Shown here piece by piece: positions 1-64,000 of a DNA stretch of 64,000 nucleotides. The notes under the pieces were generated by a model, which was not told the origin of the DNA, did not search any database, and saw only the letters and a list, made by a program, of their open reading frames with translations. The stretch is from Centroscyllium fabricii (taxonomy: Eukaryota), in NCBI GenBank assembly GCA_051313645.2, contig JBNRSN020000031.1:21452001-21516000 (forward strand), read 5' to 3'. The stretch's first letter is position 1, and every line of letters starts with the position of its first letter. The position numbers and the translations under genes are program-made.

Positions 1-109
1 GGTGCGAAATAGGGAGGCTGGATTGGGTGTGAGCGCCTGCATCTGACCTAAGAGGTCCGATGGGTCTGCGTCCCCGAGTTCGGGGAGGTCGAGGAGCTGG
101 CAGTCGCGC

Positions 110-403
110 TCAAACTGAGGGGGTAAATTTTTTAATAAGCGCGGCCTTAAGCGTTTCATACCTGCCTGCAGCGGGCACGCGCTGGATCTTTGACCACATC
201 CTATCGATGGTCGTCCGTGAGAGGGCTGTGAACACCAAGTCGTAGCGGTCGTCCCCTTGTATGCCATGTGAGCGGCAGCTGGCCTCTATGCAGACAAACC
301 AGGCCGCTGGCCGTTGCTCCCAGAACTCTGGTAAAGTAAGTCCGTGCCCGGCGTTCTGTCCAGCTCCTTGCATTCGTGGAGCTTGGTTTCTTGTGTTAAC
401 CAT
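110..403 (-). CDS. Gypsy-type LTR retrotransposon gag N-terminal region (short, probably truncated ORF)
   Basis: ORF MVNTRNQ...LTLPEFWEQRPAAWFVCIEASCRSHGI...YETLKAALIKKF resembles the LP.FW...P..WF...E gag N-terminal motif; it lies just downstream of a PBS and LTR on the minus strand. Confidence 0.75.
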   Translation of the reverse strand: MVNTRNQAPRMQGAGQNAGHGLTLPEFWEQRPAAWFVCIEASCRSHGIQGDDRYDLVFTALSRTTIDRMWSKIQRVPAAGRYETLKAALIKKFTPSV

Positions 404-478
404 GCTTTCTGTTAAAAGTCTTTGGCTGGTGGTCCCAGGTCCTGTGGCAGCTTTTTCTTCACTGGAAGTCGTTCCAGT

Positions 479-490
479 TCGGGGTCACCA
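479..490 (-). promoter_or_regulatory. Primer-binding site complementary to the tRNA-Trp 3' end
   Basis: Minus strand reads TGGTGACCCCGA one base after the LTR end TACA; vertebrate tRNA-Trp ends in ...TCGGGGTCACCA (recalled). Confidence 0.75.
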
Positions 491-491
491 C

Positions 492-734
492 TGTAGCGCC
501 AGCAGTCCCAAAAACCACACGTGAGCCAGAGCTAAAGAAAAACAGCTTTACTAACAAGTGAAAAACAAGAAAGAGGCAGAACCACTCAGGACAGGCTTAT
601 TTAAACGGTCCCGCGGTTGGTGACGTCATCGCGTCGGCCGACGTGATGACGTAGTCGCGTCACCCGGATGTGCGGAGCTTTGCTCCGCGGAGTCTCCGTG
701 GCGGATTCGATATCCCCGTGGGTGTACCGCCACG
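492..734 (-). mobile_element. 5' LTR of the Gypsy element
   Basis: Ends in TACA next to the PBS; imperfect inverted termini (TGTAGCG / CGCCACG on +); AGTAAA poly(A)-like signal (547-552 on minus), TATA-like segment near 598-605, CRE palindrome TGACGTCA at 621-628; CpG rich. Confidence 0.6.
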
Positions 735-824
735 AGACTAGTAAATGTTGGGATTCGGAGGTCCATGTGCACGAATTACAGAAAGTTAACATGTAGGTAC
801 AGCAAACAATTAGGAAGGCAAATA

Positions 825-1204
825 CAGGTCCAGCACCGTTAATCCGGACACCGTTAATCCGGATACTTTAGTCATCTGGCCGACTGGTCTGCTCATGCGC
901 AAAATGGCCACCGCGCTTGGCTGTGCATGTGCAAAATGGCCGCCGTGCTTGGCTGCGCATGCGCTAAACGGCCGCCGTGCTTGGCTGCGCATGCGCAAAA
1001 CGGCCGCTGCACTTGGTTGTGCATGCCTGGGCCCCTCCCCGAACGATTGATGCTTCGGCGAGCGCATGCGCAGGCCATTCAAAATGGCCACCGGCTTGCG
1101 CGGCCGGCCATTTTGAATGGTCTGCGCATGCGCTTACCAAAGCTTCAATCATTTGGATTTTTCACTACTCCGGCACCAGCCTGCTCCCGCCGGTGCCGGA
1201 CCTG
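825..1204. mobile_element. Non-autonomous Tc1/mariner-pogo-type MITE (CAGG...CCTG family)
   Basis: TA at 823-824 and 1205-1206; TIR CAGGTCC(A/G)GCACC; removing the element plus one TA restores the host CR1 frame AGG AAG GCA AAT AGT ATG TTA (RKANSML). Confidence 0.85.
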
Positions 1205-1743
1205 TAGTATGTTACCCTTTATTACAAGGGGGTTGGAGTACAAGAGTAAGGGTGTCTTGCTGCAATTATATAGGACTTTAGTAAGACCATACCTGGGATA
1301 CTATGTACAGTTTTGGTCGTCTTACCAAAGGAAGGATATACTTGCCTTTTAGAGGGGATGCAACAAAGGTTCGCCAGATTGATTCCTGAGATGAGAGGGC
1401 TGCCTTATGAGAAGAGATCGAGTAGAATGGGCCTATATTCTCTGGCGTTTAGGAGAATACGGGATGATCTCATTGAAACATATAAAATTCTTAAGGGCTT
1501 GACAGGGTAGATGTGGAGAGGTTGTTTCCCCTGCCTGGAGCCTCTGGAGCTAGGGGCCATAGTCTGGGGATAAGGGGTCGACCATTTAAGACTGAGATGA
1601 GGAGGGATTTCTTCACTGAGGGTTGTGAATCTTTGGAAATCTCTACCCCCGAGGGCTGTGGATGCTCAGTCGATGATTATATTCAAGACGGAGATAGATA
1701 GATTGTTGGGCACTCAGGGGATCAAGCGATATGGGGATAGAGA

Positions 1744-1910
1744 ACTCTAAAAAGAAACTCCGGTACCTGCACGCCTGATAATGTACTCTACTGTATGCAT
1801 TTTGCATGTAATTTATTTATTTTTATTTGCACTACTCTCTGGAGAGTGAGTCTTCGTCTCGTTGTATTGTACTAGTACTCTGCAATGACAATAAAACTTG
1901 AATTGAATTG
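1744..1910 (+). mobile_element. Short 3' tail of a different non-LTR element inserted in the CR1 3' end
   Basis: Interrupts the CR1 tail; ends in CAATAAAA followed by (TTGAA)n repeats. Confidence 0.5.
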
Positions 1911-3300
1911 AGTGGGAAAATTCAGTTAATGCAGAAGTTCAGCCATGATCTTATTGAATGGCAGAGCAAGCTTGATGGTCTGTACGGCCTACTCCTGCTC
2001 CTAGTTCTTATGTTCTTATGAGTCGTTCACTTGTAGTGCTTCACAAAACGGCATGCAGCTGCTTAAAATTTGTGCCTGTTAAGTGCAGTAAAAACATTGG
2101 CACCATGTAACAATTAGGCCTGAATTGTGTAACTTAAAACATTGTCAAAATATATTGTTCTCCTTGCTCTGGTAAAGTCAAGGTGTTACAGACTAATCTG
2201 CAGTAAGTAGATGAGTCATTGCGGAAGGGCTGACTAAACTAGCTGCTGTCTGTGTGCTCTTTGCATTTATAGCCTATTTCAGTCTCTCATTGTACTCAAC
2301 TGAAGCTACAATCCCATTTGTCTCTTCACCTTGCATAATTATAAACTTTACATTGCAGCAAAACATGTATTTTTTGCTTGACAAATGGACTTTTTAATAC
2401 GGTGGCAAATAAACATTGGATCATTTAATTATTCCCTCGTCTCTTAAAGTGCAGTTGATTTTGAGAGGTAAGGAATAGTTAATGCTCCTGTAACGATTAG
2501 AGTCCAGGAAGATTTCAGCCTTTGCAAGCCTACTTCTGATAATTGTGATTTGGAGGTGCCGGTGGAGGTGGAGGTGCAACTGATAATTGAAAGTACCTTT
2601 TCCGTGTTAACAAATTAGAATTATCCAATAATTTGAATTAAGCAGTGTCTAATTTAGGAAAATGGAAATTTACGACTGCAAAAAATGTAATTGTATTTTG
2701 AATTAAGAATAGACTATTATGTACCTGACTAAGCACTGGCTTTAAATGGTGGAGGGAAGGAAGCACCTCAGTCAAACTAAACTGCTGTAAGAAGTCACAC
2801 AACACCAGGTTATAGTCCAACAGTTTTATTTGAAATCACAAGCTATCTCGATCAAAGACGGGCACTTCACTACTCCCTCTACCTGGCACCTCCACATCAA
2901 AACTAAACTGCAGTGGTGTGCAGTGGTTTCACTTTGCACCAGTGTTATGTTTATAGTTCAAACTTGGCCTAAATTGGAATTCTGGAACTGACCGGACACT
3001 AGAGTGAGTGTGACTTCCTGCAGGAGGGTGCCTCACTCAGGAGTGAAGTTGTGCCTTTATTCTGGTTTGCATTACTCCAAGCGTAACAGCACTGCAATTT
3101 AGATCAGACTCCTATCTTCCGATATTCATAATTTGGAAAATTTACCAACAGCAAGACGAAAGCTTGTCAGCAGCTTTTAAGAACTGATTGTTTTAAAACC
3201 TGTTTGCTGAAAATCTGAATCAATTTCAGATTAGCAACAGATTTTATGGTTAAAATAACTTGTTTACGCTTGCCTGGCATCCACAGCCCTGAAGGTATTA

Positions 3301-4160
3301 ATTCAATTTCAATTCAATTAAAAAACTTTATTGGCATGACAGGATACATCCCTATGTTGCCAAAGTATAAAACATAACATACATAGTTAAAATGCATAGA
3401 TACAGATACAGGTGTACAATGTATGGGCAGATATGCCCCTGTACATGTGTATATATATATACACACACAATACATCTGTAACCTTTTATCGGTTGCTACA
3501 CGTTCTTGCAGTTACAAACAGTATAATAATTAGTGTTGATTAGTCTCTGTGTGTGTGCATGTTGGTCATTCACTGTCTCTCAGGTTGTGGCATGCTGTTA
3601 CGTATTGTGCACCAAGCTGTGCCCTATTTCCCTCGCCAAGGATTATTCTTAGTTTTGATATATCATCTAGTTCTTTGAATTCTGGGATTGCCAAGCTTAG
3701 TTTGTCAAAGTATGTTTTCCTTGTTTTGTCGAATTTTTTGCATTTTAGGAGGAAGTGCACCTCTGTTTCAACCTCATCTGTCAAACAGTGACCGCATATT
3801 CTATTTTCTCTTGGCTGCCAGGATTTCTTCGGTCTTCCTTTTTCGACTGCCAACTGGTGGTCACTTAGTCTGTACCTGGTGAGGGTCTGTCTCTGGTTTA
3901 TATTTCTGACAGTTGAGAGATAGTCTGCCAATTTATAATCTCTTTTTAGGGCACAGTAACATTCTAATCTGCTTTGGCTTTTGGTTACTTTATCCCAATG
4001 TTCCAAATAGGTTTCTTTGCATTGTTTGATGATTTGGTTCACTCTAATTGGTGTTTGGAAAGCAGCGTTGATCTGAGACTGGTCAAGGTTTGACTGAGTA
4101 GGGGTAGTTGGTCTCAATACCAACTGACACAGGGGACTCTTTTCTGGGTTCCGCTCTTGT
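3301..4160 (-). mobile_element. 5'-truncated non-LTR retrotransposon (RTE-X-like ORF2 C-terminus with CCHC finger)
   Basis: Uninterrupted ORF 3566-4123 with RLSDHQLAVEKGR...PRENRICGHC...VETEVHFLLKC, then a 3' UTR, AATAAA and a (TTGAA)n tail on the minus strand. Confidence 0.75.
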
Positions 4161-4296
4161 TTAATTGTTTACTCAGAATCTCTTACATTTTATATTTGCA
4201 TTTTCCTTCATTTAAGATACAGAGATAAATACCAAATATGTATTAAACTGTTGCTTGCATAATACCAGTGAGTGATCTTGATGCATTTCATTACAG

Positions 4297-4496
4297 CTGC
4301 AGTAGTTGTCACGCCAGACAAAGGCCCAAGGGCAGTTACTACCTCTGCACCAACTATAACTCATTCAGTGGAAGCCAGTAGCCCACCCACAGCTGAGACA
4401 ACAGGAGTGACTGAATCCAAAGCCACTAAAGAGGAAATAAAACCAGAGGCGCGTCTAGTTGACAAAAGAAGATCAGAACCAGTGCAGGACGTTGAG
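4297..4496 (+). CDS. EPB41: Protein 4.1R exon (equivalent to mammalian exon 13, U2 region)
   Basis: ttacag acceptor, GAG|gtac donor; phase 1 to phase 0; AAVVVTPDKGPRAVTTSAPTI resembles mammalian AAAVDSADRSPRPTSAPAI. Confidence 0.8.
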
Positions 4497-4611
4497 GTAC
4501 ATTCTTTGAGCTGAACTTTTTTGCTTGCTTTAACATATATTTTAAATGCATTTTCCAAAGGGTGTGGTGATCATTGTTTTAAGTGAGTAGATCTGTAGCT
4601 CATAACTCTTG

Positions 4612-5011
4612 ATAGAAACATAGAAACATAGAAGATAGGAGCAGGAGTAGGCCATTCGGCCCTTCGAGCCTGCTCCGCCATTCAATGAGATCATGGCTGA
4701 TCATCCAAACCCAGCACCCCGCCCCTGCCTTGTCCCCATATCCCTCGATCCCTATCGAGCCTGCACTGACACATATCCCACCCTATCCCCGTAACCCCAC
4801 ATATTTAATCCCCCTAACACTAAGGGTCAATTTATCCTGGCCAATCAACCTAACCCGCACATCTTTGGACTGTGGGAGGAATCCGGAGCACCCGGAGGAA
4901 ACCCACGCAGACACGGGGAGAATGTGCAAACTCCACACAGATAGTACCCGAGGCTGGATTTGAACCCGGGTCTCCAGAGCTGAGACAACAGTGCTAGCCA
5001 CTGTGCCGCCC
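4612..5011 (-). mobile_element. HE1-like tRNA-derived V-SINE
   Basis: tRNA-like head with A/B boxes, V-domain GTTTGCACATTCTCCCCGTGTCTGCGTGGGTTTCC, CR1-like tail. Confidence 0.9.
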
Positions 5012-5455
5012 ACTGATGTTCACTTTCAGTACGAGTCAGTTACTGTCTAATTTTAAAATGAACATTTTCTGATGTGATGACTATCATATAAAAGTGCAAG
5101 AAATTTATATCCCTCTTTGGGCCTAGCGAAGGAAGAGGGAAGTGAACGTATTTGGGAGTCAGATAATCCTCCCTCGGCTATCCAACCTGGCAGAGCAATT
5201 TCTCCAAAGACAGTTGGCCCAGTGCTGGCATTATTCCAGAGCAATTACATTGGGTGTTGTTATCAGCTGTTGTTCCATTCTACTCCTGCAGTACTGCGAC
5301 ATTTAAATAAATGCCAGCTTTCTCTTTTGGCTTCAATACAGGCTCTAGCTGCGGATTTAAAATCAAACAGCTCAGTAAGATGGAGGCTGTGAGATAAATT
5401 TAAAATAATTGCCAGAGGCAGAACTGTAAACGGGAGAGTTTTGTCATTTTAAATA

Positions 5456-6126
5456 CAGGTTGAGCACCGTCAATTCGGCACGGGCGGGACTAGGCCTGCG
5501 CCAGTATACCGAAAAAACCGGAAGAATGAAGCCGGCCAGTGCGCATGCCATTCAAAATGGCCACGCGCATGCACACAACATTGGAACTGGCCGCCGGAAG
5601 TTTTGATCACCTGCAGTGTAGCTGCAGCCGCCCAGAACCCGCCGTGCAAAGATCCCTAGGCTCGGCTCACCAGGCAGACAGGATGGGTCTCTTTCCCCCC
5701 CCCCCCCCACCCCGGCACACAACCATAAATTGAGGCCCAGGCTGTAGGCCCAGCACAGCACTAACAAGTTAGTAGAGCCTGGTCCCGGATAGCGCTGAGG
5801 GAGTGAGGCCGAAGCGAGCGGCAGATCCTTGCCGTTCGGCAGCGCACGAATGTGGAGGCAAAGGTCGGTCCAGCCTCCAGCGGCTGTTTTTGAATGATCT
5901 GCGCATGCGCTCGCCGTTCGGCGCATGCGCGGATCATTCAAAACGTCCGGCAGCTGTTTGAATGATCTACGCATGCGCTCGATGTTCGGCGGCGCATGCG
6001 CAGATCATTCGCTGAAACATCGATCACTGTAGCCATTTTGCGCATGCGCAGGACAGCCGGGGCAATTTTTGCCGGACGACTGAAGTTGCCAGCTTTTCGG
6101 TTACCGGATTAACGGTGCTCAACCTG
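5456..6126. mobile_element. MITE, CAGG...CCTG family
   Basis: TA on both flanks; 23-bp TIR CAGGTTGAGCACCGT(C/T)AAT(T/C)CGG; internal GCGCATGCGC repeats. Confidence 0.9.
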
Positions 6127-6519
6127 TATCATACAGCCAGAGGAGCAGAGCAACAACTGATGATGCACTGGACGATCTCCATTTAAAAAAAAAAAAAGTT
6201 CATGCTATTTGTGTTAATTTTTTTTGTTATCAATATTTAAACTTGAATCTGTGCCAAATTCTTACTGCAATGAGACTCCAGAAATACACGGGAAGAAGTG
6301 TGAGAACAGAAAACTTATTTTTGTATCTACAAATGAAGTTTATTGATATTTGCTGCAGTTGTGTACATCAAGATTTACAATAAATCCACAGTGGGGCTTG
6401 GATCGCAGAAGTAAACTCCTCTTTCACATTGAAGACTGACATTCAAATTGAATTTAAAAAATCTGGAACTGGAACACCAGTCTATTAACCCTTTAACAAG
6501 TGAATGCTGTAGAAGTATT

Positions 6520-7303
6520 GGGGGGGGGGGATTTTTGAAGGGCCGTGAAGGCGCATTTCCGGCGGGGCTTAAAATCGCGAAACCGGGGGGTCCGACCCCT
6601 CCCGCCGCTTTGCAGTTTTCGGCCGGTCGGCCCGAATCTTTCCCGCCCACTACCTGCGGGGTTGATCGTTGTGCTCATTAGGGGCCCTTAATTGCCATGG
6701 GCAATCCCATTTTAAGGGCCCCTCGCAATATTGAAGCCCTTCCCACCCGCACCCTGCCCTCCTGAAACCCCGCCGGTGAAACCTCGCGGGATCACAGTCG
6801 TCTTGGTCACTTTCACCTTCAAGGCATTGAAGCACCTGTAGCAGAATGCCTTCCAGGCCTTCAACACCCTGGAGGTGTAAGTGATTCCCTTGACTGAAGA
6901 GCAGTTGTGGAAAAAACCTTCCACAAACTTACCTGAATGGAAATGCTTCACAGAGAGACGGCCCCTAACTGAGAGAGCTTTCCAGCGAGTCCTTAGACCT
7001 GTCACTCAACCCACTTGGGCTTTGAGATTGGTTGCACTCCGTTGTGATACCACAATGGACTGTTTCCATAGAAACGAACAACACACAGTCCTTAGCTCTG
7101 TCAATCAAACCTCCGGCTGTCAGCTGCAGCGCCGCCGCTTTCTGACTGGAATCAGTCAATTGGCAGGGGCTCTGACACGTGGGCAATTAATTGGCCAATT
7201 AAACCAAAATTGCGTGGGGCTCCCAGGCCTTTGAACATTCGTGCCAGAAACCTGATCTGCCCAAAACCCACCAGTTTCCCACACCTTTGCAAAAATCCCC
7301 CCC
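6520..7303. mobile_element. Non-autonomous PIF/Harbinger-like element (GGG...CCC family)
   Basis: Termini GGGGGGGATTTTTG / CAAAAATCCCCCCC; flanks ATT/ATA; internal motifs shared with 25752-26575. Confidence 0.7.
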
Positions 7304-7440
7304 ATAATGTTTGGAAATGTAAAATGGCATTTCTCAGCCTGGTTTTGAAAAATCTTTTACAAATTACTATGTAAATTTTGTACACTTGAGATTTAATATT
7401 TGTGTTGAATTTCTCCTCATTTATTTCTGACATCAACCAG

Positions 7441-7500
7441 GTCATCACCAAGCAGACTGAAATCACACCACTTTCTGCCACAGCAAATGAAAAATCGCAG
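7441..7500 (+). CDS. EPB41: Protein 4.1R cassette exon (equivalent to exon 14), VITKQTEITPLSATANEKSQ
   Basis: ccag acceptor after a pyrimidine tract, CAG|gtttgt donor, 60 nt, phase 0/0; position and length match mammalian exon 14. Confidence 0.75.
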
Positions 7501-7618
7501 GTTTGTCTCCATGAGTTGGAATGAAAACAGTTCAAATGTATTAAGTTTAAAAAAAAACTTTGCAAGTCACATGGGTATGGATCACTAAACTGCATCTCTT
7601 TCCACAACGTTTGAACAG

Positions 7619-7660
7619 CAAAAGCCTGATGGAGAGGAAGAGGTTGTCCGAATGCGTAAG
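7619..7660 (+). CDS. EPB41: Protein 4.1R cassette exon (equivalent to exon 15), QKPDGEEEVVRMRK
   Basis: aacag acceptor, AAG|gttagc donor, 42 nt; ends in RMRK as mammalian exon 15 does. Confidence 0.85.
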
Positions 7661-7962
7661 GTTAGCATTTTCCAGTGTTTTTACAGATGGGTGTTTGGGA
7701 GTCTTTGTCCTTGTATACCCCCACATCATTTCCCTTGTTTAATCGCATTATGTTCCTTCATCAATGGTGAATTGCTCATTCTGCTTTTTCTTTTGGTGAT
7801 CAATTCTGGGAGTGTTCTTGTGGTTCCATGATCATCCTATGTGGATTCTGCTGCGCTAATGGAACTTTTTTTTTGAACACTTTTTATTTGCTACTTTGCA
7901 GTGCCACAAGAACAACATTTTAATTTCTGTGCTTTTCTTTTTTCCCTTCTTTCATTTCGCAG

Positions 7963-8025
7963 AAGAGATCAAAGAAAATTGAGGGTGAAAACATTTATGT
8001 CAGGCATAGCAATTTAATGTTGGAG
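7963..8025 (+). CDS. EPB41: Protein 4.1R exon 16 (spectrin-actin-binding cassette), KRSKKIEGENIYVRHSNLMLE
   Basis: 63 nt; strong polypyrimidine tract with gcag acceptor; GAG|gtttgt donor; GENIY.RHSNLMLE is the hallmark peptide. Confidence 0.97.
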
Positions 8026-8112
8026 GTTTGTATGAACTGAAAGCTTGTTACTCATCAAGTTGTCTTTAGTCCAGAGTTCTGCATTCATTCTTTGGCTGCA
8101 TTCACGCAATGT

Positions 8113-8199
8113 TGCATGTGCTGCATGTGACCAAAACGCAAGCATTATTGCGTTTTTGTTTTTAAAAGCGCTGTTTCTTTATAAGCGAGCATTGGCATG
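8113..8199 (+). promoter_or_regulatory. RBFOX-type intronic splicing enhancer downstream of exon 16
   Basis: TGCATG at 8113-8118 and 8122-8127, GCATG at 8195-8199; downstream UGCAUG elements are known activators of 4.1R exon 16. Confidence 0.8.
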
Positions 8200-8778
8200 T
8201 GTTTGGTTTTTTTTCTTTAAACTACTTGAAAGTATGGTTGGGAAGGTGGTTCCTGTAAGATGATCCATTATGAAAGTCCACGGTGAGGTCCATGAAGACA
8301 TTAGAGCTGTAAATTACTTTGGCCTTTGGATTTTTTTGTGACCAATATAAGGGCGTTCTACTGATGTTTGCACGCACAATTGTATTTCTGTGACTATAAA
8401 AAGCAAATAAAAACAAAATAAATACACTCTTCACAATATGGTGATTCTTGAACCACTGGCGCTTTATGGCTTAAAAAGACAGTGTTCCCTTTGGTTAATT
8501 TATTTAAACTCCTGAAGCACAATTTTACTTGATGCTTGCCCCCTTTGGGAACTTTATGGGTTAAAAACATTTTTTGTTAATCCTACATAAAATCCAATGG
8601 GTCAACAGAAGAATGAGTTGAATTTGACATGTCCATTTTATTGCGTAATTGTTGGTACAGGGTATTGTTTTCTTCTCCTACCCTGGAGAGTTGAGGCACT
8701 TTGAAGATTCAAATCAAATTCAAGAAATTGAAGACCGGTCTAAAGTTGTACGTAATATCGAACAACTCCCAGAATGCT

Positions 8779-9324
8779 ATAGCAAAATACTGCAGATGCT
8801 GGAAATCTGAAATGACAACAGAAAATGCTGGAAAAACTCAGCAGGTCAGGCAACATCTGTGGAGAGAGATATAGAGAGCCCCTCCCATTCTGCCAGTGCT
8901 TTTCACACCTAATCTACAGCTGTCTCCTGTCCACAGCCGCATCTGCATTGAATACCTCTTAACGTCTTTTCTCTTTGTTCTCTCTCCTCTTTTGTTTTCT
9001 GTTCCCTCCCAGCTCCCCCGGCCTTCCTACCTCTTTCATTTAGAAACATAGAAACTAGGAGCAGGAGTCGGCCATTCGGCCCTTCGAGCCTGCTCCGCCA
9101 TTCAATGAGATCATGGCTGAACATCCAAACCCAGCACCCTGCCCCTGCCCTCTCCCCATATCGCTCGATCCCCATCGAGCCTGCATCGACACATATCCCA
9201 CCCTATCCCTGGCTTTATTTCTGGCTTTAGTCTTGACAAAGGGTTCGAACCCAAAACGTCGGCTCTATATTTCTCTCCACGGATGTTGCCTGGCCTGCTG
9301 AGCTTTACCAGCATTTTTCTGTTA
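8779..9324. mobile_element. Penelope-like non-autonomous element with inverted ends and a nested HE1 SINE 3' fragment (about 9041-9210)
   Basis: 12-bp direct repeat TCCCAGAATGCT at 8767-8778 and 9325-9336; 8817-8880 is inverted relative to 9261-9323; decayed hammerhead-like core at 9233-9260. Confidence 0.65.
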
Positions 9325-9486
9325 TCCCAGAATGCTCTTGCCTGTTACATTCAGTCAGTGATAGCAAGACACTGGGATGCCTGTATGGCTGTGGTAGATG
9401 TGCAATGTCGCTGATCTGGTTTGCACTTCCAAGTAGATTTAAAGAAGAGGGATTTCAACTGAAGCAAAATCAAGACGCCAAGAGTT

Positions 9487-9904
9487 ACATAGAAACATAG
9501 AAACTAGGAGCAGGAGTAGGCCATTCGGCCCTTCGAGCCTGCTCTGCCATTCAATGAGATCATGGCTGATCATCCAAACCCAGTACCCCGCCCCTGCCCT
9601 CTCCCCATACCCTCTCCCCATATCCCTTGATACCTATCGAGCCTGCACCGACACATATCCCCCCCTATCCCCGTAACCCCACATATTCAATCCCCCTAAC
9701 ACTAAGGGTCAATTTATCCTGGCCAATCAACCTAACCCGCACATCTTTGGACTGTGGGAGGAAACCGGAGCACCCGGAGGAAACCCACGCAGACACGGGG
9801 AGAATGTGCAAACGCCACACAGATAGTCACCCGAGGCTGGATTTGAACCCGGGTCTCCAGTGCTGTGAGACAACAGTGCTAACCACTATGCCACCGTGCC
9901 GCCC
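9487..9904 (-). mobile_element. HE1-like V-SINE
   Basis: Full-length copy near-identical to other copies in the window. Confidence 0.9.
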
Positions 9905-10443
9905 AAAGTTGAACAAAGAAAAGTGAAAATGTGTTGTGTATGTTCTTTATAAGAGGTTCACAGTGAAGAACTAGGGTGAAAAGATCAAGAGAACTGAAAA
10001 AAATACATAGTTAAAGTGGGATGGAAATAAAGTGCGAGAAAATAGGACGGGGAATAGGCAGAAGAAAAGCCTCATTCAGACATCAAATTCGGCTCATCAG
10101 TTGTGTGTACTCTGAATTGGGGTAACTTCCCATCACCACTACCATACAATTTTCTCCCCCTTTTTACTTCTGTTCTCCTAAATGTGCTGACTCATGCTCA
10201 GTTATGTTTCCTTGGGCAGCCCTCCAGGAAATTGCCCGAGATTGCCGCTCTTTTAGTGTGAGGATGGCTACTCGGCTGTGGAAGTCATCACAGCTGAGCC
10301 CACTCCAATCCTCATCCAATGTTCACGTGGGCTCTTTCCAGGAGAGGCCATTAGGTAGTGGTGAGGAATTGAGGACCTTGGCATTGAGGCTAATTGCAAC
10401 TGTTACCGTGGCTGAGATCTGCTCAGTCAGGACAAACTTGGAA

Positions 10444-10981
10444 TTTGGTCTCCTTATCTAAGGAAGGACGTTCTTGCCATGGAGGGAGTGCAGAGAAGAT
10501 TCACCAAGCTGATACCTGGGATGGCAGGATTGACGTATGAGGAGAGACTGGGTAGACTGGGTTTGTACTCTCTGGAGTTTAGAAGATTGAGAGGGGATCT
10601 CATCGTAACGTATAAAATTCTAACTGGTCTGGACAAACTTGATGCAGGAAGAATGTTCCCGATGATCAGAGAGTCCAGAACCAGGGGTCATAGTCTAAGG
10701 ATAAGGGGTAACTCATTTAGGACAGAGATGAGGAGGAATTTCTTCATCCAGAGAGTGGTGAACCTGTGGAATTCTCTGCCACAGAGGGCGGTGGAGGCTA
10801 GTTCATTGAATGTATTCAAGAGGGAGCTGGATGTATTTCTTAAGGCTAGAGGGATCAAGGGATATGGGGAGAAGACAGGGTACTGAGTTTGGATGATCAG
10901 CCATGATCTCGTTGAATGGCGGAGCAGGCTCGAGGGGCCGAATGGCCTACTCCTCCTGCTCCTATCTTCTATGTTTCTATG
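10444..10981 (+). mobile_element. CR1/HER1 LINE 3' fragment
   Basis: ORF MEGVQRRFTKLIPGMAGLTYEERL...NFFIQRVVNLWNSLP plus 3' tail. Confidence 0.9.
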
Positions 10982-11119
10982 AACCTGGGGCCCTCTGTGT
11001 GGCACAGTACCACATCATACAGTGCTTTTTCCCACTAAATTATCAGGGGACCTGTGCTACCTTTTAAGCCTTGTTTTAAAGTGCTTACTGGTTGTACTGG
11101 TTTTTAACCTCTTGACCGT

Positions 11120-11513
11120 GGGCGGCACGGTGGCATAGTGGTTAGCATTGTTGTCTCACAGCACTGGAGACCCGGGTTCAAATCCAGCCTCGGGTACTAT
11201 CTGTGTGGAGTTTGCACATTCTCCCCGTGTCTGCGTGGGTTTCCTCCGGGTGCTCCGGTTTCCTCCCACAATCCAAAGATGTGCGGGTTAGGTTGATTGG
11301 CCATGATAAATTGACCCTTAGTGTTAGGGGGATTGAATATGTGGGGTTACGGGGATAGGGTGGGATGTGTGTCAGTGCAGGCTCGATAGGGATATGGGGA
11401 GAAGGCAGGGGCGGGGTACTGGGTTTGGATGATCGGCCATGATCTCATTGAATGGCGGAGCAGGCTCGAAGGGCCGAATGGCCTACTCCTGCTCCTATCT
11501 TCTATGTTTCTAT
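11120..11513 (+). mobile_element. HE1-like V-SINE
   Basis: Full-length copy with A/B boxes, V domain and tail. Confidence 0.9.
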
Positions 11514-11612
11514 ATGTTCACTTAAGGTAGACCAGCTTCTTTACTGCAGTCTAGTCTGATGAGGATCAGCTGATTCATCTTGGTTTATTGCATTGAAAAG
11601 TTAACCTAACGT

Positions 11613-12020
11613 AAGAATTAGGAGCAGGAGTCGGCCTTACGGTCCCTTGAGCCTGCTCCTCCATTCAATAAGATCATAGCTGATCTTTGACCTCAACTGC
11701 ACTTTCCTGCCAGATCCCCATATTCCCCGATTTCCCCTAGAGTCCAAAAATCTAGCGATCTCTGTCTTGAATATACTCAATGACTGAGCATCCACACCCC
11801 TCTGGGGTAGAGAATTCAAAAGATTCACCACCCTCTGAGTGAAAAGATTCCTCATCATCCCAATCTTAAATGGCCGACCCCTTATCCTGAGACTATGCCC
11901 CCCTAGTTCGTGACTCTCCAGCCAGCATCTAATCAGCCAAGCCCCCTCAGAATCTAATACGTTTCAATGAGATCACCCCTCATTCTTCTAAACTCCAGAG
12001 AGTATCGGCCCAATCTACTC
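11613..12020 (-). mobile_element. CR1 LINE 3' fragment
   Basis: RNLFTQRVVNLLNSLPQR peptide and CR1 tail on the minus strand. Confidence 0.85.
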
Positions 12021-13268
12021 CGTCTTATCTCACTAAACTTTCCATTCTCATCAGCTCTTCTGAACCACCGTAGAATAGGGGTTGATTTTGGATTTTAGTG
12101 CTTAACATTGCTTTTCCCCCTTTGCTTAGATGCATTTTAAATCAGATTAGCAGGCTTTATTTTAAAAGTTCAATTTCTCGCACCACTTAAATAGCTTCAG
12201 AAATTAGAAATCTGCTAAAAGTAGTCTTTACAAGTATCCAAAAATTGAAGAGGAAGGTTCAGAGGATCCTGCTGATGGTAAATATCTGGGCATGTCAAAC
12301 GCAAACGTTACACTCATTCTTCTTCACTGTCTCTTTACGTCGCACTGTACTGCTTTACCAACTTCCTAGCCATAAGCTTATAAAGAGAATGGAAAAGATT
12401 TATGTTGCTTCTGGTCTTGTGTGTGTTCCATTTCATCTGTGACCGTGTTCAAACATCATGGTAAATGAACAGGGCAGCTCACTGGAAGAAACAGGGGATT
12501 TGTGGTGATGCTGCAGACTGACCAGAGTGCACAACTTGGAAGTTTTGTTTCTTTCTGGTTTCCATATTGATTGATTTTCAGAGTGTTCACTACTGAACAG
12601 TTCACTTGAAGACTTTTGATGTTTTTACAGAGGTATACACTAAAATGGTCAGTCAAATTTATTTTCATTTGCTTTTCTTTTGGCAGAGTGGTGGTGGGGG
12701 GAGGGGAAAGAGTTGGAATTCCTTAAAAGTGGCTCCGAGCTAGGGAAGAATTCAGCCAGTCGCCCCTGCTGGAAAGTGCGGGCGTTGGCGGAGGATAGCA
12801 TTAGGCGCAGCTGTGACACCCAGCACAGCCGAGTAGCCTGTCAACAGTCACTGCTCGACCTCATACAGGAAGAAGGGTCACTTGGGCAAGGTGCTGGAGG
12901 GCTGCCAGTGCCCATGAGACTGTACCCCCAAGGAAGAGACCACGCTTTCAGGGGAGAAGGGAAGAAATAGTTTAAAATAAAACGCTGTTCTTTTGCTCTT
13001 TATTATAACTTAGTACAACAGATGACGGTAAATGTCTAACTTATATAAGGAAGCTATATATGTAAGTATATTTTAGATTTTTTTAAATCTATTTTAGAAG
13101 TAAACGAAAGAAATTAATGTTTAACTGATGTATTTTGCTTGTTTTCGCTCGAAGCAGTGGATTGCCGAATTAATTTTGGATTGGTTACTTTTAAAGGCAT
13201 GGACCTTTCCATTTAATTTTTTGTGAAATTGAAGTTCTTTCTCCCCTTTGTTTAATTGTTTGTAATAG

Positions 13269-13448
13269 GATCTAGACAAAACCCAGGATGAGATAATGAA
13301 ACATCATGCCAGTATCAGTGAACTGAAACGCAGCTTTATGGAGTCTGTACCTGAACCGCGCCCCAGCGAATGGGACAAACGGCTCTCGGTGCACTCGCCT
13401 TTTAGAACGTTGAATATCAACGGGCAAGTTCAATCTGGTACAGAAGGA
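13269..13448 (+). CDS. EPB41: Protein 4.1R exon 17 (SAB domain)
   Basis: aatag acceptor, GGA|gtaagt donor, 180 nt; DLDKTQDEIMKHHASISELKRSFMESVPEPRPSEWDKRLSVHSPFRTLNINGQ is nearly identical to mammalian 4.1R. Confidence 0.98.
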
Positions 13449-13519
13449 GTAAGTTTGATTTTTTTTTTCTTCTTCTGCTTAAAAAGTTAATGTTCTGATA
13501 GTGCACCACAGAACGACCT

Positions 13520-14110
13520 TTTAAAGAGCGGTTTAAAATGATAAAAGAATTCAATAGAGTAGATACAGAGAAGCTATTTCCTCTGGTGTGGGGAATCCAG
13601 AACAAAAGGGCACAATCTTAAAATTAGAGGTAGGACATAAGAAATAGGAGCAGGGGTAGGCCGTTCGGCCCCTCGAGCCCGCTCCGTTGTTCAGTAAGAT
13701 CACAGCTGATCTGATCTTGGCCTCAGCTCCACTTTCCCTGCCTGCTCCCCAGAACCCTCGACTCCCCTGCAGCTCGAATATCTGTCTATCTCAGCCTTGA
13801 ATATATTGACTGACTCGGCCTCCAAAGCCCTCTGGGGCAGAGAATTCCAGAGATTCACGACCCTCTGAGGTAGGCCATTCAGGAGAGAGATCAGGGAACA
13901 CTTTTTCCACTCTTGAGGGCTTGTGGAAATGTGGAATATACCCTCCGAAAAAGCTGTGAATGTTGGGGGGTCAATTGAGATCGGCAGATATTTATGAGGT
14001 AAGGATATGGATCCAAGGCGGATAAATGGAGTTGAGGCGCAGATCAACCATCATCTAATTTAATGGCAGAACAGACTCGAGAGCCTGAGTGGCCTACTCC
14101 TGTTCCTATT
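13520..14110. mobile_element. Nested CR1 3' fragments: a + strand fragment interrupted by a - strand fragment at about 13636-13870
   Basis: QRVVNLWNSLPQR on minus; CR1 tail motifs on both strands. Confidence 0.75.
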
Positions 14111-14167
14111 ATGCAGCTTTTTTTTTTTAGCAGAAGTTTAGAAGCAAGTGGCCTGTATTCCCCTCCG

Positions 14168-14700
14168 TTGTGGTTAGCACTGTTGTCTCACAGCACTGGA
14201 GACCCAGGTTCAAATCCGGCCTCTGGTGACTCACCAGGCTGATACCTGGGATGGCAGGAATGACGTATGAGGAGAGACTGGGTAGACTGGGTTTATACTC
14301 TCTGGAGTTCAGAAGATTGACAGGGGATCTCATTGAAACATATAAAATTCTAACTGGTCTGGACAAACCTGATGCAGGAAGAATGTTCCCGATGATCAGA
14401 GAGTACAGAACCAGGGGTCTAAGGATAAGGGGTAACTCATTTAGGACAGAGATGAGGAGGAATTTCTTCACCCAGAGAGTCGTGAACCTGTGGAATTCTC
14501 TACCACAGAGGGGGGTGGAGGCTAGTTCATTGAATATATTCAAGAAGGATCTGGATGTATTTCTTAAGGCTAGAGGGATCAAGGGATATGGGGAGAGGGC
14601 AGGGACAGGGTACTGAGTTTGGATGATCAGCCATGATCTCATTGAGTGGCGGAGAAGGGTCGAATGGCCGACTCCTGCTCCTATCTTCTATGTTTCTATG
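14168..14700 (+). mobile_element. SINE head fragment joined to a CR1/HER1 3' fragment
   Basis: tRNA-like head at 14168-14231, then ORF MAGMTYEERLGRLGLYSLEFRR... and tail. Confidence 0.85.
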
Positions 14701-14782
14701 GAGCAGGACGAGGCCATTCAGCCCCTGGAGCCTATTCCGCCATTCAATCAGATCACGGCTAATCCGTATCTCACTCCATCTT

Positions 14783-15168
14783 GGGTGGCACGGTGGCACA
14801 GTGGTTAGCTCTGTTGCCTCACAGCTATGGAGACCCGGGTTCAAATCCAGCCTCGGGTACTATCTGTGTGGAGTTTGCACATTCTCCCCGTGTCTGCGTG
14901 GGTTTCCTCCGGGTGCTCCGGTTTCCTCCCACAGTCCAAAGATGTGCGGGTTAGGTTGATTGACCAGGATAAATTGACCCTTAGTGTTAAGGCGATTGAC
15001 TATGTGGGGTTACAGGGATAGGGTGTCGATGCAGGCTCGATAGGGATCGAGTGATATGGGAAGAGTGCAGGGGCGGGGTACTGGGTTTGGAGGATCAGCC
15101 ATGATCTCATTGAATGGCGGAGCAGGCTCGAATGGCCTACTCCTGCTCCTATCTTCTATGTTTCTATG
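14783..15168 (+). mobile_element. HE1-like V-SINE
   Basis: Head, V domain and tail. Confidence 0.9.
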
Positions 15169-15862
15169 GGATGGAGTGAACTTGAGGGAACAAAGATGAT
15201 TGTAGGAGTCTAGCAATGGAGATCATTTTTTATTTTAATTTATAGCTGCTTGTAAAAGTTCTTGTTTAAAAGTGTCTGTCATCGGAACTATATTATGTTA
15301 AATCAAGCCAAGGATAGTATCCCGTTTTATTCGTAGACATGTTAATCAATAGCTCTCTCATTTAATTGAATCTTTTTTGGTGGGTGTTCATTATTTCCAA
15401 GTTATTTTAACATGAAGACTTCAAGATTAAATCCGAAGAAATGAAGTTCCACTTTCGCAAACTACTTACTAACTTTATTCTAGCACATGAGTCATTGCAA
15501 GGCTGGGCAAAGAATACTAATGGTATAAAGCACGTTGGGCTAAGTTTTATTATTTTCATCAGCATTGTCACTCATTTCTTGGCTATATAATTCAGATTTC
15601 AATTGTTGGCAGGTGAATCTGTAAATTATGATTTTCTGCTTTTTAGTCACCATTCCAATCCATGTTCAGGAGAACCAAGGAAGGAATCACATCCTTTGCT
15701 GACAAAGATGTCATTACATCTTTGACCAGTAGTAAAATTTGCTTTTAAAATGCCGCTAAATATTGTTGGTAGCCCTGCAAAAAAAAAATTTTTTAATTCT
15801 GCCCTTTAGCAAAGGTGTTTTTAAAATTTGTCTTTTGGTTGATAAACTGGATAAATTAAGTA

Positions 15863-16178
15863 CAGGTACACAATCCCTTATCCGAAACCTTTGGGACCGG
15901 ACGGGTCTCGGTTTTCGGGATTTTTTGGTTTTCGGATGGTGCGCATTGCCGTGTTGGCGGCCCAGTGCACGGGCGGGGAACAGCTTATCAACGGTTCATT
16001 TCCTCAGCACGGCATCGACAGCAACCTGTAACCTTGCCTTAAGGTAAAAATATCTTTTTTCTCAGTGATAAATGCTGCAGCTGGTCACCTCGTTCAATTT
16101 ATTTAAGAAAAATATAGTTATTTTGGCGCAACTCGGGTTTTCGGTTTTCGGAGTTGCAGTTAAGGGATTGTGTACCTG
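15863..16178. mobile_element. MITE with TA duplication (Tc1/mariner-pogo type, distinct subfamily)
   Basis: Perfect 18-bp TIR CAGGTACACAATCCCTTA flanked by TA on both sides. Confidence 0.9.
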
Positions 16179-17127
16179 TACTGTGTTTCAATAAACATTC
16201 AAAAGGTTTATCGACCACTCAGACATCAAAATAGTGGCTTAGAAAATTTGCCTGCAGTAGAGGAAAAAGGAATCCATTCCGGGTATTGCTCTGATCCCTT
16301 GATAATTAAAAAGTAAAATATATTCCATTCACAGATTAAAATCCCTTCATTCCTGCGAAGGGAGAAGTAGGGGGTGTCTCTCAGTAAAACAACTGTGGTG
16401 GGCATTGTGAGGGGAGGTTGTTTTTAAAATGTGCCCCTCTTGGTGAGAGATGTCATCACTGCAAAATTAAAGATCGTTGTACCCTGTCTGCATCAAGAAG
16501 CCCCACCTGTGTATGGTACAAGTCCGCTGCTTTCTTGGGAAAGATTCCTTTACTCTGCCCAATATTCCTTTACTCTGCCCAATAATATACCTCAAGCTCC
16601 AAATTTGGAAGAGCCTGCATCTACACCAGTATGGCATTTGCATATCTCATAATAGTTCACGTTTTGACCTCTTCTCTTGCGAGAGTCAGTGCAGTATCAG
16701 TGCGATTAAGTAGATTCAAATGCAATCAGATGGGATTGAGATGTTACATAGGACATCAATCAGAACTGGATTTGAACCTAGCTGTAGAAAGGACAGATAG
16801 ATTTTGAACTGTTCTGCTGCATAAAGCCCTGAAACAGTCTTGTTGAAAATATTTACCTTCAGCTAAATTCTTTTCTGTGACCTGTTTAGTATTCATGTCT
16901 AATGTTCTTTCCATGTTTATGGTTGTGTTCTACAAGTTCAACAGAGGACACTTTTCTTGAATATATACCTTGCTTTATGTGATCTTTTGTTTTCTTTTAA
17001 TCAATTAAACCCCCAATCATATTGCAATGCGATAGATGCATCACCTAGTTGGAATCCAGCTTTAAAAAGTGCTAGTACATATGTCAAGCTCGTATTGCTG
17101 TGGCTGCCAAGTCTATATTGATAATGC

Positions 17128-17250
17128 GGAGGTGCCGGTGTTGGACTGGGGTGGACAAATGCAAAAAGTCACACAACACCAGGTTTAAAGTCCAACGTTT
17201 TATTTTAAATCACAAGCTTTCGGCGCGTCTGCCCCTTCGTCAGGCAAAGA
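17128..17250 (-). mobile_element. Penelope-like terminal fragment with a minimal hammerhead-like motif
   Basis: Minus strand reads CTGACGA-AGGGGCAGACGCGCC-GAAAGCTTGTGA; related sequence at about 2789-2845 and 26062-26100. Confidence 0.55.
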
Positions 17251-17454
17251 GAAACTGAAGTCAAAGATCACACACATGGGGGAGGGGAGAAATTTGATCC
17301 CATACATCCAACCCTAGAGCACACAAGCATATTAGCATACCTTAACACCTCAGTCTGCGAACAATGGGGCACAATTGCAAAACACAGTGTGATTTTTTTT
17401 TCCCTTTTTTAAAGTCTATATTGAACCATGTTACTGAGAAAGAGGTGAACTAAG

Positions 17455-18200
17455 GGGAACAATGTCAGAGAGAAGAGAGCTGTTGGTGATAATACTGAGC
17501 ATTGGACCAAAGAAAGTTGTGTGGTCAGAATTTGGGTTAGAAATGGGTCAACGGTATAGGAGGTCGGTGCTGACATGAGTTTGATGAGGGCTGAAGCTGC
17601 ACAAGTGAGAAGCTAGCTAGTGACGGAGAGCTGTGGGAAGCTGAGGCAGTTGACTGGATAGTCTGGAGGGAGCAGAGGAAGGTGGTCAGGAGAGGCAGGT
17701 TCTTGTCGAGGAGTTTGGAATTGTTCTTGCCCGCAAGGATAATCCTGGAGTAGTAAGAGCATTTGGCGACAGAGAGTGAAACGTGCTAATTCTTAATGCT
17801 GTCTCTCAAGGTCTGATTTGGGGATGGTCAGGCCAGTTGTGCACCATGCACCTTCATGTCTGCAGCCCTAAGTGTTAAAGAGGCAGAGTTGTACCAGGGA
17901 AATGTTGGGGGTGAGATTGTTGAAGCAAAAGCAAAGAAATGTTGAAAAAGTCGACCGTGGCAGCAATTCTGTGGTAGGCCAAGTGCAGGAGAGGGGAGAG
18001 GGGGGAGGTGGGACTATTCCACAGGGAATGAGTGAGAGGGGAGTTTTTCCTCCTAGGGTGGAGGGTAAAGTAGAAGATGTAAGATGAGCAAGTGACCAGA
18101 TAAGGTGGCATGGCCTTCTGATGGCAGGGCTAAGGACTTGACTGTGGGTGTGAGCTTGGCAGACAGGGTGCCTGGAGTGGAGCAATGAGAATCCATAGGG
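17455..18200 (-). mobile_element. Old degraded LINE fragment (L2-like)
   Basis: Purine-rich + strand and decayed L2-like coding traces; weak. Confidence 0.45.
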
Positions 18201-19475
18201 CACTCAATCCTGAGATTGCAGCCAAATAAACAGACCAGTAGAGGAGTAGCAGAAGGCAGTTAAATGAATTGAGATGGAGAATTGTGATGGCCGAAGCCGA
18301 ATCGGAAAGTAGGCCATTGAAATAGAGTGGACCATTTGACAGTTGACAGAGAGGGAAAGGAGCCCTGGACCAGAGCAGCAGCCAAAGCGCACACGCAGGT
18401 AAACAAAGAAGTGGCCCTTGTGTTATAAATGCAAATGTTAGATTGGATTGGAACCAATTGGCCCACAAGGCCACTAATGTACAGTTTTCATGAAGAATGG
18501 CAGAATGTGACTCACATTGCACTGGTAAAAACCCTAGAATCGCATGTATAAAAAAAACAGAATTTGACTTCTTCAGCCACCAAACTAGTGGCCCATATTG
18601 TTAACGTGATTCCCTAAAACACCAGTAAAAATCCCAAAACTTAACTTAATAAAAATAGAATTTGACTTACTTGGTCATAAACCAGTTGCACTTTCTATAA
18701 CTTCATTTCACCATTTCCTGATCGGTTTAGAGTTTGTCAGTACACTTAAGAAAAATGCTGAATACTTCAGAAGACAAAAAAAATCCCATTCTTGATCCAG
18801 GTTGAGGTTTCTCATTGGCCGTGTGACTAGTGCTGAGACTGGAACTAGGGTCAGCTGTTTTAGCGCTAATTTCCAGTTACCTGCTCATATAAGATATGCC
18901 AAGTCAAGTCACCATTTCTTTGCAGCCAGTATCCACGTCATGTTCAGGAAACTGAATGAGCTGAACACTATTCACCTTGTTTAGGTGATGCTGTAATTCT
19001 GCCAGTAAAATTCTATCAATAACATCTTTCCTCTGAACTTGGATTTTGAGTGAAAAACACTTTGATTTGCAACACAGGATAAAAATATGAAATAATAGGC
19101 CACCATTTTTCTTAATTAGTAGTAGAAGTTCTTGTCTTTTAAAAAAAAAAAGTATTAAAAAAAAACAAAATCTATTTGAAAAGTAAAATAAAACCTCAAA
19201 GAACAGTTGATATGTTCCTCGAGATGTAAGGTAGCAATCACATGATGATGACTTTTTAAGGAAAATTAAAAGGAACTAACCCTCCCTCAGCGGGATTTAA
19301 TGACTTCAGATCATTATCCACATGGTATGTGATAGAGATGTTTTAAGGAATTAGCTGATCTATATACTTGATAAGAAATCAATCTCGGTGTTGCCATCAA
19401 AACAAGAGTGCATATAATAAATATGTATCCTGTGTATTTGAAGTATCTAAAATGACTAACTTTATGTATGTACAG

Positions 19476-19526
19476 GCCATGGTGATTTCAGGCTTACGCC
19501 CTGAAAAGAAGCTTGATGAGCCAGAG
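19476..19526 (+). CDS. EPB41: Protein 4.1R cassette exon (equivalent to exon 17A), AMVISGLRPEKKLDEPE
   Basis: Branch point TGACTAAC (19453-19460), tacag acceptor, GAG|gtaaag donor; 51 nt like mammalian 17A, ending in PE. Confidence 0.85.
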
Positions 19527-20085
19527 GTAAAGTTGTTACAGTTGTGCTGTGAATGCTAATATTTTATTTGCTCAAGCAGCCCTCATCAATGCTGAATTGT
19601 ATTTTAGTTGCTAGACAACAGGCATCAGTTTTTCAATTCTTACAGTTCCCAAAACTTAACAGTGACGACTTCCACTGCCACAGCTTTAAGAATGCCTACT
19701 AAACAATGCATGGCTGGTTAAAGGTTGCATGAAGAAATGGCCATACATTTTCCAAAAAAAGCTACCAAAATGCAAGTGAACCCTGTTCTGTTATAATATT
19801 TTTACATTTTATTCTTTTTTTTTTTTTCCTTTCCTCCTTGTTTCTGAAAATACACATCACTCTTGCTATCATTCCCTTTTTAAATTTTGAAGTTCAAAGA
19901 TAAAAATCCACGTAGGAGAATCCCTCAAACACAAATCTTCACTACATTCTTTTAATTTTTCCCCCTTCCTCTGCCACTTTTGTGCCCTTTTCTTTTTGCA
20001 CACTTTTTTTTAAAATTTCAAACTTAGTTTTCCATCTTGCATTTGTTCATCTATTTTTTCTCTTGGTCTTCTGTCATGAAAGCAG

Positions 20086-20337
20086 ACAAAGAAAATGCCT
20101 CTGTTAGTACAGGAAGAAGATCAGATAAAAGGAAAGCAGGAAACACCAGGGACTGCGCTTGCACCAGAAAGCAAAGAAGAAAACTCCCAAAAGGTTTCCA
20201 TTCAGATTCCTGATGACAAACCTAAAACAAAACCTTGTCGCCTCTATCCTATTGCACTTCAGCGCCCTCCCATTCCTTTCGTAATGTCATTCCTTCTCGT
20301 GTTTGTTCTGACAATTTGGTGGCTTATCTTAATATGA
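20086..20337 (+). CDS. EPB41: Candidate alternative terminal exon of 4.1R encoding a C-terminal hydrophobic (tail-anchor-like) segment
   Basis: Long pyrimidine tracts plus AAGCAG acceptor; phase 0 and open for 83 codons; ends IPFVMSFLLVFVLTIWWLILI*; possible internal donor AAG|gtttcc at 20193. Confidence 0.6.
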   Translation, partial: TKKMPLLVQEEDQIKGKQETPGTALAPESKEENSQKVSIQIPDDKPKTKPCRLYPIALQRPPIPFVMSFLLVFVLTIWWLILI

Positions 20338-21012
20338 GCAGAGTTTTCATTGGAAGCTGTAACCTAAATCTTTCAGGCCTTGTTCTTTTTTGAGCTGTAT
20401 TTTTTAATTCTACGTTGTACTGATGAATTCCTCTCTTTAAATGAAAACCCTTGTCTAATTTATATTTCCTACTTATAAAACTGTGTGCTGACTGTTATTT
20501 ATTTCTTTAATTCTGTTACATTGAGTGGAATGATTTTTCCTCTTCACTTGTAAAGCCGTCCACCTGTATTTGTTCTGTGGCATGCTGTTGCCATTTGTAT
20601 TTTGATTCAATGCAGTATTAATGGAAATTGTAACTTTTGCCAAACTGCTTCATATTTCTCATCCCGTCGACCTGCTGGTTTAAAGGGCATTTATCTAACT
20701 GCTGTCTCGCAAAGGGTTTAAAAGATAGCGATTGCACTCTTTGAATTTCTGTCAAACTTATGGTATTTATGGAATAATGCCACAAACCCCTTTCAGTGTG
20801 GATATGGTGTATGTATTTCTTTATCCTGGTTTTTAAATGAATACTTTAATTTTGTATACTGTATATATAATATATTTTAAAATGGTGCTATGCTGTAAAC
20901 AGACGATTGTATTTTGAACATTACTGACAGAAGAGTCTAATATATTTAGCATTTACAGCAAAAATACATTTTTTTCAGCTTTAGTTGATGAGAAGAGGTG
21001 AATAGCCAAGTA

Positions 21013-21348
21013 CAGCAAACTTTTTTTTAAATCCGGCACCGACTGGACCGGCGTGGTGCCGGTTTATCAAAAAGTCCGGATTACAGAGAGGTATAGTTAA
21101 AAAGTATGAGAGCCCCGTACGCAACAACAAATCCAGGCGTCCTTGTTGCTTAGCAACAGGTGCAGGACCCCCGGCCACAAGATCCGGCGTCCCTGTTGCT
21201 AAGCAACAGGTGCAGGAACCCTGGTTACATGGCCACAGATCCAGCAACGGCCACTAATATGAAGTAAAACTTACTTGAACCAACGCCTGAATTTTGTTGG
21301 TTAAGAGATTTCCGGTCATTTAGGTACTGGTAAATCGAGAGTTTCCTG
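21013..21348. mobile_element. Degenerate MITE (CAG...CTG, TA flanks) with internal X-box-like repeats
   Basis: TA at 21011-12 and 21349-50; imperfect TIR CAGCAAACT/CAGGAAACT; internal repeated GTTGCT(T/A)AGCAAC units. Confidence 0.7.
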
Positions 21349-21462
21349 TATTCTAAAACCCCATGTAGGTTTGTTGCTCTGTCTGCATTTAACTCATCTA
21401 CAGAATAGATCCTTTGATATTGCTGCTTTAGAATGTTGTTAGTCCTGAAATTATTATTGATA

Positions 21463-24400
21463 CAGGTTGAGCACCAGTAATCCGTTACCCAAAAAACCGG
21501 CAGCTTCGAACGTCTGGCAATAATTCCCCCGACTGCGCCGTGCATGCGCTAAATGGCACCCGCGATTGATGCTTCGGTGACTGATCTGCGCCTGCGCCGC
21601 CAAACGGTGAGTGCATGCGCAGATCATTCACTAGCCCTCCGAGCCCAGCCTCACCTCTCCGAGTCCAGCCCCGCCCAGCCCTGCCCAACCTCTCTGAGCC
21701 CAGCCCTGCCCAACCTCTCTGAGCCCAGCCCTGCCCAACCTCTCTGAGCCCAGCCCTGCCCAACCTCTCTGAGCCCAGCCCTGCCCAACCTCTCTGAGCC
21801 CAGCCCTGCCCAACCTCTCTGAGCCCAGCCCTGCCCAACCTCTCTGAGCCCAGCCCTGCCCAACCTCTCTGAGCCCAGCCCTGCCCAACCTCTCTGAGCC
21901 CAGCCCTGCCCAACCTCTCTGAGCCCAGCCCTGCCCAACCTCTCTGAGCCCAGCCCTGCCCAACCTCTCTGAGCCCAGCCCTGCCCAACCTCTCTGAGCC
22001 CAGCCCTGCCCAACCTCTCTGAGCCCAGCCCTGCCCAACCTCTCTGAGCCCAGCCCTGCCCAACCTCTCTGAGCCCAGCCCTGCCCAACCTCTCTGAGCC
22101 CAGCCCTGCCCAACCTCTCTGAGCCCAGCCCTGCCCAACCTCTCTGAGCCCAGCCCTGCCCAACCTCTCTGAGCCCAGCCCTGCCCAACCTCTCTGAGCC
22201 CAGCCCTGCCCAACCTCTCTGAGCCCAGCCCTGCCCAACCTCTCTGAGCCCAGCCCTGCCCAACCTCTCTGAGCCCAGCCCTGCCCAACCTCTCTGAGCC
22301 CAGCCCTGCCCAACCTCTCTGAGCCCAGCCCTGCCCAACCTCTCTGAGCCCAGCCCTGCCCAACCTCTCTGCGCCCAGCCCTGCCCAACCTCTCTGAGCC
22401 CAGCCCTGCCCAACCTCTCTGAGCCCAGCCCTGCCCAACCTCTCTGAGCCCAGCCCTGCCCAACCTCTCTGAGCCCAGCCCTGCCCAACCTCTCTGAGCC
22501 CAGCCCTGCCCAACCTCTCTGAGCCCAGCCCTGCCCAACCTCTCTGAGCCCAGCCCTGCCCAACCTCTCTGAGCCCAGCCCTGCCCAACCTCTCTGAGCC
22601 CAGCCCTGCCCAACCTCTCTGAGCCCAGCCCTGCCCAACCTCTCTGAGCCCAGCCCTGCCCAACCTCTCTGAGCCCAGCCCTGCCCAACCTCTCTGAGCC
22701 CAGCCCTGCCCAACCTCTCTGAGCCCAGCCCTGCCCAACCTCTCTGAGCCCAGCCCTGCCCAACCTCTCTGAGCCCAGCCCTGCCCAACCTCTCTGAGCC
22801 CAGCCCTGCCCAACCTCTCTGAGCCCAGCCCTGCCCAACCTCTCTGAGCCCAGCCCTGCCCAACCTCTCTGAGCCCAGCCCTGCCCAACCTCTCTGAGCC
22901 CAGCCCTGCCCAACCTCTCTGAGCCCAGCCCTGCCCAACCTCTCTGAGCCCAGCCCTGCCCAACCTCTCTGAGCCCAGCCCTGCCCAACCTCTCTGAGCC
23001 CAGCCCTGCCCAACCTCTGAGCCCAGCCCTGCCCAACCTCTCTGAGCCCAGCCCTGCCCAACCTCTCTGAGCCCAGCCCTGCCCAACCTCTCTGCGCCCA
23101 GCCCTGCCCAACCTCTCTGAGCCCAGCCCTGCCCAACCTCTCTGAGCCCAGCCCTGCCCAACCTCTCTGAGCCCAGCCCTGCCCAACCTCTCTGAGCCCA
23201 GCCCTGCCCAACCTCTCTGAGCCCAGCCCTGCCCAACCTCTGAGCCCAGCCCTGCCCAACCTCTGAGCCCAGCCCTGCCCAACCTCTGAGCCCAGCCCTG
23301 CCCAACCTCTGAGCCCAGCCCTGCCCAACCTCTGAGCCCAGCCCTGCCCAACCTCTGAGCCCAGCCCTGCCCAACCTCTGAGCCCAGCCCTGCCCAACCT
23401 CTGAGCCCAGCCCTGCCCAACCTCTGAGCCCAGCCCTGCCCAACCTCTGAGCCCAGCCCTGCCCAACCTCTGAGCCCAGCCCTGCCCAACCTCTGAGCCC
23501 AGCCCTGCCCAACCTCTGAGCCCAGCCCTGCCCAACCTCTGAGCCCAGCCCTGCCCAACCTCTGAGCCCAGCCCTGCCCAACCTCTGAGCCCAGCCCTGC
23601 CCAACCTCTGAGCCCAGCCCTGCCCAACCTCTGAGCCCAGCCCTGCCCAACCTCTGAGCCCAGCCCTGCCCAACCTCTGAGCCCAGCCCTGCCCAACCTC
23701 TGAGCCCAGCCCTGCCCAACCTCTGAGCCCAGCCCTGCCCAACCTCTGAGCCCAGCCCTGCCCAACCTCTGAGCCCAGCCCTGCCCAACCTCTGAGCCCA
23801 GCCCTGCCCAACCTCTGAGCCCAGCCCTGCCCAACCTCTGAGCCCAGCCCTGCCCAACCTCTGAGCCCAGCCCTGCCCAACCTCTGAGCCCAGCCCTGCC
23901 CAACCTCTGAGCCCAGCCCTGCCCAACCTCTGAGCCCAGCCCTGCCCAACCTCTGAGCCCAGCCCTGCCCAACCTCTGAGCCCAGCCCTGCCCAACCTCT
24001 GAGCCCAGCCCTGCCCAACCTCTGAGCCCAGCCCTGCCCAACCTCTGAGCCCAGCCCTGCCCAACCTCTGAGCCCAGCCCTGCCCAACCTCTGAGCCCAG
24101 CCCTGCCCAACCTCTGAGCCCAGCCCTGCCCAACCTCTGAGCCCAGCCCTGCCCAACCTCTGAGCCCAGCCCTGCCCAACCTCTGAGCCCAGCCCTGCCC
24201 AACCTCTGAGCCCAGCCCTGCCCAACCTCTGAGCCCAGCCCTGCCCAACCTCTGAGCCCAGCCCTGCCCAACCTCTGAGCCCAGCCCTGCCCAACCTCTG
24301 AGCCCAGCCCTGCCCAACCTCTGAGCCCAGCCCTGCCCAACCTCTGAGCCCAGCCCTGCCCAACCTCTGAGCCCAGCCCTGCCCAACCTCTGAGCCCAGC

Positions 24401-25478
24401 CCTGCCCAACCTCTGAGCCCAGCCCTGCCCAACCTCTGAGCCCAGCCCTGCCCAACCTCTGAGCCCAGCCCTGCCCAACCTCTGAGCCCAGCCCTGCCCA
24501 ACCTCTGAGCCCAGCCCTGCCCAACCTCTGAGCCCAGCCCTGCCCAACCTCTGAGCCCAGCCCTGCCCAACCTCTGAGCCCAGCCCTGCCCAACCTCTGA
24601 GCCCAGCCCTGCCCAACCTCTGAGCCCAGCCCTGCCCAACCTCTGAGCCCAGCCCTGCCCAACCTCTGAGCCCAGCCCTGCCCAACCTCTGAGCCCAGCC
24701 CTGCCCAACCTCTGAGCCCAGCCCTGCCCAACCTCTCCGAGCCCAGCCCCGCCCAACCTCTCCGAGCCCAGCCCCGCCCAACCTCTCCGAGCCCAGCCCC
24801 GCCCAACCTCTCCGAGCCCAGCCCCGCCCAACCTCTCCGAGCCCAGCCCCGCAACTCCGAGCCCAACCTCGCCGGGCCTCTCCGAGCTGATCCCGGGCCT
24901 CCCCGAATGACAAGCGCATGCGCAGACCACTCAAAATGGCCGGCAGCCTTTCGCGGCGACCATTTTGAATGATCTGCGCATGCGTCGCCGGACGGCTAGC
25001 GCATGCGCAGATCATTCAAAACGGCCGCCAGGCCTTCCGTGGCGTCAGGGCGAAAATAAAACTGGAAGCGCACGGTTCCCGGCGAGCAGGCTGGCCCTGT
25101 GCGGGAGCCGGGAATGGGAATGTTGAGCGGAGTTCCTTACCCGGCTTTGCTGCTGCTGGAGTCAGTGGATGAGCGGCTGGCTGAGTGAGTGAACAGCTCC
25201 GGCTTGTGTCTCGGCAGTACTAGCATATCCAGTGAGCACTCACTCTAAAAATAGCTCCCCTCCCCCTGCACCAATCCGCACATACACATGGCCCCACTCA
25301 GCCTCCTCTTTTGGACTTTTCCTGCAATGTTCGGCGGCCATTTCCAATGTTGTGCGCATGCGCGCGGCCTTTTTGCATGGTGCGCGCATGCGCACTGACC
25401 GACTTCATTCTGCCGGTTTTTTCACTTTCCCGGCACGGGCCTGGTCCCGCCCGTGCCGGATTTCCGGTGCACAACCTG
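21463..25478. mobile_element. MITE of the CAGG...CCTG family expanded to 4 kb by an internal minisatellite
   Basis: TA|CAGGTTGAGCACCAGTAATCCG ... CGGATTTCCGGTGCACAACCTG|TA; ends match the copies at 30752 and 34940. Confidence 0.9.
21640..24870. repeat. GC-rich minisatellite: 25-bp unit GAGCCCAGCCCTGCCCAACCTCTCT switching to a 23-bp unit near 23240
   Basis: Directly visible near-perfect tandem array of roughly 130 units. Confidence 0.99.
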
Positions 25479-25645
25479 TATTTCAAGTTAAACTAGTTTC
25501 TATGTAGAAAAAAAAGGTGTCGAGACATTTATTCAACTGATCAGGATATTTATCAAACTTTTCTTTGCAGGAAGTTTGCATTTTAATTATGGGTAGACAT
25601 ACATATGTGCACTAAGCTGAGACATGAATACTAGTTTATTCTAAC

Positions 25646-25751
25646 TCAAAAGCAAAATATTGCAGATGCTGGAAAACTGAAATAAAAACAGAAAATGCTA
25701 GAAATACTAAGCAGGTCAGGCTGCATCTGTGGAGAGAGAAATAGAGTTAAC
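25646..25751. mobile_element. Penelope-like terminal repeat fragment, interrupted by a Harbinger-like element
   Basis: AAAAGCAAAATATTGCAGATGCTGGAAA...GTGGAGAGAGAA, the same family as 8779-8880; continues at 26576. Confidence 0.6.
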
Positions 25752-26575
25752 GGGGGGGATTTTCATGTCCCTGTGAGGCGGGGTTAGGGCGGCCCGGCCG
25801 GCAAAATAGTGGAACCGGCGGGTCTCGCCTCCCACCGTATCCCCGCCGCTTTCTCATTTTCCCCCGCCCCGAAACCTTCGCGCCGCCGGCCGGCGGGGAT
25901 GGGTTGTTCCCTCGTTAAGGGCCCTTAATTGGCATCTTTAATGCCATTTTAAGGGCCCTCAGCCATTTTGCCCTGTTTCCCGCCCTAACCCCGCCACCCT
26001 AAACCCCGCTACCTTAAACCCCGCTGGGTGAAACCCAGAGGGAGCACAGCGCTGGTTATTACTGTTGGACTATAACCTGGTGTTGTGAGACTTCTTGCAT
26101 TTATTACTTTCTCCTTCAAGGTGTGAAGGACATGCTGCCAAATGCTTGGCATGCCTCCAGCAGCTTAGAGGAGTAAGTAACTCCATTCTGGCTGCAGCAG
26201 CAGCTGTTAGCAGAAACTGAGAAATCTCAGTTCTGAACATGTCCTCACAGCCGCTGCGAGTTGCGAGGGATTCTGAGCCCGCCCACCCACCCACCTGTCA
26301 GTCACCAGCACTTGGCCTTTCCCATTGGCTCCACATCACAGTGGAGTGTTTCCATGGGAACTGACAACAACCAGTGCTGGAACTGTCAAAGTCCTCGCAG
26401 CCCCGATGCAGCCCAACTTGACTGACCTAATTACCTCCCGCTGGCGCCGATGGTGATTTAACAACCTAATTAAACTAAAATTGCGTGGCCTTCCCAGCTG
26501 TTTGGGCGGGCGGGACTGGAAGCCGCCCAGACCAATCCCCGCCAGGTTCCTGCCCTCCCGGCAAAATCCTCCCCC
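25752..26575. mobile_element. Non-autonomous PIF/Harbinger-like element
   Basis: 3-bp duplication AAC on both sides; termini GGGGGGGATTTT / AAAATCCTCCCCC. Confidence 0.8.
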
Positions 26576-26799
26576 AACGTTTCTGGTTGATGACCTGACG
26601 CCCAGTTTTAGTCTTTCAGGTGTAATCATTTTTAGTTTTGAAGATGAGGGGAGTTCAAAATGCTCTTTAACTTTGTTTAGGAATTGATTGTGCTTTATAT
26701 GGTCAAATGCAAGAAAATGTAATTACTTTGGTTCCTGCTTCAGGAGCTGGCTGAGCAAACACAGGACCTTATTATGCTACTTCTCTCCATAGGTGCAAA

Positions 26800-27425
26800 A
26801 CTATTATGCATGCTCAAAGTAGAAGGCAAAGAGTAGAGTTAATTGGATTTTTTTGGGATTGGCAGGGTAGTGGTATGCCCCAGAGCTTTATTGCTCTTTT
26901 CTTCTCCATTTATGTAAATGATTGTACAGCACATGGGCGCAAGAGAAATGATGCCACGGTTTTCTGTTGATATCAGATTAGGGTGCAAAACAAGTTGTCA
27001 AGGGGATTGCAGGAAGACAGACATGTTAGCAGAGTGGGCAGATACATAGTGGATATGTTGAGAAATCTAAAATAGTACATTTTGAAAAAAGAACAGTGAA
27101 AGGGCGCATATCCTGAATAGTAAAAGGGTTACAAGTGGAGGAGTAGAGAGATCGGAGGGTGCAGATAGATCTTCAAAAGCAGAAAGGGCCATAAATAGGC
27201 AAATTGGATTTTGAGTTTTATACTTGGGGGCCAATGAATTTGGCCATGTAAGGAAGAAAGCGATGTTGAAGTTGTGCAAGACTTTGGTTCGGCCCCAGTT
27301 GTAGTATCAAATGCAGTTCTGGCAACCCCATGATAAGTAAAATATCAGAGCCATAGAAAGGGTTCTGCGACGATTCATTAACATTATACCAGAAATGAGA
27401 GATTATAGTTTTGGGGGGAAAAAGG
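26800..27425 (+). mobile_element. Old degraded CR1 fragment
   Basis: Decayed RT motifs (GTGGTATGCCCCAG; TTGGTTCGGCCCCAGTTG...GCAGTTCTGG). Confidence 0.55.
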
Positions 27426-29555
27426 CATAGAAACACAAGATAGGAGCAGGAGTAGACCATTTGGCCCCTCGAGCCTGTTCCGCCATTCAATGCGATCATG
27501 GCTGATCATCCAAACCCAGCACCCCGTCCTTGCTTTCACCCCATATCCCTTGATCCCTTTAGCCTTAAGAAATATATCCAACTTCTTCTTGAATATATTT
27601 AATGAATTAGCTTCGACTGCCTTCTGTGGTAGAGAATTCCACAGGTTCACCACTCTCTGGGTGAAGAAATTCCTCCTCATCTTTGTCCTAAATGCCTTAC
27701 TCCTTATCCTTAGACTGTGACCCCTGTTTCTGGATTTCTTCACCAACGGGAACAACCTTCCTGCATCTAGTCTGTCCAGTCCTGTTAGAATTTTATAAGT
27801 TTCAATGAGATCCCCTCTCATTCTTCTAAACTCTAGCGAGTACAAGCCCAATCGACCCAATCTCTCCTCATGCTGATACCTGGGACCATCCCAGGTATCA
27901 GCCTGGTGAACCTTTGCTGCACTCCTTCCATGTACAAGAACATCCTTCCTTAGAGGGTGACACGGTGGCATAGTGATTAGCACTGTTGCCTCACAGCGCT
28001 AGGGGCCCGGGTTCAAATCTGGCCTCGGGTGACTATCTGTGTGGGGTTTGCACATTCTCCCCGTGTCTGCGTGGGTTTCCTCCGGGTGCTCCGGTTTCCT
28101 CCCACAGTCCAAAGATGTGCGGGTTAGGTTGATTGGCCAGGTTAAATTGACCCTTAGTGTTAGGGGGATTGAATATGTGGGGTTACGGGGACAGGGTGGG
28201 ATATGTGTCGGTGCAGGCTCGATGGGTCGAAATGGCCTCTATCTGCACTGTAGGGATTCTATGATAAGGCGACCAAAACTGCACACAATACTCCAGATGT
28301 GGTCTCACCAAGGCCCTGTATAACTGCAGCAAGACATCCTTGTTCCTGTGCGCAAACCCTCTTGCTACGAAGGCCAACATACCATTTGCCTTCTTAACCG
28401 CCTGCTGCACCTGCATGCATACCTTCAGCGACTGGTGCACAAGGACGCAAAGGTCTCATTGCACTTCCCCTTCTCCCAATCTATTGCCATTCAGATAATA
28501 ATCTGCCGCCTTGTTTTTGACACCAAAGTGGATAACCTCGCATTTATCCACGTTATATTGCATCTGCCATGCTTCTGCCCACTCTCCCAACCTGTCCAAA
28601 TCATACTGGAGTTTCTCGGCATCCTCCTTACAGCACACACGCCCACCCAGCTTTGTGTCATTTGCAAACTTGGAGATATTACATCTAGTTCCCTCGTCCA
28701 GATCATTAATATATATTGTGAATAGCTGGGATCCAAGGACCGATCCCTGCGGTACCCCACTAGTCACTGCCTGCCACTCGGAAAAAGAGCCGTTTATTCC
28801 AATTCTTTGCTTTCTGCCTGCCAACCAGTTCTCTATCCAAGTCAATACCTTACCCCCAATCCCATGTGCCTTAACTTTACACGCTAATCTCTTATGCAGG
28901 ACCTTATCGAAAGCCTTTTGAAAGTCCAAGTACACCACATCCACTAGTTCTCCCTCATCTATTTTACCAGTTACATCCTCAAAAAATTCCAGTAGATTAG
29001 TGGAGCACGATTTACCTTTTGTAAATCCATGTTGACTTTGTCCGATCCGGTCGCTGTTTTCCAAGTACTTTGCTATTGCATCCATCTTTTATCCATCCAT
29101 CTTTTAGAATGGACTCTAGCATTTTCCCCACTACCGATGTCACACTTTTCATAATTCCCCGTTTTCTCTCTACCACCTTTTTTGAACAGAGGGCTAACAT
29201 TAGCTACCTTCCAATCCATAGGTACTGTTCCCGAGTCTATCGAATTTTGGAAGATGACCAGCAATACATCCACTATTTCTAGGGCCACTTCCTTAAGTAC
29301 CCTAGGATGTAGATTATCAGACCCTGGCGATTTATTGGTTTTCAGTCCCATCAATTTCTCTTACACCATTTCCCTACAGTTCCTCCCTTTCATTAGACGC
29401 CATGTTCCCCGACATCTCTGGGAGGTTGTTTGTGTCCTCCTTTGTGAAGAAAGAACCAAAGTATGTATTTAATTGGTCTTCCATTTCTTTGTTCCCCATT
29501 ATAAATTTCCCTGATTCTGACTGCAAGGGACCTACGCTTGACTTCACCAATCTTG
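27426..29555 (-). mobile_element. CR1/HER1 LINE ORF2 (RT) fragment with frameshifts
   Basis: KSPGSDNLHPRVLKE, QHGFTKGKSC, YLDFQKAFDKV, GVPQGSVLG, FANDTK, RPHLEYCVQFWSP and 3' tail. Confidence 0.95.
27955..28263 (+). mobile_element. HE1-like V-SINE (short-tail variant) nested in CR1
   Basis: Interrupts the CR1 in the opposite orientation; ends CTGTAGGGATTCTATG. Confidence 0.9.
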
Positions 29556-29557
29556 CT

Positions 29558-30028
29558 ATTTTTTTAAATTCATTGATGGGATGTGGGCGTCGCTGGCTGG
29601 CTAGGCCTGCATTTTAGTGCCCATCCCTAATTGCCCTTGAGAAGATGGTGGTGAGCTGCCTTCTTGAACCGCTGCAGTCTTATTGTTTTTCGGAGCGGTT
29701 GTTTATGGAGCGGTTGTTTACAACTGAGTGACTTGCTGGGCCATTTCAGAGGGCATTAAGAGTCAACCACATTGCTGTGGGTCTGGAGTCACATGTAGGC
29801 CAGACCAGGTAAGGATGGCAGATTTCCTTCCCTAAAGGACATTAGTGAACCAGATGGGTTTTTGCAACAATCGACAATGGTATCGTGGTCGCCATTACTA
29901 AGACTAACATTTAATTCCAGAATTAAATTGAATTGAATTTGAATTCCACCAGCTGCCGTGGTGGGATTTGAACCCATAGACTGAGCCTCTGGCTTACTAG
30001 TCTAGTGACATAACCACTACGCCACCGC
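29558..30028 (-). mobile_element. SacSINE1/DeuSINE-like tRNA-derived SINE
   Basis: Minus strand GTGGCGTAGTGGTTATG...GGGTTCAAATCCCACC head and core CCTTACCTGGTCTGGCCTACATGTGACTCCAGACCCACAGC recalled from shark Deu-type SINEs. Confidence 0.7.
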
Positions 30029-30219
30029 TATTAATTTGCCAACTAGCAAAAACAAGCAATCTATCTCTAATTTACTCTCTCAAAATCATAGCTTGGAAAA
30101 TTGGAGTTTTTTTTTAATTGAACAAATATGGGGGGAACTAACAGATTTTCAAAATTACGATTTTGAGAGAGTAAATTAGAGATAGATTGCTTGTTTCTGC
30201 TAGTTGGCAAATTAATAGC
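30027..30219. repeat. Long inverted repeat (about 61-75 bp arms)
   Basis: 30027-30087 is the near-perfect reverse complement of 30159-30219. Confidence 0.95.
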
Positions 30220-30751
30220 AAGGGTGCGTAAATCCGGATTAATGCTAAAAGGGTGTTAGAACATGGGATGCTTTACTAGAAGTATATATTGAAATATAGA
30301 TTGTAGCATAATTTAAAATGGATTGGATAAATCTTTGAGAAGAAAAATATAAAACAATATTGGACAACGACCAGGAAATGGATTTAGAGTAGATAGTTGA
30401 AGAGTTGGCGCTGGCACTGACCTGATGGGCCAAACAGCCTCCTGTGCGGTAAATTCTGATTCTATAAAAACGGACTTTTTCCCTCCTGTGTGCAATTTGA
30501 AAGTGGAAATTCCAGGAGAGGAGGTGAACATGCAGTAGTTTTACCCCAGAAGTATTTTGTCATTTATATACATGAGTAGTGGCTTGCCACAGTTCAGATG
30601 AAGCAGTCCATTTAATCACATCCTTCTAGAATACCAGGTCTACCGTCTTCACATTACAGCATCTAGCTTGCTGCTTTAATAACTTCAATATCCTGTTCTG
30701 AACCACCCTTCTAGTTGTTGCTCAGTCTGTGTAAAGAAATATTTCCTGGTA

Positions 30752-31226
30752 CAGGTTGAGCACCGGAAATCCGGCACGGGCGGGACCAGGCCCGTGCCGG
30801 GAAAGTGAAACAACCGGCAGAATGAAGTCGGTCAGTGCGCATGCGCGCACCATTCAAAATGGCCGCGCGCATGCGCACAATATTGGGAATGGCCGCCGGA
30901 CGTCCTTGCGGAGTCTCCGCTACGGTTTGTGCCTCCTGATGACAGGCAGCAGGCTGCTCCGGGGAACCGCGCGCTTCATGGCGGGCACTCGGGACTCGCA
31001 CATTCAAAACGCGGCGCGAGCCGCCACGCCACGGAAGGCCCGGCTCGTCCGGCGGCCGTTTTGAATGATCGCATGCGCTTGCCGTCCAGCGGCGCATGCG
31101 CAGATCATTCGCCGAAGCCGCGATCGCAGCTGCCATTTTGCGCATGCGCAGTGCAGTCGGGGCAATTTGTTCCGGAAGACTGAAGCTGCCGGCGTTTCGG
31201 GTCACGGATTTCCAGTGCTCAACCTG
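30752..31226. mobile_element. MITE, CAGG...CCTG family
   Basis: TA flanks; TIR CAGGTTGAGCAC(C/T)GGAAATCCG. Confidence 0.9.
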
Positions 31227-31799
31227 TATCTCCTAAATTTGCCCCCAACGTCTGCCCTCTTGTCCTGCTGCTGTAGACTTTCAAAGTATTGAAGGGAGTT
31301 GCCTAAAAACTAAATGTTCATTACTCCACAAAATGTAGCTCCTACCCAGTTGAGAAAGAACTTCTTTATTTAGAAAGAACTATTAAAATTTGAAAAGCAT
31401 ATGTCACTGACTAGATTTGTGCTCAATCACCTTCTTTGTGGTTATATGTGTAAATGAGGAAAATTAGGCAGCTAGAGTATCTGCCTACAATACCTCAAAG
31501 CCAGTTTCCTAGGACTGCGATGAGGGTTTGAGAAAGTTATGTCGTGCCATTCACACGTGCAGACCTTCTGTCAGTGCCTGCAGTTTGAGGCTGATTTCTC
31601 TTTGTCCAGCCTCAAATTCAAAAGGACCTGAAGTGTTTGCGAAGATGAAATATTTGTGTAGAATGGGAATAGTTCAGTGATGATCCATTTATGTAATGCA
31701 AGGATGGGCTTTTTTGCATTCGACCATGCTTTTCCATTCAACGATTAGTGATTGGTGCTTTTTGTGTAATTATATAGATTCAAATTTTGTATAGAACCT

Positions 31800-32770
31800 T
31801 GGTTAGTTGGACGATGGTTGTGCAAGGGCCGGGTTGGACAGTGGTTGTGCAATGGGGTGGGTTGGACGGTGGATGCGCGAGGAGGCGGCTTGGGTGGTGG
31901 TTGCGCGAGGGGGGAGGTTGGGCGGTGGTTGTGCGAGGGGGAGGGTTGGACGATGGTTGTGCAAGGGCCGGGTTGCACGGTGGTTGTGCGAAGGGGCAGG
32001 TTGGACGGTGGTTGTGCGAGGGGCGGGTTGGACGGTGGTTGCGCGAGGGTGCGGGTTGGACGGTGGTTGTGCGGGTTGGACGGTGGTTGCGCGAGGGGGC
32101 GGGTTGGACGGTGGTTGCGCGAGGGGCGGGTTGGACGGTGGTTGCGAGAGGGGGCGGGTTGGACGGTGGTTGCGCGAGGGGGCGGGTTGGACGGTGGTTG
32201 CGCGAGGGGGGCGGGTTGGACGGTGGTTGTGCGAGGGGCGGGTTGGACGGTGGTTGTGCGAGGGGCGGGTTGGACGGTGGTTGTGCGAGGGGGCGGGTTG
32301 GACGGTGGTTGCGCGAGGGGGCGGGTTGGACGGTGGTTGCGCGAGGGGGCGGGTTGGACGTGGTTGCGCGAGGGGGCGGGTTGGACGTGGTTGCGCGAGG
32401 GGGCGGGTTGGACGGTGGTTGCGCGAGGGGGCGGGTTGGACGGTGGTTGCGCGAGGGGGCGGGTTGGACGGTGGTTGCGCGAGGGGGGCGGGTTGGACGG
32501 TGGTTGCGCGAGGGGGGCGGGTTGGACGGTGGTTGCGCGAGGGGGGCGGGTTGGACGGTGGTTGCGCGAGGGGGGCGGGTTGGACGGTGGTTGCGCGAGG
32601 GGGGCGGGTTGGACGGTGGTTGCGCGAGGGGGGCGGGTTGGACGGTGGTTGCGCGAGGGGGGCGGGTTGGACGGTGGTTGCGCGAGGGGGGCGGGTTGGA
32701 CGGTGGTTGCGCGAGGGGGGCGGGTTGGACGGTGGTTGCGCGAGGGGGCGGGTTGGACGGTGGATGTGAG
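31800..32770. repeat. G-rich, CpG-rich minisatellite, 27-29-bp unit GGGTTGGACGGTGGTTGCGCGAGGGGG(G)C
   Basis: Directly visible tandem array of about 34 units. Confidence 0.98.
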
Positions 32771-33220
32771 GGGTTGGAAGGTGGTTACATGTGGGGTGGT
32801 TGTGGATGGTGGTTATGTGGGGGATGGATTAGATGGTAGTTGTGCAACTTTCACTTTCCTGAATATTTCTGCTTAGTTGTATTGATGGTGCGCTTTGTGA
32901 GACAATAATCTAGAATTTTGCATTTGATAACAGGATTTGTTTTATTCAGCTCTACGGTATAATAGAGTGCAAACAAATTGACATTCAAATCATTTTGGAC
33001 CTTGACGTGAATTTAAATTTAGTCTAAACCTGGTCTGCAAACCCAAATGAATAATAAGGTTTAAATATATAAATTAATGGTGTTTCACTATAATGCTGTT
33101 GATTGAATATGACCTATTATAGATTACTTGCCTCCTTAACTAAGCTGTATTGAATGTACTTTTTACATGGTCCCCAAAAGAAAACATTATATAGTCTGAT
33201 TTACTGTATTAGTATACATA

Positions 33221-33837
33221 GGGCGTGAAATTCGCACTCTGGCGCCGGCCCATTAGCGCCCAAAATAGGCGCTAATGGGCCAGCGCCGCATTAGTGCCAA
33301 AAATAGCACCCCCCGCAAAATTCAGCTGGGGGCTAACTGTTAGCGCCCCAACGAATTTAGCGCCCAGCTGGACGTCCTGAATGACGTCATCAAGCTGCGC
33401 AGCGCCTGGGAGGCACTGTACGCCCGAAATTGGGCAGCGCCAGCCGTTTTATTGCGACGCTCTGCCAACGCCAGCTTTTTTCTGTCCAAACAGCAGCGCC
33501 CGAGCGCTGCCTAAAGGGAAGTGTGGCGGTCGGCCATTTTTATTGCTGGCCGACCGCCAGCACATTCCCCCTCGGCTTTCCCCGGCCTCCCTCGCTGCTC
33601 CCCGGCTGGGTGAGGCTTCCCTCAGCTGAGCCCGGCACTTCCTCCGAGTGCCGGGCTCGTTCTGCGGCTCCCGGTCCCTCGGCGGCCCCGCGGGGCTCTC
33701 GTTGCGGCCTCACTCACGCAGCGCTGCGCTAACGGCCTGATGGAGCGAGGCGGCTCGCCCGATTTAGCGCCCGCCCAAACTGAATGGGCATCGCCCAGGT
33801 CAGCGCCACTTTTTGTGCGCTGACCAATTTAGCCCCC
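33221..33837. mobile_element. Non-autonomous PIF/Harbinger-like element
   Basis: ATA duplication on both sides; imperfect TIR GGGCGTGAAATT / AATTTAGCCCCC; many internal TAGCGCC repeats. Confidence 0.75.
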
Positions 33838-34939
33838 ATAGTGTTGACATGTGGATTTAAGCAAGCAATTTACCCTCAGTTTCGGTTTAGCCCGGCCCAC
33901 TGTAGGCTTTGTGGAAATTTAGTTTGTCTATAAAGGAAAATTGGCTATGTTTTTAGCTTGTTCGGTCAATTCTAATACAGGATGCTTCCAAATACAACAT
34001 GTGACTGTGCCCTGTGAATCAAACTATGCTTCACAATGCCATACAAACATTTTTTTAATGCCCTTTTGGTGGGCTTATTGGATGTCTTGCTTTGGGTTTA
34101 GCTTCAGTTATGGCCCAATGTGTTGTGCTTTTGGCTTATACAACCTTAATTCATGTGTTTTTAAGTATAAATAAGTGTTATTTTGAGGAATGGCAGGTGA
34201 ATGAAGTTACAGAAGAATGTAGTAGACCTTTCTGCTAAGCACATATATGAATAGACCAGAAGAAAAGGCATCATTGTATTCCATAGCTGTTGTAATTGGA
34301 AATGTTCAGGCAATATGTAGGAGTTTTTTTGTTGGAATGTGTTCAGCAAGGGTGGTTGGGCTTCAGATTACTTACCCAGTAAGTTATCGTATAGCTTAAA
34401 AAGTGAATTGTAATTTAACTTTACAGGGATTGGAGATAGTGTTGAGGCAGCAGCAAACCAGATATCCGGATGCAGTACACAAGCTGCATGTTGTTTATTT
34501 CTTGCTGCACAAGTATATATCAGAAAGTGTGCTTAATGTTAGAAGCGTTTAGTGCAAGATCGTGGATCAGAATTTGGCATTTGTTACTTGAGACAGTTGG
34601 ATGGCTGACCGTTGACTTTGAATTAAAGTCAATTAAATAACACCTGTGAGAAAGGGACACAGTCACCAAACCTGAAGTATTTTTGATGGATTTAGGTCTT
34701 CAAGCAGTGAATTTCCTCATTGGCTTGCAGAAGATGAACCACTATGTAGCACCTACAAGAATATTCAAGGAATTGTCAGGCTGAAATAAGTTGTCGTAAA
34801 AGTAACCCAAGCCAAAGTGCCTGCATCAGTAGTCATTGGAATATTGTCAAATATCAGAATATTATTAGCTAACACACAGCACTGCAGTAGTGTAAAGAAG
34901 AGAAATAGTTCTGAATGTCATTAGGTTCATATTCTAATA

Positions 34940-35543
34940 CAGGTTGTGCACCGAAAATCCGTGACCCGAAACGCCGGCAGCTTCAGTCTGCCGGCACAAA
35001 TTGCCCCGACTGCACTACGCATGCGCAAGATAGCAGCCGCCATCGTGGCTTCGGCGAATGATCTGCGCATGCGCCGCTGAACGGCGAGCGCATGCGCAGA
35101 TCATTCAATACGGCCACCGGTTATTTTCTCGACAGCTGAGCCCCTTGACTGAGGCGGAGAGTCACCACGCAGCAGCTGTCAGCCCGAGTCCAGCAGCAAC
35201 CCCAAAGGCGATGGAGAGGGAAGGCGGACCTACTGGGCCCGACCCGCGCCCGCACAACCCTCCTTTCCCCCCCCCCCTGCAAGACCGGCCTTTCACTGCT
35301 GCCCGACAGCCCTAAAAGCCAAACGGAACGCCACAAAAGCCTGAGCCCCTCAAAAAACTTCGCGACGGCCGTTATTGGATGATCTGCGCATGCGCTCGCC
35401 AGCCATTCCCAATGTTGTGCGCATGCGCGCGGCCATTTTGAATGGTGCGCACATGCGCATTGTCCAACTTCATTCTCCCGGTTTTTTCACTTTCCCGGCA
35501 TGGGCCTGGTCCCGCCCGTGCCGGATTAATGGAGCACAACCTG
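34940..35543. mobile_element. MITE, CAGG...CCTG family
   Basis: TA flanks; TIR CAGGTTGTGC...AATCCG; internal GCGCATGCGC modules. Confidence 0.9.
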
Positions 35544-37526
35544 TACAAATAAGATGCAACAAGAGTCTTGGTGTGAGACTACTTTATGACATAAGTATGT
35601 TCTCCTCAATTGAGTCCACATGTTTATCACTGGAGAGGGGAACTGCACAAGTCGCTCTGATACCAGTTTGCGTAAATGTTCTTTCTAAAAGTGTTTTTTT
35701 TCCTACTGGTCTTCCACATTGGTAGACCGATGTTTCACTAATGTCACATGACAGTCGCTGGATGTGGAATGCGGAATAGAGACTGGAGTAAGGATGTTAG
35801 AGAGGGAAGAAGTGGGCAGCAGGAGGCAGATGCATAAATATTGATAGTTGAAGGTGTATTAAGCAGAAAAGAATTAGGGCACTGGGGAGGAGGAAGAGCG
35901 AGAGAGAAATTAGTTTGTGGAGGCAATAAGAGTGAGCTTGACGGGCAACAATGAATTGATTACATATTTTGTAACTGGCGATTAGTACCCTTGGTTGTTG
36001 CAGTCTGCAGCGGTGTGGTTGGCAACCTGGTGAGCTTGCACTGTATTTGTAATGTAAAAGTAGGTTGTGGGGTGGAAGCAATGACACTAAAATAAAGACC
36101 GCAGTCCTTGTGTAAGTAATCATTTAAATGGTCATTTATTTCTAGATTGATTTTAACAATTTAGTTTTTTCAATGCATTTGCTTTGAACTTCAAATATTA
36201 ATTAAGTCTGATGCTTAGTTAATAATGGATTGTTTGAGCTCCTTTACGGACTCGAGATGTTTACTCACAAAGTTCGAGAGAAAAAAGTCTGAGACGGGCT
36301 GGCAGCATCGTAAAATAATCAGTGCCATCGGGACATTAAAGGCCCCCATTTTCTGAAAGTTTATTTTTTCCTCTGCAAATAACCTTTTATGGAGAATAAT
36401 CAGTTTATGACTTAAATTGTAGGCTGCTTCATCTTTTATTTTTATTTTTGTATCCCTGTTGAATCCAGGTGATAAATAGATCAATAATTCACAAAGAAAT
36501 TGTATCTTGGGCCATGCTGTATAGGCGAGTGAATGGGAATGGTACAGTGGAATTCTACCCTCTTGTCAAGTATTTCAGATAAACAGTTTTCCAGACTCTA
36601 GCACATTAATTTAGAACAAGTTGGCAATATGTTTCATCTCTCAGAATGAGAATGACCGATATATAAATAACCCTTTCAGTGGAACTTTGTATATTCCTGG
36701 ATTCCCTTTTTTCTTGTACATATGTAAGAAAAATAAACACATCGTGAAAACCTGATCTGCAGGCTTATCGTTTTCTTTTGAACTGTGGTGATTTATTAAT
36801 TTACGCAGTTGCATGTTAACCAGGTCAGCATCTTGTAACCATAAAGCATTCCAGTAATTTATGAACCATAAGTAAAACCAATATATTGACGAAGCAGGTT
36901 ATAAGGGTATAAACTAATCAGGTGATTCAGATGATCTCCTAAACCTTCAGGGAAAACCTGTTTATAAAAATTGTCCAAATAAATTACCCAGGATTAGATG
37001 ATGGTGTGTAACTACTGTATAGAACATTTTTATTTTTAATTGAGATGGGGATGGTAAGATTGGAGTGGCCATGTTTTCATTTGCTCTTTGGCATTTTTTC
37101 CAATGTACTTTAATGTGGTGCAAATTCACAGTAGATCACAGAGAAATTGAGTATAAAGTGTAGTGTTATATTAAGAGTGTCACCGGTGTTGCTGCCGGAT
37201 TTATAAAATATTCAACAAAGGATTTAGCTTGGATGTAAAGTCCTCAATGGACTGTGAAGTTTCGATATAAAAGTTAAATGTTTTTGTGTGTTCTTTGCTG
37301 AATCATTTATCGTATGGATTTTTATCTTAATTTTAGTTCTTTTGGTTGTAATTTACTATTAAGCTGGGAGTTGGACAGCGGGGGCAGGCATCCTACACAT
37401 TGATGAGGTGGTTGTAGTGGGATGGGGGTAGTTGGATTGCTCAAACCATGGAATAGTCTGAAGTCTACTCTAGTGAACGTCTCAATGAGAAGGGACATTC
37501 TGTAGATATATGTAGTCATTTTAATA

Positions 37527-38026
37527 GGGCGGCACGGTGGCACAGTGGTTAGCACTGTTGCCTCACAGCTCTGGAGACCCGGGTTCAAATCCAGCCTCGG
37601 GCACTCTCTGTGTGGAGTTTGCACATTCTCCCCGTGTCTGCGTGGGTTTCCTCCGGGTGCTCCGGTTTCCTCCCACAGTTCAAAGATGTGCGGTTAGGTT
37701 GATTGGCCAGGATAAATTGACCCTTAGTGTTAGGGTGATGCAAATGTGTGTGGTTATGGGAATAGGGTGGGATATGTGTCAGTGCAGGCTCGATAGGGAT
37801 CGAGGGATATGGGGTCAAGGCAGGGACGGGGTACTGGGTTTGGATGATCAGCCATGATCTCATTGAATGGCGGAGCAGGCTCGATAGGGATCGAGGGATA
37901 TGGGGACAAGGCAGGGACAGGGTGCTGGGTTTGGATGATCAGCCATGATCTCATTGAATGGCGGAGCAGGCTCGAAGGGCCGAATGGCCTACTCCTGCTC
38001 CTATCTTCTATGTTTTCTATGTTTCT
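37527..38026 (+). mobile_element. HE1-like V-SINE with tandemly duplicated tail
   Basis: Tail segment GCAGGCTCGATAGGG...GAATGGCGGA is repeated. Confidence 0.9.
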
Positions 38027-38953
38027 TCATGTACAAGTGACCAGAATGTCTAATCAGCAGTATAGTACATTGAATACATTGTAGTTGAATAGAAAACTTA
38101 CTAAGTTCAGTGGCTTTAGATGCTAAAACAGACTTCAAACTTGAAGAAAATATGCATGTTTCCACCAGTTGAAGAGTCTGTAAATAATCATCTTTCCTGG
38201 ACTCCTATACTTAACCAGGTCTTTTCTGTAGTTCCAAGCTATTGTAAAGTTAATATCCTGATCTGCAATTACAGAAAAAACTTCATTCTCTGATGCACAT
38301 CCTGATTTAATAGAGGAGAGGTTGCTCTAGATTGGCAAGGCAACACAAAACTGGCAATAGCTGCAGTACAGAGAGGGCATATAAGGATATTGGAGTGCAC
38401 ATTTCAAAAGTGGAGAATGTGTGATTTCTTTGTGTGTTAATTGCCCAACATGCTGATTATTATTTTTGGCTATTTCTAATGTCGTTTTAAAGCTTATTTG
38501 TGATGATATAAGCATCAATATGTTGGGACTTTGGGGAAATGAAAGCTGGACTTTAGCTGATTAGCATTAGAATATTGAAGAGCCTTGATTGGTATTAAAT
38601 GAGATGGCCTCTTTTTAAGGAAAAACAACGTTAAGCCTGCTTGTTCATTCCTGGTTACGAGTTTATTAAAGTCAGCTGTAGCTTATTCCCTTGGAATAAA
38701 TGGAACCATTCTTCATGGAATGCGCGACGCAAACTTTAATTGAATCCTCAGTTTTATTTTACGGGTGACGTGATTGCATTCTCTAAAGAAGAGTTTGGTA
38801 ACACCAGTAACCCCGGAGCCAGAAGGTTTGTTTCTTACATAGTCTCTTCCAGTGTTACTAAAGATGCCAAGCCTAATTTCACAGCCGCCTGTATAATTCT
38901 GTAGAAAATGATCACTGCAGGTGTGAATATCAGCTCTGCAAAATTCTGATGTG

Positions 38954-39569
38954 CAGGTTGAAGTTCGTTAATCCGGCAGGGTCGGGACCAGGCCCGTGCC
39001 GGAATACTGAAAATCCCAAACGAATGAAGCTGTCCCGAGCGCATGCGTGGACCATTCAAAATGGCCACGCGCATGCGCAGAACATTCGAAATGGCTGCAG
39101 CACGCGCAGACCAGTGCAGGTGGCCGCAGCGCGCAGGTGGAGGCAGAGCACCGAGCACGGGGCGATTTCCAGGTGGAGCAGTCCAACTGCCCGCAGCGCG
39201 CGAAAATAGCACTACAGCACAGTCCGACCGTCGGGGCACACAACGAAAGTTCGGGTGCGGCTGAAGCCACGCCTCCGAGACACGCCCCGGAAGTTCGGGT
39301 GCGGCTGAAGCCACGCCGTCGGGACCAGTGCGCATTCGGGAAAGGCCCCGGGAGGGAGCCCGGTCCAACACTTCACGGGGCCCGAGCTTCATGTCGGGTA
39401 CGGGGTTTTTTGTAAAGCATCGAAGAGCGCCGCTGCGCATGCGCAGGCCAGTCGGGGATTGCGGACGGTGAGGAGCACCACTGCGCATGCGCCGACCACT
39501 CGGGGAAATCTGTGCCGGACGTCTGAAGCTGCCGGTTTTTCGGGTGCCGGATTAACGAACTTTAACCTG
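38954..39569. mobile_element. MITE, CAGG...CCTG family
   Basis: 25-bp TIR CAGGTT(G/A)AAGTTCGTTAATCCGGCA; flanks TG/TA. Confidence 0.88.
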
Positions 39570-42500
39570 TATTACAAAAAATTAGGCTGAGATATCCTTG
39601 CTTGTTCATACACAAATCAAATCAAAGCAATAACTTCCAATTCAGGTCAGGCTTGCCGTACACTGATTTTGCTGCTGTCAATGTAGCTGATTGGAACACC
39701 CAAAGACATGCAGGTTCGGTGAATTGGAGATACTAAAAAAAATTCCCATGACTATGCGTGTGAGATATAGTTCTTAGAGTTGGGGGTGTCGGGGGATATG
39801 GGGAGAGGATAGGAGGGGGGAGCTGGGTTTGGATGATCATCCATGATCTCATCAAAATGGCAGAGCAGGCTCGAAGGGCCGAATGGCCTACTCCTGCTCC
39901 TATCTAATGTATTTAAATATCAAGTGTTATGAAATATGTGTGTGTCTGCATGGTAAGAACTCGCCCTGTACAATCCCTGTTCAGTCTGCATTGGATGGCA
40001 TTGAATGATGCTGATTTTTCCAGTCAGCTGTGGAAGTGCTAAGTTGACTTATACCACACACCTTCCAACAAAAACGTACTGATTTGTGAAGATTTGACAA
40101 CTGCGATTTTGCAGGATATGCTTAAAAAACCCACTATGATTCTTAAAATATTATTCTGTGGTTCTTTAAAGGAATTTAAAATTATGATCTGTCCAATATA
40201 CAATCTATATCTGCCTGTAATTGAGATGGTTATCTAAACCATATATGTGATATTTGTTAATCTATGGCTGCCCCTTAGTAAGTTGTATTTTAAAAGTTGG
40301 CAGTGAAGCAAAATTTATCCCCACTCCTTACTACAGACACTTTAAGATTTCCAAAGTAGACAAAAATAAATTTCATTTATAAACCTTACACCGTTTAGCG
40401 CTCTATGCATTCTGAAATTGCCCTCTGAAATTGTCGTAGTGAAACAGTACCTGAAGCACGTACAGTTTTTTTTTTGTAGCTGTAATTAGATTTATTTCCC
40501 TGGGCCCATGATTTCACACAATCATTGTCCACCATTACAGATGGTCTCTCCTCCTATACAGTTAGCCACTGTTCACAAAGTATGAAAAATACCTTTTTGT
40601 GTGTTTATATAAAATGATGAACACAACATGAATAGCAAGTGTTTGTGTTTGGGCTTGTAGACTGGTTTCTAACAGACTGTGGACCAGGCCTGTAATTCAC
40701 CCCAACTGTCCATTATTCAATATATATTTATCACAATATGCCTCCTATAAATTACATCACTGTAGAATTGTAGATTCACATCAAAACAAGCCAATTATTT
40801 TTTGTAGGATTTTCTAACTCTTTCTGCTTACGGTGCTCTCATTTTCTGCCCCAAATGAAATTTGACTAATGAAGCACATTTCTCCTGACGAGATTCCAAA
40901 TGAAAAGTATCTTGGATGTATTTTAAGCGTGGAATGCCTTGGTTAAATTACAGTCGTGAATGGGGGTCCTGTCGCTTACGTGGGTGGTGGGTTTTCATTC
41001 CTGTTCATTCATACAAAAGGTAACAAACTGCTGCTGTATATATGCTTTCTAACTAAGCACTTTACTATAGCATTCGTACTGTGCACCTGCACTATGTTGA
41101 ATACCCAACAGTTGAAACTACAGTTGTTACTGGTGAGTGCTCCTAAGTGCTATGTGCAATGTGGTTTTATGTTTCAGTTTTATGGCTTTGTAGCTGACAC
41201 ATTGGCTGTACCAGATATAAATAAGCAATGATTTGTTTTTGCTTGGAATGGAGGTGATAGACACAGAATCCTTGTCTTGACCTACTTAGGCAGCTGTTCA
41301 AGATGTTTAAACAAAACTTGTATTTTGTACTTGAACACTTTATATACAAACTTTGTGCAGAATTATTATGTAGAGAAGTTTTCTTTTGGCACTGGATTTA
41401 GGTACAAGCATATTTTAAATATACTGCAATTTTTAACGGTAATTTATATTGTGGTGCGCTACCATTTTTAAATGGTTTTGTTTAGGGTGGGCCGTGGCAA
41501 TATTATGTCTTTAGTATAATTGAAGCAATCATAAGTTGAACTGTTACTACAGGGCATCACATTTTGGGTCAGATACCCTGAGCAGGAGGACTTGTCATAA
41601 CTTTAATTTTCTTCTACATTCAGAATTAAATGGGGCTAGGCATTGAAATTGTAGATTATTTTGAAAAACTGCAGTCTACGTAGGTCAAGGAAGAACCTCT
41701 AATTTTCTTTGATACAGTTTGTTTTCCTTTCCCACTAAACCTGAACGAATGGCAAAGTTTTGCCAAGTGGCATCATATTTAGCTTGCTTTCTGTTGGCCA
41801 AGTAGCCAATGCACTTGTTAATCCTGTGTTGAGGCCTTAACTTTGGTTGAAGCCTTTTAATAATTAAAAGTAGTAAGATCACTTCAAGTTGGCACTTTTT
41901 TTCCCCAAGAGGGCTTAAAATACTTGTGAAAATGCTTGGTGTCCATCTGAATGATGAGTTTTTGAGATGTGGATGTAAGCATATGTCGCTGTTTGGGTAG
42001 ATTTTTGAAGCTTTTACACAAAGCCAATTTTGCCCCATGTACGTCATTTTTGTTGCACTGAATATCAGAATTCTGAGTGTGGCACGCATAACCTAAATGA
42101 GTTTCTTTTGTAGGCAAAAAAAGTTATTGGTAACAGATGGTCATATTTTTTTTAAGCTGTGAACATGAGATGTTGTGCAGTTGATCTAGTCAGTTGCAGT
42201 CGATTTTAATTGTATCTCATCAGCAGCATTGTCAGAGGGGCAAGATTGGCCCAGGTAGATGTAAACTGGTTTAGACTAAACTATTAATTATTTTTTATCA
42301 TTTTGCACATTTAACACTTATTTGTTCCCTATTTCAGTGCGGAGATTTCCAAATTATACTTCACCTTCTATTAATGGCACAAGCTTATAAAATTAAAAGA
42401 TTTTGTAGGATTGAAAAATTACCATCACGGTCAATTTAAAAGAAACTGTATGCTAAAACGGTACAAGCCATTTTAACCCAAGCAAGTAATATATGATTTG

Positions 42501-44044
42501 ACTAGATTATACTCTGGAACAGAGAACTTCAAACAGATTTAAAGCTCCGTCTATCACATGGTGTTTTTGTCAGCTGTTTCCTGGATTAGTGCAGACTTTA
42601 ATCATTGCTTGTAGAATCTGCTGTAACAATATTCAAGAACTCTTTAAATGTTATGGAATACTGAAGTAATGTTTTTGCTAAGCCACTAAGTTTTATGTTG
42701 CAATCCTATTTTTTGGGTGTAGAATATTTCAATATTACTTTAATTCATTGTCATATCATTCTTGGCTCATTGGTTTTCTGAAACTGTCATTTGTGATAAA
42801 TTTGGGGTCAAAACCATTGCATTTTCCTACTGAACATTTTGTTGACATAACATGAAATATAATCACTGTTAAAATCCTGTAGGTTAAATATCAGCTGAGA
42901 ACCCCAAATGTGTCTTATTTTGTAGGTTAGTATAATCTGTTTGATGTCCTCCCAGTTTTTTTTTGGTTTCCAGATAATAAATTCAGGATCTCGTCTAAGT
43001 ATCATCTCTTGTGCAATCTACCTCAAAACATTTGTAATTGTTGTAATTATGGTAGCTAGGCTAGGTTGCTACTTGTTTCTTTGCCATTTTTTTTACTTCA
43101 AAGGCTTGTGGGTTTGTGTGCGTGTGTGTGTAATTTTGAAATAGAATCTAGTAAATATCCGTATTTTATTGACTACAATATGATCAGTGGAGTCTTGAGA
43201 TGTTTACCCCTCTGGGTCTCCCAAAATAAATTTGATGGGCACCCAAGTATTTTAAACCCTATTATTATGGTGTATGTTTACCCAATATAACATAGATATG
43301 CAGTTTATGTTGCTTTCTGCAGCGGGTTTGTAATTTGATTCGTATTTCACAGCATGCCTGCTTGTTATATGGATGTTCCTTAAAGCTGCAGTATCCCTTT
43401 GTCAGCAAATGTTGGCTGTGTGTCTCAAATGTTTAAGATCAACAAAACAGTAATCACTTTAGGCAAGCTGATTTAGAAATGGGACCTTCAGTAAATGGGT
43501 TAGTTCAGCAATTTAGACGAATGAAACTGTGGCGCAGTCAAATAAGTCTGTGAAGATTCAGAAAAGGGATACTGAAGCTGCAAAAATTCTGTCTGGTTCA
43601 TCCATCTGTTTTTAACCCTTAACGAAGTTGTGTTTTGGGAAAGGGTTAGATTAAAGGACCTTCCAGGTAACCTGTACTTAAACGGCTATTCATTCTAAGA
43701 TCAATGTTATTTTCTAATTATTCTGTAATGTTACTGCATTTGGAAAGAGGGCTGTTAAGTCACATGATGCATATTTAAGCTGTAGAATCTGCTCCGTTAT
43801 GCTGATGAAATAACACCCAGATTCCACCGCCTATTTTGTAACATTCTGTATCCAGTTTGAGTTGCATGAAGCAACTGAGCCTTTGCAAAGAAGGAAATCA
43901 AGTCAAAAGCATGTTTTTGTTGAAGTCTTGCTATCACTTTAACCCTTAAAATGAATCTCTCTTTCTGGTGTCTATAACTGAGCTTATTACTTTTTTCTTC
44001 TTTTTCCTTTCCCTTTTTTCCACTCTTTTCTGCTGACTGCCTAG

Positions 44045-44206
44045 AAATTAATAGAAAGCCTATATGGACATTTGCGTACCAGTGAAAAGTCAACAGTATT
44101 CCAGACAACCTACTTCCCATATGCAACACCTGAGAAGACCATCCGTGAAGGACAGACACGGACTCCAAATAAATCTGCTTTGCTTTGCTCTATTTCACAC
44201 CCTCAG
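44045..44206 (+). CDS. Candidate 162-nt cassette exon of 4.1R; an alternative acceptor at 44055 opens a second frame ending at 44306
   Basis: Pyrimidine tract of about 40 nt, ctgac branch-like motif, cctag acceptor, CAG|gtgcta donor; phase 0/0 and open. Confidence 0.45.
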
Positions 44207-44519
44207 GTGCTATATATGTTTTATTCTCGCATTACTTTTTATTCTTCCAGTATTCAAGAGTGTACTTTCTCTTCAAGGCCTCTTGGTTTCACACATTCTT
44301 CAGTAGCCGGTGGTGTAGAACTACTTGACCGAGATTTCTTCATTTTCAGTACCATTTCATTTTTGAAGTGCGTAGCTCCTGTGACTGAGGTACTTAAGTA
44401 TCTGGGCTCCTCTTCTCTCCACCCCACCCACTTGCAAAAAAGTGAGAGGGTGTGCAAGACTCCTCCCCCCCCCCCCCCCCCCCCCCCCCAAAAAAAAACC
44501 AGAAAGTGAAATGATATGC

Positions 44520-44870
44520 AAGATCTCCTAATGATATGCAGAACCAGGGGCCACAGTCTAAGGATAAGGGGTAAACCATTTAGGACAGATATGAGGAAGA
44601 ATTTCTTCACCCAGAGAGTGGTGAGCCTGTGGAATTCCTTGCCACAGAGGGCAGTGGAGGCCAGTTCATTAAATATATTTAAAAGGGAATTGGATATATT
44701 TCTTCAGGCTAAAGGGATTAAGGGTTACGGAGAGAAGGCGGGGACGGGGTACTGAACTTGAAAGATCAGCCATGATATCAGCCATGATATCAGCCATGAT
44801 CTCATTGAATGGCGGAGCAGGCTCGAAGGGCCGAATGGCCTACTCCTGCTCCTATCTTCTATGTTTCTAC
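44520..44870 (+). mobile_element. CR1/HER1 3' fragment
   Basis: RTRGHSLRIRGKPFRTDMRKNFFTQRVVSLWNSLP plus tail. Confidence 0.9.
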
Positions 44871-45836
44871 CTAGAGACCCTGATTAAAAATGGGTGAAAT
44901 TCATCAAATTCAAGTATCCATTAACCAATGGATTTTTAGTTTGTAACATTAATGTGTATAGCTTTTATTATGCTGTCTTATTGAGGTTAGGATCAGATCA
45001 GCCATGATCTTGTTGAATGGCAGAGCAGGCTCGAGGGGCCGATTGGCCTACTCCTGCTCCTATTTCTTATGTTCTTAAGTTTTTACTAGTAACGTAGATG
45101 TGGGCAAGCTTACTTCCAGCAGGGTCAGTCTCTTCTTTGGCTACATGTCCTGTTATATGTTGTCTTCCATATTGAGTCTCGTATTACCCCTGAGCAGAAA
45201 TGACTCCCAAATTTTCAGAAATGTAACTTCTTCTGCAGTGGAGTTTTCAATGCACAACTGTTACCTCCTATAGGGAGCCTTAAAATAGAGAAATTCGAAT
45301 CTATGTTAATTCCTTGTTAGATATTTCCTGAGAAGTCTTGTACCTACTGCTTTCAAATTGCCTCTGCTCCAATATGGTTTGGTATAGATTGAATCATCTT
45401 GTTTAATGCTGATGGATTCCATTCTTTGGCACAACTTGAGAAGAGGAAATGGGGGCAGAGGAGAAGGACTGCAAACTCCATGATATGAAGAAATTGTGTT
45501 TGAGTTCATTCAATGCTGGTAGATGTTGGCATGGGCTTGCAAGTTCTTTTCATTAGGAAGACACAGTGTTACTATTGCAGGAGGTACATTTTTCCATTTA
45601 ATAGTTTATCTGTAAAGTGATTTTTTTGGTCTGATTTTAATGTTGGTTCAAGTTATTTACAAAAGCGATATCAGAATTGGAATCTCCCATTAGATAACAC
45701 ACTGAGCACAGCAAAATATGGTATAATAAAACAAGTTTTTTATCAGGGTTATCTAAAATGCTGATAAAGGTGTACAGAATATTTCTCTTATTTCCCTTTG
45801 AAAGTTCCAGATGAAGTTGTTGCATTTCACTTTACT

Positions 45837-46236
45837 GGGCGGCACGGTGGCATAGTGGTTAGCACTGTTGCCTCACAGCTCTGGAGACCCGGGTTCAAAT
45901 CCAGCCTCGGGTACTATCTGTGTGGAGTTTGCACATTCTCCCCGTGTCTGCGTGGGTTTCCTCCGGGTGCTCCGGTTTCCTCCCACAGTCCAAAGATGTG
46001 CGGGTTAGGTTGATTGGCCAGGATAAATTGACCCTTAGTGTTAGGGGGATTGAATATGTGGGGTTACGGGGATAGGGTGGGATATGTGTCGGTGCAGGCT
46101 CGATAGGGATCGAGGGATATGGGGACAAGGCAGGGACAGGGTACTGGGTTTGGATGATCAGCCATGATCTCATTGAATGGCGGAGCAGGCTCGAAGGGCC
46201 GAATGGCCTACTCCTGCTCCTATCTTCTATGTTTCT
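45837..46236 (+). mobile_element. HE1-like V-SINE
   Basis: Full-length copy. Confidence 0.9.
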
Positions 46237-46471
46237 AAAAGCTTAAATTCCATGAGTTTCTTTTGCATTGCTTCAACATAAGAGGGTTGAGTCATTATTG
46301 TAGCTAGAGTCCAAATTGAAATCAATCCTCTATTCAGCACAATGAGTCTTATCAATAAAGCACAAAACACAAGAAAAATAGGAAGTTTCTGTGTTTCTTG
46401 ACACCTTGACTCAGCGACAGTTGTTTTTGGCATTTTTGTTCAGGCCTTAACTTCTGCCCATTTTCTTGTAG

Positions 46472-46876
46472 AATGTGGATGACAGTCTGAAATCAGAACT
46501 GGAAGAGCAGTCAGAGGGTGTAAAAGTTGATCACAAGGCAGAAATAGAGGGACTGAAGCTGGAAAATGGCTTCAACACCAGCCAAGTGGCCGACCCATTG
46601 GCGTCTCCACAGAGACGGGATTTTATTCCTTCCTCTGTGAGTAGCAGTGAGGAGGAGGAAGAATTGTACCTCCTTCAGAGCAAGCACAACAGGTCAGAAA
46701 TAGGTCTGGATATGCAGGCTGAGGCTTCAGAGGAGATGACAGCAAAGGCCCTGTCGAGCTCTGCTGCTCCTCAACTAAACTACCATCTGAAGGAAGGGGA
46801 GCAGAGAGAACAACCTTTAAAGATAAATGACGATGTGTCTCATTACCATGAACCTCCTCAGCTAATCTGCTTTCAG
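46472..46876 (+). CDS. EPB41: Protein 4.1R large cassette exon (17B-like, U3 region)
   Basis: ttgtag acceptor, CAG|gtaatg donor; 405 nt open in phase 0/0; acidic, low-complexity peptide ending in FQ like mammalian 17B; directly before exon 18. Confidence 0.8.
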
Positions 46877-47444
46877 GTAATGTTGAATCTTGGAGACCAC
46901 AAGGTCCTTTCAACTCCCATTATATTGATCAATTTTCCACCATAAAAACCAAGACACTGCAGCGTGTTGTTTTAACATTAACTCCCGAGAAAATCTGAAA
47001 TATATATTTAGATATGTTCAAAATACGATTTATATACTGCATCTGTTTTATGGAAAACAAAGGACTGTTTGGTGTTTGCTTGCTTCAGTGTCGATGGTTT
47101 CTAGACACTGGGAAATTTTCATGAAGTACTTTTCAAATGTCTAACAATTACATTTTGGAAACCACAACAAATGTTGTCTTTGCCTAATCCATTTTGTATT
47201 TCAACTCTGACCTGCTTCTCTTATGCTAATGTTGCCTTTTGCATGGTGATCAATTAACAATGGGTATAAAAGGTGGTGGTAGAAATGCTTAACACTTCAT
47301 TTCATCTATGTATAAGAAAAAAAGACATCAAAGAATGATCCTTCTCTCTTGACTCGGTGAGCAGCATTTTCTGACACAACTTGTTTATGGGTCATGAATT
47401 TTAAGTGTATTCTTCAATTCCTTCTGTTAAACTATACTATCATT

Positions 47445-47792
47445 AGTCATAGAGTTATACAGCACAGAAAGAGGTCCTTCGGCCCATGTCCGCGCCGGCC
47501 ATCAAACCCTTTCTATTTTAATCCCATTTTCCAGCACTTGGTCCATAACCTTGTATGCAATGGCATTTCAAGTGCTCATCCAAATGCTTCTTGAATGTTG
47601 AGGGTTCCTGCCTCCACCACCCTTCCAGGCAGCGAGTTCCAGACTCCAACCACCCTCTGGGTGAAAAAGTTCCTCCTCAAATCCCCTCTAAACCTCCTGC
47701 CCCTCACCTTGAAACTATGCCCCCTGGTTATTGACCCCTCTACTAAGGGAAAAAGTTTCTTTCTATCTACCCTATCTATGCCCCTCATAATT
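47445..47792 (-). mobile_element. CR1 3' fragment
   Basis: MRGIDRVDRKKLFPL...NFFTQRVVGVWNSLP. Confidence 0.9.
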
Positions 47793-48320
47793 ATTAGCTT
47801 TGGGAAGGGTCACTGAAAAATTGGCAGATTGTTCCTGCGTGTTATACAGTGCAGTGTTTTCTCTGCATTTCCTCGCAGTTCCCAGCAGTAAATTGAAGAA
47901 AAACAAATTTGGGATTCACATTTATCTCCAGTTTTATTTCCTCACTGGCTTTCTTTGCACATTTTTATAAGCGCTATCAGCAACAACCTCTGTTATTAAA
48001 TTTAATGGGTTGTCTAAATCTTTTACAGTGTCTGCAGTTGTCAGGATTACTAGTTCATCCCTACATTGCAGTTGAAGAATGCTGCATCTTCAAACGACAA
48101 TTGGTAGTCAAGTTCAATGGTTAGCTGCTTCCTGCAACTGGGAATAACAGATGGGTCTATAAAGTCCAACTTGGCAATTCTATATTGGCTATATCATTCC
48201 ATCGGGCAAAAAACAACCACTGCTACAAATTGACTTCCAAATTTCCATCAATTTCCCCCCCCCCCCCCCCCCCCCCCCTCCTCCAGTTTTCACCTGCTAT
48301 GAACACAATTGTTGAAAAAT

Positions 48321-48496
48321 ATAGAAACATAGAAACTAGGAGCAGGAGTAGGCCATTCGGCCCTTCGAGCCTGCTCCGCCATTCAATGAGATCATGGCTG
48401 ATCATCCAAACCCAGCACCCCGCCGAGGCCGGATTTGAACCCGGGTCTCCAGTGCTGTGAGACAACAGCGCTAACCACTGTGCCACCGTGCCGCCC
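48321..48496 (-). mobile_element. Internally deleted HE1-like SINE
   Basis: Head joined directly to the tail; V domain missing. Confidence 0.85.
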
Positions 48497-49273
48497 TAAA
48501 TATTACATGTAGTAGAAGCTCTTTTAGGTGCTGGGTCACTGCTTTCCATTTTTACTAAACTGCTAGAATCCAGAGGAAGAAAAGGACTTTTGTGTCTTGT
48601 TACTAATTGCTGCAGGTTCAAATAATACCAGTGGGAGGCAAAAAGTCTCATTAGTACTTTTTTTTCACTAATTATACTGTTTCTAAGATTTCCGTCAAAA
48701 GTTCTAAATTCCTGGAACCAGTATTAATATTGGGTAATCATGTTTTGGAATCTTGCCAAATCAGGCCGGTTAAATCTGTTTAGTCATAAAACGTGCTGCT
48801 AGAATGGGGGGTCCATCAGCGTCGCTCCAGTATCTTAAAAAAAAATGGAAAGATAAGCACAGATAACCAATGATATTCATGACAAAATAAATGATCCGTG
48901 TCAGAAATGCTCCGTGGGCATAAATATTCCATATTTGTATTGGGTAAGTGCCCGTGTAAAGCCTGAATTGACCTCAATGGCAAAATAAAAAGATACAGAT
49001 TACTACAACAGGGCAGCTCAGATCCAATTGTACCGCTGATTTTCTGCTGCTTGACATTGCTACTGTGCAATTCAAAATACTGAAAGGTAATTTGGGATAG
49101 ATAGTAAAAAGGTCCTGAAGAGATTTTGCTGCTGTGGTCTACATACAATACTGTATTGTAACCATACTATTTGTTTTGCCATTGGCAAATGTAGCTAACA
49201 CTCATTGTTGCCATGTAGAAAAGCTTGTTTGAAAAACTTTCAGTAAATATGATTATTTTTCCCCTTTGAATAG

Positions 49274-49399
49274 CCGCCACTTGTAAAAACTCAAACTGTG
49301 ACCATCTCTGACATGCCCAACTCTGAAAATGAAATTGCAACCAATGAAGTTCCTGTTGTTCACACTGAAACGAAGACCATCACCTATGAAGCAGCACAG
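49274..49399 (+). CDS. EPB41: Protein 4.1R exon 18 (CTD)
   Basis: aatag acceptor, CAG|gtttga donor; PPLVKTQTVTISDMPNSENEIATNEVPVVHTETKTITYEAAQ. Confidence 0.97.
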
Positions 49400-49489
49400 G
49401 TTTGAAATTATTCTGAGGTGAACTTGTCTCGTTTGTAGCTTGAAGATCTAATTAAGATTTGTGTTTCAGTTTGACATCTTTTTTAGGGG

Positions 49490-49850
49490 GTGCTTCATAG
49501 CTCACTGAACTTATCCAGTGAATGAACTGAGCCAAACAAATTGGGAAGCTCCCAGGTTTGATCCCCAGTCTATGCTGTTAGCTGATGTCAGCCAGCAGGG
49601 CTTCACCAGTTGGCCTCCGTGCCCCTGAGTTAAAATGGCAAAAACTGCTCGGAGCTCCTGTTCCTGATCACGATCCAGTAACCCCTATTGGAAAGTGCGC
49701 ATCTGTGGGCATCGGGTGAGGAGTGTTTCAGGGTCAGCTGTGATGGCCGCTATTGTCAAATAGCCTGCTCACAATGCTCATACATTGCTGTATGGCCATG
49801 ATAGCATATAATCTGCTCCCAGGTATCTGCCAGTAACCATGGCTAGCAGG
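49490..49850 (+). mobile_element. Old tRNA-derived SINE-like repeat (related copies at about 60435-60830 and 61350-61527)
   Basis: B-box-like CCCAGGTTTGATCCCC and shared motifs AGCTGAT(G/C)TCAGCC and TCAAATAGCC across copies. Confidence 0.45.
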
Positions 49851-50093
49851 TGTATAAGAGACTCTCTGTTTAATCTGCTTCTGAATTTTCCTCCCGGCAA
49901 GGAAGTGACTGGGGAGCTGGCCATGTGAAGAATTTCAAAACTGCATCTGTGCATTGTTGTTTCAGTTCTACTGCCCTACAATTTTATTTGAAAACAGAAA
50001 ATAGCTTTCCCGCAAAACTAACATTAACGGATTTACTTTAGCACCCTATTAATTAGAGCTTTGTCACCGCTGTAGTGCTAGTTATGAGTCATA

Positions 50094-50883
50094 GGGCTGG
50101 ATTTTGCCAGCCCTGGGGAGGCGGGTTTGGTGGCAGGACTGCCGGGAAAATGGCAGAATTTGGGGGCGGGTGCCCAACCCGCCTCCATGGCATCTTACCA
50201 GGAGGCGGGTAGCCGACCCACGCCGGGTCCCGCCTCCTCAAGGGGATTAATGCCAATGAGCTGCCCGTTAACAGGCAGTGGTTTGGCTAATCCCTATTTT
50301 GAGCCCTTGAGTATGGGCTTCCCGATGGCTCCGAACCTCGCCAGGGTCAGCGAGGCGGGCCGTCGATCTGTGGGGGTCGGAGGGGCCGAGATGTCCGGTG
50401 TGCAGATGAGTAATGGGTGCATGTGTGCAGAGATAAGTGTGTGTAAAGTGTTTTAATAAGTTTTACTTACCTTTTACTTCTTCCTGCAAGCTTCCTCCTT
50501 TCAGGTCTCGGGAATCCCTCAGCTCACCGGCACAGAAAGCAGAATGGCTGCTGAACTGTCAAAAGCTGCAGCCTCCTGCTTCCTGGTCAGGAAGGCTTTC
50601 TAATAGAGTCTTGAGTAAAGACACAACTTAGAAGACAGATTGTCAGAGTTTGACAGCTTCACAGAGCTGTCAAACGGTGACATTTCATCTGTCAAACGCT
50701 CTTGACAGAGGAAACGTCACTCGCTGGCGTCAACTGTAACTGGCTTTCCCATAATTGGCCTGCTAAGCCTGCTGGGTGGGCTTAACAAGGTCAATCCAGG
50801 GAAAATAGCGTGGGTTGGCCACAAGTCGACCTAACAAGTGGGAATCCCGCCTCCAAAAGCTTCCCATTGACAAAATCGAGCCC
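50094..50883. mobile_element. Non-autonomous PIF/Harbinger-like element
   Basis: ATA duplication; 16-bp TIR GGGCT(G/C)GATTTTG(C/T)CA; inserted in the CR1 tail AGTCATA|GAGTTGTACAGC (uninterrupted equivalent at 47445). Confidence 0.85.
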
Positions 50884-52570
50884 ATAGAGTTGTACAGCAC
50901 AGAAAGAGGCCCTTCGGCCCATCGTGTCCGCGCCGGCCATCAAGCCCTGTCTATATTCTAATCCCATTTTCCAGCACTTGGTCTGTAGCCTTGTATGCTA
51001 TGGCGTTTCAAGTGCTCATCTAAATGCTTCTTGAATGTTGTGAGGGTTCCTGCCTCCACCACCCTTTCAGGCAGCGAGTTCCAGATTCCAACCACCGTCT
51101 GGGTGAAAATGTTTTTCCCCTTATCCCCTCTAAACCTCCCGCCCCTTATGTTGAAACTATGCCCCCTTGTTATTGACCCCTCAACTAAGGGGAAAAGTTC
51201 CTTTCTATCTACCCTATCTGTGCCCCTCATAATTTTGTACACCTCAATCAGGTCCCCCCTCAGCCTTCTCTGCTCCAAGGAAACCAACCCCAGCCTGTCC
51301 AGCCTCTCTTCATAGCTGAAGCGTTCCAGCCCAGGTAATATCCTAGTGAATCTCCTCTGCACCCTCTCCAAAGCAATCACATCCTTCCTACAGTGTGCTG
51401 ACCAGAACTGCACACAGTTTTCCAGCTGTGGCCTAACTAGCATTTTGTACAGCTTCATCATAACCTCCCTGCTCTTATATTCTATGCCTCGGTTAACGAA
51501 GGCAAGTATCCCATATGCCTTCTTAACCACCTTATCTACCTGTCCTGTCTTCAGGGATCTATGTACATGCACACCAAGGTCCCTCTGATCCTCTGTCTTT
51601 CCTAGGGTCTTACCATTCATTGTGTATTCCCTTGCCTTGTTAGTCCTTCCAAAATGCATCACCTCACACTTTTCAGGGTTAAATTCCATTTGCCACTGCT
51701 CTGCCCATCTGACCAACCCATCTATATCGTCCTGCAGACTGAGGCTTCCCTCCTCGCTATCCACCACCCCACCAATTTTGGTGTCATCAACGAACTTACT
51801 GATCATACCCTTTACATTCATATCCAAATCATTAATATAGACTACAAACAGCAAGGGACCCAGCACCGATCCCTGCGGCACCCCGCTGGACACAGGCTTC
51901 CAGTCACAAAAACAACCTTTGACCATCACCCCCTGCTTTCTGCCACTAAGCCAGTTTTGGATCCACTGTGCCAAGGTGCCCTGGATCCCATGGGCTCTTA
52001 CCTTCTTGACCAGTCTCCTATGCGGGACTTTATCAAAAGCCTTACTGAAATCCAAGTATACCACATCCACTGTCCACACGCCTAGTCACCCCCTTGAAAA
52101 ATTCAATCAAGTTGGTCAGACATGATCTTCCCTTGACAAAGCCATGCTGACTATCCTTGATTAATCCTTGTCCCTCCAAGTGAATACTAATTTTATCCCT
52201 CAGAACTTTTTCCAGTAATTTCCCTACCACTGATGTTAGGCTCACTGGCCTGTAATTCCCTGGTTTATCCCTACTACCCTTCTTGAACAATGGTACCACG
52301 TTAGCTGTTCTCCAGTCCTCTGGCACATCCAGAGAGGATCTGAAAATTAGTGTCAGTGTCCCTGCAATCTCCTCCTTTGCCTCGCACAGCAGCCTGGGAT
52401 ACATCTCATCCGGGCCTGGGGATTTATCCACTTTTAAGCCTGCTAAAACCGCTAGTACCTCCTCCCTCTCGATGGTAATATGTTCAAGTATATCGCGGTC
52501 CCCCTGCCTGATTTCTATGCCTACATTGTCCTTCTCCTTAGTGAACACAAATGCAAAATATTCATTTAAA
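50884..52570 (-). mobile_element. CR1 LINE ORF2 (RT) fragment, well preserved
   Basis: ORFs of 168 aa and 373 aa with KSPGPDEMYPRLL, GNYRPVSLTS, YLDFSKAFDKV, GVPQGSVLGP, FVDDTK. Confidence 0.96.
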
Positions 52571-52659
52571 AATGATGTTGCCTATTCATTGTCCTTTTTC
52601 TTAAGCTGATTTTTGATGCATTCTAGTCTGTGTCTGTTACCTGTAGAATAACATTGTTC

Positions 52660-53230
52660 TACAGAATCCACTATTCTGATGCTCTGCTGGCTGGCCTCCC
52701 ATCTTCCACAATCCATAAACTTCAGCTCTTCCAAAACGCTGCTGCCCGTATCCAAACACGCACCAAATCCCGTTTACCCATCGCCCTGTGCTCGCTGACC
52801 TGCAGGTCCACCAAGGTCTCAATTTTAAAAATTCTCATCCTTGTGTTCAAATGCCTGCATGGCCGTGGCACTCCCTACCTCCACAGCCTTCTCCAGCACT
52901 GCAACCTTCCAAGAACTCTGTGTTCCTCCAACTCTGGCCCATTGTGCAACCCCTGCTCCTTTTGCCTTAACGTTGGCAGCCATGCCTTCATCCATCCAGG
53001 CCCAAAGCTCTGGAATTCCCTCCCTGAACCCCTCTGCCTCTCCACCTCTCTTTCCTCATTTAAGATGCTCCTTAAAACCTACCTCTTTGACCAGCTTTTT
53101 CGTCATCTGTCCTGATATTTTCTTCTTTGGCTGGGTGTCAATTTTTGTCTGCTTCCACTGCTATGAAGCACTGGTGATGTTTTACTATACTGTATTAAAA
53201 GTGCCATATAAATGCAAATTGCTGTTACTA
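52660..53230 (+). mobile_element. L2-clade LINE 3' fragment
   Basis: LLAGLPSSTIHKLQLFQNAAAR...KILILVFKCLHG...LWNSLP...FKMLLKTYLF; tail ...ATATAAATGCAAATTGCTGTT. Confidence 0.85.
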
Positions 53231-53390
53231 AGTGGATTTTTTTTAATGATGCTTTTTCGCGGGTATTGTAGACTCGCCCTGATTTTCTAAATTCATTCTC
53301 TGGATCTGGGCGTCGCTGGCAATATATAACCACCACTGTGCACCCTGTTTAATGAACTTCTCAATAGTCGTATGTTGTAATTTGTTGCAG

Positions 53391-53486
53391 ACGGATGATG
53401 GTGATTGTGAGCCTGGGGTATTGATGAGCGCTCAGACTATCACATCCGAGACCATCTCCACCACCACAACCACTCAGATCACAAAG
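53391..53486 (+). CDS. EPB41: Protein 4.1R exon 19 (CTD)
   Basis: tgcag acceptor, AAG|gtaagg donor; TDDGDCEPGVLMSAQTITSETISTTTTTQITK. Confidence 0.97.
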
Positions 53487-53641
53487 GTAAGGAAAAATTA
53501 TTAAAACATTTGAAGGTTTCCGTTGACTATTTGTTGGTACTGTGTGACAAAAAATGGCATATCTACCTTTTCTATTGTAGTGCATTTTATAAGATGTGTG
53601 AATTTAGATTGGAAGGAGTTTTTTTGTAATTATTAAGGAGG

Positions 53642-54035
53642 TAGAAACATAGAAACTAGGAGCAGGAGTAGGCCATTCGGCCCTTCGAGCCTGCTCCGCC
53701 ATTCAATGAGATCATGGCTGATCATCCAAACCCAGTACCCCACCCTTGCCCTCTCCCCATATCCCTCGATCCCTATCGAGCCAACATAGACACATATCCC
53801 ACCCTATCCCCGTAACCCCACATATTCAATCCCCCTAACACCAAGGGTCAATTTATCATGGCCAATCAACCTAACCCGCACATCTTTGGACTGTGGGAGG
53901 AAACCGGAGCACCCGGAGGAAACCCACGCAGACACGGGGAGAATGTGCAAACTCCACACAGATAGTCACCCAAGGCTGGATTTGAACCCGGGTCTCCAGT
54001 GCTGTGAGACAACAGTGCTAGCCACCGTGCCGCCC
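53642..54035 (-). mobile_element. HE1-like V-SINE
   Basis: Full-length copy. Confidence 0.9.
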
Positions 54036-54179
54036 ACTGCTTATCTTCAACCAGCCATCAGGAGCTGTACGAGAGTGAGACCAGTATGGCTCAACATCTC
54101 AATTTATATTCCCACATTTTTTCACCAAAATGAATGCTTAAGTGCAGTCGAATTAAAGCTGCATTTTTGCTTTTTTCAG

Positions 54180-54260
54180 ACTGTTAAAGGGGGAATTTCA
54201 GAAACCAGAATTGAGAAACGAATTGTAATCACAGGGGATTCCGATGTTGACCACGATCAG
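54180..54260 (+). CDS. EPB41: Protein 4.1R exon 20 (CTD)
   Basis: tttcag acceptor, CAG|gtgaaa donor; 81 nt; [27 protein letters not shown]. Confidence 0.98.
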
Positions 54261-55044
54261 GTGAAAATGATTTTTTTTTACTGTGCAGTGAATTACTAGA
54301 TTCCATTTATAAAATATGTTCTTGGATTAGGATATTAATCTTCATTAAAACAAATAATCTATTAGTACCTCTCAGATGCACCTGATATTGTTGGTGAGTA
54401 ACTTATGATTTCATAATTAACAACTTGTGCTTAGATTGCATTATTAATTAGTTACTTCCAGAGAATTTTACCCCCTTTAAAAAAATTATTAGATTTCCTC
54501 ACAGCATAAACCATGACGTAGCCAAGAGGAAGTAACCTAATCTCTGGCTTCCACCAATATCAGTGTTCATCCTGATGCCAGAGCAGTGTAAAAATGACCA
54601 CAGAAGACTTCTTCTGCCTTAAGGAGGCTGTCCAAGTAATGCCCCATCCTTCCTTTAGCTCTGAATTAGTAACGTTCAGAAGATTTCTAAGTATAGAATT
54701 GCAATCATTCTAGCCTGTGGTGCAGTGTTGTGCTGCACCTGCACTCTTACTTTCATTTAAACCTGCTTCAGACTGAAATTACCAGTTTGATCCAAGTTGA
54801 CCTTTTAGTGGGGTTTTTTCTGTGTTGCTCAACTCCAGGCACAACATTTTAGTCGGTGAACATTTTGAATTCGTCTTTTTTTTTAAAGTTACATTTGTAC
54901 ACTCTGAAGAAATGGAAAACACAAATCACACTTATAAATAATCAACACGTTTGCAGCACCAAACTAGAGCAACTGCACAGTTAGGCAAATGCGTTAAAAT
55001 TTAGAGAATTGTGTCTCTTTTTTCACGTTCTTGTATTTTGGCAG

Positions 55045-55146
55045 GCTTTGGCACAAGCCATCAAAGAGGCCAAAGAGCAGCATCCAGATATGTCAGTGAC
55101 CAAGGTAGTGGTACATCAAGAGACAGAGATAGCTGGGGAGGAATAA
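55045..55146 (+). CDS. EPB41: Protein 4.1R exon 21, last coding exon (exon ends at 55152)
   Basis: ggcag acceptor; [33 protein letters not shown]; CAG|gtaaat donor 6 nt after the stop. Confidence 0.98.
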
Positions 55147-55374
55147 GCCCAGGTAAATCTTTTAATCAGAGATTGCATTGATTTTGCTAATACAGCCCAT
55201 AGTATCCTCATTAAAAGACAACATCATTTTTTCTAACAATTAAATGAACAGATTTGCTGACGAGATTACATACAGTGTTTATACGATGAATCAAATTTGG
55301 TATATGTCTTGTGATTTAACATCAGTTCAGTTTTGAGCCGCTAATACAGTATCTTGCGCTTTAGCAAGGAATGT

Positions 55375-55763
55375 CATAGAAACATAGAAGATAGGATCAG
55401 GAGTCGGCCCTTCGAGCCTGCTCCGCCATTCAATGAGATCATGGCTGATCATCCAAAACCAGTACCCTGTCCCTGCCTTCTCCCCATATCCCTCGATCCC
55501 TATCGAGCCTACATCGACACACATCCCACCCTATCCCCATAACCCCACATATTCAATCCCCCTAAGGGTCAATTTATCCTGGCCAATCAACCTAACCCGC
55601 ACATCTTTGGACTGTGGGAGGAAACCGGAGCACCCGGAGGAAACCCACGCAGACACGGGGAGAATGTGCAAACTCCACACAGATAGTATCCGAGGCTGGA
55701 TTTGAACCCGGGGCTCCAGTGCTGTAAGGCAACAGTGCTAACCACTATGCCACCGTGCCGCCC
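55375..55763 (-). mobile_element. HE1-like V-SINE
   Basis: Full-length copy. Confidence 0.9.
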
Positions 55764-56387
55764 TATCGAAGCGACAGACAGACAGACCCATCAGTAGTGT
55801 TGAACAGCAGACAGAAAATTGGTGCAGATTTAAATCTGCCATGTTACAGAATCCTGGTTTGGATATTTTCATCTGTAGCTGGTCTAAAATTTTAGTAGCA
55901 TGATGTGCATCTTCACTCCACATAAAAGGCGATTTGTGCTTTCAACTGCTACATTTCCTACAGAACAGCTGTCGATAGATAACGCAGTGGTGTAGTGCCT
56001 CGGTGTTCCAGGGTGGCAAGATGCTGCTTTGGATGCACAACTTGCCACACAGAAAAGTTTGCAGTTGGAGATGCTGAGCCGCGACCATGTTTTCCCCCAG
56101 GGGGTGAAAATCAGCAGATCTTGTACACCGCCCGTGTTGGCAGAGCAGCAGTATTGACCATGCTTTGGAAGGAAGACCATGCTTTGGAAGTCTGCCCCCT
56201 TTACGTGGAGATTGCTGTGACTTAGATGAGAGAAAAATGTATTTAAAATCTGCTGATTAGAATACTGAATAGGTAGCTACAGAAGTTTTGAGTGCTAAAT
56301 TGCGCAGGTTATAATTTAAAATTTCTACATTTAGTGGTTTGTTCGGCCTACTGTATGGTAATAGCTTCCTCATTTCTTGTTTTACAG

Positions 56388-57305
56388 AAGTAAAGAAAAT
56401 GCTGTGAGCAGCCTCTTTCCAAGTCCTACCGCTTGACCATTCAATGGAAGATTTTTATACCTTTTTAGGATCCGACCACTGCCATTTGTGCTTATTTAGC
56501 AACCCTTCAATAATCACCAAGTCTTATAATTGGAACCAAGTACACAAAAGACATTTGACAAGACGAGAAGAGACCTGAGCCGATGTGTACTCTTGGGCTC
56601 CATTTTCTTTGGATTTTTTTAAATTACTTGGAAACATTCTATTTGATACAGTTTTAGATCCATAGATTTTTACATATTTCAGTACCTAAAAACACAGGTT
56701 GAGAAAACTGCTTCGCTTTTGGGGTTTTACCCACTGGCTGTTTTAGTGCGCAGAAAATCACAAAGTTCAGTATTTAGGCTGAGAAGTTGAGTAGTTTGTG
56801 AAGAGTGGAGAAATGAAATTGTTTAATCATGAAACATTTTATACTGTGAATTAAAGGCGCTGTGAATAGTTGTGAACTTTGACACTTTGATTTCTCAATA
56901 TTTTAGCAAAAGGAATCTTCATTGTTACCTGTCAGGAGCCTTCCTCTCTTATTTTACTTTTGAAAGCTGTGGTATCCTTTTTCAAACAGACTGTCAAAGT
57001 TTTTCAAGATTCAGCACCAGCTAGCTGGCAATTCTTATAGTTTGGACCATTCTGGTAGGTTTTTCATAAACAGCTATTGAAATGCAAAAGCTTACAAAAA
57101 ACGATCACAGTGTTTAAAGTAAGGGGGGGAAAGCTTTAAAATTTTTATTCTATTTTTAAAGATAAACCTGTAAAGGATTTTGGAAAAAGGATACAACAGC
57201 TTTGATATTATCAGGAAGTTGTACAGAGCTTCAAAATTCCCAGCCAAAAAGCAGACATGTTGATTAGGATTGTGATCATCAAGTGCTAAAGTAATATGGA
57301 ATAAA
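56388..57305 (+). other. EPB41: Probable non-coding last exon (3' UTR) of EPB41; 3' end uncertain
   Basis: cttgttttacag acceptor at 56387; AT-rich non-coding sequence; AATAAA candidates at 57300, 58619, 61133 and 61957. Confidence 0.55.
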
Positions 57306-57658
57306 TTATTTAGAATTGCTCTTTTATTTATGTTTCAGATTTTTTTTTTAAACACGTCACGCAAATTTTCAAAACGTACGCTGCATAGTCTTGGCTGGAT
57401 AATTTAATCTTTGATATGTTCTAGCACTATTGATTATCTGTGTTCTGATGTGTTATATTTCTGTATAAAGTTTTTTGGTTTTCTGTCGGCAGAGTTTATC
57501 CAGCCCAGGCTGTTGCTGGCCAGGACTATGTGCCTCACTAAAACAGATATCATGCTCACAGATTAGACATTTGAAAAATATTGAGGTTCTGAAGTAACTT
57601 TTAGGTAGCTTCACAAACTAAAGTGGATGAAAATCTTAATTTCTCGTGCACAGTGATA

Positions 57659-58362
57659 CAGGTTGGGCACTGGTAATCCGGCACCCTCGGGACCAGGCCG
57701 GTGCCGGACCATTGAAAGTGCCGGACCACTGAAGGTTCTGGTAGAACGCGCGGGTGGAACACTCCCCGGGGATAGAACACTTAAACGGTGATTCAAAACC
57801 ACGCAACCTTTGCTGAAACCAATGAATATAAATTTCAGTGAAGACTACACAACCAGCGCAGGGTTTTGTTCAGTGGAGGATTGGAGGGTAGGGCACACCG
57901 GCCCTAATATTTTAGGGGTAATTCCTCAACCCCCCCCCCCCACTTTGGGCAGAATTTTGCCAGCGCTCACAGAACGGGTTTGGAGACGGGACCGCTGTCA
58001 AAATCAAAAAGATTGACAGTGGTCCGATATCCGGCTCTGAACCCGCCTCCTTGTCAGTTTCCCGAGTGCCGGTTCTGCCTGCGCTTTGCAGACACGGCAC
58101 TGAGCGGCGGGTCAGTCAATTGTGCTCGTTAGGAGGGTGTTTAAACTAATTAAATCCCCATTTTCCCAGCTCCGAAGCATTTCCCCAAGTTTTCCACGAG
58201 GTTTCCATCGCTCGGGGATCACGCCAGGTAAGTATGTCAGGATGTGTCTGTAGATGCAGGGCACTGTGCGCCCGCTTGAAAGCGTTGGACGCCGAGCGGC
58301 TCCGCAAACTGAAGAATTCGTACCGGATCACTGAAGGTGCCGGATTACCGGTGACCAACCTG
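57659..58362. mobile_element. MITE, CAGG...CCTG family, with an internal Harbinger-like fragment
   Basis: TA flanks; 27-bp TIR CAGGTTGG(G/T)CAC(T/C)GGTAATCCGGCACC; GGGCAGAATTTTGCCA at about 57947 resembles the ends of the second family. Confidence 0.88.
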
Positions 58363-61300
58363 TACTAACTGTTCACAACCAACCTGTGACCCATGTGTGC
58401 AGTATTGCAAATGAATATGCATCTAGGAAGCTTGTGATCCCAATCCTACTATGAAAAGCAGCTCAGTACTTTGAATTCCATTCTTTTTAGATGTGAACCC
58501 CACTGATTTGAAGGATTTTTGTAAAGTTCTTTTCATTCTATGATGGTATAGAATTAGCGATTTAAAATCTCTACTCCGTTAGTTTTTAATATTAGGACAC
58601 CTTTTGATGGAAAATCAAAATAAATGAATTGTGAAGTCTTTGTAGATATTAATTAGTGGGAATTACCTCACTGTTGTGGGACTTCAATCACACCATGATC
58701 ATGCTGATGATGTAATTGGAAAGTTCAGTAGTAGCATTTGGTAGCTGGAAGTGTTGACTGAGATCTTCTATGGTATTTTGAATACAGTTTTGAAGAAATA
58801 AAACTTTTTGATCATAAACTGAGTTGCAAAACTTTGGAATCCATTTTGACTGTGTGGCCTTAATTATCCCCCTCCCACCATTCCTAGAACTTGTGTGGTG
58901 TTTAAAATCCAATCCATTGCAGTTGTATATTTCCATAACCAGGAGGTGACATTACAGACTATGAAGTGCCATCTTAAATTTAGAAATGCTGAGAATCCAA
59001 CCTTGTGAAACCTCAGAGCCTGAACTCCTTAAAAAATTTTTTAGTTTTCAGTATGTCAGCCTTCAGGTACTTGTAAATGTGATTAATTATATACAAAACA
59101 TTTAAGTACCTAGCTCTATCTAATATCTGGCCTGTCATGTTTTTAAATAATATTGGACTAAAGAGAATATTGCAGATTGTAAAGCTGCGCATATTGTAAT
59201 TTGTAAATGTGCAGTGTCAGAAATTCAGTCTTCCAACCGTGTCAAGATTTTGCAAGTCTTCAACGTGTATTTTCTAAGATTTGATAAGTTTACACAGAAA
59301 GCAGATTGCTGGTGACCTGTACATGAAAGAATATTGAGGAAGCAGCAGTCAACCGATCTTATTTGCAGTGAAATTTCTTGAGAATACAGCAATTTTTATG
59401 ATAAATTTGGTTTGAAGTATGTTCATACTGAGTTGAAAGTTAAGATAAAACAGCATTATAAGATGTTGACACTCCCGCTGCGCTATTCCATTTCATAATT
59501 ATACTTGGTTGGCTAGCCTTTGAACACGATGTGATTTGGCTTTCATCATGGAAATTGTGACTAGACTAGCCAATCATAAATATGTTGACTGCATACAGAT
59601 GAATGTGTATTAAATCTTTTGTGCTCTCTCCCCTGGAGCATATCATGAGTTCAAGTTGAGTGCTGGAAACCAGATGTTTACATTGATGCACATTTAAAAT
59701 GTTAATGCAAGATGCAACCTATCTACAAAATGAAAACACCTGGTGACAAAGTATTTATCCTGTCCTAATACTTGTAAGCTAGGTATAACCAATTTTGTAT
59801 TTTGGCAGCTGATCTGCAACCTGAACTGTGCTTTTCTGTTGTGCTTTTTAAAGCCTGGGGACTGATTGGAGCAGTAAGTTAACCTTTCACCTTGGGAACC
59901 TAGGTTGCAACCTTTCTGCCTACTGGAGTGAATTTGGGCCAATCTCAGTCCAGATAGTGGATCAAATAGTCTGCAGTACAACACTGCCCAAAATGAAGTA
60001 TAACTGGTAGTTTCATTGAGACCACAAGGGTAGAAAATGAAAGTGTCACACTAATGCAGTAGGTGTTTTCTCCTGATGGCGTTAAGAAACATTTGTGTTA
60101 TGCAGAGGGTGCTTTACTCTGTAAATGCAGGAGAGTGTTGTTAAGTACCTGATGATGTTGTTGCATCACCATCCGCTTTAAATCTAAAATGTCTTTAAAA
60201 AAAATCTAAAATGCCTTCTATGCTTCAGCTTACAATCTCTAGTGTATTACCAGGGATCAATTTATTTATTGTATTTTCTTTCACTGGAGAAAAGACTGTT
60301 GAGGGGACCGTGCTTCGGGCCTTTACAATATTGAAAAACTTAACAATGTAAGCAACTTAAGTTATTCCAAAACTAAGAAGGGTAGTACAAAACAGACAAG
60401 TTTCAGGAGAACTGATGATACATAAAAAAAAATTCAGCTCCCAATGGCTCTGCTGGTTGAGACGTTGAGTTATTGAGGAATACAGAGCGAGCTCAATCCA
60501 CTGACTGAACTGATCTCAGCCAGGGTAGCACAAGGGGAGCTGCAGTTGGCATCAGTGACCCTGCTTTAGGAAAGAGAATAAATTGGCTAGAGTTCCCTGC
60601 TGGTAATTCCTTTCCAATGACCGCCCCCCCCCGCCACTAGATGTAGACATTTGTCAGAATTTGCCGAGCACAGATTTGGGCTGAGCTGCAATGCCCCTTG
60701 CGGTCAAATAGCCCATCAATGCTCACGGTCAAATAGCCCATCAATGCTCACGGTCAACCTTGCATCTAAATTTGGTCACTTGAGCAAGCAGCCATTGACA
60801 TCAATGTTACTAGATCCCAGCAAGGAATAAATGCCAAGAGGGCAGGGGGGGAATGCTGTTTATCCGCGCCCCCGTCACCACCACCATTGCCTGAGAGTAG
60901 CAGATTTATTGAATAGAATCCGATCGAAAGTAGTTAATGCTGCATCAATTAACTCCTTTGAACAGCAATTGTTCATCTGCGTCTATATTTACTCGCCACC
61001 ATATCTGTGGTTTCTATGCTACTCTGGAAATGTCATCTGCACAATACAACTGATGAGGGTTGAATAGTAATTCAGATTTTAATCATAGTCTGGTGTATAC
61101 ATTTTGCTAAAATACCCTTGTGGTTTGAGAAAAATAAATTCATAGAATTTTGAAGTTTAATCTGTGGTTGAATTAACTTCCTTATGGGATAAAAGGATTG
61201 AAATTACTGTGGCAATATTAGCAGATCAACGCTCAATACATTCATGCGACTATTTTGTCCATAATTTTGGTTTGAAAATCAATTTAATTTAAAAAAAAAA

Positions 61301-61527
61301 AAAATCTTAAATTGTCACATGCTAGATCTGCGTAAGCTGGAATATATTGTGCCGACCTGATGACTGGCTGACTTGGACTGCAGACCTTCGAAGTCTGATC
61401 CTGCCTTGCATGTCATGTCCACATTTCAAATAGTAGTCAGGTGAGGAACCCCCATCAATTTTCCCCTCCATAACCCAAGGGTCGCAGCTGAGATCAGTTG
61501 AACTTGGGGCCTTCCTGCTCTGTATGA

Positions 61528-61778
61528 CCAAAGATGTGCGGGTTAGGTTGATTGGCCAGGATAAATTGACCCTTGGTGTTAGGGGGATTGAATATGTGGG
61601 GTTACGGGGGTAGAGTGGGATGTGTGTCGATGCAGGCTCGATAGGAATCGAGGGATATGGGGAGAGGGCAGGGGCGGGATACCGGGTTTGGATGATCAGC
61701 CATGATCTCGTTGAATGGCGGAGCAGGCTCGAAGGGCCGAATGGCCTACTCCTGCTCCTAGTTTCTATGTTTTTATGT
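61528..61778 (+). mobile_element. 5'-truncated HE1-like SINE
   Basis: 3' half of the SINE with tail. Confidence 0.88.
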
Positions 61779-63071
61779 ATGGATGAGTTAGTCACTACCT
61801 TAACCAGCTTAGGTGCCGAGGAGGCCTTTACTACAACTTTGAAAAGTAAATTCTATGTCGTTAGCTACATTAACTTCAGTGATTAAACTAAAAATATAAT
61901 ATCCTAAGAAATTTCCACTTTCAATTAACATTAAAGTGAACATTAAAGTTGATGTAAATAAAAAAAGCAAGTTCTGTTACTTAGATGATTATGACATAAA
62001 AACATTTTTTTTTAAACTAAACAGTTCAAGCACACACACATCATGTACCTTGTATTAATTATGCAATATACTGGCAGAGAAATTACAAGAGACAAGCTCC
62101 TGCAGAGATTTCAGTCGTGTATGCGGAACCTCATCTGTTTAATATTAAGTCGTTGCAACTAAACAAGACTGGGGCATTAAAGAGGGACTGTATATGATGT
62201 TGCTCGGTTTGCATCCAAGCTGGCCAACCATCAAATCTGCACATGTTCCAGCCTTAAATGTTTCATGCAGACCCTAACGTGACAATTTAACATTTTTGTT
62301 AAGCATTCAATTTGCATAAGATAGGCAAAGGTACATTTGTGCAGACTCTTTTTGTCTTTTTCCATCTCCTGGATTGCTTGGGTTTCATCAGGTCAGCCGG
62401 TAAATAGTGGGCTGCTCTGTTCTGCAGACTGAATTTTCATGTGCCTGTTATGGGGTTTTTTCATGTTGGATTATTTAAAACACATCCTCAAACCTCAGCT
62501 ATTTACTTTTTTTTTTTAAACTGATGCTGAATTGCTCTCGAACGAGCAGAAGATGTGAAATTATGATCTATTCTGGCAGCAAGTCAAATTTCCAAGGTAC
62601 AGTTTAGCATGTTGGATGATAATGGCGCTTGTTTCAAGATGGAGTCTTCATTTCTTCAACTTTCTATTTAAGGTTTTGTAATGCTCCCCCTCTTGCACAC
62701 CTTTCTCTGCATAAGGTGCTGATTCATGTAGCAGCATGGTGTGGAACAGGGTTTGGCTGCCTTTCTGTACCTTGGCTAGATATCGAGTGCCAGCAGGCTC
62801 TTCATTCGGGGCATCACAGCTGTGCCAGATCTTTTTTTTTTGTTTTCCTGGCTCATTGATTATTTTCCTCCCAACTAAGTTTTCAGAAATTTGTAGTTCC
62901 CAGATGGACCTTAATGCGAAAAAATTGCTCAGACCAATATCTAATCAATTTTCCCTATAGGAAACGGAACAGGAAAGGAGTTTGGGTCGGTGACTGAAAT
63001 GGTCACCGTAGCCACGCCTGTGGCCGGTCACCAATTTCAATTGGGCAACACTTCTGACATGCTTTACTTTT

Positions 63072-63380
63072 GGGCGGCACGGTGGCATAGTGGTTAGCAC
63101 TGTTGCCTCACGGCGCTAGGGGCCCAGGTTCAAATCCGGCCTCGGGTGACTGTGCAAACTCCACACAGACATTCTCCCCGTGTCTGCGTGGGTTTCCTCC
63201 GGGTGCTCCGGTTTCCTCCCAAAGTCCAAAGATGTGCGGGTTAGGTTGATTGGCCAGGATAAATTGACCCTTAGTGTTAGGGGGATTAAATATGTGGGGT
63301 TACGGGGATAGGGTGGGATATGTGTCGGTGCAGGCTCGATGGGCCGAAATGGCCTCTATCTGCACTGTAGGGATTCTATG
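63072..63380 (+). mobile_element. HE1-like V-SINE (short-tail variant)
   Basis: Head, V domain with a short internal inversion (TGCAAACTCCACACAGA), ends CTGTAGGGATTCTATG. Confidence 0.9.
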
Positions 63381-64000
63381 AACACTGTTTTCAGAGGAAC
63401 TCGAGTTGTTGAAAAGTATTGACAGGTATGCGGGAATGGGACAAGATGTGGTTTCAGTGGGCAACAGGAAACACTGTGAGGGAGACTGTCTATGTCAAAC
63501 TTTGCCCAGTGCAATCTATAGGCAGTTTTTGAGGTTTTATTTCCCTTCTTTGCTCTGCCTATACCAAGTGAAATGACTAAGGGGTTCTATATCAGTCGTC
63601 TCCTATGTATCATCTTTCAGGGACCCAGTCAACAGCTACTTAAAAGAGCTAAAGAAATTGTAGCTTTATATGTTTTGAAACAGTTTATGTATTGCGTGAG
63701 TCACATATTGTACCTTTTTCGTTTCTTTGTCTTTCTGCATGTGTGTGCTTCTCTTGCAAATAAATCTATTAGTTTTAGCCTGAGTACAACAGTCTAATGG
63801 TGTGTATTTCCTGCATTTCCGAATAGATGGGCAATATGGTGAGCATTCCACATAGTCTGCAGTGCATTGTGCGGTAATTGTTAGTCCGCTGGCACACTAT
63901 CCCACTCGGGCATTTATAAAGGATAGAGGTTCATAGGCGACTCTGCTTATGGGAACTGCTGTTTTGCCGTAAACAACAGACGAAAGTGTTGGGAGAAAGC

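Follow-up and report, generated by a model that had tools for sequence, protein, structure and literature searches.

The 64-kb stretch of Centroscyllium fabricii DNA analysed here (the window) contains two exons of a host gene of the band 4.1 family, one for the SAB domain (13269..13406, + strand) and one for the C-terminal domain (53394..53495, +), and the mobile elements in the window are likely intronic to this gene. Six such elements, proposed in a first-pass annotation of the sequence, are real: all begin with CAGG and finish with CCTG, and they start where they had been placed, at 825..1204 (copy 1, - strand), 5456..6126 (copy 2, +), 21463..25478 (copy 3, -), 30752..31226 (copy 4, +), 34940..35543 (copy 5, -) and 38954..39569 (copy 6, +). 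Their TIRs pair over about 14-25 bp with 1-5 mismatches, within the 40-bp limit for short TIRs. The TA flanks that had been described hold for five of the six but not for copy 6, whose left TSD is TG; the left flank of its sister copies is mostly TA. A seventh copy that had been overlooked (57659..58362, +) has the same ends and is multi-copy, carries no GCGCATGCGC at all, and was used as a control.

The assignment of these elements to a MITE family is borne out by their ends, their TA TSD and their multi-copy subfamilies: they are young, non-autonomous MITEs of the pogo/Tigger kind and belong to a single clan, no two of them to the same multi-copy subfamily. Copies 2, 4, 5 and 6 represent subfamilies f2 (consensus 674 bp, 6 motifs), f4 (489 bp, 5 motifs), f5 (683 bp, 7 motifs) and f6 (616 bp, 4 motifs); copy 1 consists almost entirely of motif modules, lacks a foreign core, and has counterparts at four other loci (L096, L097, L103 and L269). 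TA stands on both sides in 27/30 copies of f2 and 27/30 of f4. The GC-rich centres had been called unrelated, and six copies do indeed fall into six subfamilies; the centres are not unique, however, since every one searched defines a multi-copy subfamily (the centre of copy 1 lay outside the genome-wide search). The suggested frequency of one copy per 10 kb was too high: in a 391-kb flank sample the clan has a density of 47 per Mb (95% CI 33-65), or about one per 21 kb. We estimate several hundred thousand elements in this large vertebrate genome.

No match to a Tigger transposase was found in the window by tblastn, and the kinship of the clan is read from its subterminal boxes, which line up in register with the two ends of an abundant autonomous Tigger (TigA) carrying CENP-B_N, HTH_Tnp_Tc5 and DDE_1 domains. 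Searches with DDE_1 and CENP-B_N yielded TigA, a second Tigger and one likely domesticated gene (L097). No autonomous partner with the clan TIR appeared among 50 DDE_1 loci (the 30 highest-scoring and 20 others chosen from 150 scored) or among 30 CENP-B_N loci (likewise from 150 scored). Clan ends do occur near these genes but are not the elements' own termini; they belong to MITEs inserted in TigA (L070, L077, L096 and L103) and to one inserted beside L097. TIR bases 5-16 of the clan differ from those of both autonomous Tiggers found. The second Tigger matches the MITE at 15863.

What sets these elements apart is a palindromic motif, GCGCATGCGC, which the first-pass annotation had recognised as the NRF1 consensus, in agreement with PMC10810270. 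All 23 perfect sites in the window fall within the six elements, against an expectation under a first-order Markov model of 0.07 inside the elements and 0.014 for the whole window. Perfect TGCGCATGCGCA sites had been placed at 6039-6050, 31139-31150 and 39434-39445; all three are present, and there is a fourth at 986-997. The longer module reported to be frequent has, as written, just one exact match (24999), and it is a degenerate form that recurs: with C or T permitted at one further position there are 2 exact occurrences and 9 at two or fewer mismatches. Each subfamily consensus carries 4-7 NRF1-type modules in its arms, and copy 1 has 4.3 tandem 32-bp units (889-1026) plus one inverted module pair. 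The motif derives from the arms, and we reject the idea that it was gained from captured promoters. Its proposed genome-wide spread is confirmed at 174 perfect sites per Mb in the flank sample.

Cargo capture, also proposed in the first pass, can be demonstrated for copy 4, which carries the end of the CENPW promoter and a piece of exon 1 (30902..31036, - strand, start codon at 30979) with a premature stop. The parent locus, on contig C1, was identified by a Pfam CENP-W match on its exons and has no MITE arms; the f4 consensus is identical to it (L263:8824-8973) at 129/150 positions (86% over 150 bp), and the window copy at 102/122. All 40 scored hits of this subfamily are full length (its 5157 first-look candidates should not be read as a copy number), and the unrelated flanks of 30 f4 loci show that it transposed again after the capture. 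A second subfamily, f3R, preserves 17 bp of the CENPW capture as a relic next to a different cargo: its core (25030..25330, -) starts with the relic and continues as promoter-like DNA and a stretch resembling a non-coding exon, with a GTAAG donor at 25140. Splice-donor-like sites occur on the minus strand of the copy 2 core, and the copy 6 core contains repeats of an ETS-like sequence, CCGGAAG, along with an ATG adjoining a donor-like site. For copies 2, 3, 5 and 6 such promoter- and donor-like features are all that the cores offer; no host parents appeared among the best hits, and core-only searches returned MITE copies. A reading frame in copy 5 matched no Pfam domain, and a comparison with longer proteins gave no homolog, a negative of little weight.

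Copy 3 is a one-off chimera of 4,016 bp, with sister copies of 470-1374 bp; its left part comes from a VNTR-bearing subfamily and its right part from f3R, and the crossover falls at 24963..24971, within the shared module block TTTTGAATG. Most of it is a CpG-poor 3.2-kb minisatellite of 23/25-bp units (21673..24849, +), of which 125/130 are in a CpG-decayed form. The junction had no second instance in 40 scored. Contigs from four sequencing runs do not cover the core, although absent cover carries no weight; one run has the arms and modules, joined so as to bypass the core, and the other three have the right flank only and continue left of 25479 with sequence that is absent from the window and, at two or fewer mismatches, from the genome. 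No run is recorded as RNA, and no RNA evidence of expression emerged. An origin by DNA loss between two neighbouring copies fits these data, which are not decisive at about 7% divergence.

A CpG island is defined by a GC content over 50%, a CpG observed/expected ratio (o/e) over 0.6 and a length over 200 bp. Five of the elements pass as islands (GC 0.59-0.64), with CpG o/e of 0.96-1.22 versus 0.42 outside, and it had been noted that their CpGs are largely intact. This is correct for those five (copy 3 is mostly CpG-poor), but the CpGs appear intact because the copies are young. It had also been proposed as a possibility that the motifs keep the elements unmethylated and that these serve the host as mobile promoters, a reading to which the optimal NRF1 sites and one real promoter piece lend some color. 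We measured decay on 139 copies from five subfamilies: CpG transitions (1096/18412) exceed non-CpG changes (641/67320) by 6.3x overall and by 5.2-8.8x across the five subfamilies, as in the controls (7.4x in Tigger and 6.7x in a motif-free sister family). The comparison proposed in the first pass, CpG decay inside versus outside the motifs, gave equal rates (188/3278, or 0.057, versus 704/11642, or 0.060, for other interior CpGs; p=0.53). Motif CpGs have lower rates in f4 (0.044 vs 0.062) and f6 (0.052 vs 0.068), not significantly, and the trend is reversed in f5 and f3R. The window copies themselves have lost 27/297 CpGs (4x the non-CpG rate) and 5/23 motifs, and the CpG-decayed unit in copy 3 was amplified about 125 times. 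Since CpGs in the motif decay no differently from those elsewhere in the element, self-protection from methylation is unsupported; inserted copies lose CpGs in the manner of methylated DNA and are likely not protected promoters. The mobile-promoter reading is thus largely refuted for the family average, if not for every single copy, and we regard it as very improbable.

A different picture emerges when lineages that are transposing are compared with one another, and here we newly find that the motif is nearly constant. Among the five subfamily consensuses, 1/20 motif columns vary versus 56/162 upstream (p=0.005). On an A-arm tree from which the motif columns were left out, each column changed on average 1.1 times in the motif and 0.58 times in the adjacent CATTCAAAATGG block, versus 2.4 in the TIR and 3.4 in the subterminal region (p=0.003); none of 76 upstream 10-bp windows, TIR included, matches the conservation of the motif. 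The motif figure of 1.1 equals the prediction from post-insertion decay alone. The B arm is less clear: the motif has 1.7 changes per column against about 2 elsewhere (p=0.26, not significant; p=0.04 for non-CpG columns only), and 15/68 upstream windows equal it in conservation. The representatives in these tests are related and mosaic, and four motif-free representatives were excluded from the A-arm test after the alignment had been seen; with them included, p=0.10. The f2 consensus has its first A-arm motif broken, and a variant disrupting the TTTTGAATG block is present in 11/24 f3R copies. That the motif barely changes between transposing lineages nonetheless suggests selection during transposition, which would likely act through NRF1 binding; the motif may thus be important to the element and not to the host, a point overlooked in the first pass.

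Could the modules instead be structural passengers, whose palindromes and inverted pairs fold into hairpins that trigger template switching in gap repair, multiplying and correcting the modules, with the NRF1 match incidental? Copy 4 folds far better than shuffled sequences (z = -8.8), the modules are arranged in tandem arrays and inverted pairs, and the copy 3 crossover falls in one; moreover, the motif is not significantly depleted of variants shared within subfamilies (3/159 vs 68/2075, p=0.48), and a motif-free branch thrives. On the other side, the 4-bp spacer separating the motif and CATTCAAAATGG varies like the arm, at 2.5 changes per column, while the adjoining blocks hardly change, a pattern that homogenisation of whole modules would not produce; nor is there any self-correction of the motif in inserted copies. 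We regard this explanation as less probable than the one we favor.

The first-pass annotation had also raised the possibility that the modules are binding sites for the transposase, and it can be extended to an accessory protein of the partner, with the modules boosting mobilisation as subterminal repeats do elsewhere. They lie at a fixed spacing from both ends, 75-85 bp inward, and are themselves conserved between lineages, and the true partner, not among the loci searched, could have different ends. As required sites, however, they find no support: they are missing from the consensus of TigA, the autonomous element with subterminal boxes like those of the clan, from 4/37 representatives with the same ends (which lack the A module), and from the motif-free sister branch, which has itself amplified (4086 first-look candidates), so that the motif is dispensable for amplification. 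Their sequence, moreover, is the exact optimal site of a host factor. We judge this explanation quite unlikely.

The reading that we prefer, with a probability of roughly 0.55, is that these young pogo/Tigger-type elements lose CpGs at the methylated rate while their transposing lineages keep the NRF1-type palindrome, likely because NRF1 bound to an unmethylated copy aids mobilisation. A Tigger-type transposase acting in trans, an enzyme presumed from the observed ends and TSD, would recognise boxes within the outermost 65 bp, inserting the element at TA. Most copies would then undergo germline methylation and neutral decay, as the mutation spectrum indicates, and the few copies that found subfamilies would be those retaining the palindrome together with the CATTCAAAATGG block next to it, a pattern observed in one arm and weaker in the other. 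The repeated inverted modules may also act as homology joints at which cores are duplicated, swapped or replaced, host promoter pieces included; such exchanges are seen in CENPW, the 17-bp relic and the copy 3 chimera, and a repair mechanism would account for them. A bolder version, which we offer as doubtful, is that arrays of optimal NRF1 sites, with YY1/CHR-like sites besides, evolved in the clan as a “hitch” on a host factor: copies free of methylation would be opened and drawn to active CpG-island promoters, raising mobilisation and explaining the serial capture of gene 5' ends, with roughly a million methylation-gated NRF1 sites genome-wide as a by-product.

Within one window, then, two look-alikes can be told apart: selection at the level of the host, rejected by the decay, and selection on transposon lineages, which is suggested. 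If NRF1 does aid a non-transcribed DNA element, the conflict between NRF1 and methylation would extend from retrotransposons to cut-and-paste elements, and this could explain promoter and first-exon capture at copy numbers far above those of published animal Pack-TIRs. Branches with and without the motif, alike in their ends, make the question directly testable.

The clan shares the TA duplication and short TIRs (8-33 bp in Tigger) with Tigger/pogo MITEs as described in two accounts, which also report Tigger from cartilaginous fishes (PMC9219625, PMC7386202), and its ends, like those of Tigger MITEs, show homology to an element of the same genome with CENP-B_N, HTH_Tnp_Tc5 and DDE_1 domains; what differs is the arms, with their 4-7 NRF1-type modules, and the variable cores. 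A search of the open-access literature turned up no report of transposons with this motif or TIR. A host 5' piece between TIR arms, far from its parent and re-transposed with new flanks, is also seen in the animal Pack-TIRs Pack-hAT-N8_XT (CAPSL 5' UTR) and Ssk-FB4, and repetitive arms have been proposed to favor template switching there; in that study, however, multicopy Pack-TIRs are 4/370, with few copies each (PMC8277862), whereas the CENPW subfamily is high-copy, with evidence of serial cargo replacement. Plant MITEs of the Brassicaceae likewise multiply a host-factor motif, the E2F site, which E2F binds in vivo (PMC5950925); our case differs from that account in its vertebrate host, in a methylation-sensitive factor with putative binding, and, as the evidence indicates, in a constraint on transposing lineages rather than host exaptation. 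A further parallel is offered by the IAP and L1 promoters of mouse germ cells, young retrotransposons that, according to PMC12420836, NRF1 binds and activates when they are unmethylated: there, as here, young mobile elements carry NRF1 sites to which methylation normally bars access. IAP and L1 need transcription to move and a MITE does not, and NRF1 would therefore act on these elements through chromatin access or localisation.

All six elements begin where the first-pass annotation had placed them (window positions 825, 5456, 21463, 30752, 34940 and 38954; copies 1 to 6) and carry CAGG...CCTG ends; the TA flanks it described hold for the window copies generally, the exception being copy 6, whose left flank is TG. 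The window contains 23 GCGCATGCGC sites (an NRF1-type palindrome, hereafter the motif), every one of them inside these copies (expected, <0.1), and CpG observed/expected is about 1 in five of the six elements vs. 0.42 outside them. A minisatellite fills copy 3, which is 4 kb long, and a seventh member (copy 7, 57659-58362) lacks the motif. The host gene belongs to the band 4.1 family and lies on the + strand, with SAB and C-terminal exons (2 clear matches among 124 frames scanned); putative splice donors at 58228 (copy 7) and about 39398 (copy 6) are on the same strand. The window holds other repeats as well: a MITE belonging to another Tigger family (15863-16178), matched at its ends by full elements that contain long transposase frames (loci L093-L095); a MITE with an internal 50-bp duplication and the ends of TigA, an abundant autonomous Tigger of this genome (21013-21348, 114 bp left of copy 3); a CpG-rich 28/29-bp minisatellite of 34 copies outside the MITEs (31806-32823); and a segment rich in GC and CpG (33220-33830), bounded by inverted ends and containing the word AGCGCC repeatedly, likely another non-autonomous DNA element.

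Each copy searched is a member of its own dispersed subfamily within one clan: copies 2, 4 and 6, and the cores (the sequence between the arms) of copies 3, 5 and 7, were full or near-full length in all 40 scored places (the 861-9289 first-look candidates per search are not copy numbers). TA was present at both ends in 27 of 30 copies in each of f2 and f4, the subfamilies of copies 2 and 4, and median non-CpG divergence from consensus was 0.9-3.1%, an estimate biased young because the best matches were sampled. Flanking DNA totalling 391 kb contained 37 clan ends, a density of 47 elements per Mb (33-65), and 68 perfect motifs (174 per Mb). Provided that these flanks are representative of the 7.2 Gb genome, the clan would number 2.4-4.7 x 10^5 elements in all. 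The 237 elements from sampled loci form 44 clusters; the large clusters are mostly subfamilies that the searches had targeted.

Over their outermost 65 bp, both arms align with the ends of TigA, which has CENP-B_N, HTH_Tnp_Tc5 and DDE_1 domains; each box matches its counterpart, although TIR bases 5-16 differ. The clan's TA duplication and TIRs agree with those described for Tigger elements (TA duplication, 8-33-bp TIRs; PMC9219625, PMC7386202). TigA lacks GCGCATGCGC, and its copies carry inserted clan MITEs; the clan's exact autonomous partner was not among the 50 DDE_1 and 30 CENP-B_N loci examined, taken from 150 scored in each case. Eight DDE_1 matches on one small contig (G000:C967, 6.98-9.29 Mb), each with a 558-residue open frame, suggest a tandemly duplicated TigA copy, and an intact pogo-type frame with no obvious TIRs (L097:1194-2723) is likely a domesticated TIGD-like gene.

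CpG hypermutability is a mark of germline methylation. Across 139 of 149 loci from five subfamilies (element coverage of 85% or more; columns excluded where the minor allele exceeded 30%), CpG transitions numbered 1096/18412 vs. 641/67320 at other sites, a 6.3-fold excess, and the controls behaved alike: 7.4-fold in TigA (76 loci, a few overlapping) and 6.7-fold in the family of copy 7, which lacks the motif (29/30 loci). Decay of motif CpGs resembled that of other interior CpGs (188/3278 vs. 704/11642, p=0.53); taken by subfamily, f4 and f6 (copy 6) showed a lower rate in the motif, f2 no difference, and f5 (copy 5) and f3R (the subfamily of the right part of copy 3) a higher one. Non-CpG motif sites changed at 0.014 vs. 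0.017 elsewhere (p=0.12). The window copies themselves have lost 27/297 CpGs and 5/23 motifs. The proposal that the copies are motif-protected CpG islands fails on these counts, and as a mobile protected promoter the family as a whole is rejected from its sequence record, although a few copies may have been exapted.

Between lineages, the motifs are apparently under selection. We aligned both arms for 37 representatives (5 consensuses and 32 single copies). Keeping all 37 gave the motif a modest excess of conservation and no more (p=0.10 and 0.12), since four representatives lack the A-arm module (motif, spacer and adjacent CATTCAAAATGG block) and six the B-arm module. When the comparison was confined to module-bearing representatives, each of the 76 upstream 10-bp windows, the TIR among them, was less conserved than the A-arm motif. 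On a tree inferred solely from upstream columns, there were 1.1 changes per column in the motif and 0.58 in CATTCAAAATGG, approximately what post-insertion decay would produce, vs. 2.4 in the TIR, 3.4 in the subterminal region and 2.5 in the 4-bp spacer within the module (p=0.003). The adjacent block presumably resembles a YY1 site and a CHR (TTTGAA). In the B arm the contrast was weaker, at 1.7 vs. about 2 changes per column (p=0.26; p=0.04 for non-CpG columns alone). Variable columns among the five subfamily consensuses were 1/20 in the motif vs. 56/162 upstream (p=0.005), and an independent test on variants common within subfamilies went in the same direction without significance (3/159 vs. 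68/2075, p=0.48). Single modules are broken in some successful subfamilies. Two clan members carry tandem 30-bp module arrays of about ten and six units (L150:2153-2715 and L159:2618-2994); on the tree they are sister to a motif-free branch.

The suggested capture of cargo is borne out by copy 4. A CENP-W profile search of the genome returned one exon (1 match among 150 scored), and about 10.7 kb upstream lies a CpG-rich first exon that matches the f4 core at 129/150 and window copy 4 at 102/122; both parent exons match Pfam CENP-W (E 0.005, below cut-off, and 8.5e-12). Since the parent has neither MITE arms nor GCGCATGCGC, the motif belongs to the arms. Beside an unrelated core, f3R retains 17 bp of the captured promoter, and at one base it agrees with f4 and not with the parent (22/22 and 16/16 readable copies; 2 and 14 unreadable), a pattern that indicates serial replacement of cargo. 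In copies 2, 3 and 6 the cores resemble pieces of promoter plus first exon, and our searches returned no parent for them among the best matches. A clan MITE inside a CENPW intron (L261:639-1233) has an ATG-initiated frame without a Pfam match, which we take to resemble the start of a cytochrome b561-family gene; another (L270:2040-2919), in which CCAAT recurs several times and a short stretch runs from an ATG to a donor site, is likely a further captured promoter. Copy 3 is itself a chimera, a VNTR-bearing subfamily fused to f3R inside the block at 24963-24971, and this junction had no second copy among 40 scored places. The VNTR subfamily (L202-L230) has a GC-rich core of variable length in elements of 470-1374 bp; in copy 3 (21673-24849) amplification of a CpG-decayed unit has lengthened the VNTR to 3.2 kb.

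Our data establish that the ends are of the Tigger type and that inserted copies decay neutrally, with a methylation-type pattern. They also document one gene capture, a relic and a crossover within a module and, with caveats, a constraint on the module between lineages. The motif is, as the first-pass annotation held, the preferred NRF1 site (PMC10810270), and in mouse germ cells unmethylated young retrotransposons are described as bound by NRF1 (PMC12420836). NRF1 binding to unmethylated copies may favor mobilization, and the hairpin-forming modules (copy 4 folds with z=-8.8) could promote template switching, as has been suggested of multicopy Pack-TIRs (PMC8277862). Chief among the alternative explanations is one in which the modules stay uniform through their structure alone.

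Known precedents are plant MITEs that multiply transcription-factor motifs (PMC5950925), animal Pack-TIRs (PMC8277862, where relatives may appear in the supplements) and retroelement factor sites blocked by methylation (PMC12420836; PMC9729108). Within the open-access literature, as distinct from the repeat databases Dfam and Repbase, we found no paper on the GCGCATGCGC motif or the clan TIR in any DNA transposon. The present analysis adds the contrast of neutral decay after insertion vs. constraint between lineages, the relic of serial replacement and the module crossover.

Follow-up and report, generated by a model that had tools for sequence, protein, structure and literature searches.

A stretch of 83 codons in EPB41, the gene for protein 4.1R, of the shark Centroscyllium fabricii is very probably a functional alternative last exon. 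Its use would exchange the CTD of 4.1R for a disordered linker and a terminal helix, and this would likely give a tail-anchored form of the protein.

The exon and its surroundings in the 4.1R gene

The window, meaning the whole stretch of 64,000 nt that was analysed, holds the 3' half of EPB41, with the FERM exons lying beyond it. Exons were mapped by tblastn with shark 4.1R proteins in combination with splice flanks, and exon 17 showed 98% identity to shark and chimaera protein 4.1. The following features were obtained, with the basis of each in brackets.

7963-8025, forward strand: equivalent of EPB41 exon 16, first part of SAB (tblastn; phase 0)
13269-13448, forward strand: EPB41 exon 17, SAB core, upstream donor for the proposed last exon (98% identity; 17 to tail in paddlefish X12)
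19476-19526, forward strand: equivalent of exon 17A, a 51-nt cassette (many shark models; before the tail in catshark, stingray and paddlefish X11)
19707-19731, forward strand: two TGCATG elements in the 559-nt intron (motif count)
20080-20085, forward strand: tandem AAG/CAG acceptor, exon start at 20083 (with an additional Gln) or 20086 (sequence; stingray X12/X13, paddlefish X11/X12)
20086-20337, forward strand: very probable alternative last exon, coding part of 83 codons and stop (sequence; orthologue models)
20263, forward strand: second in-frame acceptor, giving a candidate 24-residue tail (pyrimidine fraction 0.77; 0/291 proteins)
20272-20334, forward strand: predicted C-terminal transmembrane helix, about residues 63-83, at the protein end (Kyte-Doolittle hydropathy, AlphaFold2, invariance)
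20338-20990, forward strand: putative 3' UTR (alignable in 3 other organisms)
44045-44206, forward strand: 54-codon cassette exon, skipped by the tail isoform (tblastn, splice flanks)
46472-46876, forward strand: exon 17B-like cassette, skipped by the tail isoform (tblastn, splice flanks)
49274-55146, forward strand: exons 18-21 (CTD) at 49274-49399, about 53.4 kb, 54180-54260 and 55045-55146, lost in the tail isoform

The original prediction had placed an open frame of 83 codons about 560 nt after the 17A-like exon, behind a tandem AAG/CAG acceptor and in phase 0 with exons 17 and 17A. All of this was recovered: the frame covers 20086-20334 and is followed by TGA at 20335-20337, the intron measures 559 nt and ends in the tandem acceptor, and exons 16, 17 and 17A are each a multiple of three. 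The candidate exon is single copy in the 7.2-Gb genome, both by DNA and by protein search. An in-frame, pyrimidine-rich acceptor at 20263 had been overlooked; it is used in none of the 291 4.1R proteins surveyed below. In the intron after 17A, TGCATG, which we take to be an RBFOX-type motif, was observed twice against 0.2 expected (P = 0.016, without correction for the several motifs in the scan), and these two elements may hint at muscle or neural regulation.

Several side observations concern the neighbouring exons. Read-through of the 17A donor (19527-19559) would give a 10-residue end closing in CCEC, a possible lipidation signal, and chimaera model P0200 carries a similar end, LSCCEP, after exon 17. 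Exon 17A itself has a short form of 12 residues in paddlefish and hummingbird models and a 14-residue form in two ray genera; in the window (19476-19526) no GT is present at the internal position equivalent to the short-form donor. The 54-codon cassette at 44045-44206 is conserved in sharks, rays and chimaera. In whale-shark model P0173, read-through of its donor leads to a moderately hydrophobic end (Kyte-Doolittle 1.75), and the corresponding end in the window is not hydrophobic. The 17B-like exon at 46472-46876 has 135 codons versus about 140 in other sharks and shows a short in-frame deletion.

Orthologous isoforms and the age of the exon

Orthologous isoforms were surveyed with exon 17 as the query. 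The best 120 of 7236 matches, together with cluster members (15 of the 29, 23 and 24 in three clusters), amounted to 291 4.1R proteins from 32 named species, i.e. 22 cartilaginous fishes, 6 ray-finned fishes and 4 tetrapods. Among the matches listed, the tail exon forms the C-terminal end in 5 of the 291 proteins and 3 of the 32 species. These are RefSeq models, namely X10 of the catshark Scyliorhinus canicula (XP_038652208.1), X12 and X13 of the stingray Hemitrygon akajei (XP_072884557.1/558.1) and X11 and X12 of the paddlefish Polyodon spathula (XP_041096528.1/529.1), all of them automated predictions entered as unnamed 'isoform X' records. Their last exon is orthologous to the one in the window, with junctions and stop alike.

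An alternative last exon with its own stop, as had been proposed, is seen both in the sequence of the window, by its in-frame acceptor, and in five orthologue models, where it is joined to upstream exons. Equivalents of the two predicted junctions, 19526 to 20086 and 13448 to 20086, occur in these models: exon 17A is joined to the tail in catshark, stingray and paddlefish, and exon 17 directly to the tail in paddlefish X12. In the case of paddlefish, X11 has the order 17, 17A and tail exon with the Gln present, and X12 passes from 17 to the tail exon with the Gln absent. In the case of stingray, the sole difference between X12 and X13 is one Gln, precisely as the tandem AAG/CAG acceptor predicts, so that both acceptors are used. 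RefSeq variants separated by 3 bases at an acceptor are as a rule derived from aligned reads. Thus, going by RefSeq practice, the one-Gln difference at the stingray tandem acceptor implies read-supported junctions. The orthologue tails contain neither a stop nor a frameshift, and none of the 291 proteins is spliced out at 20193.

The tail-exon isoform was absent from the covered members of 29 of the 32 named species (within the best 120 of 7236 matches and partial clusters), which suggests that its use is probably rare or confined to certain tissues. When the tail alone served as the query, homologue searches gave no match, because its carriers are non-representative members of 90% clusters.

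Conservation was then considered at two depths. Tail identity to the window is 86% in catshark, 77% in stingray and 55% in paddlefish; across the 4 species 38 of the 83 tail columns are invariant and the stop is in register. In the same alignment of 4 species, the invariant columns include 12 of the last 20 residues versus 3 of 19 in the mid-linker, which is also the site of a 3-residue gap in paddlefish. Relative to ray, identity is 77% for the tail versus 59% for 17A and 67% for 17B; relative to sturgeon or paddlefish, it is 53% versus 29% and 30%, respectively. Judged by these identities, the tail has changed less than the accepted cassettes 17A and 17B over either distance. With a close relative the picture is different. 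Here 11 substitutions in the 252-nt frame stand against 14 in the 559-nt intron, so that the frame is no better conserved than its flanks, and 6 of the 9 changed codons are non-synonymous. None of the 11 indels falls into the frame, which is only suggestive (P = 0.09). In terms of sequence conservation, the deep comparison supports the exon, whereas the shallow one does not. A contig of another organism is gap-free over 20107-20330, with six unlisted substitutions among which a stop is possible; its loose end, in the same frame, reads Phe-Val-stop versus Leu-Ile-stop in the window, i.e. two hydrophobic swaps with the stop in register.

Since the tail is conserved with paddlefish and its stop is in register, the exon is older than the split between sharks and bony fishes, which took place more than 400 million years ago. 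The original prediction had underestimated this age, as the exon is common to sharks and a bony fish. Two paralogous 4.1 genes were found in the genome; the search did not recover a third one that was expected. A profile of the tail had no match in these two paralogues (100 kb covering SAB to CTD), so that the exon looks specific to 4.1R.

A second, different last exon that also omits the CTD follows 17/17A in models of paddlefish (P0075/P0267), tarpon (P0081) and hummingbird (P0096). Its conservation extends from ray-finned fishes to one bird, and it ends in a basic-hydrophobic LR..FFLS motif; paddlefish carries both CTD-less last exons. A 3-sequence profile of this exon had no significant match in the window (best E 0.017). 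A match of the bird tail at 20229 was rejected as off-frame and weak (E 3.9), and the profile of that tail family gave no significant match. An internal hydrophobic run in chimaera model P0205 was likewise set aside; it lies within SAB, breaking up the domain, and resembles an intron wrongly predicted as coding.

The hydrophobic end and competing readings

The last 21 residues are without charge, in line with the uncharged hydrophobic end that had been described. The final 19 residues have a mean Kyte-Doolittle value of 2.74, the highest among 770 stop-free segments of at least 40 codons when all six frames of the window are considered, and a value of 2.3 near the segment end is reached by 3 of the 770. 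The basic stretch said to precede this end is found in the window, where the net charge is +3, but amounts to just +1 in paddlefish. In all five orthologous isoforms, a hydropathy scan gave values of 2.6-2.7 in the tail versus at most 1.65 in the best window of the body. By the same scan, without a dedicated predictor, the N-termini are not hydrophobic (first-40 windows at most 0.77) and neither a signal-peptide-like nor a further transmembrane-like segment is present (5/5).

AlphaFold2 modelling of the tail from a 5-sequence alignment, of low confidence overall (mean pLDDT 59), gave disorder up to residue 63 and a single helix at 64-83 (pLDDT 76-95). A conserved helical face of the tail was not significant (P = 0.2). 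The sequence has the layout of a tail anchor, with a single predicted hydrophobic helix, about 20 residues long, as its C-terminal end. A FERM-SAB form lacking the CTD had been postulated, and Pfam domains of three orthologous isoforms agree: FERM_N/M/C, FA and SAB are present and 4_1_CTD (PF05902) is absent (3/3), with the CTD still encoded by the gene at 49274-55146. For the tail itself, Pfam has no family, the ESM Atlas gave no usable match (the paddlefish C-terminus led to SAB/CTD clusters under 0.9 only) and PDB sequences gave chance matches only (E 0.53).

It is conceivable that the exon is spliced and translated and that its hydrophobic end acts as a protein-binding helix or as a C-terminal degron, the latter resulting in a short-lived CTD-less 4.1R. 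Ser68 and Thr76 are invariant inside the helix, which shows that specific residues are kept beyond the needs of bulk hydrophobicity. For a degron, the conserved 60-residue linker would be superfluous. We consider this alternative unlikely and a membrane anchor the better description of the helix.

To a second alternative we assign a slightly smaller probability. Here a transcript of Centroscyllium fabricii would read through the 17A donor to a stop 10 codons on and carry the region only as 3' UTR or as a retained intron, and the tail exon would be used rarely or no longer. Among sequencing runs, none recorded as RNA contained the stretch. Contigs of four runs from other organisms contain no splice joint, but contigs show presence and not absence and the RNA status of the runs is guessed, so that neither result counts as evidence on the use of the exon. 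In contigs of two guessed-RNA runs from other organisms the sequence passes from 17A into the intron without a splice. One of them aligns colinearly with 19300-20989, consistent with pre-mRNA, with DNA or with a transcript that retains the intron. The substitution density relative to the close relative, which is not lowered in the frame, points in the same direction. On the other hand, acceptor, frame, stop and helix are intact in the window and the exon is spliced in three orthologue model sets. Moreover, the runs may be DNA or pre-mRNA, contigs drop rare forms, and intron retention and splicing to the tail exon can coexist rather than exclude each other.

The putative 3' UTR can be aligned with 3 other organisms, and indels set in directly past the stop. 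Its proposed motifs were located correctly, but none exceeded Markov shuffles of the same stretch: the ARE nonamer TTATTTATT at 20495 (P = 0.16), the Pumilio-type TGTATATA at 20860 (P = 0.11) and AATACA at 20963 (P = 0.22 for all poly(A) hexamers). No AATAAA or ATTAAA occurs between 20338 and 21500. With no canonical hexamer and motifs at chance level, the 3' end claimed near 20970 is putative. Contig ends do not mark a 3' end either, since two contigs reach 367 nt past 20989 and the fourth run, probably genomic DNA, extends about as far (372 nt).

Just past the putative 3' UTR lie two insertions, 21013-21348 and 21463-25478, with terminal inverted repeats and TA duplications, which are presumably Tc1/mariner-like. 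Contigs of two other organisms lack the first insertion. A GC-rich tandem array of 3.3 kb lies within the second, and a similar element is found at about 15860-16180.

A 108-nt cassette that keeps the CTD, made through the internal donor at 20193, is very improbable: the AAG|GTTTCC proposed there is present and in frame, but it is weak and used by 0/291 proteins, and conservation past it is at least as high as before it (23/47 versus 15/36 invariant columns).

A probable tail-anchored 4.1R and its possible role

In the model that we favour, exon 17 with or without 17A would be joined to 20083 or 20086 and translation would stop at 20337, as transferred to Centroscyllium fabricii from orthologue gene models. 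Polyadenylation in the following intron would then pre-empt the exons 24-35 kb downstream. Judging by the domains of the orthologues, the product would consist of headpiece-FERM-FA-U2-SAB, about 60 flexible residues and a 20-residue helix at its end. Predicted insertion is post-translational, via TRC40/GET into the ER, with all domains cytosolic. This prediction derives from a strongly hydrophobic helix without basic residues behind it; according to the accessible part of PMC5214336, capture by TRC40/GET is favoured when the C-terminal segment is helical and highly hydrophobic, and basic residues behind the segment divert proteins from the ER. In this position SAB would couple spectrin-actin straight to the bilayer, with FERM still binding the tails of membrane proteins.

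According to the accessible part of PMC2148212, binding of NuMA requires exons 20-21, and these exons suffice for it. As these exons are lost, the NuMA site would be gone and spindle and nuclear roles would be barred. Regarding the destination, the ER/SR or Golgi is predicted to be slightly favoured over all else, the plasma membrane is plausible but less likely, and mitochondria are improbable. A short helix with a bulky aromatic C-terminal half generally goes with the ER/SR or Golgi, and the lean in this direction follows from such a helix here.

In textbooks, 4.1R is a peripheral adaptor whose access to the membrane depends on glycophorin C, band 3 or a similar protein. The accessible part of PMC3166722 likewise describes an adaptor bound to transmembrane proteins, e.g. 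glycophorin C and band 3. Exons 17a/a' and 17b are tissue-specific according to the accessible part of PMC2148212, and the isoforms known from there share with the tail form the gene, the domain order and the alternative exons between SAB and CTD. The tail exon differs in that it is terminal, removes the entire CTD and brings a predicted membrane anchor.

In the case of USP19, a change of the last exon leads to soluble or ER membrane-bound isoforms (accessible part of 10.1101/2020.07.01.181883). The likeness lies in a last-exon switch between a soluble and an anchored form; USP19 is, however, an enzyme and not a cytoskeletal adaptor, and it is likened by the type of switch and not by tail sequence. 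Cytochrome b5 and TC-PTP are similar soluble/anchored last-exon cases. Within the FERM family, FRMD3 is single-pass according to the accessible part of PMC11687992. Compared by description only, FRMD3 and FRMD5 resemble the tail form as FERM-family proteins with a single transmembrane segment. Their anchor is constitutive, they are not known to have an SAB domain and residues follow the helix. They are also separate genes, whereas the 4.1R anchor would be optional and terminal.

A transmembrane 4.1R isoform was not found in the literature searched, which included the accessible parts of PMC10887211, PMC8408529, PMC3166722 and PMC2148212 and had most subscription literature outside its scope; papers on the RefSeq tail isoforms were not found in it either. 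A tail-anchored 4.1R is thus without a description that we could find, but it is of a known type, the splice-switched tail anchor.

If the tail-anchored form is true, the spectrin-actin skeleton would gain an attachment that needs no receptor, possibly to internal membranes. Should the exon survive in zebrafish or mammals, antibodies and assays directed at the CTD would have missed the tail form; if it is absent from both, it would represent a lost ancestral design. A further and speculative idea, which we think rather doubtful, is that an integral-membrane 4.1R is ancestral to jawed vertebrates and that its exon persists unnoticed in teleosts and tetrapods, fastening spectrin-actin directly to the membrane of the ER/SR or Golgi, with FERM holding on to proteins of the plasma membrane. 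Were this the case, it would amount to a splice-switched tether between ER and cortex in muscle or neurons.
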